Shown here: positions 1 through 64,000 of the stretch, piece by piece
Layout: each line of letters starts with the position of its first letter
Position numbering within the stretch: position 1 is the stretch's first letter
From: Mytilus edulis
Lineage: Eukaryota
Length of the DNA: 64,000 nucleotides
Assembly (NCBI RefSeq): GCF_963676685.1
Contig: NC_092344.1
Location: 83,328,001-83,392,000, forward strand
Direction of reading: 5' to 3'
Program-made: the position numbers and the translations under genes
Notes under the pieces: model-generated
Database searches by the model: none
What the model was told of the DNA's origin: nothing
The model's input: only the letters and a program-made list of their open reading frames with translations

Positions 1-3000
1 TACGAAAAAATGAGGCGAAAGACACCCATTTTTTATTTGATCATTAGGAAGATTTATGAAAACAGTTTCTAAAAAGGTATTACTCAAAGTCATTGAAATT
101 CTAGTTTGATCCAAATTTTGGGGGGGATATGTGACATGTCCACTCCCCTTTTTGCAATATTTTATGGTAAATAAATGCAGAATGTTGCCATGGATACACA
201 TAAAAGGAATTTATTTTCACTCTTTTAACTTTTGAAAATCAAATCTATGGAATATACTGATTACATACATATGCACATGTACAACACAAACAGTTAGGTA
301 AATGTATTAGAAATCCAGGAATAGGAGATGATAAAACATTTTGTGGCTCATTTTTAATTTTAATTTCTAACTGTGGAGTGCTACCTTATGGCACATCAGA
401 AAGCACAGAAATGCACTTTTTAAGATAAAATTGACCACAAATCTTTAGTCTTTTATGTTCTTGTTTTAGTTCTGAAGGTAAAAAATCTGCTAGGAATGCA
501 ATTTATGTTTATTTTATTGTTTACTGTCCTTAGCAACCAAATATACACATTTTGACACTTAGACATGTTGCGGTCTTAAATTTGTACTCCATTAGCTTCG
601 CCATTGTAACCAAAGATTGCGCTTTATATGATATCCTCAGAATGTATCGCTTTATATTTTTGAATGCGAATAAGTCAAGTAAACATTTTTAGCAGGATTT
701 CATATTATAATTTGGAATCAATTAAATTTAATGATGCCAGTACTGCTAGAAATTTATACCCTGCTTGAGAGCTTCTAAACCATGGTTAGGTATGCTATTT
801 ACAGCAAAATTGACCTATAAGTGCTTTCAAATACCTAAAAATTGTACAATTTGTCCTCTTTTAAGGTAATTTTATGATTTTAAATTAAGATAATGGGAAA
901 AGTTTTAGAAATTTACCCAAAAATGAGACAGACTTGAAGTTTTTCACTATGATCCAGCATTTATTTTTAAATCACTTTTTGTCGCGTTTCAACATCAACT
1001 GCTAACCTTCATAAAATCTTTATTACTGAACCAATTCTAAAAACTAAGGTACCATTTTCATCGTAACAGCTAGTAGAACACAGAAAATATAATAAAAATT
1101 GAGGCAGGAGGGGAAAAATTTCACCTTAAGGTAGCACTCCACAGTTAGGTGTGTAGTTTCGCATTTTGGCCCCTGTGGATTTTTCAAATATGAGAGCTAG
1201 TGTGCAATAAAATTCATTTTTGGATAGCTGAGTATTAAAATAGCCTTTGTATTGGGTTTATATGAACATCAAGAGTATGTAATGTATGTAATATAGGCTG
1301 TTTTCTGTATGACAGTCCGTATTTGCATGTCCCTACCATACATTGGTCCGGCAATTATTGTAATGTTTTTTTCCAACTTTTTATCGCACGAACTTTGTGA
1401 TTGGATTTTACGAAAAAATGAGGCGAAAGACACCCATTTTTTATTTGATCATTAGGAAGATTTATGAAAACAGTTTCTAAAAAGGTATTACTCAAAGTCA
1501 TTGAAATTCTAGTTTGATCCAAATTTTGGGGGGGATATGTGACATGTCCACTCCCCTTTTTGCAATATTTTATGGTAAATAAATGCAGAATGTTGCCATG
1601 GATACACATAAAAGGAATTTATTTTCACTCTTTTAACTTTTGAAAATCAAATCTATGGAATATACTGATTACATACATATGCACATGTACAACACAAACA
1701 GTTAGGTAAATGTATTAGAAATCCAGGAATAGGAGATGATAAAACATTTTGTGGCTCATTTTTAATTTTAATTTCTAACTGTGGAGTGCTACCTTATGGC
1801 ACATCAGAAAGCACAGAAATGCACTTTTTAAGATAAAATTGACCACAAATCTTTAGTCTTTTATGTTCTTGTTTTAGTTCTGAAGGTAAAAAATCTGCTA
1901 GGAATGCAATTTATGTTTATTTTATTGTTTACTGTCCTTAGCAACCAAATATACACATTTTGACACTTAGACATGTTGCGGTCTTAAATTTGTACTCCAT
2001 TAGCTTCGCCATTGTAACCAAAGATTGCGCTTTATATGATATCCTCAGAATGTATCGCTTTATATTTTTGAATGCGAATAAGTCAAGTAAACATTTTTAG
2101 CAGGATTTCATATTATAATTTGGAATCAATTAAATTTAATGATGCCAGTACTGCTAGAAATTTATACCCTGCTTGAGAGCTTCTAAACCATGGTTAGGTA
2201 TGCTATTTACAGCAAAATTGACCTATAAGTGCTTTCAAATACCTAAAAATTGTACAATTTGTCCTCTTTTAAGGTAATTTTATGATTTTAAATTAAGATA
2301 ATGGGAAAAGTTTTAGAAATTTACCCAAAAATGAGACAGACTTGAAGTTTTTCACTATGATCCAGCATTTATTTTTAAATCACTTTTTGTCGCGTTTCAA
2401 CATCAACTGCTAACCTTCATAAAATCTTTATTACTGAACCAATTCTAAAAACTAAGGTACCATTTTCATCGTAACAGCTAGTAGAACACAGAAAATATAA
2501 TAAAAATTGAGGCAGGAGGGGAAAAATTTCACCTTAAGGTAGCACTCCACAGTTAGGTGTGTAGTTTCGCATTTTGGCCCCTGTGGATTTTTCAAATATG
2601 AGAGCTAGTGTGCAATAAAATTCATTTTTGGATAGCTGAGTATTAAAATAGCCTTTGTATTGGGTTTATATGAACATCAAGAGTATGTAATGTATGTAAT
2701 ATAGGCTGTTTTCTGTATGACAGTCCGTATTTGCATGTCCCTACCATACATTGGTCCGGCAATTATTGTAATGTTTTTTTCCAACTTTTTATCGCACGAA
2801 CTTTGTGATTGGATTTTACGAAAAAATGAGGCGAAAGACACCCATTTTTTATTTGATCATTAGGAAGATTTATGAAAACAGTTTCTAAAAAGGTATTACT
2901 CAAAGTCATTGAAATTCTAGTTTGATCCAAATTTTGGGGGGGATATGTGACATGTCCACTCCCCTTTTTGCAATATTTTATGGTAAATAAATGCAGAATG

Positions 3001-6000
3001 TTGCCATGGATACACATAAAAGGAATTTATTTTCACTCTTTTAACTTTTGAAAATCAAATCTATGGAATATACTGATTACATACATATGCACATGTACAA
3101 CACAAACAGTTAGGTAAATGTATTAGAAATCCAGGAATAGGAGATGATAAAACATTTTGTGGCTCATTTTTAATTTTAATTTCTAACTGTGGAGTGCTAC
3201 CTTATGGCACATCAGAAAGCACAGAAATGCACTTTTTAAGATAAAATTGACCACAAATCTTTAGTCTTTTATGTTCTTGTTTTAGTTCTGAAGGTAAAAA
3301 ATCTGCTAGGAATGCAATTTATGTTTATTTTATTGTTTACTGTCCTTAGCAACCAAATATACACATTTTGACACTTAGACATGTTGCGGTCTTAAATTTG
3401 TACTCCATTAGCTTCGCCATTGTAACCAAAGATTGCGCTTTATATGATATCCTCAGAATGTATCGCTTTATATTTTTGAATGCGAATAAGTCAAGTAAAC
3501 ATTTTTAGCAGGATTTCATATTATAATTTGGAATCAATTAAATTTAATGATGCCAGTACTGCTAGAAATTTATACCCTGCTTGAGAGCTTCTAAACCATG
3601 GTTAGGTATGCTATTTACAGCAAAATTGACCTATAAGTGCTTTCAAATACCTAAAAATTGTACAATTTGTCCTCTTTTAAGGTAATTTTATGATTTTAAA
3701 TTAAGATAATGGGAAAAGTTTTAGAAATTTACCCAAAAATGAGACAGACTTGAAGTTTTTCACTATGATCCAGCATTTATTTTTAAATCACTTTTTGTCG
3801 CGTTTCAACATCAACTGCTAACCTTCATAAAATCTTTATTACTGAACCAATTCTAAAAACTAAGGTACCATTTTCATCGTAACAGCTAGTAGAACACAGA
3901 AAATATAATAAAAATTGAGGCAGGAGGGGAAAAATTTCACCTTAAGGTAGCACTCCACAGTTAGGTGTGTAGTTTCGCATTTTGGCCCCTGTGGATTTTT
4001 CAAATATGAGAGCTAGTGTGCAATAAAATTCATTTTTGGATAGCTGAGTATTAAAATAGCCTTTGTATTGGGTTTATATGAACATCAAGAGTATGTAATG
4101 TATGTAATATAGGCTGTTTTCTGTATGACAGTCCGTATTTGCATGTCCCTACCATACATTGGTCCGGCAATTATTGTAATGTTTTTTTCCAACTTTTTAT
4201 CGCACGAACTTTGTGATTGGATTTTACGAAAAAATGAGGCGAAAGACACCCATTTTTTATTTGATCATTAGGAAGATTTATGAAAACAGTTTCTAAAAAG
4301 GTATTACTCAAAGTCATTGAAATTCTAGTTTGATCCAAATTTTGGGGGGGATATGTGACATGTCCACTCCCCTTTTTGCAATATTTTATGGTAAATAAAT
4401 GCAGAATGTTGCCATGGATACACATAAAAGGAATTTATTTTCACTCTTTTAACTTTTGAAAATCAAATCTATGGAATATACTGATTACATACATATGCAC
4501 ATGTACAACACAAACAGTTAGGTAAATGTATTAGAAATCCAGGAATAGGAGATGATAAAACATTTTGTGGCTCATTTTTAATTTTAATTTCTAACTGTGG
4601 AGTGCTACCTTATGGCACATCAGAAAGCACAGAAATGCACTTTTTAAGATAAAATTGACCACAAATCTTTAGTCTTTTATGTTCTTGTTTTAGTTCTGAA
4701 GGTAAAAAATCTGCTAGGAATGCAATTTATGTTTATTTTATTGTTTACTGTCCTTAGCAACCAAATATACACATTTTGACACTTAGACATGTTGCGGTCT
4801 TAAATTTGTACTCCATTAGCTTCGCCATTGTAACCAAAGATTGCGCTTTATATGATATCCTCAGAATGTATCGCTTTATATTTTTGAATGCGAATAAGTC
4901 AAGTAAACATTTTTAGCAGGATTTCATATTATAATTTGGAATCAATTAAATTTAATGATGCCAGTACTGCTAGAAATTTATACCCTGCTTGAGAGCTTCT
5001 AAACCATGGTTAGGTATGCTATTTACAGCAAAATTGACCTATAAGTGCTTTCAAATACCTAAAAATTGTACAATTTGTCCTCTTTTAAGGTAATTTTATG
5101 ATTTTAAATTAAGATAATGGGAAAAGTTTTAGAAATTTACCCAAAAATGAGACAGACTTGAAGTTTTTCACTATGATCCAGCATTTATTTTTAAATCACT
5201 TTTTGTCGCGTTTCAACATCAACTGCTAACCTTCATAAAATCTTTATTACTGAACCAATTCTAAAAACTAAGGTACCATTTTCATCGTAACAGCTAGTAG
5301 AACACAGAAAATATAATAAAAATTGAGGCAGGAGGGGAAAAATTTCACCTTAAGGTAGCACTCCACAGTTAGGTGTGTAGTTTCGCATTTTGGCCCCTGT
5401 GGATTTTTCAAATATGAGAGCTAGTGTGCAATAAAATTCATTTTTGGATAGCTGAGTATTAAAATAGCCTTTGTATTGGGTTTATATGAACATCAAGAGT
5501 ATGTAATGTATGTAATATAGGCTGTTTTCTGTATGACAGTCCGTATTTGCATGTCCCTACCATACATTGGTCCGGCAATTATTGTAATGTTTTTTTCCAA
5601 CTTTTTATCGCACGAACTTTGTGATTGGATTTTACGAAAAAATGAGGCGAAAGACACCCATTTTTTATTTGATCATTAGGAAGATTTATGAAAACAGTTT
5701 CTAAAAAGGTATTACTCAAAGTCATTGAAATTCTAGTTTGATCCAAATTTTGGGGGGGATATGTGACATGTCCACTCCCCTTTTTGCAATATTTTATGGT
5801 AAATAAATGCAGAATGTTGCCATGGATACACATAAAAGGAATTTATTTTCACTCTTTTAACTTTTGAAAATCAAATCTATGGAATATACTGATTACATAC
5901 ATATGCACATGTACAACACAAACAGTTAGGTAAATGTATTAGAAATCCAGGAATAGGAGATGATAAAACATTTTGTGGCTCATTTTTAATTTTAATTTCT

Positions 6001-9000
6001 AACTGTGGAGTGCTACCTTATGGCACATCAGAAAGCACAGAAATGCACTTTTTAAGATAAAATTGACCACAAATCTTTAGTCTTTTATGTTCTTGTTTTA
6101 GTTCTGAAGGTAAAAAATCTGCTAGGAATGCAATTTATGTTTATTTTATTGTTTACTGTCCTTAGCAACCAAATATACACATTTTGACACTTAGACATGT
6201 TGCGGTCTTAAATTTGTACTCCATTAGCTTCGCCATTGTAACCAAAGATTGCGCTTTATATGATATCCTCAGAATGTATCGCTTTATATTTTTGAATGCG
6301 AATAAGTCAAGTAAACATTTTTAGCAGGATTTCATATTATAATTTGGAATCAATTAAATTTAATGATGCCAGTACTGCTAGAAATTTATACCCTGCTTGA
6401 GAGCTTCTAAACCATGGTTAGGTATGCTATTTACAGCAAAATTGACCTATAAGTGCTTTCAAATACCTAAAAATTGTACAATTTGTCCTCTTTTAAGGTA
6501 ATTTTATGATTTTAAATTAAGATAATGGGAAAAGTTTTAGAAATTTACCCAAAAATGAGACAGACTTGAAGTTTTTCACTATGATCCAGCATTTATTTTT
6601 AAATCACTTTTTGTCGCGTTTCAACATCAACTGCTAACCTTCATAAAATCTTTATTACTGAACCAATTCTAAAAACTAAGGTACCATTTTCATCGTAACA
6701 GCTAGTAGAACACAGAAAATATAATAAAAATTGAGGCAGGAGGGGAAAAATTTCACCTTAAGGTAGCACTCCACAGTTAGGTGTGTAGTTTCGCATTTTG
6801 GCCCCTGTGGATTTTTCAAATATGAGAGCTAGTGTGCAATAAAATTCATTTTTGGATAGCTGAGTATTAAAATAGCCTTTGTATTGGGTTTATATGAACA
6901 TCAAGAGTATGTAATGTATGTAATATAGGCTGTTTTCTGTATGACAGTCCGTATTTGCATGTCCCTACCATACATTGGTCCGGCAATTATTGTAATGTTT
7001 TTTTCCAACTTTTTATCGCACGAACTTTGTGATTGGATTTTACGAAAAAATGAGGCGAAAGACACCCATTTTTTATTTGATCATTAGGAAGATTTATGAA
7101 AACAGTTTCTAAAAAGGTATTACTCAAAGTCATTGAAATTCTAGTTTGATCCAAATTTTGGGGGGGATATGTGACATGTCCACTCCCCTTTTTGCAATAT
7201 TTTATGGTAAATAAATGCAGAATGTTGCCATGGATACACATAAAAGGAATTTATTTTCACTCTTTTAACTTTTGAAAATCAAATCTATGGAATATACTGA
7301 TTACATACATATGCACATGTACAACACAAACAGTTAGGTAAATGTATTAGAAATCCAGGAATAGGAGATGATAAAACATTTTGTGGCTCATTTTTAATTT
7401 TAATTTCTAACTGTGGAGTGCTACCTTATGGCACATCAGAAAGCACAGAAATGCACTTTTTAAGATAAAATTGACCACAAATCTTTAGTCTTTTATGTTC
7501 TTGTTTTAGTTCTGAAGGTAAAAAATCTGCTAGGAATGCAATTTATGTTTATTTTATTGTTTACTGTCCTTAGCAACCAAATATACACATTTTGACACTT
7601 AGACATGTTGCGGTCTTAAATTTGTACTCCATTAGCTTCGCCATTGTAACCAAAGATTGCGCTTTATATGATATCCTCAGAATGTATCGCTTTATATTTT
7701 TGAATGCGAATAAGTCAAGTAAACATTTTTAGCAGGATTTCATATTATAATTTGGAATCAATTAAATTTAATGATGCCAGTACTGCTAGAAATTTATACC
7801 CTGCTTGAGAGCTTCTAAACCATGGTTAGGTATGCTATTTACAGCAAAATTGACCTATAAGTGCTTTCAAATACCTAAAAATTGTACAATTTGTCCTCTT
7901 TTAAGGTAATTTTATGATTTTAAATTAAGATAATGGGAAAAGTTTTAGAAATTTACCCAAAAATGAGACAGACTTGAAGTTTTTCACTATGATCCAGCAT
8001 TTATTTTTAAATCACTTTTTGTCGCGTTTCAACATCAACTGCTAACCTTCATAAAATCTTTATTACTGAACCAATTCTAAAAACTAAGGTACCATTTTCA
8101 TCGTAACAGCTAGTAGAACACAGAAAATATAATAAAAATTGAGGCAGGAGGGGAAAAATTTCACCTTAAGGTAGCACTCCACAGTTAGGTGTGTAGTTTC
8201 GCATTTTGGCCCCTGTGGATTTTTCAAATATGAGAGCTAGTGTGCAATAAAATTCATTTTTGGATAGCTGAGTATTAAAATAGCCTTTGTATTGGGTTTA
8301 TATGAACATCAAGAGTATGTAATGTATGTAATATAGGCTGTTTTCTGTATGACAGTCCGTATTTGCATGTCCCTACCATACATTGGTCCGGCAATTATTG
8401 TAATGTTTTTTTCCAACTTTTTATCGCACGAACTTTGTGATTGGATTTTACGAAAAAATGAGGCGAAAGACACCCATTTTTTATTTGATCATTAGGAAGA
8501 TTTATGAAAACAGTTTCTAAAAAGGTATTACTCAAAGTCATTGAAATTCTAGTTTGATCCAAATTTTGGGGGGGATATGTGACATGTCCACTCCCCTTTT
8601 TGCAATATTTTATGGTAAATAAATGCAGAATGTTGCCATGGATACACATAAAAGGAATTTATTTTCACTCTTTTAACTTTTGAAAATCAAATCTATGGAA
8701 TATACTGATTACATACATATGCACATGTACAACACAAACAGTTAGGTAAATGTATTAGAAATCCAGGAATAGGAGATGATAAAACATTTTGTGGCTCATT
8801 TTTAATTTTAATTTCTAACTGTGGAGTGCTACCTTATGGCACATCAGAAAGCACAGAAATGCACTTTTTAAGATAAAATTGACCACAAATCTTTAGTCTT
8901 TTATGTTCTTGTTTTAGTTCTGAAGGTAAAAAATCTGCTAGGAATGCAATTTATGTTTATTTTATTGTTTACTGTCCTTAGCAACCAAATATACACATTT

Positions 9001-10245
9001 TGACACTTAGACATGTTGCGGTCTTAAATTTGTACTCCATTAGCTTCGCCATTGTAACCAAAGATTGCGCTTTATATGATATCCTCAGAATGTATCGCTT
9101 TATATTTTTGAATGCGAATAAGTCAAGTAAACATTTTTAGCAGGATTTCATATTATAATTTGGAATCAATTAAATTTAATGATGCCAGTACTGCTAGAAA
9201 TTTATACCCTGCTTGAGAGCTTCTAAACCATGGTTAGGTATGCTATTTACAGCAAAATTGACCTATAAGTGCTTTCAAATACCTAAAAATTGTACAATTT
9301 GTCCTCTTTTAAGGTAATTTTATGATTTTAAATTAAGATAATGGGAAAAGTTTTAGAAATTTACCCAAAAATGAGACAGACTTGAAGTTTTTCACTATGA
9401 TCCAGCATTTATTTTTAAATCACTTTTTGTCGCGTTTCAACATCAACTGCTAACCTTCATAAAATCTTTATTACTGAACCAATTCTAAAAACTAAGGTAC
9501 CATTTTCATCGTAACAGCTAGTAGAACACAGAAAATATAATAAAAATTGAGGCAGGAGGGGAAAAATTTCACCTTAAGGTAGCACTCCACAGTTAGGTGT
9601 GTAGTTTCGCATTTTGGCCCCTGTGGATTTTTCAAATATGAGAGCTAGTGTGCAATAAAATTCATTTTTGGATAGCTGAGTATTAAAATAGCCTTTGTAT
9701 TGGGTTTATATGAACATCAAGAGTATGTAATGTATGTAATATAGGCTGTTTTCTGTATGACAGTCCGTATTTGCATGTCCCTACCATACATTGGTCCGGC
9801 AATTATTGTAATGTTTTTTTCCAACTTTTTATCGCACGAACTTTGTGATTGGATTTTACGAAAAAATGAGGCGAAAGACACCCATTTTTTATTTGATCAT
9901 TAGGAAGATTTATGAAAACAGTTTCTAAAAAGGTATTACTCAAAGTCATTGAAATTCTAGTTTGATCCAAATTTTGGGGGGGATATGTGACATGTCCACT
10001 CCCCTTTTTGCAATATTTTATGGTAAATAAATGCAGAATGTTGCCATGGATACACATAAAAGGAATTTATTTTCACTCTTTTAACTTTTGAAAATCAAAT
10101 CTATGGAATATACTGATTACATACATATGCACATGTACAACACAAACAGTTAGGTAAATGTATTAGAAATCCAGGAATAGGAGATGATAAAACATTTTGT
10201 GGCTCATTTTTAATTTTAATTTCTAACTGTGGAGTGCTACCTTAA
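1..10245. repeat. Tandem array with a 1408-bp unit (about 7.3 units visible, continues off the left edge); unit = 664-bp TIR-bounded module + 744-bp spacer
   Basis: The same sequence recurs every 1408 bp, and the identical 84-aa ORF appears at 1355, 2763 ... 9803. The array stops exactly at the TIR ctaactgtggagtgctacc (10241), followed by TTAA (10242-10245). Confidence 0.97.
1130..1793. mobile_element. Kolobok(P)-type 664-bp module (LTDR-like); further copies start at 2538, 3946, 5354, 6762, 8170 and 9578, with a partial copy at 1-385
   Basis: Perfect 19-bp TIRs ggtagcactccacagttag (1130-1148) and ctaactgtggagtgctacc (1775-1793). Preceded by TTAA and followed by TTAT internally, or TTAA for the last copy. 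RR...YY termini plus TTAA are the Kolobok signature. Confidence 0.75.
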
Positions 10246-11284
10246 GACTGAGACCAGACAAAGCCGTTTGCAATGCGACAAAGCGGACCGTGATAGTATT
10301 ACGTTCCGACAGTATCTGCTCATCCCGATTATGCCGACAGTTTTCGAACGGATAACTTCCGTCAGCGTCGGTTCACTCTCTGGTCACTCTCTGATCTCTG
10401 TCGGATTAAAATCGGTAGAATCGGGACGCAGTCGTAACAGACTCGGTCGAATTTTACCTAGCGAAAGATACAAATTGGATTAGAAGCGGATTGAGAACGG
10501 GATTATCGGGACAAATTCGCTAGGAAACGGTTGAATGTCGACGCTTCCTCAACAATATCTGATTGTTGTCGTGATAAATTATTTGCTTTACAAATTTTAA
10601 TCAAAGTTTAAAGGAGTAGGTTCAGTAAGACCCCTTTTTGGCCCCAAAATATAGCAGTTTTACAAAATTGTTAAAATGTAAACCTGTAGTTATTTATTGG
10701 ACAGTAGAATGCTTAAGTATGGACTGTTTTTGACAATACAATGCACATATATCCGGTACTAGCACCATTAAGTCATGCTAAATTACTGAAATCCTCATAA
10801 TTCTAGCATTTTAGTTAAATTTTAGACGGTTTTCGTGTAAAACGAAAGTGGCCGCATTCGTGTTCATCCTTAATATTGAAATGTAAGTTGTATTTTTGAT
10901 AATACATAACATATATAAAGGTTGAGGATGAACACGGATGCGGCCACTTTCATTTTTACCAAAAACCATCTGAAAAGTGACATTTTTCGGCATATTAGGT
11001 AGATTTTTCATATTTGAGCTTGAATCGGATCGTTTTTAATGACTAAATCTGTTAAAATCTTTCACATAAACTAATTAATTCAAATAAAATAGACACTTAA
11101 GTGTTTAAAAAGTGGTCAAAATCTTTCGTCAGATGAACCTGAAATTTGAGGCCAAAATCGGTCCTTACCGGACCTACTCCTTTCCATCCACGATACACAG
11201 GAATTTGGTCAGACTTATGACAAATTTTAATCGGGAATGGTCCTGTCAAGGACGGCAGTTAAAATCGTGAAAGTGACCCCAGCT
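10246..11284. mobile_element. Right part of a probable non-autonomous PIF/Harbinger-type element, host of the array and of a 570-bp MITE
   Basis: CG-rich subterminal-like sequence ending aaaatcgtgaaagtgaccccagct|TAA, which resembles the Harbinger end at 34550-34580. The left end is not in the window. Confidence 0.4.
10612..11181. mobile_element. Kolobok-like non-autonomous element (570 bp)
   Basis: TIR aggagtaggttcagtaag vs cttaccggacctactcct (16/18 match). Left flank is TTAA; right flank is degenerate (TTCC). Confidence 0.65.
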
Positions 11285-11309
11285 TAAAGTGCACATAAAA
11301 GAAGAATTA

Positions 11310-11720
11310 ACATACTTTTCTGATTGGGTTCCATTAATATATCCCCAGAACTAGAAATTAAAGAAACAACAGACACGGCTTCCTCCGATTCTTTTTTTAG
11401 ACTTATATCTCGAGTTTGATATACACAGTCATGTCAGTACCAGAATCTATGACAAACGAGACGATTTTAATTTTGAAATCATAAATCCCCCACCTTAGTC
11501 GCAATATACCAACTTCACCTGCATATGGGATATACATTTCCCAATTTATTCGATATTCAAGAGCTTGCAGCTCCTACTCAGACTTTGTAAAACGTCACCA
11601 GTGTCTGAGCAGAAAGTTGATGAACCAGGGGTATGTCAAAGAACATCTGGTCCTTTTCATAAGTTCATCGGAAGGTACCAAGACCTTGTTGATAAATATT
11701 CCGTATCAACTTCACAAATA
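11310..11720 (+). mobile_element. Penelope-like retroelement reverse transcriptase remnant (frameshifted)
   Basis: Translates in pieces to IYPPELEIKETTDTASS.SFLDLYLEFD..TRIYDKRDDFNFEII..PAYGIYISQFIRYSRACSSYSDF, typical of the PLE RT thumb region. Confidence 0.75.
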
Positions 11721-12269
11721 ATACATGATAGTCTTGATGTATAGATTCTGCGTACTGACGTTGTTAATCATCTTATGGATTGTTTTCTGTGATATCCATT
11801 TGACGTGGCTCGGTACTTATACATCCCGTCAATGTGTTTGTATTATCTTTCATTTTTCCTGGTGTGTTTTGTATATGCGACTTATTGTGTTTCTTTGGTT
11901 CTTATAACGTGACTCTGTACTTTATAAGATCCCGTCATTATGTTATCCTTCTATTTAAAAATTTCATTGAGTTATAGTGCCATTATAAATTAAAAAATAC
12001 GTTGAACGACAATCGACAAAATCATTTTAATCGAGTAGTGATATTAACCATTTTTAGATCCTTAGAAATTCTACAGAACTTCTGGACAATTTCAAATCTC
12101 GATCTATTTCTGAAATTAATTCTAACATACTTTTGATTTTTTAACCCTGAATGATAACATTTCCGATGTGAAACTATAAAATTGTTTTGTGTAAACATTA
12201 AACGACAAAATTTCTTCCTATGTGACGTATAAATTTTCTGACGTCAGACACCCAAAGCAATGCATGTGG

Positions 12270-12625
12270 GTTTTTTTTTAAATTAGATAAATGCTTTTGT
12301 GCCTTTTTTGTAAAGTTGTTTATTTTAAGATTGTAACACAGTGATGACTGCTGTACCCATATTTTGACTATTTTATTTATTATGTCTGTTTTGTTCACAC
12401 ATCGTTGTAAATATAACGGAATTTGATGAGACTGTTGTAAAAGTGAGAGGTTTAGCGCTATTAAACCAGGTTCAACCCACCATTTTCTACATTTGAAAAT
12501 GCCTGTACCAAGTCAGGAATATGACAGTTGTTGTCCATTCGTTTGATGTGTTTTGTCATTTGATTTTGCCATGTGATTAGGGACTTTCCGATTTTCCTCG
12601 GAGTTCAGTATTTTTGTGATTTTAC
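12270..12625 (+). repeat. Dispersed repeat family (aaaccaggttcaacccacc...cctgtaccaagtcaggaatatgacagtt); relatives near 14400-14500, 23590-23700, 25255-25490 (-) and 34810-34955
   Basis: The same core motifs recur several times on both strands within this window. Confidence 0.8.
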
Positions 12626-14954
12626 ATTTTAGATGTAAAATATACGAGTTTAGATTTGTTTTGTGATGAGAGATACTGTCAATATTAAAGACATCATGAT
12701 CTTTGTTGGAAATGAAAGCTTTATATCTAGTCACGTTTCCACTTGCATTTATAAATATGTTCATGTATATATGTGTATTAATTTATAATTTTATATGAAT
12801 GCCAACAGATGTAAAACGTCTTGATGAACAATACCGGTATTGAAAGAGATGTCTGGTATTTTAAAGTTATAGTTCAACTTGTCAAAGTTGTATCATGCCA
12901 ATCTATTGGAAAAATAATATTTACTGTACATCGACCATGTCTATCACTTAACAACATACCACTATTTTATTTTTACGCTTTTGTTCTTTATCACTGACGT
13001 TTACCCCTTTTCTCATATTATAAACATTACAAATTCATAATGAAACTAAAGATCTTAAATCATTTGTAGATCATAATTTGCTGATCCGTTTAGCTTTTTG
13101 AAGTTTCTATCTGTGTATTTCATTTTCCCAGATAATAGGTTAAAAACGCGAAAAATGGTAAAACTTTTCAATGCAGGGCAGATAACTTCAATCAGGCTTC
13201 AACAAACTATATCTGGTCATGGTAATCATTTCTTTCTTTACCTATATTAGTTTTCAAGATAATATGAGAAGTCCGGCGTCTGATATTTTTTATCTAAATG
13301 GGCTATGTGCAGATCTAAACATTTTTTCTCTTTATATAGTGGTTTTCAAGAAACTAGACAAAACTTGCATTTTATCCATTTGTTTCTTTTTTTCAGCTGT
13401 TGGTCGACAGACGGGATTATCGAACCTAACTAGATACATCAATGCTCATGTGGCCAAGTTTGGTTTCGGATGAGTAAACCAAAAGGGAATACAGGATCAC
13501 TAAAAGGAAGTCACTGTCTTGTTTGTGACACTCACATTTGTGTTGACGTCTTTTCTATTATATTTATGTGTTATGGAAAGAAAAATTAATCACCGCCTTC
13601 ATTTATTACATTTAATTTTGTTCAACGTAATCTGTACGATAATTTACGTTTAAAGTTGAATTCATAACAAACTGGACATATATATAATATAGTTAATTGC
13701 TATTAATAAGTATTGCAATATGCATTATGTTTAAATGTAATATCAGTATTTAGTTCTATTATAATCTTAAATCAATCCTAATTCTATCTTACTTTTGAGA
13801 TATAGTTTTTCATATGTGACGTCATTTTTGGGCTGTTTCAGAAATTTCATAAATTCAAATGTGACGTAATTTTTGTGCCTTTTCACCATCGAATGTGACG
13901 TCATTTTTATGATTTATTGCGTTGAGGCCTGGGCTGAGTCGGGTGTGTCTATTCTGTGTTGGTTTTGCATTATGTATTCGGGTTTTGTTTTCTGTAATTA
14001 GTTAATACTTCAATTTCACTATGTATATCTTTTATGTCTTTTATATTCATTTGATAAAATTTACTGTTTGCAATAGCATTAATTGTTCTAAATAATAAGG
14101 ATGTTCTTATCCCAAGCATTAAAACATAGCCGCATTTGACACAACCTTTTTCAACTTTTGATCTTCAGTGCTGTACAACTTTGTACTTTTTTCACTTTCG
14201 ATCTTTTATATCTGGGCGTCACTGGTGAGTCTTGTGTGGACAAGGCGCGTTTTTGGCGTATTGAATTTTAAACCTGATGCTTTTTGTTATCTTTTAATCA
14301 TGTGTTTCTTTGTCTAATACGTTCTCCTATTTATTTGTATTGTAGTCCGGTATTATTATGTTGTCATTTCAATGTTATATTTAACATTGCCATTAAAGTG
14401 CGAGGTTTGGCATGCCACAAAACCAGGTTCAACCCACCATTTTTTCCTTTAAAAATGTCCTGTACCAAGTCAGGAATATGGCCATTGTTATATTATTGTT
14501 CGTTTCTGTGTGTGTTACATTTTAACGTTGCGTCGTTTGTTTTCTCTTATTTTTGAGTGTTAATTCACATTGCGATAAGACGTGCCACGGTACTTGTCTA
14601 TCCCAAATTCATGTATTTGGTTTTGATGTTATATTTGTTATTCTCGTGGGATTTTGTCTGATGCTTGGTCCGTTTCTGTGTGTGTTACATTTTAGTGTTG
14701 TGTCGTTTTTCTCCTCTTATATTTAATGCATTTCCCTCGGTTTTAGTTTGTTACCCCGATTTTGTTTTTTGTCCATGGATTTATGAGTTTTGAACAGCGG
14801 TATATTACTGTTGCCTTTATTTTTATTCATCATATTTTTTTTTGTATCTTCACATCAATAGCATTGTGTTGGGGGAAAAGTTTAAAAACAATCCCCAATA
14901 TAAACTCTACGTTACAACGTATAAAGTCTGATCTTTGAAGCTTTTTGTCTTTCA

Positions 14955-15833
14955 TTATAAGATAGAACACCATCCATCCGATTGTTGGCGCTTCATATCA
15001 TTACGAATGTTTTCTATTTCATTCATAATTTTATTCTCTCTTTGTTGATATTCCTTCCGCAACTCTGCATCTGTTTCGTTTCGTATTCTTTGTTGCAATG
15101 CAAGCCTTTCTCGCTCTTTTTTTGCCTTCTCTTCTGCAATTTTATCCTGGAGAATTTTCTCTGCCTTCCTGTAATCATCATTGGTATAATGAGATCCTCC
15201 ATTATCCTTGACCATTCTCTCAATAAGATTTAGTAACCTTTTGACTTGTTCATCCGCTTCATTGCCTTTTAGTGTATTATCAAATGCAATGTATCGATTG
15301 TTACATTTTTTAAGAAAATTCCTTGGACATTCTGTCAGATCGTTTATAAATTCGTCAATATTTTCGACATCGTGATCTATATCTTCCCTGTCACGTTTCC
15401 AGTCATCGAGCCTAGTAAACAGGACTATAACATACCGCACCAATGTTTCACCGAAATGTTCTACAAAGTGATTGACAGTAGCAACATCTTCTTTAGTAAA
15501 CCGCCCAATTGGCACACATAAGATGAAGGCATGGGGACCCGGCGTTGTTAGAGAAATAAAACCTTCTATTGCACGTTGAGTGTCATCATTTTCTTTCCCT
15601 GTATCAAATACTCCTGGCGTATCCACAATGTTTAAAGTTCTTCCAAATCTCTTCGCCTCCCCTAAATCGCATATTTTTGTCAATGACTGACTACTGCATG
15701 CGAATTTAAATTCTTTCTTTCCTAAAATTGTGTTTCCTGTTTTGCTTTTTCCATTACCTGTCTTTCCAAGTAAAACTATACGCATTTCATCTTTTGGTGA
15801 TAAGTGCACGTTTTCAAAAGGTAGATGTGCCAT
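14955..15833 (-). CDS. GIMAP/AIG1-family GTPase (GTPase IMAP family member-like), 292 aa, C-terminal CaaX CSIL
   Basis: G1 GKTGNGKS, G2 SLT, G3 DTPG, PGPHA box, G4 TRLD and FDN, followed by a coiled-coil tail. A splice acceptor (tttcag at 15851) lies just upstream of the ATG at 15833, so the 68-aa N-terminal extension of the called ORF is mostly intronic. Confidence 0.93.
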   Translation of the reverse strand: MAHLPFENVHLSPKDEMRIVLLGKTGNGKSKTGNTILGKKEFKFACSSQSLTKICDLGEAKRFGRTLNIVDTPGVFDTGKENDDTQRAIEGFISLTTPGPHAFILCVPIGRFTKEDVATVNHFVEHFGETLVRYVIVLFTRLDDWKRDREDIDHDVENIDEFINDLTECPRNFLKKCNNRYIAFDNTLKGNEADEQVKRLLNLIERMVKDNGGSHYTNDDYRKAEKILQDKIAEEKAKKERERLALQQRIRNETDAELRKEYQQRENKIMNEIENIRNDMKRQQSDGWCSIL

Positions 15834-16072
15834 TTTAAATATCTCTATATCTGAAATGGAATATAAAGAAATAAGAAATAATGTAACAACTAGATAATTT
15901 GCAGAAATGGTACCATAGATATAAACATAAGGAGCTGTGGCATGACTTCCAATTAAACAACTGTCCACAATAGGATGTAGACAACTATATAACACCATAC
16001 GATCAGTCTTCAACAATAAGTAAAACCCATACCTCATATTAACCTTTAAAAGAACCCGTTGTGATAAATGTG

Positions 16073-16837
16073 ATTATCATATACTTAGACTAAATAAAAT
16101 ATAAATTTTACCGTATGATAATAGCCTTAAATTGACGTAAATTCCATATTTTTCGAATTGGTGCTTAGCGGGCTGATATGAAAAGTTTATCACATGCTTT
16201 GATTGTTATCACATGCCTTTCCGTAACGTTATCACATGGCATTCCGGTAATACTCGGTCAATTAAAAAAATACACCTCAATGCTACGTTTTCAGTGAAAA
16301 ACATTAGAAAGTAGTGTACAAAACAATTACTTGAATACTGGAAAGTATATAGATTAAAAAAATAAAATAATAATAATAAATAATTAAAAAAAAACAACAA
16401 ACCTACTATTTAATAAATACATTTTTTTAAGTTTTTCTGAAACATTATTTAGAAAGTTTCTTTAAAAAGTTGATTTTTCCAAACAATGATCATTCTGTAT
16501 ATTGTTAAATTATTTTTTTGTCGATTCGTCCATATTATTTTTTTCTCTCTCTCTCTGTTGAGGCATATGATAGAAAGGTATCAATTTTTGGGTCCGACGG
16601 CCGTGAACTTTTTTACTCTTTAAACCTCGGGAACCACGTAAAAGGATCAATAAATGAATCTGTTATTTTTCTCTACTGTTGAAGCATATGACAAAAAGAT
16701 CATAACATGTCATTTTTCATATCGCATGTATTATCAGCCCTCGGTCAATATCAGCCCTCGAGCCATGCGGCTCTTGGGCTGATATTGAACCTAGGGCTGA
16801 TAATACATGCGATATGAAAAATGCCATGTAATAATCT
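16073..16837. mobile_element. Long-hairpin non-autonomous element
   Basis: About 140-bp near-perfect palindrome at 16697-16837 (catttttcatatcgcatgtattatcagccct ... agggctgataatacatgcgatatgaaaaatg) with a GC-rich loop. The left boundary is uncertain. Confidence 0.6.
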
Positions 16838-17059
16838 GATAATATCCCAAACGATAAATCTTATTGCATAATAAGAATTTATGCTGAGACTACAACCACT
16901 GAAGTACAGCTTCAGGATTGGGTCTAAAAATAAGATCAAACTACCAAAATTAAATGGGAAAGGTTCGACTCATCAAATGAGCACAAAGGACACACAAAAA
17001 ACTAAAAAAATATAAAAATCTCATGATGCAGATCTGAATCTACTCGCATCTACGAGAAA

Positions 17060-17290
17060 AGACGGGCGAAAGAGACCAGATGGTCATTCAAACTAATACA
17101 TCGAAAATAAACTGACAACACCACGGCTAAAAAAAAGAAAAGACAAACAGACAAACAATCAGTTCACAAAACACAACGTAGAACACTAAAGACTAAGCAA
17201 CACGAACCCCACCAAAACTATGAGTGATCTTAGGTGCTCCGGAAGGGTAAGCAGATTATGCTCCACATGTGGCAGCCGTCGTGTTGCTCG
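17060..17290 (+). repeat. Dispersed repeat family (gacaaacagacaaacaa...ggtgctccggaagggtaagcag); relatives at 25697-25862, 33135-33310 (-) and 54035-54245
   Basis: Shared motifs among four loci in the window. Confidence 0.75.
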
Positions 17291-19549
17291 TGAAAGTACA
17301 AACTTGGAAGTGATTTCAAGCCAATAGTTTCAACTCTTTTAAATCATGTTTCAAAGATAAAAATTTTAATCAGTCAAAATCAGAATTGTATGCTTAATTC
17401 ATTCACAGCCTTTATAAATAGACTCAGTGCGATCTCGAGAGTGCGATATAGATCTGGGCATACCGTTATGGTTTTTATACAGTCAGGTTTAAACATTCGT
17501 AATTAATATTTTATAATAACCTTATATATATAATGATGGAGCTAAAAATGATACCATAATTCACAAATTCAACGTCAAATCAACTGTTTGCAGTAAAAAG
17601 TATTTTGCATTAAAACCAAAATATATTTTCGTTAATAAAAAGACTTACCTCTGTATAATACGTTTTTTAAACTATTATTCAGGACTTTTTATACTCTCAG
17701 CCTAACTTTATACTTCTATAGACCTGGATTAAAGTATAAACAAACTGCATTTAAATATCAAATGTAGTTGGAATTTGCATTCGTATTTTTAACCAGTGAT
17801 TTAGAAATGCTATATTTAAACTTTTTATTTTTAGCCAAATTGGAAAAAAAAAAAATTTGCTAAAAATAACATATTGATTTTTCCATGTCTGATTTTAGGC
17901 AATACATTTTCCAAAAGTCTCCACGTTATAGCTCTTTAACACTTTCGGTCTTTCAAAGTTTGTACATCCTTGGCTTTCAAATATTCATAAAAACAATTGA
18001 TTTTATCTTTTTGCGAATACCATTATATTAATTACAACTATGTAATTTGTCAAGCAGTTCTTTAAAAAACGAATATCCAGGATTCTTTTATAGCAAAAAG
18101 TTAATTAACAAACATACCGATTTCAAAGGAAAATTCAAAACGGAAAGTTCTTAAGCAAGTGGCAAAATCAAAAGCTCAAACTCATCAAACGAATTGTAAA
18201 CAACTGTTGTATTCATCTTCCCGAAGTTAAAATCTTTCGGATGCATGAAATTTATAATGTGTTCTTTTCTCTTTTTTTTACAGCTGTGGGTCGATAACCT
18301 GCCGGTGGACGGGTTATCGGTACCCGAGGGATTAATCAGCTCAGCAGTCAGTACTTTGACTTCAGTATTCACATTATGTTTAACAAAACTTTTCAAAATT
18401 GTCCGTTAATAAATTTTGAAATTATAAAGAAATAAAGGTTTCAACTCCTTAGGCTAAATTAATCTAAGAATGATTTCGGCATTTTTTCATGTCCTTTTTA
18501 GTCAAATAGTTCTTCAACTGTTTCAGTTATTATACATATTATTGACTTTCAAATGTTTGGTTTAAAACCTCCCAGATGAAAGTAAATACAGAAATTAAGC
18601 GCTTCGAACACAAGATTTATACCGTGTTCTTTTTATTATTTGCTGATTATACATGTATGTTCGGTAACGTTATAGGAAAAAATGTTATTTGTATTGTGTG
18701 CACATTCATTTTCATTTAATTCAAAAATGTGCATGGTTTCTTTTGCCAACGAAAAACAGACACTGTCATTGCATATACACCCGAGTTCAGTGTGTTTAGA
18801 TTTTGAGGTGTTGTATGATGTATCAAACACAGGTTATATACTACAGTGTCCCTAATTCTATACATATTTTTTTCTCTCAATTGTGATCTTTTGATATTGA
18901 AAAGTCGGCTTGTCAATAATCAATATCAGAGTGTCTAAACATAAGAAATAGTGAACTTATATGATACATCAATATGTAACTTTTCATTATAGCATGGTTT
19001 GTTATCATGGAACCTTTCATTAGATACCATGTCATTTAGTATAGTTATATGTAATGCTATAGGTCTTAACCATTTATTGTTTAATGAGTTTGTGCCAATA
19101 AAATTATTTGTATTTTTGTATTGTATTTCATGCAAAAAATAGTGTTTTTTATACATGCTAAAAATATTACAATGAATGTATATAAAAAATTTTTTTGTAG
19201 TATTACCACTTGATATATAAAAAAAAAAGGCCATTCTTTTGATTTTAATATCTTGTTTTTATATTTGTCATACGAAATATGTAAATATCTATTGGTTATC
19301 TTTCGGCTGTTTTCTGTCCTTTGGTCGGATGTTGTCTCTTTGACACATTCCCCATTTCCATTCTCAATTTTGTATGAAACGATTTTCTTGTTAATATTAT
19401 TTTATTAGGATGATTGAATCAATGCCTGCATATAAACTTTCAAAGTGAAATAGCAAAAATACCAAACTCCGAGAAATATTCAAAACGAAAAGTCTGTAGT
19501 CATGTGGCAAAATCAAAAGCACAAACACGTCTTGTATGCTCCATTTTTT

Positions 19550-20207
19550 TAAAACTTTATAGTAACGATGAGCAACATTGGTAGATGCGTAATTTGGCGT
19601 TGGAATTTCAAAAATGTCTGTCGTTACCATGGAAACAATGCATAAGTGTAAAAATGCTCTAAAACTTTAGGGTTTGGTGAATAATTTTGGTATGCTTTAA
19701 CTTAAAATCATCAACCTTTTACACAATATAGATGTCCACTAAAAACAGGGTCTGAATGATTTTGACAATCATTAGAACTTTTCTGTTACAATGGATACAG
19801 GAGCAAAAATTCCAAAAAATTCATAATGCTTCAAACTTAATGAAACTTGATGTGATTGTTGACAGGCAAGTCTAGAACAGACTTTTGAAATTGGAATTTC
19901 CAAAATGGCCACCTTTGCCATGGAAACTGCAAAAATATCAAAAACTTTCAAATGCTTTGAACATAATGAAACTTGATATTATTGTTAACTGGCATGTATA
20001 AATGAGACTTTTGACTTTGAAATTGTCAAAATGGCTCCTGTTGCCATGGAAACCACAAAAATGTAATAATTTTTAAAATGCTCTGAATGTATTGAAAATT
20101 TACAGAAAGATCTATAGACATGCAAATATGTGCATTCACTGTTTAAAATTTTTGAAATGGCTGCCGCTTAGTGACATTCGCTATTGCTTGTAATGGCAAT
20201 TCTAGTT
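19550..20207. repeat. Degenerate internal tandem repeats of about 125-160 bp, probably a Helentron-associated (HINE-like) element
   Basis: Recurring ggaatttc.aaaatgg...gttgccatggaaac units at about 19602, 19780, 19893 and 20019. Confidence 0.55.
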
Positions 20208-21267
20208 ACTATTTACCTTTCAATGTACATTCTTGCATCACGATTTTGAAAATATTAACTTAAAGGATTTTCTTTAAAAAGAAAATTCGCGTACACTTGT
20301 GATATAGTAAAACTTAGCCAAACATATTGACTTTATAGAAATAATCTCTCAAAAATCAACCTGTACTATGATGTTGATATCTATATAAGTTATATCGTAC
20401 AAATATTTAATGTACTAAATATATCAGTAAACTTGATGTTTGATAAGGAAAAGGTTGAAACGACGGTAGTAATTGCCTATCTTTTTACCTTTCGACATAT
20501 GAAAATATTGAAATATGATGAAGAAAAGTCATAAATTTTATCTCGTTTGAGACAGACCTATATCTGTTACGAATCGCTAGCATTTCATAATAATACCAGT
20601 TTCATAATAATATTACAGAATCATACAATGTAATTTTCCATATTCTATAAATAGACACTTTGCATTCCATTTAAAATAAATATTATTGGAATGAAAATCC
20701 CACAGAGCGTCAGTATATATCCAGACCTTAAATACTAACTTGGATATTTAAACACGTTGACTTCACGGAGGTGTTAAACTATACTGTAGGTATGTTTTTA
20801 TATGTTAAATAATTATATAAAAAATACTCCTGCTATAAGATATCGGATCATTATGGTTAGGTTTTAAATGGCAAACAATATATATTCAATACATGCAGAA
20901 TAAATTTGCAATGTTTCCTTATTTAAATTCTCGCTACGTTTCTTCAAGCTATCTAAAATGTATAATGCGCATCTTTCACCGTGTTTTATTTTTAATTAAT
21001 TATTATTATGGAATTGTTTGCTTATACAATATTAGTTCTGCAGACCCCAGCAGGACTAAACAAATACTACTACTAGTTGTATATAGTCGTTAGCTTGTAA
21101 AAGTACATCTTCGCTTTCAAAGGGTCACTATCAAGGGACTTCATCGTCAACTTTGACTAGTAAATATGGTAGAAGTAACACAACAAAACCATATACGTAT
21201 GTGAGGGGTAAATATTGGTTATTTCACTGTATGGAGTGAGATACTTGCTTTTTTCCAGAATATATGT

Positions 21268-21656
21268 ATAGATTATATATTAACATGCCCTTTTCCATAT
21301 TGGCCCTGGTTTCATCCCGAGACTCCAATATCGGCCTTGAGGCTTTAGCCGAGCACCGATATAGGTTGAGGAATGATACCAGGGCCAATATGGAAAAGAC
21401 ATGTTATAATCTATTTATCACATAATTAGGTTCTGCAGAGAAGAGGGGAAAACATCCAAATATAATAATTTAATGAAGCATCACAGGTTAAAAACTTAAA
21501 AACATTTTATCACAAAAGTGTCGTTAAGGACGCAATGATGTCACGTCATTTAGAATCAGGGCACAATAACCAATAACCTCTTTTTTGTCCCGGGCAATTT
21601 TGAGGTTATTGCATATTCAAAACCCCAACGTATTCGTTACAAATATGTGATAAATA
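21268..21656. mobile_element. Long-hairpin non-autonomous element (A-A'-B...B' architecture)
   Basis: Hairpin at 21268-21414 (ttttccatattggccctggt / accagggccaatatggaaaa) plus a second inverted pair tatttatcacata (21412-21424) / tatgtgataaata (21644-21656). Confidence 0.7.
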
Positions 21657-21746
21657 CAATTTATTGAAACAACAGGCTTGTAGAGTTAAGAAACTTTGTG
21701 ATGAGCTACATGTTTCACCTATGATTTTAACGTATACCACATGTAA

Positions 21747-21903
21747 GGCCACAATTAAAAATATTTCAGTTTACCCAAGCCCGACCCATGATGGGTCCGA
21801 AAAATCCGAAAAAAAATCTTAAAACAAACGTAAAAAAAAGAGTCGTCGGGTTTATTTTGGGTCGTTCGCGTTTGGGCAAACATACAATCTTTTTATTTTG
21901 GCC
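21747..21903. mobile_element. Tourist/PIF-Harbinger-like MITE (157 bp)
   Basis: TIR ggccacaattaaaa / ttttattttggcc, flanked by TAA on both sides. Confidence 0.65.
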
Positions 21904-22019
21904 TAAGGCATTTTCGCATTTATTCGTGGCGCACAGTAAATTAAAAATAGAAAAAGAAAACAATCGTGCTACATATACTCCTTTAAAAAAAACCACTAAC
22001 AATAAAACGGTCTGATAAA

Positions 22020-22051
<32 letters not shown>

Positions 22052-22129
22052 TGATCAGAATTGTAGACGAATAATTTACCCCACATTGCAAAAATAATTA
22101 TATATAATTTTTTATGTTTAAACAGGAAA

Positions 22130-22993
22130 ATGACAAATTTCAGTAAATTCAGATTGGTTCTGATAGGCAAAACAGGAAATGGAAAAAGCAAAACTGGAAA
22201 TACTGTAATAGGTCAACAATTGTTCAACTCAAAATGTCAAAGCGGTTCTGTCACAATAAAATGTCAGAAAGAAAACACTTATAGATTTGGAAAAGAAATC
22301 AGCATAGTTGACACACCAGGACTATTCGATACCAGAACAGATAATGCGAATGTACTTTCCGAAATTAAAAATTGCATATCTCTTACTCTACCAGGGCCGC
22401 ATGCGATTATATTATGTGTTCCTATAACTCGGTTTACACAAGAAGACATACAAACTGTTGACTTTTTCATCAAACATTTTGGAAAGCAGTTGATGAAATA
22501 TGTCATCGTACTATTTACGCATTTTGATGACTGGAAACGCGACAACGAAGATGATCCACAAGCATGTCAAAGTATAAATGGATTTATCAGCTCGTTGTCA
22601 ACTGAACTGAAGTCATTCCTTGTACAATGTAATAACCGATACATCGCCTTTGACAATACTCTCAAAGGGCCCTCTGCAGATCAACAAGTAAAGGATCTGA
22701 TTGCTTTAGTCGAACGCACTGTAAGGGAAAACGGAGGAACTCAATATACTAACTCCGATTATGAAAAGGCAGAAAAGAAATTGAAAGAAGAGGAAGAAAA
22801 CAGACGAAAACAAGAAGAAAGAGACAGACAAATGAGGGAAGAAAATATAAGAAGGAAAAGGGAAGAAGAATTGAAGCCTGAACTCGAAGTAACAATTCAA
22901 AATTTACAAGCTCAGAAACTTCAAGCTCAAGCACAAGCAGCTGATATGGCTTCCCCAGGATGTCGTCGCAGAAACGATTGTTCAATTCAATAG
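22130..22993 (+). CDS. GIMAP/AIG1-family GTPase, 287 aa, C-terminal CaaX CSIQ
   Basis: GKTGNGKS, SVT, DTPG, PGPHA, THFD and FDN motifs with an E/R/K-rich coiled coil. Acceptor aacag ends at 22125, just before the ATG. Confidence 0.93.
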   Translation: MTNFSKFRLVLIGKTGNGKSKTGNTVIGQQLFNSKCQSGSVTIKCQKENTYRFGKEISIVDTPGLFDTRTDNANVLSEIKNCISLTLPGPHAIILCVPITRFTQEDIQTVDFFIKHFGKQLMKYVIVLFTHFDDWKRDNEDDPQACQSINGFISSLSTELKSFLVQCNNRYIAFDNTLKGPSADQQVKDLIALVERTVRENGGTQYTNSDYEKAEKKLKEEEENRRKQEERDRQMREENIRRKREEELKPELEVTIQNLQAQKLQAQAQAADMASPGCRRRNDCSIQ

Positions 22994-25900
22994 ATCTATC
23001 TAAATATTGCTAGCACAATTAGAATGAATAAAACTCTATATTTGTAAACAACAGAATACAGATGTATAATTAAAAAAATTAGAAAACGCATACTTGTAAG
23101 AAAAATCAGTTTATTTTACTCAATTTTCATTTAGAAGATGTCTTGCTAAACATTTTTTAGTAGTATGTGTCATGAAAATATTATGGTGACACATTTTGAG
23201 AACATGTTTTAGTAAAATGGTTAATCGTAATTTTTCTTATTTATCATTTCATGATTATAGAGAATAAAGGTAAGGAATAATAAGAGACTTAATCCTGAAA
23301 TAATCAAAGCTGCAAAAACCGCTTTCGATTTTTCCTTGTGATATAGTTAAACAAAATATGGATTAATAACTGATTTTTTTTTGTAATTGGAGTCTTTGAC
23401 AGATTTATTCATATGTTTGTTCGAATATTCAAATCATCTGTGTCTTTTTACACACTTTCAAATTATTGTCACGTTGACAAATTATGTCTTTTTGTGCTGC
23501 TAACCAAATTCTGCCAATATACAAGTTGGAGTTTTAGACACCAATATAACAAGGTATCACCCAACATTTTATTAAGAAAAAGACTGCACAAAGTCAGGAA
23601 TATGCCAGTTCTTTTCCATTCGTTCCGTTGTTTGATTTAGTTGAACGTTTGATTTGGTAGGACTTTCCGTTTTTCTAATTAACCTTGCAAAATTGGAGTT
23701 CGGTTTATTTTTGGTAAAACATCTTTAAAAGCTCAGATGTTTCACTTCGTCATTTAATAAGCTGTAGAAGATTAAGGTTTTTGAATTTAAACTTTGTCAT
23801 ACAATGACAAAAAAATCTATTTTTTCACATTATATGCATGCATGTAAATGTTCCCCTCTTTAAAACATAAGTGCAAGATAAGGGACTTATTCGCCAAAAA
23901 AGAAATGAATACATACCAAAAGTTCATAAGTGAAACTTTAATGAGTCCTAGTTAGAATTTTTACAGTATAGAATTAAAATATGAAAAATCTCTGCCCTTA
24001 ATAGTCAGAGGAAAATCTCGTTTCCTATTAACATTTATAATTAAGGAGATGTGGTATGATTTCCGATGAGACAATTACCAACCAGAGTTCAAATGAAGTG
24101 GATATAAGCAATAAATAAAGGCAACAGTAGTATACCGCTGTTCAAAACTCATAAATCCAGGGACAAAAAACAAAATCGGGGTAACAAACTAAAACCGAGG
24201 GAAACGCATTAAATATAAGAGGAGAACAACGACATAACACCGAAACGTAACGTAACAATAATAGGCAATCGTATGACCTATCATTGATAAAAAAAAAATC
24301 CATACCATATAGTCAGCTATAAAAGACTCTGCAATGAAAAATGTTAAACCATTCAAATAAAAAGACAATCCGCAAAATTTATAACAAAACAATTTACTAC
24401 AGAATCTTGTCTGTGGACAGTCACAGGAAGAATATGGCGGGTTGAACATCTTTGTGAACGCTCACTCCTCTAACGTGGGACAGTGAGGTAACAGCAAAGT
24501 ATATGGAGAATTGTAAACATCAGTTGCAATTGGTTCAACTAAACATAACAGTACGAGGCACAACACAACTGACATAAAAATTATAGAAACAAAGCAGCAA
24601 AATACGAGAAATTGCAGCTAGTTCAAATGCTATTTCAACAAATACATAAATCTTGTTCTCTCAAGCTCAAATATGAATCAATATATATCAAACGGAATTA
24701 GTGCAAAAACGTCATAAACAGCCTGAGAAAAGCATAACCTTATGTGTTATGCCAATCTTTTTTTAACCAAATTTTGTATCTATAAAATAGTTTGGTTATG
24801 GTTTCAATTAATTTATGGTTACGAAATCCCTACCTTAATAATTCATCAGTTATAGATTAATCAAGTTCGCTGAAATTTTAAATGCGACTATAAAAGACGC
24901 TGGCATAGGGAACAAGTTGCGAAATATACACAACGTTCGTTACTATCGACTCCAACTTGACCTGCCAGTAGCCACTCTTGAAATCTAAAGTTGTAATGCA
25001 AGTAAACGCTATTCTTAGAGGCTAGTACGTAATCAAGCAGAGCTGAAGGAAAAGAAATGCGTGGGTGTACCTCATTGAGTTTTCTAAAGTCTACTCATAT
25101 CCTGTTTGAACTACTACTAAAGGTAATGACCATGTTGACCTTTCAATGGCACCATTTCATAGCATGTCTTCTCGTGCCCCATCGATCACTTTTCTTTTGC
25201 CCAATGGTAACGGATGTGACCTGTTTTTGTGGTGTGTTGTCAATTTGGGAAGTCCATAATCACATGGCAAAATCAAATAACAAAACACATTAAAAACGAA
25301 GGGACAAGAACTGTCATATTCCTGACTTGGTACATGCATTTTCAAATATAGAAAATGGTGGATTAAACCTGGTTTTATAGCGCTAACCCTCTCACTTTGA
25401 TAACAGTCTCGTCAAATTCCGTTATATTTACAATGATGCGTTAACTAAACAGTCACAATTAATAAAATAGTCAAAATATGGGTACAGCAGTCCAAAGTCA
25501 TAAATCGATTGAGCGAAATCAAATCCGGGTTACAAACTAAACAAATATTTTCATTACCCTTTGGATATACCCTGCATTACGATTATTTGACTGGATAACC
25601 ATTGGTTAGTTTCTTCACTATGTATCTTATTACATACCCTAGCTTATCTACATATCTTTGGTTTTGTAAACAAGATTTTTATTTTGGGATTTCATGAAGG
25701 AGGGATGAAAGATACAAGAGGGACAGTCAAACTCATAAATCGAAAATAAACAGACAACGCCTGGCTAAAAATGAAAAAGACAAACAGACAAACAGACAAA
25801 CAATAGAACGCATGACACAACATAGAACACAAAAGAATAAACAACACGAACCGCACCATAAACTTTCTCTCCCTCCATCCCCTTTCATCACCTTAAGTTT

Positions 25901-28276
25901 TTTATTAAGATATTTGTGAGATGTTCATATACATTTTTTGGTCGATTGGAAATGTATTTTGGTAATAATGCCAGTTTATTTAGTTTGTTGACATCTTCAT
26001 TTTTTAACGCATATGTAGCATGTGTCATATTTGTCATTTTAAATGGCTTAGTTGACCCCTTCCTAGGCCAAACTATTGTATTCTTTATGTCACAACGCCC
26101 ATCCGGTAACACAAATAATTGTGTATGGTGGAAGTTGTTGGAAATAGCTAGATTTTGGATAATTGTATCATGCTTGTACATCTTAAAGTAACTTTTAAAC
26201 AGTCGGTTCTTTGATTCTAGAGGTTGGTCAAAAGTAAAAGCATGGTTCTTTATAGCTAATGTCATAAAGTACAAGCCCCATTTATGCAACAACAAAAAAG
26301 AACATAAGATCGAAAGTCCAATTATTCAAATATAGCAGTTATATATTAGTTATCTAAAAAAAAGTATATTGTTACAATTAGCATTGTGTGGTACAAAAAG
26401 GTTCTTGAAGTTATAGCTCATACTTCCAAGATTTGTCATCATACATTTTCTAAGTTCAAAATTACGGTATAAAACAAACGTGATGAATTCGAACAAGAAA
26501 CTCTTTGTTCTCAAAATTCAATTGGAAATCAACGCTTTCAACATTCTGTATTGATTTAATTATCAAACAATAGAATTGGTACCGTTGCTGTTTTTAAACT
26601 TTATTGACATTGACGATTTTTTGAAAAGGTACGACATATTTCCCCTGTATTTGTTTAACTTTTAAGGTCAAGATATAAAGGTATTCATGGAAAGATTAAA
26701 TGTTATTCAACACGTTACATGTTGCTGTTGAAGGCTTTTTGATACAAAATTGCAAAATCTAACTGTTTTTGTAAAAAAATTCATTTAAAGACCTCGCTAA
26801 CTTACATGAATTACTAGTAATTTGCATTCCGAAACCATAGTTTACCTCAAAAAGAATTGTGTTTTTGGTTAACGATGTTATATCTGTATTTAGTTTCGGA
26901 TAAACACTCAAAATATCAAAAAGTATGTTTTATACTATTTTGTTGTATTCGTTATCAAGTGATCTGTTTAAAATGAGCCATGATTTTGTCAAAACCTGAG
27001 GGTAAACACATTATGATATGACACTGGGAAGTGAGCGATAAAAGTCGCAAATGTTTTTTTTTCAAATTTTGATTCACTTGGCAAACTCATCGTGTACGTT
27101 TGTATTTAAGTAAGTTTTAGTTTATGATAATTAATCATGCATTTTATCCATTTGAGTACTTCCCGAATGTTATTAATAAGTCCTACGTAAAATTACAAGA
27201 GAGATCTACTTTTCTTCTTCTTTTTTTAGAAAATATACTTTTATGCAAGATTTAAATTTAACCATGATATATTGACTTTCAGGATTTTCCAGAGTCTATA
27301 ATTAAGTACTGGTATTTTTCATTATAGGATTTAAAAAAAATCGTTAATGCCCGCGTCACACTGTCCCGATTTTTATATACGATGGACACCCGAATGCGAA
27401 AATTGTAAGTTCGTACGAAGTTGGTCCCGATCTCGTTAAAATACCAAAAAGTGACCGAAGAAAGTACGATGAATAACGAAGTCTATACGATGGTGCCGAA
27501 ATTATATACGATAGCAAAAGATGGACATACGAAGGTTAACCGAAGACGGGTAATTAAGCTTCATATCTCAGCCGCAGCCTTCACGGTGGATCACGAAGGC
27601 TACACGATGGATTACGAAGGCTACACGATGGACTACGATGATGGCGCGATGGCCATACGATGTCTAAAAGATACGAACAGAATTTCGACAACATATCGTT
27701 TCTGTACAAGTCTGCCATGCATGGCGGGAAATCGATCTTTTTGTCTAATTCTTATAAAACTTAGTTTATTATCCCCTCGCCTACTACATGTAAGTTGCGT
27801 GTATATAAAATTGTTATTGACACTCTAGACCCAAAATGCTCAAAACTTGGTATGGTGTTACTCGTTAAGAATATCTTAAGCGCTATTGACTTCAAAGTTC
27901 AAAGGTCGAGGTGACAGTGGCAGTTGTAATACAAGGCAATATCACCCTTGTGGACACTCTAAAACCAATATGCTTCAAAACATTTTAACCACATTTGGTA
28001 TATTATTCCTCCTTGTAATGATCTGACATTTTGACCAAGGCCAAAGGTCAAGGTCATGCAGATGGACTTGTTTTTTCTCCTTGAAATAGCATAATACACA
28101 GGAATTGGTTGCCCATTTTTTATCTGCTGGTTCTAAAGACAATATTAAAGGTATTTCCAGTTACTGAATGTTTTGGTTGATTTCTAGAAAAATAGTTTAT
28201 GTATCAAATATGCATATTCAATGGGCGCACTACGTTTGCGCGCATTTGGGGATTAAAATGTTTTACGTTCGCGCGC

Positions 28277-29630
28277 AGCTTTTGATTACATTTGCGCGCA
28301 TTCATTTTACAGGTAAACTCAGGTAAAAATATAAATAAAAAATTAAATCAATTATAATTGACTATATTTTTTTTAATTTTCATAATAAATATGACTATCA
28401 ATTATTAATTTGGAAAATATTTCTTAATTCAAATTATATATTTTCATATTAAATTCGAAAACAAATTATAAAGTGATCATTATAAACTCGTATAGCTTAA
28501 GATATACATCTAACTTCATTGCGAATATTTCAGAGTGAAAAGTGTTTCAACGAATAGTGATCGTTTTTAAAATTAGTAAATAATTTAAGTTAGTTTGTAA
28601 AGTTACACCAAGGCACTAACATGGAGTTTCGGCATGTATGCCGACATGTAAAGAAATGAATTTAACAATACTTTAACCTTTACGATTAGGTATGTTTTAG
28701 CATTTTAGAATTTTTATCTTTATATTTTTCTAGAATTTAGTGCTTGTGCATAATAAAACGGACTTATCTTTCTCGAAATCCGACTTTAACCTCATCGTTG
28801 GTGAGCTGGGGACTAACACTAACGGAATGAGAACTTATACTTGTTAAAGGGGCACTAGCTGTCAAATTCATTGTAACCGATTTGACTCAAATTCTCATAT
28901 TTGGTTTATAACAATGTAAAACATTTATCCAAACTATCAAAAGTCTAAAATAAACAGTTTACAGAGCATGGGGTAGATAATATATAGGTTCGTTTCGTGT
29001 GTATTTTAGTCCAGACGCCATCTCATTAACTATCGATTTGACCTCAGATGACCATATAAGCGATGTAAACAAAAATAAAGATACGAATAGATTAAACCAA
29101 CACGTGCAATTGCATTTTTATAGGTCTGTTTGATTTTATTTTATAGATTAAAAATAGATGTTTCTCATTGTTTTTAACCATATAAGAATGATTTTATGTG
29201 CATCGAATTAGTAATCAAATGATTTACCGTAGTTTCACTTTCATTGTTGACATTCTTTTTCTTTAAATAACCAGTACACGTACAATGCATGCGTTGTCAA
29301 TCTCTAGCTAGGGGTTAACTTGAAGTTCACATGAATACCGGTTAGAATGATGATGACGTTTTCACTTGCAAGTGAATCAGTCAAAAATTATGTTTAATCG
29401 CTTATTTCAACAAAATGAAAGGAAATTGATTGCTAAAAGCAAATTATTATTTCATTATTCCAATTTGATTAATGATTGATCTAAAAAAAAAAATCATACT
29501 TTATTTTTTTATATATATCGTAGCTAGTGCCCCTTTAATAATTGACCAAATTATAATCAAATAAGTATTATTACCTGTATTTTACCTGAGTTTACCTGTC
29601 AAAAAAATGCGCGCAATTGTAATCAAAAGC
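28277..29630. mobile_element. MITE-like element with about 54-bp inverted repeats, nested in the outer Harbinger
   Basis: gcttttgattacatttgcgcgcattcattttacaggtaaactcaggtaaaa (28277-28330) is inverted at 29578-29630. True termini are uncertain. Confidence 0.6.
28848..29534. mobile_element. Kolobok-type non-autonomous element or solo LTDR (687 bp)
   Basis: Perfect 13-bp TIR aggggcactagct / agctagtgcccct with an exact TTAA duplication (28844-28847 and 29535-29538). Confidence 0.85.
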
Positions 29631-31032
29631 TTTTTACCATTTTCTGCATGTGTATATACAAATATAGTGTCCATATTTGTCCCCAATATGTTACATACGA
29701 GGGGATGCCACGCTCGGCATTGCCTTGTTTGAACTGTAAAATGTGTGCACTAGTCTGAATAACCACCCATAATTATGCCCATGTTTACTGATCTATCTTA
29801 AAGGTAAGGTAATGGGTTCGTTGATCCCTTTTATTCAAAAAGAGCTCTTTCCAGGAGAATATCATAATAATATAGACAAAAGGAAGGATGTGGGGAAAGC
29901 AACAAATGCGGCAAAATATGACATATAGAAAACAAAATGTTTATGGAGTAAACATTCGTGGGACAACAACTCAGACGATACATAAAAAATCAGAATAATG
30001 AAGAAAAAGTTGGTTTCCCTATACGTGTACCTGCAGTGTTGGTATACGAGGCGCGTTTATGATTTTTATTATGTTATTTGATATGAAAAATTGACAAAAA
30101 ATAATATTTTATTTGTAAAAGTAAATCCTGAGCCTGTAATACCTGCTCTTTTTGTTCCATTTGAATTAATAGAAACAACGCTGTCGCCTTTCTTGTTCTC
30201 ATAGAATCATATGATATGAGGTCCATGTTTTGTGAACGTCTTTCTTAACTGTCGTATTAGACTGACCAGTGCATATCGAGCATGGCATTTTAAATGGATT
30301 TAAGCGCGAAAATTAACTTACATTTAGCTGGATTTATTGCCGTCGTAGTTCCATCTTGTCACCTTCGTACTTTTATTCGATGGCATCACGACGGGATTAC
30401 GAGGTCTTCACGAAGTTGTGTTGCCATCGTAAAACCTTCGGTTAGCTTCGTGATTCATTCGTGTAGACATCGTAATGTCAAAACTGCCCGAAGGAAACGA
30501 TGGAAACACGAATGCAATACGATGTTCAAAGATGCATTCCCGGTGACATTACGATGGTGAGGATGGTGATACGAACTCAATACGAACCATAATACCCCCT
30601 TCACATACACGAATGTTTCTTACGAATGCTAACGAATCACCAAAATTTACAAGATTCGTTAAACTTTAACGAATCTTTTGCGAATAAACCACTTTTACGA
30701 GTGATTTGCGAGTGCTTTACGATTGGTTACGATTTACTAAGAATGAATGCGATGCTTTTACGATAACAGTAGACGATTCATTGCGAATAGATACGAGCAA
30801 TTAACGAATGCATACGAGTGTTTTGCGAGCACAATACGAATGGTAACGATCTGATCCAAGTTTTTACGATTGGTTAACGAATAGTTTACGATAGCCCACG
30901 AACATTTGCGATTGAGTTACGAGTGTTTTACGAATGTTTATTTTTTTTGCAATGGGAAATGCATGCACTCATATAGATAGTAGGCCATACAGTCTCATTT
31001 ATTATCCATGTAAACATTCGGAGTAACAAGAC

Positions 31033-32778
31033 ATGTCTTACGAGAGAAATAAATTATTACTCTTCCATAACTTCCTTCGACTTCTTCTTCCACTGGCACA
31101 GAGGGCAGAGGAAGAAAATCAACAACTGTTTCCTCTTTGTTTTAGGAGGAGGAGGAGGCGGACTCAACGTAGATTTTGGTGCAGGCCATGGCTCATCAGA
31201 AGAACTTTGTTTGGACAATATGACCAACTCCTGCATGAGCTTAACCGGGAAGATGCGTCTGGTTACAGAAACTTTTTAAGAGTTGATGCCGACTTGTTTG
31301 GGGAGATACTTGACAGAATTACCCCTGCAATCAGAAAAAGCTCTACCTCTTTCAGGTAAGTACTTCAATTTTCAAGCAAAATAAAACAGAAATGTACATT
31401 AAGAATAATAGTTAGTTTTATTTTGTATGCTGACTATATCATATGAATATCCGACGGTGCCGAAGGACGAGGCTTGGATTTTCCGCATGATATAGTCAGT
31501 TTAGAAAACCATACTAACTGTTTTTTCAGAAATTCATATCTAAGTAAAAAGGTCAGCAAAACAATCTTTTAAAAAATTTTCCTTAAGCACTTTGCTTCTA
31601 AATAATTCAATTTAATACAAAGTGAACAAAGTACGTGTTAGTAACGCCCCAAATAACGTTCGTATTCATATGGAAGTGGGTATATTAAACTGTCTTGTCT
31701 TTTGTTATTCTAATGTATGACACATTTCCAGTTTACCTTTTATGCGACAAAAAATATTCTTTTAATTGCATTGTAAGTTTAGATAAATATTTCTCGTTAC
31801 AGGGAACCACTTGAACCAGGACTGAAGTTAGCCGTTACACTCAGACATTTGGCTACCGGTTCCACGTATGCTGATCTTATGTATGCCTTTCGTGTTGCCC
31901 GGAACTCCATATCACTCTTTGTGCCTAAAGTCTGCGAAGCAATTTACTTAGCATACAAAGATGAAGTCATGCCGGATGAGATTACGACGGAAGATTGGAT
32001 GCGTATAGCATCTGACTTTGAAAGAATATGGAACCTCCCACACGCTTGTGGTGCTTTGGATGGGAAGCACATTAGAATAAGAAAACCGCCTAACTCGGGG
32101 TCGTTATTTTTTAACTACAAACATTTCTTCTCTACAGTGATGATGGCTCTAGTTGATGCAGATTATAAGTTTATTTGGCTGAGTGTGGGCTCATACGGAA
32201 GTGCATCTGATAGCCAGATATTTAGGGACTCGGAACTACGACCAATGTTAGAAGATGGAACTTTGGATCTTCCGCCTCCCTCCCCTCTTCCAAATGGTGA
32301 AACAGATATTCCTTATTTTCTTATTGGCGATGACGCATTTCCTCTCCGATCATGGATGATGAAACCCTATTCAAGAAAACGTTTAGACCACGATGAGCGC
32401 ATCTTTAACTATAGGTTGTCCCGTGCACGTAGAATTGTGGAGAATGCTTTTGGCATTCTTGCCATGAGATTTCAGATTTTGATTGGAACTATGCAACAAC
32501 TGCCAGAAACAGTAGATTTAATCGTACTGTCTTGTACTACTCGTCATAACTTACTTCGGATAAGGAAACGTGCTGATCTACAACTGTTTGCTGACGAAGA
32601 AGACAACAATCATAATTTAATAGAGGGACAATGGCGACAAGGTGCGCAACTTACCGACGGAGACCCAGGGTATCAGAGAAATTTTGGTAACGCTGCTGGA
32701 ATTGATCAAAGGAACTATCTTAAAAATTACTTCAACTCGGAAGCAGGCGCCGTAGATTGGCAAGAGAACATGATTTGA
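31033..32778 (+). CDS. Harbinger DDE transposase (HARBI1-like), two exons 31033-31355 and 31803-32778, 432 aa
   Basis: The GT-AG intron joins in frame to give SFREPLEPGLKLAVTLRHLATG. Catalytic-type motifs GALDGKH, IGDDAF and RRIVENAFG are present, with no stops in the spliced frame. Confidence 0.92.
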
Positions 32779-33620
32779 CTGGTTCAGAAACATTGATTGT
32801 TTTGAATGCATCAGTATTGTGTTAATTGATGTAATGTTTAAAAATAAAAATTTAGATATAGATAGGACTATAAAAAATCTCAGAATGAGGTTCTATCATA
32901 ATGAATAATTCACTCCAACTTTGTTTGACATACACTTTATAATACAAATTTGTTGCAATACTAGTACTTGGAATGGTATTTAAGGGATAGAATATGAGTG
33001 AAGACGGGGAATGTGTCAAAGAGGCAACGACCCAACACGCGCAAAAAAGAATAGGTTGAGTTTAAACACAAACTTTGATAAGCATCAATAAATGAGTTTC
33101 AGAATGATTTTGACATTTAAGCTAAACGACGGTTGTCACACTTGAAGCAGGAGCTGCTAACCCTTCCAGGGTACTTGAGTTCACCACATTTTGTTTTTGT
33201 TTGGGGTCCATGTTGCTTTGTTTTTAGTTTTTGTTATGTTGTTATTTGTGTTGCCTGTTGTGTATTTGCCATGGCATTGTCTTCTTTGTGGTTTATGATT
33301 ATTGATTGCTCCTTAGTGTGTTCGAATTTGATTTACAACTAAATGTACATTGAAAAGGGCACAGGCGCCAAGTAATGGCAAAAGATTCCGTTTGCATATT
33401 ACACTTTTCAGCGATGTCATTTTTTATTGGTTTTGTTTGAAAATTTTGGTTCCTAAAATAAACAACATAAACAAATGTGGATTAACCTATTTCTTTTCAT
33501 TCTCAAAAAAAGCTACAAATTTTCTACAATCTACAAATAGTTATACATTTAAAGGTTCTCTATTCAAGATTTTCCTAAATCTTTTCTAAATGAAAATAAA
33601 CAGTCATTCACGTCGAAGAT

Positions 33621-33815
33621 CTATATGAAAGGTGTTTCTGGGTTTATTGTCTCATAAGCATCCGTCAGTACTGATGTTGTATCTGTCGCAGTTGATTCAA
33701 TAGCACTTGGTGTCTGACTTGTAGTGTGAGTTGAGTATACTGTCTGTTGCTGTTGACCCATTAAGATAGGTTGCAAGTTAGTCGGTTGCAGTTCTGCCCA
33801 TTGGTATCGACCATA
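33621..33815 (-). pseudogene. Probable C-terminal remnant of the second (Myb/SANT-type) Harbinger ORF
   Basis: About 64 open codons without an initiating ATG (YGRYQWAELQPTNLQPILMGQQQQTVYSTHTTSQTPS...PETPFI*), Q/T/S-rich, convergent with the transposase and abutting the right subterminal repeats. Confidence 0.4.
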
Positions 33816-35004
33816 TCATTTGTTAAATATTCCTATTTGTAAAACATTCGCAAAGCACTCGCAAAGCAGTCGCAAAGTATTCGTATACATTCGTAAAGCA
33901 ATCGGATATATTCGTAAAGCACTCGCGTGAATTCGTATCAATTCGTTAATCCATCGCAAAGCGATCGTAAACTGCTCGCAACTATTCGTAAATGAATCGT
34001 TAAACATTCTTAAATCAAACTGTTCACGATTTCTTGCGAATGATTTACGAGTTGTTGCGATCGGTTAACGATGCATTAACGAATTGTTGCGAGTGATTTG
34101 CGAGCTCTTTACGAATGAAATGATTCGTGGACATTCGTGTAAAATTTTTGGCATGTCCAAAAATTTCCAAATAGTTTTACGAATCGATACGATTGTCTGC
34201 GAATGTCTACGATTTGTTTAAGAGTGGTTTACGATTGCTTGCGAGTGATTTACGATTGCTTGCGAGTGGTTTACGATTGCTTGCGAATGCTTGCATTTGA
34301 TAAAACAAACAACATTCGTAAGGAATCGTAAGACACATTCGTGTATGTGAAGGGGGTATAAACATCGGACGCACCTTCGGGGATTTTTTAACATGTTAAA
34401 AAATTTAGAACCCTTCCTGAAGTTGTCCCCGAAGGCTAGAAAAAGTGGCCGATGGTTCTACGATGGTTAAAGATGACACTACGAATAGCCCGATCTGGAT
34501 ACGATCAGTCCCGATTTTGAAAATTTCCATAATCGTGTTGCCATCGGCGTAAAAATCGGGACAGTGTGACGCGGGCATAAGAGGCTGCAATACATATTAA
34601 CTTGTCCTCCATAAGAAATTTCGTTTTGGTTAGCGGTGTCCTAATATATTTTTGTAATAGATACTAATAAAAATCAGATATCTGTCAATTTTTTTCGGAC
34701 GTTTATTATGAGGGATCTACTTAGAGATGAGCCATTATATTGTTTAAATACAAATACAAATTATTCAGCTACGGTACTGTGATTTGAAGTAAAGATTTTA
34801 AACTTTTCTACATAAGAAAATGCCTGTAACAAGTAAGAAATATGACAGTTGTGGTACATTCGTCTGATGTGTTTGAGCTTTCGATTTTGTCATTTGGTTA
34901 GGGCATTTCCATGTTTAATTTTCTTCAGAGTTCATTATTTTTGTGATTTTACTTTTCTTTTGAGATGGCCATGGTGTGAAAATCAATGTATGACAGAGAT
35001 ATAA

Positions 35005-35460
35005 ATAAACTCATCATAGATATAAGGATTAAATTTTGTAACTACGCCAGACGCGCGTTTCGTCTACAAAAGACTAATCAGGGACGCTCGAATAAAAGAA
35101 AAGTTATTAAAGCCAAAAAAAATAAAAAGCTGAAGAGCTTTGAGGACCAAAATTCCTAAAAGTTTTGCCATTACAGCTAAGGTAATATATTTCGGCGGTA
35201 GAAAAGCCGGAGTATTTCAAAAATTCAAAAGTTTAGTAAACAGTTAATTTATAAATATGACCATATCAATGATAATTTATGTCAGCAATTGCTGACTACT
35301 TGGCTAGAGATACCCTCATTCAATTAAAACTCCATCAGCGGTAATATCGACCCAGTAGTTGTAAATGAACTTATAACTAGTGCGCGTGTTTTCTACATAA
35401 GACAACATCACAAGACTCATCAGTGCATGGCGCTCGAATTGAAATAGTTGAAAAGCCAAA
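35005..35460 (+). repeat. Dispersed repeat family (aataaactcatcatagata...gacgcgcgtttcgtctacaaaagact); relatives at 42125-42180, 58292-58510 and 14070-14280 (-)
   Basis: Near-identical motifs at several loci in the window. Confidence 0.75.
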
Positions 35461-35799
35461 TCAAAAACACAACTAAAGAATCTAAAGAGCATTGAAATAT
35501 TCCCAAATTAACTATACAGAATTCATAAACAGTCCTTCAAACCGTTTGATTCACTTCAAGTTCATCGTGTATTCAAATAACTAAGCATGCAATATTAACC
35601 CCATTACTTTAAAATTCCCATATGCTATTTAAAGGTCATATGGAATATTGGGATCTACTTTTCTTTCTATCATGGTGAAAGTTTTAAATATAGCCATAAT
35701 TTATTAACTCAGATGGATTTTCTGGATTCTATTAATAAAATAAATTAAAATAATTGATGGGATTCTACTTTCTCTTTGAAGAAAATCCTTAAATATCTG

Positions 35800-35857
35800 T
35801 ATAAATAACGTATGTGTTAAACACTTAGAGGTCATTCAAGGCGTTGCTTTATCAAAG
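35800..35857 (+). promoter_or_regulatory. Candidate core promoter and short non-coding first exon of the third GIMAP gene
   Basis: TATAAATA at 35800, Inr-like TCATTC at 35832 and donor AAG|GTATAG at 35857/35858; matching acceptor tttcag at 36670. Confidence 0.4.
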
Positions 35858-36677
35858 GTATAGTGCATCTTTAAATTATTCATTGAAACTAACTTTCATT
35901 TTTATATATTTAATTAAACTATATAACATCTCATGAAGTAGCATGTAAAAACACACACACACACACACGCATGAATATATTTCGACTCTTCAAAATTCAA
36001 GAGTTTATCCTAAACATGCTAAATGGAGGTAATGTATATGGCTTTCCTAATGCCGTTTCGATTCCGAACATACATCAAGAGACATTTATTGTACAAATCC
36101 GGATATGGTGTACCAATATTTGCACCTTTTGTTTGTGGTAAACCATTTTTTCCGCAAGTTTATTATTTTCTGTTTGGTAATAAATTGATAATTAGGATCC
36201 ATTTTGTTACATTTGGTTTTCTGTTTATTTGGCACCAGCAATGTCAGTAAGCAGTGTTTAAGAACATCTGTTGTTTGACCTGCTAGTCAATGGTATTTGG
36301 AACTATGCCTTTTTTTCTCACTTTTTTTTTCTCATCGAGACAACACTGCCTAGACCACTCATATACATGCATTGAATCACAGCAATTTGCAAAAAAAAAA
36401 AATAACGTCCTTCCAGTAATGTAATACTTAAAAGGGTAAATGGAAACCCAAAACATACAGAACAGTACAGCAAATCACACTGACTCCTGCGAAATAACTG
36501 ACATACTAACAAATACAAACTGCTAACAAAAACATGATTTAGATAGCCTGACTCTATTGATAAAGACTCATACTCTGGGAGGGATAGCTTTACATACGAA
36601 TGTAAAACGATTTTACGTCTTCAGATTTTAACAATCTTAAGTGCTATTAATCTTCCTTTTTTAATTTCAGAGAAGTA

Positions 36678-37562
36678 ATGGCAGAAGCTCCAGAAAACGA
36701 ATTACGAATGGTCCTGATTGGGAAAACTGGAAATGGTAAAAGTAAGACTGGTAACACAATTTTAGGGCAAAAGATATTTCCTTTTGGAAGCGGTGCGATG
36801 TCCCTGACAACTACTTGTCAACTGAGAAATGCACATAGATTTGGCAAAAAGATTAGCTTGGTAGATACCCCAGGAGTGTTTGACAACAGAAATGAAAACG
36901 AAAATGTTCAACAGGAAATAAAGAAGTGCATCTGGCTTACATGTGAAGGCCCGCATGCAATAATTCTATGCGTTCCCATTGGCCGTTTTACAAATGAAGA
37001 TGTGGAGACTGTAAATCATTTCTGTTCCCATTTTGGTGAAAACTTAACAAAGTATGTTATTGTTTTATTCACGCGATTCGACGATTGGAAACGTGATAGG
37101 ACAGAGAACTCTCTTGATCCAGGTATGGAAGGATTCATTGACTCTCTTACGCCCCCCTTGAGAGAATTTTTAAGTAAATGCGGGAATCGTTTCATTGAGT
37201 TTGACAATACCTTGAAGGAAACCAGCGCCGACAGCCAAGTGCAAAGACTCCTAGGGATGGTTGAAAAAATGGTGAGAGAAAATGGAGGTTCACATTACAC
37301 AAATGAAGATTATCAAAAGGCAGAACTAGAACTGCAAAAACAGATACAGGAGAACAAAAAGGAAAAAGAAAAAGAAATACTGAGAATGCAACAGGAAATG
37401 AGAAAAGAAATAGATGATGACCTAAGAAAACAATATAAAGAAAGAGAACAAAAATTAATGCAAGAAATTCAAAATATCCGAGATGAGACAAAAAAGCAAA
37501 ACTGGTTACAAGGCGTGTTAAATGCAGGGATAAGTTTTGTTAGGTCAATTTTCAGATTTTAA
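36678..37562 (+). CDS. GIMAP/AIG1-family GTPase, 294 aa, amphipathic C-terminus, no CaaX
   Basis: GKTGNGKS, SLT, DTPG, EGPHA, TRFD and FDN motifs. Coiled coil alignable with the 14955-15833 paralogue. Ends NWLQGVLNAGISFVRSIFRF. Confidence 0.93.
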   Translation: MAEAPENELRMVLIGKTGNGKSKTGNTILGQKIFPFGSGAMSLTTTCQLRNAHRFGKKISLVDTPGVFDNRNENENVQQEIKKCIWLTCEGPHAIILCVPIGRFTNEDVETVNHFCSHFGENLTKYVIVLFTRFDDWKRDRTENSLDPGMEGFIDSLTPPLREFLSKCGNRFIEFDNTLKETSADSQVQRLLGMVEKMVRENGGSHYTNEDYQKAELELQKQIQENKKEKEKEILRMQQEMRKEIDDDLRKQYKEREQKLMQEIQNIRDETKKQNWLQGVLNAGISFVRSIFRF

Positions 37563-38099
37563 ATTTTATCTAGATTTATACTCCGGAGTATATACTGTCA
37601 GACACGCTTCGAATGAATAACATTCTACATAGCCTTGCATGAAAGACAACTTTGAATCGACTGTTTTAAATGAAATTGTAATTTAATTCATTTGTCTAAC
37701 ATTTTTTTCGATAGCAAACCTAAAAAAAGTATAAGTGTTTAAGAATCTGTATTGCATTTCACTAGATTACTTGTAAACTAGTATAATTTAATATTTGACT
37801 GTTTAATATATAACTTGAAGAACATGTAAGATTATCAAATAAGTTCATGAAATGAGAGTTCACTGATTAAAATGATATTCATATATTAATGTGTTTACTA
37901 ATGTTTGACTGAATCTTCTATCTCATCTCATTCATTGTCACTTCCATACTATGTCGTCTATCTTACAGCGTATCTCAATTCACCAATATCATGGAGGTTT
38001 CTATTCCTGAAACTGTTATCAAAATATTTATGGATGATTGAACATATTTTTTTCTCCTCATTGTTTGTTATAATATTTGATGAAATCAACCTCCAGGAG

Positions 38100-40949
38100 C
38101 ACTGGGGTAAAGCTGATGACCGTAACTGCATTCACGGTCATCCCAAGATGTCGGATAAAAAATTAGGTCAGTTTCTGTATTGTCTGTTAAAGTGTTTCTA
38201 TATCATTTTCTTTACAAATCATACATTGAAACGATGTAAATTTATAAAAGAATCACTCGAAAATCACTAATTACTTCCGAGAAATGTGCATGAAACGGGA
38301 AATTCGATTTGAAAAAATCGTTAAGATGACCGTAAATCATAATCAAAATATTTTCAAGATGACCGTAACATAAAACAAGGATGACCGTGATTGGTAAAAA
38401 GATGACCGTAACTTGTATAGGATGACCGTAAATTGCATTTTTCTCGTAAACAATGAAATATTTATTGATATCGACGTTAAAATTTTAACACAAATTGACA
38501 GCGATACGACGAAAATTTGAAGAAACATGAATGTGTCCCTAGTACACGGATGCCTCATCTACACTATCATTTTCTATGTTAAGTGGACTATGAAAATGGG
38601 ATAAAACTGTAATTTGGCATTAGAATTAAAAAAATCATACCATAGGGGAAAATGTGTACTAAGTTTCAATTTTATTTAACTTGAAGCTGGACAAACGGAC
38701 AAACAAACAGACGAACGGACGAACGTACGCACAGACCAGAAAAACATAATGCCAATAAATTGAGCATTAAAAACATTAATAATGCATACGAATATTTGGT
38801 AATCGAGCCCATGTGTATGGTTCCAGAGGAAGCAGATTAAAATCTTAATTTGTCTTGATATATGCAGGCGGAAACACTTTTGAAATAGAACAAAAGAATC
38901 GAAGCTCTGTTTTCAATGTATCTATTACATAGTAATGCAAAACAATAAGATATCAAGTCGACGACATGGTTCTTATCGGGGCCTTTTATAGCTGATTATG
39001 CAGTATGGGCTTTGCTCATTGTTGAAGGCCTTACGGTTACCTATAGTTGTTAATGTTTGTGTCATTTTGGTCTTTTCTGGATAGTTGTCTCATTGGCAAT
39101 AATACCACATCTTCTTTTTTATATATAGTATCTATAAGTTGGATGTAGAAAATGCATAACCTCCGATTTTTTTTTATCACGGACGGAGAACATATCAATC
39201 TTTAAGTTCAGAAATTTTCGTGTCTGTCTTTCCATTATGTGAATCAAGAAAAAATTCCCCAAAACAGGTAACGATTGTATCGAAACGAGAAAAATCGAGT
39301 GCACCTTTTTATGTTAGGGCATGTTTGGGGTGTATATTTTGTCTTTAAAACGTACAAAGCAAGAGTATTTTATATAGCATCTCGCTTCAGATTCTATCAT
39401 TATTATATATCAAATCTACAGGTTGACTTTATAACGTAAAAAATGACAGTTCGAAAAGATGAAATATATGGGTCAAGTGAGATACCTTTCTAAAGAATAA
39501 CAAAAACAGAGTAGGTGTGTTCGAATAGCTTTTTTTTCTAAAAGTACTTGACGACAGTCTTTTAATTTGGATGATGAAAATGGATATCTTCGAAAATATA
39601 TGATTTTCTTGTGTGTGATAACTAGGGTTTATAATCTTCAAATACTGAAAATGTTTAGTCTGCCCTTCCACGAAATATTTAATTAGAATTTTTTTAAATG
39701 CTTAAGAATTTTTAAAAATTCCATCTGACATCCGAACAGACAATATTTTTAAGTTGAATCAATGCAGACAAGATCATTAACTAATGCTCATTAGCTAGTA
39801 GATACATTTGTCTTTTAAAATATAACTGACATATAACGATCGATCGTAATGGTGCTATGTGGATAAATTTATCAGTTTTCTAAAGCAAAATTGGCAGAGC
39901 GTCATCCCTACAATGGCTTCCATTTCTACGATTGTGAGCCTGAGCTGGCGTAATGGGGAGATAATTTTGAAGAAGTAGAATCCTGACTGTATGAATAACA
40001 TTTCTGTATATATACAAATTGACAACGTTCCGCCTTGTGATACGCTTTTCGTACAATACTATTTTAAGGGTCTACTTTGCTGTAGCTCACCTTCACTAGT
40101 TTATTCGAATGATATTTTCAAAATGTTTCTGTTATTTTATTTGCATGACAAAATGAAAGACGATATAATATCAATGGGTGTACATGCAAATTTTTGGCAT
40201 TTTTAAAAATGTGTATTTATTATATGTCTTTTAAAGGAATCCCAGAAACCAAAAAAAATCTTTTGTCGAGCAGTTGAAGGCTGTGCACCGCATTTTTTTC
40301 ATTATGCTTGTAAGGTGTCATTTTATCGCGCTTTTGTAGCATTTTTTCCCTTCCTGTTCATTTGCATGTCTTTTGTCAAATTCATTTTAAAAATTAAACC
40401 CTCTACTGTAAAAAAGATACATATGGTAATCTTTGCATTTGAAGCACGTCTTATTTTCTTCTACCTATAGGATAAAACTCTCATATTAATATGTGTATAC
40501 CAGAGACATATGTGTATATATGTCTCTGTGTATACCAACACGATTAATCATTTGATATAAAACGATAGTTATATAAATACGGATATTTCTTAGAATTGAG
40601 GGTCATCCTTTAAAAGTTACGGTCATCATTTACAAATTACGGTCATCTTAAAAGCAGTTACGGTCAGCCTTGTTATGAATCTCTGATTCTGTTACGGTCA
40701 TCTCGATTGTGATTTACGGTCATCTTGGCGATTTTTTCAAATCGAATTTCCCGTTTCATGCACATTTCTCGGAAGTAATTAGTGATTTCTGAGTGATTCT
40801 TTTATAAATTTACATCGTTTCAATGTATGATTTGTAAAGAAAATGATATAGAAACACTTTAACAGACAATACAGAAAATGACCTAATTTTTCATCCGACA
40901 TCTTGGGATGACCGTGAATGCAGTTACGGTCATCAGCTTTACCCCAGTG
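38100..40949. mobile_element. Non-autonomous DNA transposon with about 245-bp TIRs, CAC...GTG termini and a 5-bp TSD (Transib-like)
   Basis: cactggggtaaagctgatgaccgtaac... at 38100 and its reverse complement ending at 40949. AGGAG directly flanks both ends (38095-38099 and 40950-40954). Subterminal gatgaccgtaa repeats; no transposase ORF inside. Confidence 0.8.
38524..38772. mobile_element. Short HINE/DINE-1-like element nested in the Transib-like element
   Basis: Starts aacatgaatgtgtccc, contains a GACA/GACG-type microsatellite (38690-38735) and has an A-rich end. Confidence 0.5.
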
Positions 40950-43651
40950 AGGAGTGTGTATTTCTATATGTACATATATTGCTTTCATTCACCATAATCA
41001 GTTTCACTTATATACCATTTCAAAGATGAAAAGATATTTTGAAATTCGTTGTATATATGAAAAAAAGAAGATACGGTGTGTTTGCCAATTAGACAACTAA
41101 CAAGCTACGAGCAAGTGTTTGAGTCTAAACCGTAAATAACATATTAAAGATAGGATATCTCATTTATCAAGGAGACTATGCAACGATTTATTCATAACGT
41201 TACAGAACCCAATTTTCACTAAGTACCCAAACAGCACTCATTTATCAAAATAACAGTGTAAATCTTGCAAGTTTTCATAAAGAAATTTATAATTTGTATT
41301 ATTATTATTTGACATTAAGCACGTTTTTTGGACATAGCTAAATATATTCAAATATACACAAAACGTTCATAATATATATATATCCACAGATGACGTATTT
41401 ACCCCAAAGATAAAATCTACGGCAACGTCTTAAACTTTTGAAAATAAGCAATTAAAATGTGATACAGGCATCCATTTCTTTAAAATGAATAGTTAGCATG
41501 GACTTATTGTCTAATTTTTCTTATGACATTTGACGTAATGAAACAAACTACATCAGTTATTTTATTTTACGGAAGTAGATTTAAGCATTGATGAAATTTG
41601 AGTATTCCTAATTACAAAATAATGTGTCGTTTGGAGGTCTATAATTTAATATGGATTTTAAATTAAATTGGTGGGACTATAATGTAAATAAAGATAAATC
41701 TATAAAACACAGAATGGAAGCTTTTATCTGGACATAGGTGAAAAACTGTCAAAAAGGTACAATTTGGATACCCTCATGTTATACTAGTATATCTTTTGTT
41801 TTCATAATCTAGACTAATAACAAATCACCTGTCCATACATAATCCTCAATGTAAATGTTACAAGTAAATAAACTGTTGACTAATTACAAACATATATCAA
41901 CTATCGCTACAAGTAAAAAGGAGTTGACCATTAACCTTTTTTTATAAAGAATAGTTAACTTTTGTCGTATATACATATCTTAATCAGTGTTATCTTTGGT
42001 TTATTTTTTATCAGAAAATTATTCAACCTTTGAATGAAGACATCTTTGGTATTTCGCTATCCGAAATTTATCAAATAAGGAATTTCTAATCTCATACAGT
42101 AATGTTCTTATAGATTGTATGATAATAAACTCATCATAGATAACAGGATTAAAATTTTGTGTTTGTGCAAGACTCGCGTGAAATACTGTCAAACAAGTCA
42201 ATGAAACATTGACAAAATTGACAATGGAAATGGGGAATGTGTCAAAGACAACAACCCGACCAAAGAGCAGACAAAAGCCGAAGGCCACCAATATGTGGCA
42301 AATGCAGCGAGAAACTCCCTTACCCAGAGGCGTCCTTCAACTACAGTTCAAGTCAAATTTATTATAGATAGAAGTATATTCGTCGTTTTGAGTACCAATT
42401 TATATTGTAATATAAATGTAAGGGGAGTATGGTATACGTCAATTATAAAAAGCACCTCCTCCCATCCACTTTTTGGCAAAATAATTATTGAAAATAAATA
42501 ATGAAGGAGGTCACTGAAAATTAAACAATGAAAGAGGACACTGACTAACTTCTACACTTGAGTGACTGTCTGTCTTTTGAACTAAAAGACTTTTTTCACC
42601 CAAAATTACAATAATATTGATAATAGTTTTGGTAGCGAGGACAGCAACGTTTATTTCTTAATAAGGAAACAATTCCGCGTATATTTTGATAGAAGAGTGT
42701 TGAGCATGTTATTTACAGTTTTTCACGTTTTTGCTCTTTTTCTCTCTTCCAAAAAGTTATGAAATGCCTTGGTTGATTGATGGCGATTTTAAATGTGTGA
42801 ATAAAAGTACCTTAAACTAGTAAAATAAATACTCAAAGATTTTGGTTGCAATTAGTTCTAGGTCAGGCTATTTTTGGAGTAGATTGACTGGAAATGAAGG
42901 AATGTGGATATATCTGTCTAGTAAATTTTTAACAAGAATGTCGAAGAAATATTAGTATTCGTACACAGGTACTAACAACTAACTTTTTTGAAATTGTAAA
43001 AATGTATGGTTTTTTTAAACTATATATTATGTAAGTTTTGATCTAATGGAAGGTGTGTTTATCCATTGCTTATATTGAAGATTAATTTAATGGGTAAACA
43101 TAGAAAAGTACAAATTACAACATATTTTCAGAATTTCTAATAGGAATAATAGGATTTATAGTGCCAAAAAATACCAAATACATCTTAGATTGTACATTTT
43201 AGTTTTACTTGGATTTCACTTTGACTTAAAATGGTTTCCTTTCACATATTGTGACTTGGATGGAGAGTTAATTGTCTCATTGGCACTTATACCACATCTT
43301 CTTACACATATTTGCATGACGTTGATTTTACTGTTACCAATACAATACTCAACGACACCATTGCAAAAACTAAACAGTACTGTTCGCGTCATATAAGTAA
43401 GTCACGTTTGAAACATGGTGACAAATATAAATAAAAGATGTTTTTACATATAAAACTATTTATCTTCTTCTTAAGGAGCGTCCAGATTAACAAATGACAA
43501 CTGAAAGAGAAAAAAACATGAGTGTACAATTAATTAAAGTGTCTCATAAGGCCAAATATCAACCTTTTACCTGACTAATTGTACTGGTTCATATTTTGTT
43601 TTACTTCTAACATTAGTACAAGGTCATTTTTTGAAATATCTATATAGATAT

Positions 43652-44000
43652 AGGAAGATGTGGTAAGAGTGCCAATGAGACAACTCTCCATCCAAATAAC
43701 AATTTATAAAAGTAAACCATTATAGGTCAAGGTACGGCCTTCAACGCGGACCCTTGGCTCACATCGAACAGCAAGCTTTAAAGGGCCCCAAAAATTACTA
43801 AGGTAAAACCATTCAAACGGGAAAACCAACGGTCTAATCCATATAAAAACGAGAAACACGTATGAACTACATAAACAGTACATCAGATTCCTGACTTAGT
43901 ACAGGTGCAAACATTTGTAGCGGGATTAAATATTTTAATGGTACCAAACTTTCTCCCTTTTTTTGAAACAATAGTATGACATCACAACATAGAAAAGTAT
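43652..44000 (+). repeat. Dispersed repeat family (agatgtggta.ga.tgccaatgagacaact); fragments also at 24045, 39060-39115 (-), 41068 and 43255-43300 (-)
   Basis: Motif recurs on both strands. Confidence 0.7.
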
Positions 44001-44855
44001 GGTATGAAAATATGCCAAATTATTTTTATTTTGTTGCATTTTTTACTTTATTATTATATGAAATCGAGATATATATTTGAACATATATTTACTACATGCA
44101 TATGTTTATGTGAGCATCTTTTTGAGTGCATGCTGTTCAACTCATGGTATAATTTTTTTCTTTAACATTATTTATTTCCAGAAAATATCTAGCTCTAAAC
44201 AGCGGCGAATTCCAGAATTTGAAAATGGGACGTAATTTCCAGGTTTTTGTTAATTTTCACTAAACAATTTGATCAATTTTATGCTACATTTTTCTATATA
44301 AATCGTGAAATCACCTCCTCCCCGTTTTTGAAAATTCAAAGTGAACATAAACCGCTTAATTGTCCACGTTTCACCTACAATCTTTGATATCGCTAGAAAA
44401 CGACGACTCAGCGATAAAAATATTTATAAACCGTACCTTTTATTGATTTGATTATCCTGATTATTAAATGCGGAAATATTTGTGCTTTTTATTTTCCAAT
44501 TGTTTGTCATTTTGCCATTTATGTTTGACACATAAATTAATGGAAAGGAATACACTTTTGTTCAATTTATAGAGTTGTCTGTAAATAAATATGATGAGTT
44601 GTAATATATATATTTTTTCCAGATTCTTTATGGTGTCCTATATAAAACTTTAAAACTTTAAAATTCAAATTTCCAATTTTATGGGCTTATGAACGGTTGA
44701 TTTAGAATTTATGAAAAGAAAATATGGTTTTAAATGCTCCGTTAATCGTACACGTAATATTTAAAGCACAACAACAAAGTTCGACGTTTATAGGTCACTC
44801 CGTATAAAACAAACAAATTTACAGGCTATTTTGTTATTTGGTTTTGATAAAGTGA

Positions 44856-47630
44856 ATGACCAACATGATAAAACAAGTGGATGCGTCCTATCATTGTGGA
44901 ATTGTTTTGATATTTTGTGTGTTTATTGCACAATCCACTTCAAAAACATTGAAACAAAATACAACAATAGATTTGTATGATGATTATTCATTTACAGGTT
45001 TACCGGGAAGCTGTCTGCTTACACCTGTTGATCAAAACATTGCTTACAAAGTGGATAAAATGGCAGAGGACGGTGCAAAAGTTATATACATCTACTTCAA
45101 ATTTCAGAACTTCACCGGAACTTTACACGAAGAGAAGCAAAGCTCTATTTACAGACCATTATCCTGGGTTTGGACCGTAGGCAGGCATGGAAGAAGTCTT
45201 CTTTTACTTCGCCCACAATACGAGGTATTTTCATTGACATCCCTTAGTCTTGGAAGGGAAAGAATTGAAGTTTCTGTGAAACAAATACCGTTGAACTGTC
45301 TGACGCAGTATAATGCAACAGTTGTATCTGATGCTCTAGGAGAATTCTTATTGCACAAATTTAAGACGCCGAGTTCTAACACGTCAGCAACAATGGAGAC
45401 TTTAAAGGAAACGGAACATGTTTGTAATCTTAATATAGCACCACGTAATGGTAAGGCGATATTTTATTATGTCTGCTGCCATAAAACCTTAAGTGGCCAA
45501 ACTGAATGTCAAGAATTAAAATCAGACAGATATCTTACTATTTTATTTATCTGTATATTTCTGATGAACTTTTTTGCCGTCATGTTCAGTCCATTGGTAA
45601 TACCTTCTAAATTCTACAAAAAGAAATTTGAAACAACGTCATATGAACACGAACTTAATGAGCCAGTAACATTGACAGTGAGAAAATCGTCTACAAAGTC
45701 GGAAGAACAGCATAATTTTCCTATTTCTTATTTTGATAAAATGACCGAGTTCAAGAAGACTATTGAAAGTCTATGTACTGATGTAACATACACGGTATCT
45801 GTACGAAAAATCGACATCGTCACTGAAATGGCCCGACTTCTGCCATCAAATCGTGTACCCGTAGGTTTATTCGAATCTTTACATTCAGCTTTAGTTAATT
45901 GTGAAATCCGAAAGAAACCTTCGATGAAGGATTGTTGTGAAAGTAATGTTTTTGGACCTTGTAAACCTTGCAATCGTGTTTTTCCTTGGTATAAAATGCT
46001 GAGAACACTGATGCAGCTTCTTATGTACATACTAATTGGAAAAGTTTGGATTGTTCGTTTACATTTCTTTTTTGAATACGAAGAATCCGAACGAAAGCAG
46101 AGACAAGATGCAGCATCTCAACGGAATTTAGGTCTGACTTATACTGGCAATCTTACGTGGTACCTCACTCCAATTCACACGACTTTCATTGTCTGCTACT
46201 GTATTTTTGTTGTGGATGTACTTCTATTCGGAATAATTAGTGGACAAGTCAAACAGACCCTTCAGAGAGTCATGCGAAAATGTCTACGAGACATGCGTGA
46301 AATATCTAAAAGAAGTGCTATTGGATGGTCTGTACAAATTTTACTTCAACCATTTAAGCATTGTGGTATATTTGGAATCTTCTTTGCCTGGATTTACTAT
46401 ATTCCCGCTATTCCGATAGTCATTTTAACAGTTGCATTTTATTGTTTTCCAACAATAAACGTCCTTGTGAGACTTGTCATTTACTTCGTGGCATATTTTC
46501 TACCTTATGGACGTAATGGTCTTACAGAAAGATGTTGTCTTAAATCGATACAACTTTGGCGCTATATACACAAAGTTTTCCGAATGGATATTTTAACTAG
46601 TCAGGAATCAATCGAACGTCCCGAAAAACTATCCGTTAAAAACAAAATTTTACAGCTGATTGTAATTTTTGCATGTTTGTTGACAATTTCATCTTTTGTA
46701 CTTCTGGCTATGGAATGCATCGTGTTCTTAGTTGAAATTGTAATGTACACACTTATCGGAGTAATAATAAACTCTGCGTATACACTGAAGTATCTATCTT
46801 TAGTATTTCTTCTTGGATTTTATGCGCGTGACTGTTTTACTACCGTCACAGTAGAGTATTTAGCCTTTAACAAATTCTTAAATGGCTATCTAGTGGATAA
46901 AATGAGAGAAAAGGTAGAAAATATCAGCATGCGAGGTGACGTAGATCAAAAAAATACAGCCTTCCAAGCCAGTCTGAATGATACAAAGGGTAGTGATGAC
47001 CAGCCAGTACATCTGACAGTCACAAATGACAAGCTTAAATGGAAAATTAATCGGTTGGTTTTATTTCTGGATAAAAATGACACACCATACATAACATCTA
47101 AGTTTTTCTTTGATACATGCTATTTGGATCAAGCAGGAGTTCCGGGACCTTTGGTAGCTAGCCTTCTTCGTGCAATGCAACGCTTTATTATCATCTGTGT
47201 TTTCCTGTTCTTCGTTGTCATTGTTATTTTAGCATTTGGAGATGAATATGGAATATCAGCAACCAATCAAATGTTTGCTACCCTAGCCGGTGGATTCTTA
47301 CCTTATATCCTAAGGTGGGTTTTGTTCAAGCAACCAGAACCTGTCACTGTTGACCCTAATAATCTGAGTTTCAAAAGTAAATTTCAACGAAAAATTGAAG
47401 AATATCAACAGAACTGGGAAGTTTCTGATATTAGAATTGACAGTTATCCAAAGAAGTTGATTCCGACAAAAGTTGTGGATGACAATGGTATTAAAACTAT
47501 TGAAGATGCAACTGATGATGAAATTAAATCAAAAGACAATGATATCATGCTGGAAGAAATTAAGCCAATCATAAAGAAGGAATTTACTGACAAAGTAGAT
47601 ATTCTGATTTATGATGAATTTGTAGTATAA
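44856..47630 (+). CDS. Uncharacterised multi-pass membrane protein, 924 aa (paralogue A)
   Basis: 2.8-kb uninterrupted ORF in AT-rich DNA. Signal-peptide-like N-terminus, Cys-containing ectodomain of about 200 aa, and about 9-10 hydrophobic segments. Colinear with paralogue B, with many synonymous differences. Confidence 0.9.
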   Translation: MTNMIKQVDASYHCGIVLIFCVFIAQSTSKTLKQNTTIDLYDDYSFTGLPGSCLLTPVDQNIAYKVDKMAEDGAKVIYIYFKFQNFTGTLHEEKQSSIYRPLSWVWTVGRHGRSLLLLRPQYEVFSLTSLSLGRERIEVSVKQIPLNCLTQYNATVVSDALGEFLLHKFKTPSSNTSATMETLKETEHVCNLNIAPRNGKAIFYYVCCHKTLSGQTECQELKSDRYLTILFICIFLMNFFAVMFSPLVIPSKFYKKKFETTSYEHELNEPVTLTVRKSSTKSEEQHNFPISYFDKMTEFKKTIESLCTDVTYTVSVRKIDIVTEMARLLPSNRVPVGLFESLHSALVNCEIRKKPSMKDCCESNVFGPCKPCNRVFPWYKMLRTLMQLLMYILIGKVWIVRLHFFFEYEESERKQRQDAASQRNLGLTYTGNLTWYLTPIHTTFIVCYCIFVVDVLLFGIISGQVKQTLQRVMRKCLRDMREISKRSAIGWSVQILLQPFKHCGIFGIFFAWIYYIPAIPIVILTVAFYCFPTINVLVRLVIYFVAYFLPYGRNGLTERCCLKSIQLWRYIHKVFRMDILTSQESIERPEKLSVKNKILQLIVIFACLLTISSFVLLAMECIVFLVEIVMYTLIGVIINSAYTLKYLSLVFLLGFYARDCFTTVTVEYLAFNKFLNGYLVDKMREKVENISMRGDVDQKNTAFQASLNDTKGSDDQPVHLTVTNDKLKWKINRLVLFLDKNDTPYITSKFFFDTCYLDQAGVPGPLVASLLRAMQRFIIICVFLFFVVIVILAFGDEYGISATNQMFATLAGGFLPYILRWVLFKQPEPVTVDPNNLSFKSKFQRKIEEYQQNWEVSDIRIDSYPKKLIPTKVVDDNGIKTIEDATDDEIKSKDNDIMLEEIKPIIKKEFTDKVDILIYDEFVV

Positions 47631-48439
47631 CCATAATAGATATAATTAATTTGCATAAATGTAGCATGTTACGTGTTGCATACCAAGAAATGATATTGTT
47701 TTTTTTTTATTGTACTGTGAACTGTCTAACATAAATTTCTCATATGAAGCACAATAGTTGTTTTTAAATCTATCATCCTTTGAAATATAGGACAAATGAA
47801 TATACTTAATCACAAAGTAATTCAAAGAATGAAAAAAGAAATCGATGAAAAGTCATATGAATTTAATTTGCCGAATCAGTATTTCAGTTCTGAGAAACAA
47901 GCCCCTGACCATCCACCCACATATGTGATAGTCAACTTTAGGATCCCCTTTTTTGTGTGTATAAAGTTTGAGGCTAAATTTACAACAATAAAAAACAACT
48001 TTAAATTACTAGAAGAATCATCTTCAAACCTGTAACCCAAAACCAACAAGAGGTCGACATACCATCTTCAACAATAGCCAGAAACATCTAAACATTTTAC
48101 CTGAAAATAGACAACAAAGATTTAAGCGTTGCAGATGAAGGAAAATAGCAAAAAGACCAAACCAAGAAAAAAGGTGGGATGTTCAAACAACCGATGATAA
48201 GAGGACGTGATCGTAGACATAGTCATGGTCATAAGTGAAACAAATATTCCGTAACGGTCACAAAATGTAAAGTTTACAATAGGAAAGCTGATATAATCTA
48301 TTTTGTCGCGATGGTTGTTCTCAATCAACCCTCATTGTCAATTTCTTGAAGTAAGTTAAGATAGGAGGACTGTATTTGTGAAGTCCTTTATTTGAGGTTT
48401 GATGGGATAGCTGCATAGTAGCCAGCTTGAGTGTGAAAA

Positions 48440-48990
48440 CAATTCATCTATTTCCCTCCGTCAACAATTATCTTCTGTAGATTTCTTGATTCATATGAGG
48501 CTGAGAGTCCTTGGAAGAATGAAAAAGAGGCTGGCGTTATCCCTTAACTTCACTTTCCGCAATATCAAAGTTATGTTCTCTAGCTAAATAATTCAAAGTT
48601 TGGTGACGATGTTGAACACATTTACCACATCAATCTATTCAAAATATAGACCTCGGATTTCGTTATCTTACTAGAGAATTAACACCGATGTATAAAAGTT
48701 TTCTTATGGAGATAACGAAATAGGGTCTATATCTATATAAGAAATGTGTTACCAAATCGAACTTGAAAAAAAAGATCAAACAAATAGTCTGCCTCACATC
48801 TTGATTTACATCTAAATCTTGACAATAAGAACAAAACTTTACGACAAAAGAGATTATTTCTGATTCCCAATTGTTAACATGCCAACAGCGCCTGCATATC
48901 ATGGAGTATATATCTCCAACTTGATACGATATTAAATGGCCTGTCTTTCCAATCATGATTTCCTTAACAGAGGATCGCTGCTCATAGGGA
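48440..48990 (+). mobile_element. Degenerate Penelope-like RT remnant (plus a small inverted piece at about 48250-48320)
   Basis: Recognisable decayed peptides KNEKRLAL..NFTFR....VL.LNNSKFGD.VEHIY, ASHLDLHL, YDKRD and GVYISNLIRY. Confidence 0.6.
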
Positions 48991-49795
48991 ATTCAGATAT
49001 ACAACCAAGAGTTCTAAATGGCGGATATACCTTCTATTATAATTTTAGTTCCCCTTAAACATAGATGTTTAATTTTAAACAAATAAAAGTTTTGCTCTAG
49101 TAGAAAACAAAACTACTATACTTAAATAATATACATGTATGTTTATGAAATCATAAACTGGAGATTTCAGAAAATAAAATCCTTTTCAAATTTAAGAAAA
49201 ATCAATGTTTAAATCTATTATCACTTATCGTTTATGATAGCTATACCAACATTTTTCTTCAAATGGTATCGGTGATTTCAACGACCTTGGAACATTGAAA
49301 CCTTTCTTCCGCGTCCCGTCTAGATCGACGGATAAAATTACTGGAGTGTCAAAAGGAAGATATCAATGACAACTGATGCCTCTGATATCGAATAGACCTT
49401 TATACAAAAATGTTTACACACTTTTATATGCGTGCTGTAATTGAGATACAAATTCGTAAAGGAAGGTTTCTGTATTCTTTTTTTTTATTCTGATAAAGAA
49501 GTCAGTGTAATCGCATGGAAATGAGATATCGTGTTCATGCATTACTTCCTTGTGCAATTATTTTGGCGTTTTTAACATGTATACTTGTTAGCGCACAAAC
49601 AACCTATAAGGTTTATGTCCTCTTATAGTTTTATAGTTATGTTATCATAAACTAACATTAGAAAGTATTCACCAATACATGAGTGCAAACGGAAATTTAA
49701 AACTTTATGATATCCGTTATAAAGTATAACAACTACATTTTTAAAAAATCTTATTACGTAGAATTTGAAAATACTACAAAAGTTGTGTGTTCAAA

Positions 49796-52579
49796 ATGAG
49801 ACAACAAGCGGCTTCTGTGTATTTCTATGGAATCTTATTAATATTTTGTATTCTGATTGTACAGTCCATTTCACAAACTATCAGTCCAGGCAGAACAGAG
49901 AAGTGGGAAAATCTTATGAATGGTGTGTTACAAAATTGTGTTCTGGAAACAGTTGATACAAATATAGCGACAAAAGTAGACAAAATGGCCGTAGATGGTG
50001 CTAAAGTAATTTACATTGATTTTAACTTGTATAATTTCAACGAAAGTTTAATTATACAGGACCAAGGCTCTGTTTACAATCCTGTATCCTGGGTAATGAC
50101 CACGGGAAGACATGGTCAAAGTCTTCTTCTTCTTCGTCCACAGTATGAGGTATTCTCATTGCGTTCTTTAAGCCTTGGCACAGAGCGGATCGAGGTTTCT
50201 GTGAAACAAACGCCAATGAACTGTCTGGCAGACTATAATGCTACCGTCGTTTCTGATGCACTTGGAGAGTTCTTACTACATAAATTTAAGACACCAAGTC
50301 GCAATACTTCAGTGTCTGTGGAGACTTTGAAAGAAACGGATCACATTTGTAACTTACATATAGTCCCCAAAAATGGTAAGGCGATATTCCATTACATGTG
50401 TTGTCATAAAACCTTAAGTGGCCATACTGAATGTCAACAATTGAAATCAGATAAATATCTAGCTGTTTTATTTGTCTGTATATTCATAGTTAACTTCTTT
50501 GCCGTTATGTTCAGTCCACTTCTAGTTCCATCAAAATGTTACCAAAAGAAATTTGAGACAACATCATATGAACACAAGCTAAGAAAACCAGTGATTTTAA
50601 CAGTTAGGAAAACGTCTGCAAAATCGAAAGAACAGTATTCATTTCCAGTCTCATATTTTGAAGAAATGACCGAGTTTAAGAAAACCGTTGAAAGTATGGG
50701 AACAGATATTACATATATAGTAACTGTCAGTAAAATCAACATAGTAACTGAAATGGCTCGACTTATGCCTTCAAACCGAGTACCCGTTGGATTGTTCGAA
50801 TCTTTATATAAAGCTTTAATTGATTGTGAAGTACGGAAGAAGCGTTCTATGGAGGGCTGTTGTGAAAGTAACATATTTGGATCGTGTAAACCGTTTAATC
50901 GGGAGTATCCCTGGTACAAAATTCTAAAATTAATCATGCACTTTTTACTGTATGTACTGGTAGTGATGATTTGGTTTGTTCGTCTATATGTCTATTTCAA
51001 ATTTGAACAGTCAGAACGTTTGGATAGACAAAATGCTGCATCGCAACGTAATTTAAAGCTTGGTTATACCGGGAATCTCACGTGGTATCTCACTCCAGTT
51101 CATATACTTTTCGTCACTTGTTACTGTATTTTTGTTGTGGATGTAATTCTTTTCGGAATAATTAGCAAGCAAGTCAAACGGACGCTTAAAAAAGTCCTGC
51201 GCAAATGTTTCCGTGATATGCGAGAAATTTCAAAAACGAGTGCGTTCGGATGGTCGATACAGATTTTACTTCATCCATTCAAACATTGTGGCGTATTTGG
51301 ATTTTTGTTTGCCTGGTTGTTTTATATCCCGGCTATCCCGGTATTCATAGTAACGCTTTCGTTTTATTGTTTCCCCACAATAAACGTGTTAGTGAGGTTA
51401 GTTATCTACTTCGTAGCATATCTTTTGCCATATGGACGCAACTGCCTCACGGAAAGGATTGCGGAAAGATTAAAACAACTATGGCGTTATATTCATAGAG
51501 TTTTCCAAATAGATATCTTAACCAGTCAGGAATCAATTGAACGACCGGAAAAATTGTCAGTGAAAAATAAAATATTGCAGGTAATAGTTATTTTTTCATG
51601 TTTGTTGACTATTTTATCGGCTGTTCTATTAGCTATGGAATGTATTGTGTTCTTAGCCGAAATTTTCATGTACACGCTTATCGGAATAGTAATAAATTCG
51701 TCTTTCACCTTGAAATATCTATCGTTGGCGTTCCTTCTTGGATTTTATGCGCGTGACTGTTTTAATACTGTTACAGTAGAATATTTAACCTTTAACAAAT
51801 TCTTGAATGGATACTTAGTAGACAAAATGAGAGATGAAGTCGAGAAAATAAGTATGCAAAGTCACGAAGATCAAAGAAATACGGCCTTCCAAGTCAGTCT
51901 GGATGGTATGGAAGGTCAAGACGATAAACCGGTATCTTTGACGAATGAACATGACAAACTGAAATGGATAATAAATAGCTTGATATTATTTTTAGATAAA
52001 AATGACACACCATACATAACATCAAAGTTTTTCTTTGATACATGTTACATGGAACAAGCAGGAGTTCCAGGACCACTAGTTTCTAGCCTACTTCGCGCAA
52101 CACAGCGATTTATGGTTATCTGCATTTTCTTATTCTTCGTTGTCATCGTTATTTTAGCATTTGGAGATGAATATGGAATATCAGCCACCAATCAAATGTT
52201 TGCTACCTTAGCCGGTGGATTTTTACCTTATATCCTGAGGTGGGTTTTGTTCAAGGATCCAGAACCCGTCACTGTAGACCCTAATAATCTTAGTTTCAAA
52301 AGTAAATTCCGACGAAAGATTAAGGAATACAAACAACTTTGGGAAGTTTCCGATATAATAGTTGATAGATTTAAAACAAAAGAGACAGAAGATGAGAATG
52401 AAGTCAAAATCACTGCAGCTGCGACAGACGACGAAAACATGTCACAGGACGAAGTGATCGTTCTCGAGGAAAACAATTCAAAAGACGACACAATCATGCT
52501 AGAGGAAATTAATGCTACTGTGAAAGACAATACAGTTCGGACAGTAGATCTTCTTATTTATGACAATTTTACTGTCTGA
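49796..52579 (+). CDS. Uncharacterised multi-pass membrane protein, 927 aa (paralogue B)
   Basis: First ATG at 49796 (the ORF track starts at a GTG), with a candidate acceptor ending at 49761. Same architecture as paralogue A, with long identical blocks. Confidence 0.9.
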   Translation: MRQQAASVYFYGILLIFCILIVQSISQTISPGRTEKWENLMNGVLQNCVLETVDTNIATKVDKMAVDGAKVIYIDFNLYNFNESLIIQDQGSVYNPVSWVMTTGRHGQSLLLLRPQYEVFSLRSLSLGTERIEVSVKQTPMNCLADYNATVVSDALGEFLLHKFKTPSRNTSVSVETLKETDHICNLHIVPKNGKAIFHYMCCHKTLSGHTECQQLKSDKYLAVLFVCIFIVNFFAVMFSPLLVPSKCYQKKFETTSYEHKLRKPVILTVRKTSAKSKEQYSFPVSYFEEMTEFKKTVESMGTDITYIVTVSKINIVTEMARLMPSNRVPVGLFESLYKALIDCEVRKKRSMEGCCESNIFGSCKPFNREYPWYKILKLIMHFLLYVLVVMIWFVRLYVYFKFEQSERLDRQNAASQRNLKLGYTGNLTWYLTPVHILFVTCYCIFVVDVILFGIISKQVKRTLKKVLRKCFRDMREISKTSAFGWSIQILLHPFKHCGVFGFLFAWLFYIPAIPVFIVTLSFYCFPTINVLVRLVIYFVAYLLPYGRNCLTERIAERLKQLWRYIHRVFQIDILTSQESIERPEKLSVKNKILQVIVIFSCLLTILSAVLLAMECIVFLAEIFMYTLIGIVINSSFTLKYLSLAFLLGFYARDCFNTVTVEYLTFNKFLNGYLVDKMRDEVEKISMQSHEDQRNTAFQVSLDGMEGQDDKPVSLTNEHDKLKWIINSLILFLDKNDTPYITSKFFFDTCYMEQAGVPGPLVSSLLRATQRFMVICIFLFFVVIVILAFGDEYGISATNQMFATLAGGFLPYILRWVLFKDPEPVTVDPNNLSFKSKFRRKIKEYKQLWEVSDIIVDRFKTKETEDENEVKITAAATDDENMSQDEVIVLEENNSKDDTIMLEEINATVKDNTVRTVDLLIYDNFTV

Positions 52580-52658
52580 TGATCTTAATCTGTATTTTTA
52601 ATCTTCTTTGTAATTACAAAATATTTTATCAGTGAATTAGTTCTTCAGTTATGTTAAC

Positions 52659-53961
52659 ATTATATGTTATTCAGGTCTCAGACAGGGTATATACTGTGAC
52701 ATTCCCGGCTTAGAGTTTATATCCCCTGAGCCGAAGGCGAAGGGGATATAAGCCCTAAGCCGGGAATGTCACAGTATATACCCTTTCTGAGACCTGAATT
52801 ACACATATATTACGGATTACCCCTTACTTAATGTTATTTTCCAGTGCAGGTATTTGTTCACAACACATATGAAAAACCCCAACCTGATATGTTCGGCATA
52901 CGTGAAGGATTTTCTAATTTGCTGTGAACAGAATTTGATCATGTATGTAATAATTTATAATAACACTTTTAACATCAAATTTAAGTATTAAAAGTGTAAA
53001 TTGCGTGATTTTGTATCACAAATGTATTATTGACTGAAGCACGTCATTATTTTCCCTCTGTGAGCCTCTGACAGTCTGATAGCTTTTGACTACGTCACAT
53101 AGAAACCGGTGTTATGATGACGTTTTTGAGGTTCCAATTGGGGATAAAAACGTCGTATATACCCCGGCAGTTTCCTGAATATATACTGACATCTCTGTGT
53201 TGTTATCCAATCACAAACCTCGACACATTTGTAATCCGTAATATAAGATCTTCTACATCTAATATTTTCAAAGGATATCAAAAGATCCACTCAAATATAA
53301 ACAGTCGGTATTTAGTTTGTCGATGTCCCGTTTATTATTAGAGGAATGTTTATATTCTTATAACGATATAAACATATATTACGGATTACAAATGTGTCGA
53401 GGTTTGTGATTGGATAACAACACAGAGATGTCAGTATATATTCAGGAAACTGCCGGGGTATATACGACGTTTTTATCCCCAATTGGAACCTCAAAAACGT
53501 CATCCTAACATCGGTTTCTATGTGACGTAGTCAAAAGCTATCAGACTGTCAGAGGCTCACAGAGGGAAAATAATGACGTGCTTCAGTCAATAATACATTT
53601 GTGATACAAAATCACGCAATTTACACTTTTAATACTTAAATTTGATGTTAAAAGTGTTATTATAAATTATTACATACATGATCAAATTCTGTTCACAGCA
53701 AATTAGAAAATCCTTCACGTATGCCGAACATATCAGGTTGGGGTTTTTCATATGTGTTGTGAACAAATACCTGCACTGGAAAATAACATTAAGTAAGGGG
53801 TAATCCGTAATATATGTGTAATTCAGGTCTCAGAAAGGGTATATACTGTGACATTCCCGGCTTAGGGCTTATATCCCCTTCGCCTTCGGCTCAGGGGATA
53901 TAAACTCTAAGCCGGGAATGTCACAGTATATACCCTGTCTGAGACCTGAATAACATATAAT
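52659..53961. repeat. 1303-bp palindrome: two inverted 587-bp copies of a long-hairpin element (52659-53245 and 53375-53961) around a 129-bp spacer
   Basis: Arms are reverse complements of equal length, with only about 2 mismatches noticed. Each arm has its own hairpin of about 145 bp and a tatattacggattac / gtaatccgtaatata pair. Confidence 0.95.
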
Positions 53962-54586
53962 ATGTATGCTAACATTAGTTCATACATGTATACGTGTGTA
54001 TAAGTATAACCAGAGTAATTTTTTTTATAAAAGAAAAATGAAAGATAACAAAAGATTCAAACTCAAGTCGAAAACAAACTGACAATGCCATGACAAAACA
54101 CGAAAAATTACGAAAGACAAATAGTATACAAAACACAAAAAAAAACCAAAAGACTGAGCCACACCAAAAATTGGGATGATTCCAGTTACTCTGGAAAGGT
54201 AAACAAATTCTGCTTCACATGTGGCACCCGTCAGGTTGCTCATGTATTCAGAACAACCCAGGTGATATATGTTCATGTCACATTCGAAGAAAAGTTTCTC
54301 ATTAATTTATTGATAAGTAAATGAAGAATGTTTTGAATAAATTACCTATTGTAAAGGAAAGTCTCTGTATTTCCTAAAATATAGATTCGATGTGAAAATT
54401 AAGAAGTCGGAGTAGATTTTAAAATAACAAAAAATACCTACGAATGATGCCAAGTCACAAATGTGCTTTACAACAAACAAAAAAACAAAAGAAAAAGACA
54501 AAAAGGCAGATTTCACTTTCCTGCTCTCATTTTCTTCATTGAAATTTCGTTCAAAATTTATATTCTATATGTATATAGTTTATTTA

Positions 54587-54764
54587 AGTGCACTGATAAC
54601 TTTAATTTCCAGAATCTGTTTCTGGAGTAGAAAGTCTTTAGATTTTATACACCAACGGTATCAACTATATATAACGATAGTGTATAAGATCTTAACGAAG
54701 GACTTTTATACACCAGGAAAAGGTTTGGGAAAAATATTTAGGAATTAAGAGTTATCAGTGCACT
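54587..54764. mobile_element. Small Kolobok-like MITE (178 bp)
   Basis: TIR agtgcactgataactttaatttcc / ggaattaagagttatcagtgcact, with flanks TTTA and TTAA. Confidence 0.6.
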
Positions 54765-56217
54765 TTAAGTAAGTACCATTATTTTGCCTTTTATGTATTT
54801 TTTATTCGTTCTTCACTGATGATTCTTCTGTAGAAGAAACGCCCGTCTGACAGAATTATGCATAGTCCCTGCATACATGTAGTATCGTTAATGACTTTTT
54901 ATTTAATGTTTGTCTTGGTTAACAAACTGCATGTGATTCCATCCAAATATTTCATTTACCAAAGTTATATGAGAATGAAATGAAGTGTATAATGATTTTA
55001 TTGAAATTTATTCATTCCCATAATATATTTTGAGTAAAAGGAAAATCTAACTCAAAGCTGAATTTCCTGTATTTAAAGACTCAGAACAAGCTGTATTCTT
55101 GCAAAGCAGATACCAACAAGAAAAAACTCACAATATTAATGCAGAAAATATATTCGAACTTACAAGAAACACCTTTAGATAACGAGGAACTTTCCAGATA
55201 AACTCGGTGATAAGAATATCTTCCGAAATGAGCCATCCAGTGTCGAGTTCTCTGATTCCATAGATAATGAATTATATGGAAACTGACTGGTTAAAACAAA
55301 CGAATGACTTCTCTTTCAATAGTTGTTTTATCTGTTAGGTTCATGTTTTGACTCTAGTGATACTCAAATTATTTTGTTCGAATAGTTTTCTATGTTATAC
55401 TTGGAGTCAATCAGAGAAACTCAGAAAAATATAAAATAAAACGTATGAATAATGACAGTTTTGTAATACGTCACATGCTTGGGAAGGAACAACCTTTCAC
55501 TAACACGGAACAGAGGTGTGACATCACAACTTTGGTAAATAAACGCATGAAACTGTCACGAAATCAGCTGGAAGTGGCTTGGTCCATTATATCGGTACTA
55601 AGCATACACAATAAATAATAAACAAACAAATAACTTGATAAAGTACCGATATGAATGTACTCCGCCGAAGCTTAATGTCAACTAATCAAACAATGTAACA
55701 TTAATCATTACACCTTACAACGGATTTAGTGTAAGTTCAGACCTTAAAGGCAATGCGAGAAAAGTCATGACGTTGTGTAAAACTTATACTTTGTCTTTTC
55801 TTTTTCAGCCATGTCATTAAAAGTTTGAATGTCCATCAAGTTGGAATCTGTCTCCTCTCTTTCGACTGATAGTATCCCCCTTTTTATTATATTTTTCAGT
55901 CCCGCGAAATATCATTCCTTTGGTTTAACTAAAAAAGACATTTGCTCAATAAAATAAGGAAAAAAGAAAATAACTGACATAAAGTATTTTAGGAAATACC
56001 AGAATTTTTTTTAGGCAATACATATTTATATACAGAAAACATAATCGGATACGTTCTATCGTACAAACAAAACATTTAATTTTCAAAACCATTTTCTTGA
56101 AGTTTTTGGTAGCTTCAAACAATAAAAAGCGCTGAAAAGTAAATTGTAATTTTACTTGAAAAACTTTTATTTTTAAAATTCGTTTAACATAGTAATCTGA
56201 AATTTGTATTTGATCAC

Positions 56218-56387
56218 CCAATCGGGGCACTTGCAAGAAGAAATTTGATTGGCTGCAATCTGGTGTCGAAGGTATACAAATATGGCGGACGTAATTGGGT
56301 TAGGAGCTGAAATGTCTTAATACAAATATACTGTTCATGCTGCAGTGAATGACATCACAACAGGACGCAATATTTAATGTTATAGAA
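56218..56387 (+). promoter_or_regulatory. Candidate promoter and first exon of the downstream EF-hand gene
   Basis: CCAAT (56218) and ATTGG (56248) boxes, YY1-like AATATGGCGG (56279-56288) and donor-like GTAAGA at 56388. Confidence 0.4.
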
Positions 56388-56959
56388 GTAAGAAAGCAAA
56401 AAATATAGTTTTCGACATACATCTTCCCAGATCGCCAATAAAACTGTAAACAAATAATTATGATGTCCTGGAAGGCTATTTTGATGTTTACTTTGACGCA
56501 TTTCCAGGTCCACAAGCCTTCTATCAAAATATGAAAATACCCTCAGCAGACTGCATGATCAGCTGGATTAAGATGACAAGTAGAAAATGTTGAACCAACC
56601 AAGGATTTGTACCCTACAAATCCTTGAACCAATTGTTCACCACAATGTCGATGTAATGAACATCTACATTTTATATAAGGTCCATCAACAGACAACACAC
56701 TTAGACAAAATGCCTGTGTTTTCACCATAAAGATTATGGGTGTTCAGACAAAACTGTACAAATTGAAAATTCCAAAGCCTGGAAGCACCTAGAATTGTCT
56801 TTAGTCTTTAGTAAGTGTCCCAAATGACACTGTAAACACTTGTGTACGTTTCCTCTTTTGTAGTTTCTTCACATATGTAATGTTCACTCATGTACTTAAT
56901 TGAAATGGTGGCTGCTGCTTAAAAAATTTTGACTTAATTTTGATATAGATTTATAGTGT

Positions 56960-58200
56960 TTTTTGCTGTATAGTGTTTTTGAATCTACCAGACTCCGTTA
57001 ATTTTCCAGATGGCACAATATCTCATTTCGATTGTCTCTATTAATGTCTTCTTCATCGATTCCTAATAAGGTGTCTAAATCCATGTGTATATTTCCTGTA
57101 ATAAAGTAAATAGATGTTCTCATCCTCTTTCTAGCCTCCTCATAGTTAGAACAATGTAAAAGGTAGTGTTCTACAGTTTCTGGCTCTCCACAGGAACAGT
57201 TTTTGTCTGATGATGGTATAATTTTGGATTTATAATCATTTAGATCACAATAACCTGTTCTCAAACTAGTAGTAATTGAAAACGACCATTTGGATGGTAA
57301 ATCTTTTGGTATTTTCTGACAAACTTTTTGATGATAGTTGTAATAATTTCTGCCACGTTGACTTGATTCCCATTGGTTCTGCCATTTTCTTAAAACACTT
57401 TCTCTTGCTGCACGTTTTATATCCTGCCTGGTTACTTCTGATGGTTCTTCTATTTTTTCAGCTTCTTTAGCTCCTTTTTTGGCCAGTGAATCAGCAATGT
57501 CATTTCCTTGGATATCAGCATGACTAGGTGTCCATTCAAAATTTAATGGAATTCCATTCATCTTTAATACTTTCATGTTTTTCTTAATTTCTCTTATGAC
57601 TTTGATGTAATTCTCTGATTTCCAGTTTAAAGTTAAAATTCCAATTGAGGTCTGACTATCTGAAAAAACTGTAATTGTTTTGTCTGTTTTCTGATATTAA
57701 AAAGTGGTCAACAACAAGTTTAATGGTGATCAGTTCTCCGAGTAGTATTGATCCTTTCTTGGATACAGCTTTACTAATTTCAATTTGTGGTTGATTATTT
57801 GATGGAAAGATGACAGCACCTGCTCCTACAGGGCCAGGACTACCAAGACAGGACCATCAGTAAATGCTATACATGAATTTGCTGGAAGATGACTTAGTTT
57901 TTCCATTATTATGTGTTTTCCAACATTTTTTTGGTCTGTTGATCTTGATTTGGAATTTCCAAGGTTTTTCCAATAATCTGGAGGAGATTTATATCTTTGT
58001 AACCCATTAAACTGAAATTCTGCTTCTATACCATTTACATCAACACCTGTACATACCTTCATGTCTTCTGCCTGAAGAATCATTTTTCCCACTGGAGATA
58101 CATATTTTTCAGGTATGTCAATTGTTTTCCAATCATCCAGGATTTGTAAAGGTGTTGATTTCTATTGCCCCTCTTTTGTCAATTTCATTCAATATATTAC
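56960..58200 (-). mobile_element. 3' fragment of an RNase H-containing non-LTR retrotransposon (I-group-like), frameshifted
   Basis: AFTDG and FEWTPSHADIQGNDIADSLAK (RNase H) plus CSCGEPETVEHYLLHC (C-terminal CCHC knuckle), split over broken frames. Confidence 0.85.
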
Positions 58201-59118
58201 AATACAATCACTACCTGAAGGGAGGGGCATCAAAAAAAAATCACCAGACTCTGGTATTTTTTACACCACTTGTGGCAAGAAAATGTTAACAATAAACTCA
58301 TCATAGATACCAGGACTAAATTTTATATACGCCGACACGTGTTTCGTCTACAAAGGACTCATCAGTGACGCTCGAATCCAAAAAAGTTAAAAAAGCCAAA
58401 TAAAGTACGAAGTTGAAGAGCATTGAGATCCAAAATTCCTAAGTGTTGCCAAATACAGCTAAGGTAATCTATGCCTGAGGTAGAAAAGCCTTAGCATTTC
58501 AAATAATTCATGTAGCTCAAAATATTTTTTTATCTTATTAAAACACAAAATGAATACAACTTCTTTATTTGTATATCATGATATCTATGTGCTGTCAGCC
58601 TTTAAATTTTAAAACTCTAAAACTCCCTCAGACAGGAAAACTGACAATCCTTGTCAATTAAGATTAGAGCCAAACAGACTTGCCCTATGTGGGGTTTTAA
58701 CTCACAACATAAGTGTTGACAGGCTAATGATACAGTAGATGAACTGCTTAAACCACTCAGCCACCAAGGCTTCTTTGTAAGCAGAATATATTGTTAAAAT
58801 ATAGGCAATGTCACCTCATGCATCATTAGTCCTTATAATTATGACATCTTGAAAGACTGCTGACAATTTTTTCTTACAAACTAAAATTTACTGAATGTTT
58901 GATCTATTTTATCCAGCAATCTAATCATATATGAAGCTCAGTGTGTAGACTTATGTTATACTATCTGAAAGTGAAGGATCTTGTGATATGTTGGAAAAGA
59001 AAATGGAGGATTATGTCATTGTCATCTTGGGCTTTCTTGGCTGTAGTTTTTACTTATTGTTTCGCCTGCTATGACTGATAGGTCAATGATATATATTTAT
59101 ATATACATGTATACATGT

Positions 59119-60464
59119 CAGTGTTCTCCCCAGGCCGTTTTAGCGTCGCGGTACCACGACGCTATATTTTTTCACCGTGATGCTATAATAATTCCCGCGA
59201 CGCTATAATTATTCCCGCGACGCTATTATTATTTTGAAGATGCTATTTTACTTGTCCTCAATTTTGAACTTTCATCTATTATCGATTATGATCATAAAAT
59301 TATATCACCTTTAATTGTAATCCCTTTAAGTCGGACACTAAAGGCAATTAAGAGATTAAATAGCCAGGTGTTAATTGCCCTCAGGGTGATAACTGTTTGG
59401 ATGCGAATATCCCAAGCTGACACTCGTGACATGACTAATACCACGTGTCTGCAATCACCAATTTCGACATGGAAAAATGCAATCACAAAATCAATTCGAA
59501 ATCTGTTTTGTATTACGAAATTTCAAAGATTAAAACGTTTTTTTTTTTAAAAGGTCGTTTATTTGTGCAACTCTCCAAAAAATACTTTCTTTCTCTTATG
59601 GTAATACGAGAGCGAGAATTTTGGTTTGAGCTAAAATAAGTTTTATACTTCTTTAAAAAGTGATCATAATTGGCTTAAGTTTATGTTTAATGCATTTAAT
59701 GCATTAAAAGCGTCTTATTTATTCACAATCTCTTGTCAAACAATGTTTATTCTCGGACTCATTTTCAAAATTTTTTCTACGGCCGCCATTGCACATTTTT
59801 ATGTAATCTACGGATCGGAACCGGACCAGATATGACAAAAATCTGCATTTTCACGATAATGACAACAGAGGGACAGTAGAAAGAAAAAATATACCAATAG
59901 AGAAAACTACGCATTAATAGACTATTTGTTAGATAACTTTGTTAAAAATACATATCATTTTGATGTAAAGATAAGAAACAACAGGGACTAATTCATTGAG
60001 TGCCATGAAACAATGAATTTCATAAACATGATAAAAAAAAGTTTTTAAATTGATATTTTTTTTGCTACTTTTGCTACTTTATCTTTACTTAATATAATAT
60101 AAAAAATAGTTAATTTTGTGTAATAGATATTTAGTTTTGTATATATACAGTTTGCACTATGATGAACCATTCATTCATTTGACTTATGTGTTGGGTAACT
60201 GAAAGCACATATTTATTTTTATTTGGCACAAGAGGAAAAAAAATAATTCTTTAACTATAAATGAATAAAGAAAACATAAACTGAAACAACTGTTTTTGTT
60301 GTTATAGTTTAATTGTGTTCTCAGTTATGAATTGAACAATATAAACTAAAACATATAAAGGAAATAGAGCATCAACGCGACGCGACAAATGACATTAAAA
60401 AAAATACAGTTAATTTTTTTTACGCAAAATGTGATGCTATCCAAAATTTCTGGGGAGAACACTG
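59119..60464. mobile_element. hAT-like non-autonomous element (1346 bp)
   Basis: Perfect 15-bp TIR cagtgttctccccag / ctggggagaacactg, with subterminal cgcgacgctata repeats. Both flanks carry CATGT; there is no clean 8-bp TSD. Confidence 0.7.
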
Positions 60465-61061
60465 CATGTATGAAGTTACATTTATGGCTTGATATCTCAG
60501 TTTGTCAACCACCTTTAGGACCTGTCCACCAGATCATGGTTTAGTGACTGAATTGATAACCAATGTTGGTGTCCATCAAATTGTCTTTGTCTGAATATTA
60601 TGTCTACACACAAGACTAATTTCTGTGTCAACAGTTTATTGTGGTATGGAACGATTTTAAAGTATTCATGCATTTCTGGCATATACATGTATATATCATT
60701 TGTCTGTGACCTCATTTTTGTAGTTCATTGGTCAAAATTATTCAGGTCTTCTTCCAAGATACTATAAGGGGCATGAGGAATAGGTCAACTATATTTGGTG
60801 TATGGAATGTTAAAAGGGTTTACCTGACCTTGACCTCATTTTCATGGATCTTGAATCATGATTTAAATCTAATGTGTCTGTACATGTACATGTATGTGAA
60901 TAACTTCAAACCTTACAAAATAAAAAAAGAATAGGGTTAAGGGTCTGTATACCTTTTTTGAAGAAAAAATCATAGTATTCATGGTACCATAATGTGACTT
61001 TCAATAGCAATTTCTTAAAATGATAATTCATATTCAATATTTTATGTTTTCTGTCTTGAAG

Positions 61062-64000
61062 ATTGAAGAACAGGGAAGCTCAAGAAAGAATGGGTCTCCA
61101 GGATTTTATGACAGTATTCAGTAATTTAGATCCTTCATGTAAAGGATTTGTCACCTCTCATCAAGTGTTAGAATTTTGTCAATCAATTTACCACAGCAGT
61201 ATATCAGTTGAGCAAATTGAACATGCAATAACACAGATATGTGGTTCTACATCATCTGGACGAGTCAGTAGACAACAGTTTATAGCTGTTCTTGAAGAAA
61301 TCGAACGCAGGCGTTCAGTAGAAGAACAAGCTTATTGGGACTTCCAAGCTTTAGACTATAAAGGAACAAACAGAATTTCATTAAAAGATGCCTTGATGAT
61401 GTTTAGAGAGTTTCATGGAGACAGATTCTCATTGTATACATGGAAAGAGTTTTTGAAATCCCGAGATGATCCTGGTGAACAAGTTTATTTTGATGAGATA
61501 AGACTGTGGTTGTGTAATTACCCTTCAGGTGAACCAGCTTCCAAAGATCAGATAACACAAGAAGAAGAGCAACTAATCAAAATACAATCTAACCATCAGA
61601 GTGATACAATCAATAAATTAAAGCAGATTCAGGTAAATGTTTTAAAAGATAAGTGTGTCGTATTTACATTTGTAAGTGCATGTGTAAAGCTTCCAAGGAA
61701 CTATAATTTTTATACTATGACTTATCATTATGCCTTTAACTGCTAAATTGTGAAATACACTCATAACACATTTAAATATCTTATCAGTAACAGTATCTTC
61801 AATTTCTTTTACAGCCAATTTCATTGAGTTTGTAGCTAACGGTAATCTTTGGTTAGCTTGCTTGTTAGCTGAACCATGAAGTCATTAGGTCAGGTATTCT
61901 ACCCTCCTTTTGAAGTAGCCTAATCTAACAGGCAGACAGATTGATTATCTGCTTGAGTAGTCTACTCTTAAAGGAGGGTAGTTTACCTGAACTAACAAAA
62001 ACTTCACGGTTCAGTTAACAAGCAAGCTAACCAAAGATATTACATTTGGCTTCACGCTCAATGAAATTGGCTGTAAAACACATAGTTCTTCAGATGTTGA
62101 TATTTTAATAAAATCATCAAACATTTGATTATTTCTGCCACCAAAAACATTTTTGTAAATTCTGATTATTTGATTTCTTAGAAACAAAACCTCAAATTGA
62201 TTCATGCTAATGATAAATCAGTTTATGAAAATACCACTATAATGGTATAACAGTACTGAGTTGTCAAGTGTTTCAATACAGGAATAAATTACATGTGTAT
62301 GACACATTTTAAGGATACTACTAGTACTCTAACAACATGAAAACAGAAACTTTTATTGTTTTAAGAGATTAACCCTTTTTTATCAAATGTATAGAACATG
62401 TAAATGTATTTAACTGCTCCAGTTTTGGGTACATAATAATGATTGTATGTTTGAAGGATGACAAAGAAGAAATACATGAGTACTTGGATAATGCTCAGTA
62501 CAATGCACAGAGAAGAAGAAATAAGTAAGTATAACTGCAATTTATAGAAAATCATTCATCATTGTTGCTGAATTGTAGATTAGAATTGTCTGTTATTAGT
62601 AAAAAATGTCACAGTAAAACTGAGTTTTCTCCCCTTGATTTTTGAATAGCACCAGGCCTAGGGTTAGCAAGCCTCTTTAGCGGTTGAATTTGAAGCAGTT
62701 TATTTTGATGATTTAATTACTTGTATATGATAAAGCTTGACAGTAGATTTTAATTTTGTAGATGGGACAAACAAGGACTTGAAGCAATGTTATTTGATGA
62801 TGGTTTGGAAGCAGACGATGACACAACATCTACTAAGTCGAAAGATACAATTACCATGAGTGATGTAAATGATGCAATGACGCAGAAATATGATAAACTC
62901 AAGTCTAAACTGCTGTGGGAAATGGCTAAAATGTCTGCAGGTATAATAGTATTGTCTGTAGAATAATGTGAGAAAAAACATGATTAGTGTTAGATATGAC
63001 AAATAGAATTTTGTGAAAAAAATTATGTAAGTCTGCAAATTTTCCATATGTATATGAACAAGCTTTACTTTGTCTTAAACTAATTTTTTGATTAGACATC
63101 AATAGTCAGAAGAATATTTTATGCATCTAATTTCGATCTTACAAAATTTTCAGACTTTTTTGCTTTAAGACCAGACTTTTATATATAATTTTAGCAATGG
63201 AAAGTGACAGACATGAGATTTTCCAGCAGCTATGTCGTGAAGAGAAGCAGTACAGTAGAGAAGGTAGTTTACAGGATAGAATAGGTGGATTATCTGGTTC
63301 TCGTCTGGACCTTATAGCCACATTGACAGGTTTGATGGGTGAAGTCAGGTCTCATGACTTAAAGAGAAAAGAGCAGACAGAGAAAAAACGTGAAACACTC
63401 CGACAAGAAGGCATGAAAGAACAGGACATTGATAAAGCCATACAGACAGAATACCAGGGAGTTATAAGTGGTAAGATTAAAAAAAAGGCTCTTCAAATAT
63501 TATCATTAGTTTTGGTGGATTGTTGGCATTTTTACCGCATCTCCTTAATAAATCTTAAGATGGAAATAAATAATATTATAAAGCTATGATTAATGAAATG
63601 TAAAAAAAGTCATGGGAACAGAACACCAGAGAGTCATGACCAGTATTTTAAAAGATGTAAATATAGATATGTCAAGAAGGTTAGGGTTAGGGTTATTTTT
63701 GTCTCAAATTCATAACATTTAAGGAGTTGATTATTTTAGTTTTATAAAACAACAATTACTACATTCATGTCTTATGGTCAGTGCAAGAAAAATGTTTCTT
63801 TTAATTGTCAGGAGATACAACATGTGGAGCTAGCTTAATTAACTTGATAGAAAGATTTAAGCTTGAGAAGGAAGAAACAATGATGGCAGTTAAATCTAGA
63901 GCCAGTATGTCTTCTGTTGCTTTAGAGAATGAATATTATAGGTTACTACGGCAACACTTGTTACTGACAGATGAATGGGGTTTCCCAGCCTTGGCCATGG
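61062..64000 (+). CDS. EF-hand and coiled-coil protein, 5' part; exons 61062-61632, 62457-62524, 62762-62940, 63195-63470 and 63812->64000
   Basis: EF-hand-like loops DPSCKGFVTSHQV and DYKGTNRISLKDA. Five exons join in frame through GT-AG introns (phases 0, 2, 1, 1). Probable ATG at 61090; the gene continues past the window. Confidence 0.85.
61842..62043. mobile_element. Intronic MITE-like inverted repeat (about 200 bp)
   Basis: ctttggttagcttgcttgttagctgaacc..gaagt is inverted at 62001-62037, and ctaccctccttt pairs with aaaggagggtag. Confidence 0.6.

What the first reader, a model, noticed from the sequence alone, without database searches (positions are those of the whole stretch)
1..10245. 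The 1408-bp 'satellite' is a concatemer of a composite-like (KolobokP-type) transposon: (LTDR-INT)n-LTDR
Seen: each unit is a 664-bp module with perfect 19-bp TIRs plus a 744-bp non-coding spacer. Internal junctions are TTAA|module|TTAT, and the array ends precisely at a module TIR followed by a clean TTAA. Known: KolobokP elements, abundant in bivalves, have an internal region between long terminal direct repeats of about 450 or about 660 bp that carry their own short TIRs, and they target TTAA. Inference: a non-autonomous KolobokP with a minimal internal region has been amplified into at least 8 LTDRs, by unequal LTDR recombination or integration of a multimeric circle. This would be a transposon caught turning into a macrosatellite.
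Basis: partly seen in the sequence, partly recalled or inferred. Interest (0 to 1): 0.8.

Follow-up and report, generated by a model that had tools for sequence, protein, structure and literature searches.

The report
KolobokP transposon grown into macrosatellite
The 1408-base repeat is a head-to-tail string of a small non-coding KolobokP-type jumping gene of mussels. This kind of element and its habit of forming such strings were described in 2022, so it is an unusually long and uniform example of a known thing.

Summary
Window 1-10244 holds 7.28 copies of a 1408-bp unit with no difference between copies. Each unit is a 664-bp module with perfect 19-bp terminal inverted repeats (TIRs) plus a 744-bp spacer. 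The array ends at a module end followed by TTA(A).

The KolobokP reading is supported.
- Genome-wide, the module occurs as solo copies, as module-spacer-module monomers of about 2071 bp, and as dimers.
- Two complete arrays on the same chromosome have 12 and 21 modules.
- 14 of 15 elements checked are flanked by a perfect 3-bp target-site duplication (TTA or TAA, once CAA), not a 4-bp TTAA.
- The architecture matches the published family KolobokP-N1_MyEd (2070 bp, LTDR 663 bp, TSD 3 bp). Both parts are homologous to it by eye, on the opposite strand, at roughly 70-80%.

New facts:
- The array runs 47 kb left of the window. It totals at least 57.6 kb and 41 modules, and contains an assembly gap.
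- An unplaced 14-kb contig is made of the same units.
- The left end lies inside the spacer, but it is a secondary break. A cut-off spacer is joined to a cut-off host repeat through 2 shared bases, and half of the target repeat is missing.

Multimers of this kind were described by Kojima and Bao (2022).

The parts
1..10244 (-). Right-hand 10.2 kb of a tandem array (LTDR-INT)n-LTDR of a non-autonomous KolobokP-type element. The whole array is C1:83280681-83338244. The strand given is the orientation of the published KolobokP-N1_MyEd consensus, which matches the window's minus strand.
   Evidence: period 1408, 0 mismatches; extent; orientation, by eye.
1..385 (-). LTDR copy cut by the window edge (LTDR positions 280-664).
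   Evidence: TIR at 367-385.
386..1129 (-). INT (the 744-bp non-coding 'spacer'). It starts TTATGGCAC and ends CACCTTAA. Identical copies lie at 1794-2537, 3202-3945, 4610-5353, 6018-6761, 7426-8169 and 8834-9577.
   Evidence: 688 and 667 exact LTDR/INT junctions genome-wide; no ORF of 50 aa or more lies within INT, and there is no Rfam match in the unit.
1130..1793 (-). LTDR (the 664-bp module), termini GG...CC. Identical copies lie at 2538-3201, 3946-4609, 5354-6017, 6762-7425, 8170-8833 and 9578-10241.
   Evidence: Solo copies with 3-bp TSDs elsewhere.
1130..1148 (+). Left 19-bp TIR, GGTAGCACTCCACAGTTAG.
   Evidence: (2137 exact genome hits, 0 in the control).
1775..1793 (+). Right 19-bp TIR, the perfect reverse complement of 1130-1148.
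1154..1178 (-). Subterminal motif (minus strand: CCACAGGGGCCAAAATGCGAAACTA). A similar motif sits near the 3' end of published ~660-bp LTDRs from Mytilus, Dreissena and Mercenaria.
   Evidence: By eye, comparing with the supplement text.
9578..10241 (-). Terminal LTDR that closes the array on the right.
10242..10244 (.). TTA, the surviving copy of the 3-bp target-site duplication. The matching left copy has been lost.
   Evidence: The family's TSD is TTA/TAA in 13 of 15 elements checked.
10246..10612 (+). Downstream half of the high-copy host repeat into which the element inserted. Its upstream half is missing on the left of the array.
   Evidence: alignment A1.

Best explanation
The array is one insertion of a non-autonomous, composite-like KolobokP DNA transposon. 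The monomer is LTDR-INT-LTDR = 664+744+664 = 2072 bp, a relative of KolobokP-N1_MyEd. It landed in a host repeat at a TTA.

It then grew in place to at least 41 LTDRs by repeated unequal exchange between the direct LTDR/INT units. Sister-chromatid or allelic crossover could do this, possibly started by breaks. That would keep the units identical.

Its left terminus, together with the upstream half of the target repeat, was later lost in a deletion or rearrangement. The repair joined a cut-off INT to a cut-off copy of another repeat through 2 shared bases.

Movement of the family depends on a KolobokP transposase supplied in trans, because the unit encodes nothing.

Shown: the anatomy, the family-wide spectrum of insertions with 3-bp TSDs, the extent of the array, the nature of both flanks, and the homology to the published family. 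Inferred: in-place growth by unequal exchange, the order of events, and mobilisation in trans.
For: Structure. 29 of 40 full units are identical and 3 share one T>C. 8 units beside the N gap carry only 1-bp indels that look like consensus errors.

Family behaviour: 2137 exact TIRs, of which 688 + 667 are LTDR/INT junctions and 782 abut other DNA. On chromosome 1, one search shows monomers at 16.135, 35.653, 39.337, 43.726, 51.742, 57.310 and 58.577 Mb. It also shows solo LTDRs and a dimer.

Perfect 3-bp TSDs were found in 12 of 13 of these small elements. They were also found around two complete arrays: (LTDR-INT)11-LTDR at 13.74 Mb and (LTDR-INT)20-LTDR at 115.79 Mb.

Each array has its own fixed period (1408, 1407, 1408), while loci differ from one another by 2-9%. 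This fits growth after insertion.

The T>C variant is scattered among units: 18, 22 and 24 on C1, and TTTTCCTTCC on contig C1742. This fits continuing exchange of blocks of 1-4 units.

Published match: KolobokP-N1_MyEd is 2070 bp with LTDR 663 and TSD 3. Its LTDR and INT consensus are homologous to the minus strand of our unit by eye. Multimers, solo LTDRs and INT-INT junctions are described for KolobokP.

Reads of another individual show the joint that skips LTDR+4 bp.

Left end.
Against: - No transposase-bearing partner with this LTDR was found. No pair of LTDRs about 4.3 kb apart appears in the listed part of chromosome 1. A TIR of the KolobokP-3_MyEd type has only 2 near-hits.
- The comparison with the published consensus was by eye only, at roughly 70-80%, and the text came from a PDF that drops letters.
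- The left junction and the array length could not be checked with the assembly's own reads. The array contains a gap, and both flanks are high-copy repeats.
- Perfect identity of units fits a single burst, such as a rolling circle, as well as it fits unequal exchange.
Confidence: 0.85

Rival explanations
1. The concatemer was made outside the chromosome. An LTDR-INT circle (a 'translocatable unit') was copied by rolling-circle replication and integrated as a ready-made multimer. One end was made by the transposase and the other by end-joining.
For: The units are identical. One end is exactly at a TIR and the other is an illegitimate junction with 2-bp microhomology. Kojima and Bao discuss a circular LTDR-INT intermediate.
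Against: The upstream half of the target repeat is missing, which points to loss of DNA at the site rather than a one-ended entry. Two other arrays are complete with TSDs at both ends. The T>C variant is scattered among units, which needs exchange after formation in any case.
Confidence: 0.1
2. It is an ordinary satellite that arose by tandem duplication of a MITE together with its unique host flank.
For: The left end of the array lies inside the spacer.
Against: The spacer is attached to the module at hundreds of sites. Module-spacer-module monomers carry 3-bp TSDs at independent loci. The spacer is homologous to the published INT of KolobokP-N1_MyEd. The array holds a non-integral number of units: it starts at unit position 809 and ends at 388 in window numbering. 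That does not fit a duplication of one fixed segment.
Confidence: 0.02
3. Part of what is seen is an assembly product. The array length, the perfect identity or the left junction come from collapsing, over-polishing or a misjoin in a repeat that long reads could not span.
For: There is a 100-N gap inside the array. 1-bp indel 'errors' occur in the 8 units next to it. An unplaced contig consists of the same units. Both flanks are high-copy repeats. Letters typical of this array are rare or absent in reads and contigs of four other runs.
Against: The left junction lies inside a contig, 7 clean units away from the error-rich stretch. A real single-base variant is kept in some units in different patterns on C1 and C1742, which argues against blanket homogenisation. 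Other arrays of the family assemble with both ends and TSDs.
Confidence: 0.1

Closest known systems
KolobokP-N1_MyEd (non-autonomous KolobokP of Mytilus edulis; Kojima & Bao 2022, PMC9587614, Table S1 and Data S1)
   Same: The architecture is almost identical: 2070 vs 2072 bp, LTDR 663 vs 664 bp, INT 744 vs 744 bp, TSD 3 bp, TIR about 20 bp, and hundreds of LTDR and INT copies. LTDR and INT share many words with the minus strand of our unit.
   Different: Similarity by eye is only about 70-80%, and the TIR differs (ggtagcaataaaacag... against GGTAGCACTCCACAG...). This is a sister subfamily or family rather than the same consensus. No computed alignment was possible.
KolobokP multimers (LTDR-INT)n-LTDR in general, e.g. 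KolobokP-7N2_CorFlu (664-bp LTDR, 30 multimers)
   Same: Neighbouring units share one LTDR, and TSDs sit at the outer ends. Solo LTDRs, monomers and multimers coexist, and INT-INT joints occur where an LTDR has been lost.
   Different: This array is longer: at least 41 LTDRs and 57.6 kb, with identical units. The paper's main text gives no multimer sizes beyond trimers and tetramers. One end of this array is truncated.
Canonical Kolobok superfamily DNA transposons
   Same: Termini are 5'-RR...YY-3', and the target is AT-rich and resembles TTAA.
   Different: The TSD is 3 bp (TTA/TAA/CAA), not a 4-bp TTAA. The element has a composite architecture with long terminal direct repeats.
Tandem arrays of TRIM/Cassandra LTR retroelements, and Helentron-carried satellite-like repeats of oysters (PMC6934838, PMC7492417)
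   Same: In these too, a small non-autonomous mobile element with direct repeats turns into tandem arrays.
   Different: Those are retroelements or rolling-circle elements. Here the repeats carry TIRs and short TSDs typical of a cut-and-paste DDD/E transposon.
IS26-type pseudo-compound transposons and translocatable units of bacteria
   Same: The layout is direct repeats of a TIR-bounded element around a passenger segment, and arrays can be made by adding repeat+passenger units.
   Different: This is only an analogy. Here the repeats encode nothing, and the transposase (when present) lies in the internal region.

Membership tests
KolobokP (composite-like Kolobok lineage) | [quoted passage not shown] | tested here: met
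   Monomers LTDR-INT-LTDR of about 2071 bp occur at 7 listed sites on C1. The array units have the same layout.
KolobokP (composite-like Kolobok lineage) | Each LTDR has its own short TIRs (11-18 bp or a little more) | tested here: met
   Perfect 19-bp TIRs.
KolobokP (composite-like Kolobok lineage) | Terminal dinucleotides 5'-RR and YY-3' | tested here: met
   GG...CC; criterion taken.
KolobokP (composite-like Kolobok lineage) | LTDR length of about 450 bp or about 660 bp | tested here: met
   664 bp; criterion taken.
KolobokP (composite-like Kolobok lineage) | TSD of 3-5 bp (3 bp in most families with ~660-bp LTDRs) | tested here: met
   Perfect 3-bp TSD in 14 of 15 elements checked. Table S1.
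KolobokP (composite-like Kolobok lineage) | Solo LTDRs and multimers occur beside monomers | tested here: met
   Five solo LTDRs with TSDs, a sixth without a clean one, one dimer, and arrays of 12, 21 and at least 41 LTDRs.
KolobokP (composite-like Kolobok lineage) | Sequence similarity to a published KolobokP family | tested here: inconclusive
   Clear by eye to KolobokP-N1_MyEd LTDR and INT, and to the ends of KolobokP-3_MyEd. It was not computed, because the published sequence could not be handed to a script.
KolobokP (composite-like Kolobok lineage) | [quoted passage not shown] | not tested
   The unit has no ORF over 84 aa. No partner was located. A protein query from the paper could not be used.
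Canonical Kolobok superfamily | 4-bp TTAA target-site duplication | tested here: not met
   TSDs are 3 bp: TTA x8, TAA x4 (two of them one duplicated insertion), CAA x1, plus TTA at two arrays.
Plain satellite from a duplicated MITE plus host flank | Spacer is unique host DNA found with the module only at this locus | tested here: not met
   688 and 667 exact module/spacer junctions across the genome. The spacer lies inside TSD-flanked monomers.

The most novel reading that the evidence does not exclude
KolobokP multimers may not arise only by stepwise unequal crossover. This array has perfectly identical units, one transposase-type end and one end-joined end. It could be the footprint of an extrachromosomal LTDR-INT concatemer (rolling-circle copy of a translocatable unit) captured at a chromosome break. 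That would be a route by which a cut-and-paste transposon founds a macrosatellite in one step.
Probability: 0.08. Interest if true: 0.6.

Novelty: new member of a known kind. Interest (0 to 1): 0.3.

Why it matters
It gives a clean, well-bounded example of a DNA transposon becoming a macrosatellite of tens of kilobases. The array has at least 41 identical 1.4-kb units. Sister arrays of 12 and 21 LTDRs on the same chromosome still carry their target-site duplications. The set could serve to measure how fast KolobokP multimers grow, and to test the unequal-crossover and circle models proposed in 2022. It also warns annotators that '1.4-kb satellites' in mussel assemblies may be KolobokP multimers. 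It does not reveal a new kind of element.

Tried and rejected
- Tandem Repeats Finder missed the array because its longest period is 500.
I worked with 40 kb and then with 36-bp flanks.
- Exact plus-strand words of our unit were not found in the paper's supplement. The published consensus lies on the other strand and is diverged.
- I then located the entries by name and read them. In one search a 27-letter string shown was typed back, only to find its passage.
- An 18-letter TIR of autonomous KolobokP-3_MyEd, read, was searched in the genome with up to 1 mismatch. It gave only 2 hits and no partner element.
- Reads could not bridge the left junction. The flank is a repeat of several hundred copies, and the sampled raw run gave about 1.4x depth.
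- The continuation of the left-flank repeat and the upstream half of the right-flank repeat were sought on the other side of the array. Neither was found.
- In the unit, the longest ORF is 84 aa and there is no Rfam match.
- 'MITE plus duplicated flank' was rejected.
- I did not type the joined INT-INT sequence as a genome pattern, and I did not align the published consensus in a script. Both need sequence that may not be typed.
Full report
OBSERVATION

The window opens inside a tandem array with a period of 1408 bp. It holds 7.28 copies, and no copy differs from another by a single base. Periodicity ends at 10244/10245.

Each unit has two parts:
- A 664-bp module (for example 1130-1793), bounded by perfect 19-bp inverted repeats: GGTAGCACTCCACAGTTAG and its reverse complement.
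- A 744-bp spacer (for example 386-1129).

The junctions read CACCTTAA|GGTAGC and GCTACC|TTATGGCAC. The last module ends at 10241 and is followed by TTAA.

The unit is AT-rich (31% G+C). Its longest ORF is 84 aa, and it has no Rfam match.

EXTENT

The window is G000:C1:83328001-83392000. The array continues to the left as far as C1:83280681. In the assembly it measures 57,564 bp, includes a 100-N gap at 83298354-83298453, and contains 41 modules.

Of the 40 full units:
- 29 are identical.
- 3 (units 18, 22, 24) share one T>C at unit position 782.
- 8, next to the gap, differ only by single-base indels that look like consensus errors at contig ends.

An unplaced contig, C1742 (14,308 bp), consists wholly of the same units. 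It carries the same T>C in 4 of 10 units, in the order TTTTCCTTCC. It comes from the same array, either from the missing stretch or from the other haplotype. The true length of the array is therefore unknown and probably larger.

WHAT THE MODULE AND SPACER ARE

The exact TIR occurs 2137 times in the 1.37-Gb genome, against 0 for the reversed control. These hits divide as follows:
- 688 continue into the spacer's start.
- 667 continue into the spacer's end.
- 782 abut something else.

The coordinates on chromosome 1 show every form expected of a composite element:
- Single modules.
- Module-spacer-module monomers of about 2071 bp at 16.135, 35.653, 39.337, 43.726, 51.742, 57.310 and 58.577 Mb.
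- A dimer at 25.136 Mb.
- Further arrays at 13.74 Mb (12 modules, period 1408), 41.95 Mb (at least 8) and 115.79 Mb (21 modules, period 1407).

I fetched 36-bp flanks to look for target-site duplications. 12 of 13 monomers, solo modules and the dimer have a perfect 3-bp duplication: TTA seven times, TAA four times, CAA once. Two of the TTA/TAA monomers are one insertion inside an inverted segmental duplication.

The arrays at 13.74 and 115.79 Mb both begin and end with a full module, and both are flanked by TTA...TTA.

Copies at other loci are 91-98% identical to our unit.

So the spacer is not host DNA. It is the internal region of a mobile element whose ends are direct repeats of the module.

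COMPARISON WITH KolobokP

Kojima and Bao (2022, PMC9587614) define KolobokP by these features:
- An internal region between long terminal direct repeats (LTDRs) of about 450 or about 660 bp.
- Short TIRs on each LTDR, with termini 5'-RR...YY-3'.
- TSDs of 3-5 bp.
- Frequent solo LTDRs.
- (LTDR-INT)n-LTDR multimers that share LTDRs and keep their outer TSDs.

All of these were tested here and met.

Their Table S1 lists a non-autonomous family of Mytilus edulis, KolobokP-N1_MyEd. It is 2070 bp long with a 663-bp LTDR, a 3-bp TSD, and 642 LTDR and 276 INT copies. Our monomer is 664+744+664 = 2072 bp.

The published LTDR and the last 620 bases of the published INT are homologous to the reverse complement of our module and spacer. 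Words shared with the LTDR include:
- aaaaatccacaggggccaaaa
- tgcgaaacta
- atccatggcaaca
- tctgcatttattt
- ataaaatattgcaaaaagggg

Words shared with the INT include:
- aacgcgacaaaaa
- gctaaggac
- gtaaacaataaaat
- the ending gccataa

I judge the similarity at roughly 70-80%. That estimate is by eye only. The published text may not be typed into a script, and it comes from a PDF that drops letters.

Two further resemblances:
- The termini of the autonomous KolobokP-3_MyEd (ggtagcaatcacagttag ... ctaactgtgtattgtacc) are close to ours.
- A subterminal GGGGCC...GCGAAACT motif recurs in ~660-bp LTDRs of Dreissena and Mercenaria.

Earlier notes of this scan call the genome a blue-mussel genome. That agrees with these matches, with the 14 large contigs and with the composition. 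I did not test it further.

THE TWO ENDS

Right end. The DNA after the array (10246-10612) is a copy of a high-copy host repeat. Four other copies of that repeat continue for at least 120 bp upstream of the point where our module ends. So the element sits inside that repeat, at a site reading ..AATAC|GACTGAG in the uninterrupted copies.

Left end. The array starts at the window-equivalent of position 809, which is 424 bases into INT. The DNA to its left is a copy of another high-copy repeat. In other copies that repeat continues ...gttgatt|AAAAAATACTCC, whereas here it reads ...gttgatt|AATTGACC.

The junction therefore joins two truncated sequences through 2 shared bases (AA). The upstream half of the right-flank repeat is absent from the 12.7 kb to the left.

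The simplest history is a normal insertion with TSDs, then growth, then loss of the left terminus and adjoining DNA by a deletion or rearrangement repaired by end-joining. But the conclusion it was meant to support, a duplicated MITE plus flank, is excluded by the genome-wide evidence.

READS

Runs labelled with four organism codes hold the words of the array. In a raw Illumina run sampled at about 1.4x, depth over the unit is 250-400. The family is therefore abundant there too.

Letters that mark our array are rare in that run. At L062 positions 3644 and 5052 (the same unit position), only 5 of 759 reads carry them, where 41 units would give about 58. So this particular array is not shared at this size by that animal.

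Ten reads and one contig show a joint that skips 668 bases, which is the LTDR plus 4. This is the INT-INT joint that the paper ascribes to LTDR loss.

The left junction itself could not be confirmed, because its flank is a repeat of several hundred copies.

MECHANISM

Shown:
- The element is a TSD-making, TIR-bounded composite.
- Arrays keep their outer TSDs.
- Each array has its own fixed period, while loci differ by 2-9%.
- A point variant is scattered among units.

Inferred:
- Growth occurred in place by unequal exchange between units, as proposed in the paper, and is still going on.
- The element moves by a KolobokP transposase supplied in trans.
- The left end was lost secondarily.

A ready-made concatemer from a circular intermediate cannot be excluded (about 0.1).

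No autonomous partner was found. No LTDR pair about 4.3 kb apart appears in the listed part of chromosome 1. There are only two near-matches to the KolobokP-3_MyEd TIR.

VERDICT

The thing is a diverged relative of a published non-autonomous KolobokP family, in the multimer form already described for that lineage. It is notable only for its length, its perfect uniformity and its broken left end.

Noticed in passing
window 10246-10612 and 11181-11281: A copy of a high-copy host repeat (2292 first-look candidates, 91-93% identity). Relative to other copies it is split by a nested insert of about 568 bp at 10613-11180. The KolobokP array is inserted inside this repeat.
   Followed up: partly
L062:2165-2680 (C1:83280165-83280680): Another high-copy repeat (2614 first-look candidates, 94-95% identity), truncated exactly at the array's left junction. 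In a sampled Illumina run, read depth over L062:1401-2680 is 60-900 against about 1.4 for single-copy DNA.
   Followed up: partly
G000:C1742 (loci L001-L005, L031-L036): Unplaced 14,308-bp contig made only of the same 1408-bp units. The T>C variant at unit position 782 occurs in 4 of 10 units (TTTTCCTTCC). It is probably part of this array or of its allele.
   Followed up: yes
L077/L078 (C1:39.337 Mb) and L083/L084 (C1:57.310 Mb): Two monomers whose flanks are reverse complements of each other. This is one insertion carried in an inverted segmental duplication 18 Mb apart.
   Followed up: no
L072 (C1:53517800-53521600): A rearranged multimer. At locus position 1474-1488, INT is followed by the first 17 bases of an LTDR and then jumps to INT position 620. 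This internal deletion removes most of an LTDR and most of an INT.
   Followed up: no
L065, L066 (C1:115.79 Mb array): The terminal LTDRs of this 21-LTDR array are about 96% identical to our unit, while the next inner LTDR is about 99%. This is the edge effect expected if inner units are homogenised by unequal exchange.
   Followed up: no
window 33844-34294: Several short arrays of 21-bp and 42-bp tandem repeats (TRF scores 52-139), unrelated to the finding.
   Followed up: no

Follow-up and report, generated by a model that had tools for sequence, protein, structure and literature searches.

Three Mytilus edulis GIMAP GTPase paralogues with distinct, conserved C-terminal tails that likely serve as membrane anchors

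The function of the GIMAP GTPases is poorly understood, and the current picture of the family is based on mammals, whose members are said to carry no lipid-modification motifs. Here we ask what is implied by three GIMAP genes that lie in one 64,000-nucleotide stretch of the mussel genome (hereafter the window) and combine related GTPase domains with three different C-terminal ends. Our main reading, to which we assign a probability of roughly 60%, is that these are three old paralogues which have the GTPase head and a long, predicted helical stretch in common, and whose differing conserved tails likely anchor each of them to membranes.

Gene 1 (14955..15833, minus strand) encodes 292 aa in a single coding exon, gene 2 (22130..22993, plus strand) 287 aa, and gene 3 (36678..37562, plus strand) a GIMAP7-like protein of 294 aa; the assignments are based on the reading frame, Pfam and RNA contigs, and for gene 3 also on sequence and structure matches to GIMAP7. 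Gene 1 is 48% identical to gene 2 and 59% identical to gene 3. Genes 1 and 2 are arranged head-to-head. The original prediction of three GIMAP paralogues with shared motifs and three different C-termini was confirmed: GKTGNGKS (15767-15744 on the minus strand, 22166, and 36720), GPHA, DDWKRD and FDNTLK each occur three times in total, in these three frames only, while the proteins end in DGWCSIL (stop at 14957-14955, minus strand), PGCRRRNDCSIQ (22955-22993 including the stop), and NWLQGVLNAGISFVRSIFRF (37500-37562 including the stop), respectively. All three score 194-202 bits against Pfam AIG1 (cut-off 27) and contain the GIMAP/IAN motifs GKTGNGKS, DTPG, (G/T)RFT, T(R/H)xDD, and FDN, which we take to be G1, G3, the conserved box with its arginine, G4 (T-x-x-D type), and G5/IAN (F-D/N-N). 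The motif regions were aligned to GIMAP7, GIMAP4 and GIMAP1, and every aligned row (49/49) keeps the conserved-box arginine, which is R103 in gene 3. The AlphaFold models (pLDDT 80) have the GIMAP fold with its C-terminal helical extension, in which the G domain is followed by one predicted helix of 74-86 residues that would span ~11-13 nm when extended and bears the tail at its end. Foldseek, run for gene 3, returned human GIMAPs as all of its top matches, GIMAP7 being the best (TM 0.63; sequences aligned over residues 1-282, E 7e-48). By analogy with the human proteins, and with the relevant residues present, the three products may be expected to bind and hydrolyse GTP and to dimerise in a GTP-dependent manner. 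The Pfam search matched AIG1 and MMR_HSR1 only, with no GBP-type large GTPase domain, and their relation to the GBPs is one of analogy, not family membership. No C-terminal transmembrane segment of the GIMAP1/2/3/5 type was detected, the best 19-residue hydropathy values being -1.18, -0.28, and 0.84 for genes 1, 2, and 3 against a threshold of 1.8 that we chose. A PIF/Harbinger-like DNA transposon (30592..34359, plus strand; 46-nt terminal inverted repeats; DDE_Tnp_4 frame 31783-32778) is a bystander between genes 2 and 3, and an atlas search with a neighbouring 924-aa protein gave no usable match.

Rather than being spliced out, each of the three stops is crossed into the 3' UTR by RNA contigs in 4/4 runs, with no joint there among those listed; the listed joints are all confined to the 5' UTR. 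Gene 1 contigs cover 14805-15850 (a single piece in X1, X4, and X5, two pieces in X2), and those of genes 2 and 3 extend to 23025-23088 and 37659-37858, respectively, in 4/4 runs. Gene 1 has a non-coding first exon (17649..17720, minus strand, 5' end approximate; joint 15850/17649 in 4/4 runs) and an intron at 17648-15851 with GT-AG donor and acceptor read. The non-coding first exon of gene 3 (35805..35857, plus strand, ends approximate) is followed by a GT-AG intron to ~36670 (joint 35855/36669 in 2/4 runs). Contig evidence of this kind does not reach minor isoforms, and of the runs only X5 is recorded as RNA. Gene 1 words were absent from four RNA runs, which is no evidence of gene absence. 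The reading that the C-termini are chance endings, or artefacts of genomic frames continued past splice sites, is very improbable: RNA contigs cross the stops of genes 1-3, and the same endings recur in independent proteins of other Mytilus species and in short contigs. It draws some support from the fact that the RNA check covered the three window genes, the other family frames ending at genomic stops that may be intronic, yet it is also opposed by the enrichment of such endings across the family, and we regard it as already largely refuted.

A cysteine four residues before the stop occurs in 39/92 near-complete GIMAP frames of the genome, compared with 38/863 background frames, and the canonical C-x-[VILM]-[LMSQFA] end in 34/92 compared with 7/863, more than expected by chance. 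Elsewhere in the last 12 positions, no single position has a cysteine in more than 4 of the family frames, and the a2 position is aliphatic in 36 of the 39. Genes 1 and 2 have this arrangement, with Cys at -4 of the true C-terminus, an aliphatic residue at a2, and a permitted residue at X; gene 3 does not. When metagenomes were scanned for orthologue DNA, 14 distant loci emerged, none within the clades of genes 1-3, and no CaaX end in the four frames listed (0/4), some of which are evidently intron-cut.

Both boxes are also conserved among orthologues, as the original prediction had proposed to check. The gene 1 box CSIL (14958..14969, minus strand), predicted to be of geranylgeranyl type, is preceded by a tryptophan; its clade has a CaaX end in 17/20 rows, with X = L in 15 and one L-to-Q switch. 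In gene 2, a basic patch and the predicted farnesyl-type box CSIQ (22979-22990) together occupy 22961..22990 (plus strand) in the terminal CRRRNDCSIQ, and 12/14 rows of the clade end in CxxQ. Four of the five non-CaaX misses in these two clades are short or partial records, and the fifth is an extended end. The linker next to the box varies while the boxes themselves are kept: gene 2 is identical to its M. trossulus orthologue at 196/205 G-domain positions, at 58/78 stalk positions, and throughout the CaaX box (4/4). As for the proposed Ras-like second signal in gene 2, the basic patch holds in 12/12 complete clade members (tail net charge +2 in gene 2, the remaining 11 having +4 to +6), whereas an upstream cysteine was found in only 3/12. 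The gene 1 tail has net charge 0 and neither of these signals, and in its model a single helix follows the G domain and the CaaX end is unstructured. Since these tails are conserved, RNA-confirmed, and enriched across the family, prenylation of genes 1 and 2 is, on sequence grounds, likely.

Gene 3 differs. The proposal that its tail is a third lipid signal was not borne out: CaaX ends occur in 0/19 rows of its clade, and the tail is a 20-aa amphipathic helix (37500..37559, plus strand) that is not transmembrane, the protein being colinear with human GIMAP7 up to the helix start. All large hydrophobic residues (10/10) fall on one face and 7/7 polar residues on the opposite one (permutation p 0.0001, post hoc), and the faces also segregate in 10/10 relatives tested (each p <= 0.04). 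The borderline hydrophobic moment (0.54, shuffle p 0.052) and the weak model of the tail (pLDDT 47-62) count against the main reading. So does the fact that GIMAP7, the closest solved relative, is listed in a review as cytosolic with no anchor (PMC8201404). Gene 3 could instead be a soluble GIMAP7-like activator that uses the helix for protein binding or folding back and is recruited via dimers with its lipid-anchored paralogues. We consider this improbable, despite reports that GIMAP7 stimulates GTP hydrolysis by anchored GIMAP2 (PMC8201404) and that prenylated GBPs redirect non-prenylated ones (PMC2998424), and despite gene 3 being the most conserved of the trio (G domain 206/208 identical to M. 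trossulus). The amphipathic pattern is maintained in the relative P0016 at 8/20 identity, the tail is rich in Trp and Phe and flanked by basic residues, and tails of like character but unrelated sequence recur across the family; we infer that such features typify contact with lipid and not with protein. A literature search found nothing linking GIMAP7 with lipid droplets and an amphipathic helix. On balance we lean towards the gene 3 helix binding a membrane.

Do different anchors mean different membranes? In a yeast farnesyltransferase screen, CSIL and CSIQ scored HM 3.5 and 4.8, both above the authors' cut-off of 3 (PMC10320760). Human GGTase-I is reported to geranylgeranylate CTIL fully, unlike CAHQ and CVLS (PMC11152559); CTIL is the commonest box of the gene 1 clade, gene 1's own being CSIL. 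Because CaaL boxes are also modified by human FTase (PMC11152559) and the GGTase-I data lack CSIL, the lipid split between L and Q may be leaky. Moreover, GFP went to the Golgi with every GBP CaaX box used in isolation (PMC2998424), so L versus Q alone need not give different membranes, contrary to the original prediction. The anchors might then be used but interchangeable, with membranes shared and labour divided by expression or by the G domain and stalk. The GBP result, the L-to-Q switch noted above, hybrid tails (helix or hydrophobic segment plus CaaX) in 8/92 frames by our thresholds, and, for the 39 CaaX frames, a split of X into L/F and the rest that lacks tree signal (8 changes; 6-11 in shuffles) are all consistent with this, the last being as compatible with unconstrained drift among equivalent anchors as with adaptive switching. 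We nevertheless hold it to be unlikely: Q with a basic patch persists in 12/12 complete rows of the gene 2 clade and L in 15/17 gene 1 clade boxes at G-domain identities down to ~65%, and CaaX presence has a strong tree signal (13 changes versus 21-37 in shuffles). The tails are old, stable clade traits, and recent swapping of lipid anchors is not supported. Two candidate transitions were rejected. A frameshift origin of CSIL from a gene 3-type tail gave a DNA similarity short of significance (p 0.058; p 0.75 with the duplicate L003), and a relic CaaX behind the gene 3 stop ('F*IL') is unsupported because 14/53 non-CaaX frames are as close or closer to CaaX. The proximal 3' ends of genes 2 and 3 align weakly (p 0.014-0.021; p 0.085 in the replicate with L003).

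In our preferred reading of distinct anchoring tails, gene 1 would be geranylgeranylated at CSIL, gene 2 would be farnesylated, its basic patch (RRR-ND-CSIQ) keeping it on acidic membranes, and the gene 3 helix would be inserted into the membrane. GTP-driven head-to-head dimers, possibly mixed, as in human GIMAPs and GBPs, would raise membrane avidity, and therefore anchor type, second signal, and partner would jointly set the compartment; the three proteins probably occupy at least partly different ones. That they serve cell-autonomous defence or the survival of haemocytes is an even call, any immune function being borrowed from the family. A promoter scan found one IRF/ISRE-like site near each gene (~0.3 expected each). 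Against the main reading, a mussel haemocyte study reports a GIMAP, member not given, that falls after injury rather than rising on infection (PMC6401078).

The three genes amount to a small tail-exchange experiment made by nature, although CaaX rules, GIMAP expansions, and tail-dependent location in plants were each known already, which limits the surprise. Should prenylation apply to the bird copies and to ~40% of the GIMAPs in mussel, localisation would become directly testable, and the family would be a candidate for a GBP-like branch of cell-autonomous defence in poultry and farmed bivalves. CaaX ends occur in 7/7 bird matches and also in reptile and fish matches, as well as in Arabidopsis IAN9, so the set is not confined to invertebrates as first supposed. 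More tentatively, and with the odds against it, prenylation could be a way of anchoring GIMAP/IAN proteins that is widespread but has been overlooked (molluscs, birds, reptiles, fish, and plants, mammals lacking it), and the mussel would have a combinatorial address code by which GTPase assemblies resembling those of GBPs are directed to different membranes, either of the host or enclosing pathogens. Such a code would draw on geranylgeranyl, farnesyl with basic patch, amphipathic helix, transmembrane, and hybrid tails among 130-odd mussel copies.

Among known systems, human GIMAP7, GIMAP2, and GIMAP5 (PDB 3ZJC, 2XTP, and 6Z3E) share with genes 1-3 the AIG1 domain, the G1-G5 motifs, the conserved-box arginine, and the C-terminal helical extension, and human GIMAPs likewise form clustered paralogues with different C-termini. 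Mammalian members are described as having transmembrane segments or none, with prenylation motifs stated to be absent (PMC3804274), whereas mussel genes 1 and 2 have CaaX boxes. Mollusc AIG/GIMAP families (Biomphalaria, oysters, mussel pangenome) are described as expanded, tandem, coiled-coil, and prone to presence/absence variation (PMC7053062, PMC7653742, PMC12373286); the main text of the Biomphalaria survey has no match for 'prenyl' or 'lipid' and scores transmembrane and coiled-coil parts alone. Our literature search found no description of CaaX GIMAPs in animals, and plants offer a partial precedent. Arabidopsis IAN9, an AIG1 GTPase with a basic stretch and a CINL end, is reported to need a free C-terminus for the plasma membrane, AIG1/IAN8 being cytoplasmic (bioRxiv 10.1101/277269); the preprint's main text mentions neither CaaX nor prenylation, while a review names AIG1 among prenylated proteins (PMC6866125). 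These belong to the plant lineage, and an L/Q/helix trio is not described there. The GBPs are a different GTPase family, the mussel AIG1 proteins being about half their size, and GBP traits such as the formation of coats, induction by interferon, and targeting of pathogens would be hypothetical for the mussel proteins. GBP location is reported to be decided by anchor and dimerisation together (PMC2998424). The original analogy holds for architecture, though not for L versus Q as a membrane selector: like genes 1 and 2, GBPs place a CaaX box at the tip of a long helical stalk behind a GTPase head (GBP1, CTIS with a basic patch, farnesyl; GBP2, CNIL; GBP5, CVLL, geranylgeranyl), and, as predicted for the mussel trio, their paralogues include both prenyl types and none.

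The three-tail feature of the window's AIG1/GIMAP GTPase genes is real and conserved. Each gene, identified by motifs and domain, has a single coding exon: gene 1 (15833-14955, minus strand) ends in CSIL, gene 2 (22130-22993, plus strand) in CSIQ, and gene 3 (36678-37562, plus strand) in a 20-residue amphipathic helix; their nearest named relatives are Mytilus proteins. The motifs and C-terminal ends quoted in the original prediction, which read these genes as paralogues with three different C-terminal signals for membrane targeting, are present. Transcript evidence came from contigs of four public runs, one recorded as RNA and three guessed; a spliced joint seen in each shows that all four are of RNA origin. 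Contigs reaching the 3' UTR run through all three stop codons, and the tails are thus not spliced out before the stops. The splice joints at genes 1-3, among those listed, lie in 5' UTRs, including 15850/17649 at gene 1 (4/4 runs) and 35855/36669 at gene 3 (2/4 runs); assembled contigs lose rare forms, and minor isoforms may also exist.

Elsewhere in the window, a Harbinger-like transposon is inserted between genes 2 and 3 (30592-34359); it contains a DDE_Tnp_4 frame and has subterminal repeats as well as terminal inverted repeats of 46 nt. Beyond gene 3 lie a tandem pair of paralogous frames without introns, 924 and 936 aa long (44856-47630 and 49769-52579, plus strand), RNase H-bearing retroelement fragments (56998-58161, minus strand) and exons of a gene encoding an EF-hand protein (61060-63589, plus strand). 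The 924- and 936-aa frames look like multi-pass membrane proteins with a signal-like N-terminal stretch; neither matched Pfam, and an atlas search with the 924-aa frame gave no usable match.

In a tree of 72 G domains, genes 1, 2 and 3 belong to different clades (support 88/97, 97/100 and 99/95). Conservation of the C-termini was borne out for both CaaX boxes, the predicted C-terminal prenylation signals with Cys at position -4: a CaaX end is found in 17/20 rows of the gene-1 clade (15 with L, 2 with Q; of the other three, one has an extended end and two are partial or short records), CxxQ in 12/14 rows of the gene-2 clade (both misses being short records), and CaaX in 0/19 rows of the gene-3 clade, rows inside each clade being relatives and their counts not independent. 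The box is constant while the adjoining linker varies; gene 2 and its M. trossulus orthologue share 196/205 residues of the G domain, 58/78 of the stalk (the long predicted helix preceding the tail) and 4/4 of the box. As to a possible second signal in gene 2, the basic patch is conserved: in 11 relatives the ten residues before Cys carry a net charge of +4 to +6. The window allele has +2, and RNA contigs show the variants S275P, P276R and G277R. An upstream Cys occurs in just 3/12 clade members. Gene 1, unusually within its own clade, has no basic patch. A single M. coruscus contig of 4.05 Mb carries members of all three clades, as does a single M. trossulus chromosome, and gene-1-clade copy number varies between species. 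A second gene 3 copy, L003 (G000:C1:66719381-66723199; protein about 93% identical), is found on the same chromosome at a distance of 16.6 Mb; genes 1 and 2 have no matches next to it.

The gene 2 stalk (22766-22960) is highly polymorphic among RNA contigs, in-frame insertions included, whereas genes 1 and 3 show little protein-level variation. Among the listed differences, with two coded organisms pooled, 17/19 in gene 2 change an amino acid versus 7/21 in gene 3 (p 0.0004); the gene 2 proportion does not exceed what an approximate neutral calculation would predict (p 0.15). Judged from these sequences, the stalk may be under relaxed or diversifying selection.

The tail of gene 3 proved not to be a lipid signal; its last 20 residues have an amphipathic helix pattern, and a hydropathy check indicated that it is not transmembrane. 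On a helical wheel, 10 large hydrophobic residues lie at 100-280 degrees and 7 polar residues at 300-60. The first test, on hydrophobic moment, gave a borderline result (p 0.052). Face segregation had p 0.0001 in a permutation test that was designed once the pattern had been seen, and this test also found it in 10/10 relatives, with identity as low as 8/20, as well as in a GIMAP7-like protein of cat. The best match of the predicted gene 3 structure is GIMAP7, and the alignment to human GIMAP7 spans the stalk and reaches the start of the tail. GIMAP7 and GIMAP2 reportedly co-localise on lipid droplets. One review describes human GIMAP7 as cytosolic and without an anchor (PMC8201404).

The feature is broader than originally reported. 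A genome search gave at least 134 scored AIG1/GIMAP matches, 132 of which were covered by the 130 stretches taken; 129 of these had a profile match, and in 92 the domain was near-complete and lay in a closed frame. Cys-x-x-x-stop, read from genomic stops (the RNA check covers the three window genes), ends 39/92 near-complete frames versus 38/863 background frames, and also 9/37 partial frames; in the near-complete frames, Cys clusters at -4. Of the 39 boxes, 11 end in L/F, 15 in M and 13 in S/Q/N. By our own thresholds, the 92 frames include 10 with an amphipathic helix only, 10 with a transmembrane-like tail only, 8 CaaX-bearing hybrids and 33 that fit no class, many of which resemble the helix type but fall slightly below threshold. 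On a quick family tree with a poorly resolved backbone, 13 changes are required for CaaX presence (shuffles 21-37), 13 for the three last-residue classes (shuffles 14-23) and 8 for L/F versus other residues (shuffles 6-11), the last carrying no signal. Therefore, the proposed diversification holds as repeated tail change in family history, not as recent change within this trio. Loci L011, L013 and L044 have hybrid tails, with an amphipathic helix ending in CSIM/CSIL, and L050, L063, L076, L084, L089 and L106 have a hydrophobic segment followed by CaaX; hybrid tails are possible intermediates in tail change. L094 ends in KKKWFYFF and its relatives L092/L086 in KKKCVVS and KKSCVIS, an apparent loss of CaaX with the basic patch retained.

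Among 42 vertebrate matches, a biased sample made up largely of multi-domain proteins that the search favours, 15 have a Cys-x-x-x end (bird 7/7, reptile 2/3, fish 6/30, mammal 0/2), and turkey has one CTIL and one CSIQ protein. The seven bird matches (P0066, P0067, P0079-P0081, P0083, P0085) all end in CTIL, CPIL or CSIQ, often preceded by aromatic residues. Among the papers listed by full-text literature searches, whose coverage stops short of subscription journals, none has a title or abstract beginning that describes CaaX-bearing animal GIMAPs; supplements of mollusc papers and of the IAN9 preprint could carry a mention. The literature consulted includes PMC7053062, PMC8857920, PMC12845241, PMC5084822, PMC10773965 and, for Arabidopsis IAN9, bioRxiv 10.1101/277269. 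Arabidopsis AIG1 is listed as prenylated (PMC6866125), and mammalian GIMAPs are described in one paper as having no prenylation motifs (PMC3804274). The GTPase family is known, and anchoring of this kind in its members is probably undescribed in animals.

Any link of genes 1-3 to immunity is at the family level. Dispensable genes are enriched in IMAP GTPases in mussel (PMC7653742) and lancelet (PMC12373286), and a mussel haemocyte GIMAP, the exact gene unspecified, decreased after injury (PMC6401078).

In the structure models of genes 1 and 3, a single long helix extends from a GIMAP G domain and carries the tail at its end. Established CaaX rules and published screens (PMC10320760, PMC11152559) predict farnesylation of CSIQ and a preference for geranylgeranylation of CSIL, although FTase also accepts CaaL boxes (PMC11152559). 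Farnesyl together with the basic patch of gene 2 would confer a GBP1-like preference for acidic membranes; adding a basic patch to a GFP-CaaX reporter shifted it partially to the plasma membrane (PMC2998424). Human GIMAPs form GTP-driven dimers, and GIMAP2 is activated by GIMAP7 (PMC8201404), while GBPs require prenylation and dimerisation and relocate one another (PMC2998424). Mussel GIMAPs might follow the same logic of anchor plus dimerisation; their anchoring would resemble that of GBPs by analogy, although the mussel proteins themselves are not GBPs.

Follow-up and report, generated by a model that had tools for sequence, protein, structure and literature searches.

In a 64,000-nucleotide window of Mytilus edulis genomic DNA, two uninterrupted open reading frames are arranged head-to-tail in tandem, both on the + strand. 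Gene A (44856-47630, + strand) is a single-exon coding sequence of 924 aa plus stop, taken from the ORF listing from its ATG. Gene B (49796-52579, + strand) was taken from the same listing as a single-exon coding sequence of 927 aa plus stop, after its start had been re-read. The mechanically called ORF (49787-52579, 930 aa) begins at a GTG located 9 nt 5' of the true start, which is the ATG at position 49796 (MRQQ...), matching the M. galloprovincialis protein P0002. Gene A is 100% identical to the database protein P0001 over 924 aa, and gene B is about 99% identical to P0002. The pair of intact intronless genes described in a first-pass annotation of this DNA was thus recovered in place. Public M. 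edulis gene models at both loci are truncated (535 and 600 aa) compared with the intact genomic ORFs of 924 and 927 aa, which is a point for genome annotation.

Aligned over their full length, the two proteins share 70% identity and 83% similarity. Homology at the nucleotide level (77.5%) is limited to positions 45027-47443 versus 49952-52368; when the flanks of genes A and B were compared with each other, no mutual nucleotide homology was obtained. Terminal repeats bounding either gene were not found, and Rfam yielded nothing for the intergenic stretch between them. Further upstream in the window, at 7-30 kb from the pair, three ORFs of the AIG1 (GIMAP) family are present, and a Harbinger transposase ORF lies between this GIMAP cluster and the two genes.

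Transcription of both genes was detected. Contigs from two transcriptome-sized runs span positions 44426-47708 (X1) and 44769-47726 (X2), and are colinear with the genome and limited to the gene. At gene A neither splice joints nor coverage of the flanks were seen in the contigs of these runs. This delimits an apparent unspliced gene A transcript at 44426-47726 (+ strand), whose bounds are the contig limits of the two runs and not mapped RNA ends. In the raw RNA-seq run X24, 82 reads fell on genes A and B, 63 of which were at least 99% alike, and their orientation was mostly as expected for + strand RNA. The X24 reads covered positions 45100-47500 within gene A, and RNA reads on gene B were obtained at 49700-50099. 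Expression was low in one RNA run, and run X21 contained zero reads on gene A or gene B. A lack of expression, raised in the first-pass annotation as an objection to a functional family, is not the case, as RNA reads are present on both genes.

Each part of the protein was delimited in gene A (all coordinates on the + strand). A hydropathy scan places the signal peptide, predicted to be cleavable, at aa 1-28 (44856-44939); with a dN/dS of 0.57 it is the most variable part. It is followed by an extracellular domain of about 195 aa (aa 29-223, 44940-45524), which adopts an alpha/beta fold from aa 53 onwards in the structural model and carries six near-invariant cysteines (C53, C148, C190, C207, C208 and C218, conserved at 91-100% in 75 family members). 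These probably form three disulfides in a domain of about 170 folded residues. N-glycosylation sequons are located at positions 35, 85, 153 and 175 of protein A and at 85, 151 and 173 of protein B; in the family-wide alignment the ectodomain holds 3.0 sequons per sequence, about threefold denser than elsewhere. TM1 (aa 224-250, 45525-45605) is supported by hydropathy and by model helices at 225-243 and 245-248. Loop A (aa 251-377, 45606-45986), about 130 aa long, is predicted to be cytoplasmic and is rich in beta strands (260-278 and 310-324 in the model). It contains a cysteine cluster, C349-x10-C360C361-x7-C369, of which the trio C349/C360/C361 lies by the membrane and is conserved at 93-95% in the 75-sequence alignment. 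The first-pass annotation had given this cluster as C-x9-CC-x7-C; the cluster itself and the x7 spacing are borne out, but the first spacing is x10.

The membrane core TM2-TM7 (aa 378-662, 45987-46841) was defined from hydropathy, model and family alignment, and has conserved residues in or beside its helices (R401, E409, H441, R539, E620, N639 and Y656). A conserved polar belt (E409, H441, N639, S801 and Q805) is found at the outer ends of TM2, TM3, TM6-7 and TM8-9. Loop E (aa 663-775, 46842-47180; 113 aa) is predicted to be cytoplasmic and contains a small beta domain (strands at 701-747 in the model) and a conserved GxPGP motif with P763 and G764 at 95-99% in the family. The TM8-TM9 hairpin (aa 776-826, 47181-47333) is better conserved across the family than any other part; its motif is FLxFV..AFG..S.TNQ.LATLAGGFLP, with G813 and P816 at 99-100%, and a 42-aa stretch of it (FLFF...WVLF) is identical in A and B. 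In the C-terminal region (aa 827-924, 47334-47627) a conserved helix and strand (W854, D858) lead into an acidic tail that is disordered, and the chain closes with a D-L-x-I strand. With six membrane segments between loop A and the 113-aa loop E, the order of parts proposed from the first reading (signal peptide, cysteine-containing ectodomain with sequons, TM1, a loop of about 130 aa, some six to seven further segments, a loop of about 115 aa and a near-invariant terminal hairpin) was found throughout.

Nine membrane helices are predicted, in an N-out, C-in arrangement. Family-wide net charges are +8.7, +4.3, +2.5 and +1.1 for loops A, C, D and E, -4.0 for the ectodomain and -9 for the C-terminal region. 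TM6 is a hydrophobic helix of 43 residues, a length that makes the exact predicted topology ambiguous. The structural model depended on the depth of the alignment: AlphaFold reached a pLDDT of 37 with six sequences, and of 86.4 (pTM 0.80) with 75. Over aa 50-220 the pLDDT is about 85-97, except for a dip to 72 at aa 171-180; it falls below 50 at aa 872-910, after which a strand is modelled at 916-919. Loop A, loop E and the C-terminal strands, all predicted to be cytoplasmic, may form one composite beta-rich domain. A cell-surface location is assumed from the signal peptide and the sequons, and the membrane of a secretory-pathway organelle is equally compatible.

The first-pass annotation had regarded the proteins as having no recognisable family and as undescribed, which is too strong. 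P0001, the protein identical to gene A, and P0002 both carry the precomputed Pfam tag PF28478.1, and hundreds of hypothetical relatives exist in molluscs and annelids. A search with a profile built from A, B and four relatives returned 665 clusters at E≤1e-3, of which 293 reached E≤1e-30. Named members among the matches listed come from Crassostrea, Mizuhopecten, Mya, Sinanodonta, Mactra, Patella, Haliotis, Liolophura and Helobdella, which covers bivalves and gastropods as well as one chiton and one leech; every one of these members is called hypothetical. A word-indexed search with the deep alignment gave only the same eight Mytilus proteins. PF28478 members such as Crassostrea gigas XP_034306724, Mizuhopecten OWF48738, Patella KAK6177353/4 and Helobdella HELRODRAFT_180676 and HELRODRAFT_188453 are homologous to A and B over the full length (E down to 1e-240) and have the same length, cysteine pattern, nine hydrophobic helices and TNQ.LATLAGGFLP hairpin; nothing essential differs. 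The 75-sequence alignment likewise displays the shared architecture of six ectodomain cysteines, C-x10-CC trio, nine helices and TM8-9 hairpin. On sequence grounds, A and B can both be assigned to a Mytilus-specific subclade of this family. More remote relatives may occur beyond molluscs and annelids. Neither PF28478 nor six member accessions were mentioned in any paper found, and a paper on spiralian-specific motifs makes no mention of transmembrane proteins (PMC7441323).

In the same genome, 30 matches were obtained at no fewer than 12 loci on 7 contigs. Several of these paralogue loci have open frames of 867-1038 aa and others contain stops, and in Patella adjacent locus tags of members represent tandem copies. 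At least ten loci of the family exist in this genome besides the pair. Copies are gained by tandem duplication and lost through decay. We are highly confident that the two genes in the window are tandem single-exon paralogues, intact and transcribed, belonging to a family traced only in molluscs and a leech, and known in databases as hypothetical proteins and, recently, as PF28478.

Between A and B, dN/dS is 0.15 and dS is 1.18, values that point to an old duplicate pair retained under purifying selection. The dN peaks lie at aa 1-60 (0.52) and in the acidic tail (0.40). Differences had been reported to concentrate in the N-terminal ectodomain and the acidic tail; this applies to aa 1-60 and to the tail, but the folded ectodomain is as conserved as TM2-5 (75% versus 71% identity between A and B). 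The related statement that the core differs mostly at synonymous sites could not be upheld, as the core is only 71-82% identical in amino acids. Across the family, mean pairwise identity is 25% for the folded ectodomain and 26% for TM2-5, and it reaches 44% in the TM8-9 hairpin, the remaining folded parts lying at 25-31%. At this hairpin synonymous change is reduced as well, for which gene conversion and constraint on the nucleotide sequence are candidate causes. The variable parts are the signal peptide, the N-terminal linker, loop D and the acidic tail, all of which except the signal peptide are modelled at low confidence. The proposed combination of a variable sensing domain with a conserved membrane core is contradicted by these values, since the variation sits in the disordered ends. 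That the ectodomain is no more variable than the core also differs from many expanded chemoreceptor and immune receptor families, and counts against a role as a sensor of the receptor or channel type.

Searches for a characterised relative were performed with sequences and with the model. In a Pfam-A copy lacking PF28478, proteins A and B gave only noise (COX8, E=0.04; TRPM_tetra, E=0.92, in one protein and the single TRP-related hit), and 46 family members gave no consistent match, with eleven families matched once each. Against PDB sequences a single-protein query found no match, and the best E-values of a 108-sequence profile, 0.09 for phospholamban and 0.4 for MsbA, correspond to noise from transmembrane helices. 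Gene A and a scallop member had no usable match in the ESM Atlas. With the whole-protein model, Foldseek against the PDB gave a best E of 0.21, and a wide VIA-align search gave a best Z of 7.5, to designed helical bundles; a second look with VIA-align gave a best Z of 5.4 and a lone TRPM5 row at Z 2.3. The modelling and fold search suggested in the first-pass annotation therefore provided a confident model and no convincing structural relative. The absence of GPCR, Cys-loop, TRP and transporter signatures noted there agrees with the Pfam results, which are blank for A, B and the 46 members. For Cys-loop channels, Neur_chan_memb was matched in one of the 46 members at E=0.088, which is noise, and nine helices as well as the ectodomain also differ from this class. 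For TRP, voltage-gated-like and polycystin channels, no Ion_trans, PKD_channel or PLAT match was obtained in A, B or the 46 members. A pore, selectivity or ligand-binding motif of known type was not found. No relative of the family could be detected among characterised families or, with the whole-protein model as query, among solved structures; taken singly, the ectodomain or the cytoplasmic domain may have a known fold.

The explanation that we favour overall, with a probability of about 0.6, is that A and B are a pair of membrane glycoproteins of a mollusc/annelid family that would serve as sensors of the receptor or channel type. The mechanism, that of a cell-surface sensor of receptor or channel type, is read from the architecture and is put forward tentatively. 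The conserved ectodomain would recognise a ligand or partner outside the cell, and the membrane core might then pass ions or a conformational signal, for which the conserved charges R401, R539 and E620 in or at the ends of helices would be candidates. The cytoplasmic domain and the membrane-side cysteine trio, possibly a metal site or a site of S-acylation, could couple the protein to intracellular partners. Lineage-specific expansion with tandem copies is typical of surface receptor and chemosensory families.

An unlikely alternative, yet the one that survives best, has the proteins act as enzymes or transporters in membranes of the secretory pathway (a glycosyl- or acyltransferase, or a lipid or solute carrier), in which the 'ectodomain' would be luminal and E409, H441, N639, S801 and Q805 would form an active or binding site. 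The clustering of conserved Glu, His, Asn, Ser and Gln residues on one membrane face is consistent with this, as are the charges conserved in or beside helices. The ectodomain is conserved like the core, which would be expected if it catalysed a reaction or bound a substrate, but not if it were a diversifying sensor. VIA-align further produced a weak row to the GT-C enzyme ALG6 (Z 5.9, 75 residues aligned), a score within the noise for helical proteins. Among the 46 members no transporter or transferase Pfam family was matched, and an internal repeat was not detected in the membrane core: hhalign of TM2-5 against TM6-9 and of all helix pairs gave probabilities of at most 5%, although structural repeats are often invisible in sequence. 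Housekeeping enzymes and carriers, moreover, are usually low-copy and widespread, and rarely lineage-restricted with at least 10 loci plus pseudogenes per genome.

That the proteins are very divergent seven-helix receptors is improbable. TM3-TM9 would then be a GPCR bundle to which TM1-TM2 and loop A had been added, with a ligand-binding ectodomain resembling that of class C or adhesion receptors. TM3-TM9 run N-out, C-in, a topology that fits a GPCR and is shared with the membrane domains of class C receptors and with designed GPCR-like folds, and weak VIA-align rows were obtained to a designed GPCR-like fold (Z 7.1, 95 residues), to mGlu2/3 (Z 5.4) and to mGlu5 (Z 3.9). However, every one of these scores lies below the noise level for helical bundles, with no more than 98 residues aligned. 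Foldseek retrieved no GPCR at E≤0.001 and none of the 46 members matched a 7tm Pfam family at E≤0.1. The loops are also unlike those of GPCRs, as the 'ICL3' would be 113 aa long with a beta domain and the 'ECL3' would have three residues.

A selfish or virus-derived multicopy ORF, for example an envelope-like or transposon-borne membrane protein spreading as an intronless unit, is very improbable and was rejected. Such an origin would agree with the intronless coding sequences, the many dispersed copies, several of them with stops, the many full-length relatives on short metagenome contigs and the transposon ORFs nearby. Against it, the homology between A and B ends inside the coding sequence, terminal repeats are absent from both genes, and the old duplication is under strong purifying selection. 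A protein about 99% identical to gene B exists in M. galloprovincialis, and no relative was found in viral contigs (with a shallow-alignment query) or in a viral structure library (whole-protein model, best E 0.42). The ORFs common to the flanks of paralogues look like pieces of unrelated retroelements, and no constant partner gene was apparent.

The link to the neighbouring GIMAP/AIG1 immune GTPases considered in the first-pass annotation draws on the three upstream ORFs; a functional module with them is the least probable reading and was rejected, as no AIG1 match at E≤1e-5 was found in the 240 kb flanking 9-10 other family loci of the same genome and the Harbinger transposase ORF intervenes. 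GIMAP genes are very numerous in bivalves, so that adjacency by chance is likely, and the GIMAP genes are probably chance neighbours of the pair. Two tempting proposals, that the sensing domain diversifies and that the pair belongs to an immune module with the GIMAPs, are thereby removed.

A parallel in architecture is offered by polycystin-1/PKD1-like and REJ proteins. These proteins have a signal peptide, an ectodomain, a first TM, a beta-rich cytoplasmic domain of about 130 aa and a further block of TM segments, and some polycystin-like members, e.g. mammalian PKDREJ, are intronless. The order of domains is the same as in A and B, and the likeness is one of architecture only. None of the 46 members has a PLAT, REJ, GPS or PKD_channel match, and there are nine helices rather than eleven. 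Modelled loop A, with its long hairpins and helices, is unlike the PLAT sandwich, and no polycystin was among the fold-search rows listed.

In their genomic behaviour, A and B resemble surface receptor families that are expanded in lophotrochozoan lineages and often intronless, such as expanded nicotinic receptors (PMC6896357) and subsets of class A GPCRs (PMC11886862). In both cases the families are confined to lophotrochozoans or expanded there, multiply by duplication and include single-exon genes. The family of A and B differs from these receptors in that it has no sequence or fold relation to them, its ectodomain is not fast-evolving and its copy number is modest, with about 10 copies per genome.

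It is doubtful, though conceivable, that the favoured sensor reading extends to a spiralian-restricted class of cell-surface receptors or ion channels built on a membrane fold without a solved relative. If this were true, a new class of metazoan signalling proteins would have its first members in the mussel pair and some 650 relatives recorded in databases. Molluscs and annelids are both major animal groups, and most of their lineage-specific biology is without assigned genes. The family described here is a well-defined 'dark' family, being large, old, selected, expressed and confidently modelled while matching nothing characterised. As single-exon genes of about 2.8 kb, its members can be amplified from genomic DNA and expressed directly.

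Two long open reading frames on the + strand, as proposed by the first-pass annotation, were present in the ORF list, and no other ORF of at least 150 aa overlapped the region of the pair. Gene A (44856..47630) starts with ATG and encodes 924 aa; a protein deposited in ENA (P0001) is 100% identical to it. Gene B was listed from a GTG (49787..52579), while reading of the DNA placed its real start at the ATG at 49796 (MRQQAAS..., 927 aa), the same start as in its Mytilus galloprovincialis counterpart P0002, with which it is ~99% identical. Over their full length the two proteins share 70% identity and 83% similarity. At the nucleotide level the homology is limited to 45027-47443 and 49952-52368 (77.5%), the flanks of the two genes showing no homology to each other. 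A Nei-Gojobori comparison of A and B gave a dN of 0.177, a dS of 1.18 and a dN/dS of 0.15, values that point to an old duplication with purifying selection acting on both copies. The public M. edulis models for both loci are truncated (P0005, 535 aa; P0006, 600 aa), whereas the genomic frames of 924 and 927 aa are uninterrupted; P0005 is 100% identical to gene A over the 58% that it represents, and transcript contigs cross the entire gene A.

Transcription was followed in sequencing data. In X24, a raw RNA-seq run of which 18% was read, 82 reads were placed, 63 of them at least 99% alike, and these covered gene A (45100-47500) and the start of gene B (49700-50099). The first mate was mostly on the - strand, as expected for + strand RNA in most types of stranded library. 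Contigs from two transcriptome-sized sets, presumed to be RNA, covered 44426-47708 (X1) and 44769-47726 (X2); over gene A they were colinear with the genome and without joints, and the flanks and the 2-kb intergenic stretch were without X1/X2 coverage, except for short low-depth X2 patches and a repeated 31-nt word. As the contigs are colinear and jointless and the flanks essentially uncovered, this pattern fits an unspliced mRNA of gene A and not a DNA library. No read on either gene was obtained from a second RNA run, X21 (6% read), and expression of the pair is therefore low or restricted. An absence of expression, which the first-pass annotation had held to count against its own proposal, was thus not what the X24 reads and the X1 and X2 contigs revealed. 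In two contig sets of transcriptome size the 31-nt word (48830-48860) was 925-2150 deep, and it was the only part of the intergenic stretch shared by RNA reads; the word probably belongs to a dispersed repeat. A search of 47700-49790 against Rfam gave no match.

The pair had been described as lacking a recognisable family, which did not hold. A word-indexed search matched Mytilus proteins only, and these bear the precomputed Pfam accession PF28478.1, which is unmentioned in the literature searched. A profile of six sequences was then compared with 1.84 billion cluster representatives, yielding 665 matches at E<=1e-3, 452 at E<=1e-10 and 293 at E<=1e-30. The best 150 of the 665 were mostly proteins of 850-1250 aa matched end to end, the shorter entries looking like fragments, and every named member among the matches listed is called hypothetical or uncharacterized. 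Members were found in the bivalves M. galloprovincialis, M. edulis, M. coruscus, Crassostrea gigas, Mizuhopecten yessoensis, Mya arenaria, Sinanodonta woodiana and Mactra antiquata, in the gastropods Patella caerulea (two proteins whose locus tags are adjacent) and Haliotis asinina (two proteins on the same 66-Mb contig), in the chiton Liolophura sinensis and in the leech Helobdella robusta (two proteins). A and B are thus two live members of a large, catalogued and uncharacterised family of nine-pass glycoproteins in molluscs and annelids. The family itself had already been recorded, both under a Pfam accession and in the form of hypothetical proteins; the searches made here found no function, literature or structural relative for it.

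A FastTree phylogeny of 146 rows split into two deep halves, with the pair inside a small Mytilus-like clade. A 63-row clade contained no paralogue from the M. edulis genome; it includes the Helobdella protein P0132, alongside numerous unnamed proteins whose source is a metagenome or an unannotated assembly. For many full-length relatives the gene call was made on a short metagenome contig, presumably by software without intron modelling; if introns were ignored in this way, the single-exon state is probably family-wide. In a six-frame search of the 1.37-Gb M. edulis genome itself, 30 matches were obtained, which fall into at least 12 loci on seven contigs. The frames of several copies are uninterrupted over 867-1038 aa, while several others contain in-frame stops. 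Because long open frames and stop-bearing copies are mixed within clusters on three other contigs (C9, 49.36-49.41 Mb; C10, 40.56-40.76 Mb; C11, 73.65-73.76 Mb), the family evolves by tandem duplication combined with copy loss.

The architecture was defined from AlphaFold secondary structure, hydropathy and statistics over 75 sequences (numbering of gene A). A signal peptide (aa 1-28) and a low-confidence linker to ~aa 52 precede the ectodomain (aa 53-223), which has an alpha/beta fold. After TM1 (aa 224-248) comes loop A (aa 251-377), which contains helices as well as long beta hairpins, and then TM2, a 45-residue helix (aa 378-422) that leads into a short outer loop. TM3 is followed by the inner, helical loop C, and the TM4-TM5 hairpin by the inner, variable loop D; TM6 and TM7, helices of 45 and 43 residues, meet at N639. 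Loop E (aa 663-775) has a small beta domain and a GxPGP motif, and the TM8-TM9 hairpin has an outer turn of three residues. The C-terminal part comprises a helix and a strand that are conserved (aa 837-861), an acidic tail that is disordered (aa 872-910) and a terminal strand (aa 916-919). The anatomical features named by the first-pass annotation were all recovered; only the spacing of its cysteine cluster was wrong, being C-x10-CC-x7-C and not C-x9-CC-x7-C.

Over the 75 sequences, loops A, C, D and E carry net charges of +8.7, +4.3, +2.5 and +1.1 per sequence, the ectodomain -4.0 and the outer loop B -0.9, and each hairpin has basic residues next to its inner ends. Glycosylation sequons average 3.0 per ectodomain (~1.6 per 100 aa, where loops A and E have 0.45-0.65), and six ectodomain cysteines, sufficient for three disulfides, are 91-100% conserved. 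Since charge, sequon and cysteine patterns agree, the data fit a nine-pass protein with the N-terminus outside and the C-terminus inside; some doubt attaches to the exact membrane boundaries because the hydrophobic TM6 is unusually long. With this topology loops A and E and the strands of the C-terminus would all be cytoplasmic and may pack as one beta-rich domain. The trio C349, C360 and C361, 93-95% conserved and ~17 residues before TM2, would then be cytoplasmic as well, with a putative metal site or S-acylation as the ordinary readings. Within helices or at their ends are several charged or polar residues that are conserved (R401, E409, H441, R539, E620, N639, Y656, S801, Q805).

A variable sensing domain on a conserved core had also been proposed. 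A and B share 75% identity in the folded ectodomain, compared with 71% in TM2-5 and 82% in TM6-7; family-wide, mean pairwise identity is 25% in the ectodomain and 26% in TM2-5; and the ectodomain dN/dS of 0.15 equals that of the whole gene. None of these comparisons supports the proposal. Instead, variation resides in aa 1-52, in loop D and in the acidic tail, all modelled at low confidence except the signal peptide. The related claim that the core differs mostly at synonymous sites is correct only insofar as the core is under purifying selection (dN/dS 0.11-0.13); roughly one core residue in four differs. Conservation across the family is highest in the TM8-9 hairpin (mean pairwise identity 44%, compared with 25-31% in other folded parts). 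Within the pair, synonymous and amino-acid change are both depressed in this hairpin (aa 770-840; 47163-47375 and 52088-52300), with a dS of 0.37 compared with ~1.2 elsewhere and a codon identity at identical residues of 78% compared with ~58% (Fisher p=0.0017, post hoc). A short gene-conversion tract or nucleotide-level constraint could account for the low dS.

Neither protein matched the Pfam-A copy searched, which does not contain PF28478, and among 46 diverse members eleven Pfam families appeared at E<=0.1, each in one member, which is noise. PDB sequences were matched neither by a single protein nor by a 108-sequence profile (best E 0.09, phospholamban; 0.4, MsbA), and the ESM Atlas yielded no usable neighbour. 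AlphaFold with a 6-sequence alignment gave a useless model (pLDDT 37), while 75 sequences gave a confident one (mean pLDDT 86.4, pTM 0.80, 588 residues at 90 or above). With this model, Foldseek against the PDB reached a best E of 0.21 with TM below 0.1, and a viral structure library a best E of 0.42. VIA-align, for which Z below ~13 is uninformative in helical proteins, gave a best Z of 7.5 among 48,161 representative chains (designed helical bundles, none reaching 8) and of 5.4 when re-scoring the Foldseek list. The predicted structure therefore appears to have no convincing relative in searches mainly covering residues 450-830 of 924; given this coverage, the ectodomain or the cytoplasmic domain may be of known fold.

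Architecture and genomic behaviour tentatively suggest a surface sensor of receptor or channel type, with a probability of about 0.3-0.35. A secretory-pathway enzyme or transporter ranks next, at a lower probability. An internal repeat of the transporter type was not detected at the sequence level. For a GPCR-like arrangement of TM3-TM9, the VIA-align matches lie below noise and Pfam support is absent in the 46 members. A mobile-element or viral origin is unlikely, because neither gene is bounded by terminal repeats, selection has been strong over an old duplication, and no relatives were found among viral contigs or in the viral structure library. The remaining probability is spread over other readings. 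A receptor or channel, or a truly new membrane fold, would if true be of high interest.

Three ORFs for AIG1-family GTPases (GIMAPs) lie upstream of the pair, at 14955-16037 (-), 22130-22993 (+) and 36678-37562 (+), and a functional link to them had been raised as speculation. When 240 kb around nine to ten other family loci of the same genome was queried with these three proteins, no match was obtained at E<=1e-5, while the same search recovered all three genes and their mutual similarities in the window itself. Adjacency to GIMAPs is clearly not a property of the family. The ORFs common to the paralogue flanks resemble pieces of retroelements, and no constant partner gene was seen among them. 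Between the second and third GIMAP genes lies a Harbinger-type transposase ORF (31849-32778; DDE_Tnp_4, E=9e-33), with a small basic ORF just upstream (31033-31359). Downstream of the pair, an ORF at 61063-61746 with an EF-hand_7 pair (E=2e-9) probably represents one exon of a gene for a calcium-binding protein. Finally, a perfect 587-nt inverted repeat (52659-53961; arms 52659-53245 and 53375-53961, 129-nt spacer), with a nested 72-nt hairpin at each end, begins 80 nt past the stop codon of gene B; the 100% identity of its arms points to either an artefact of assembly or a foldback element of very recent origin.
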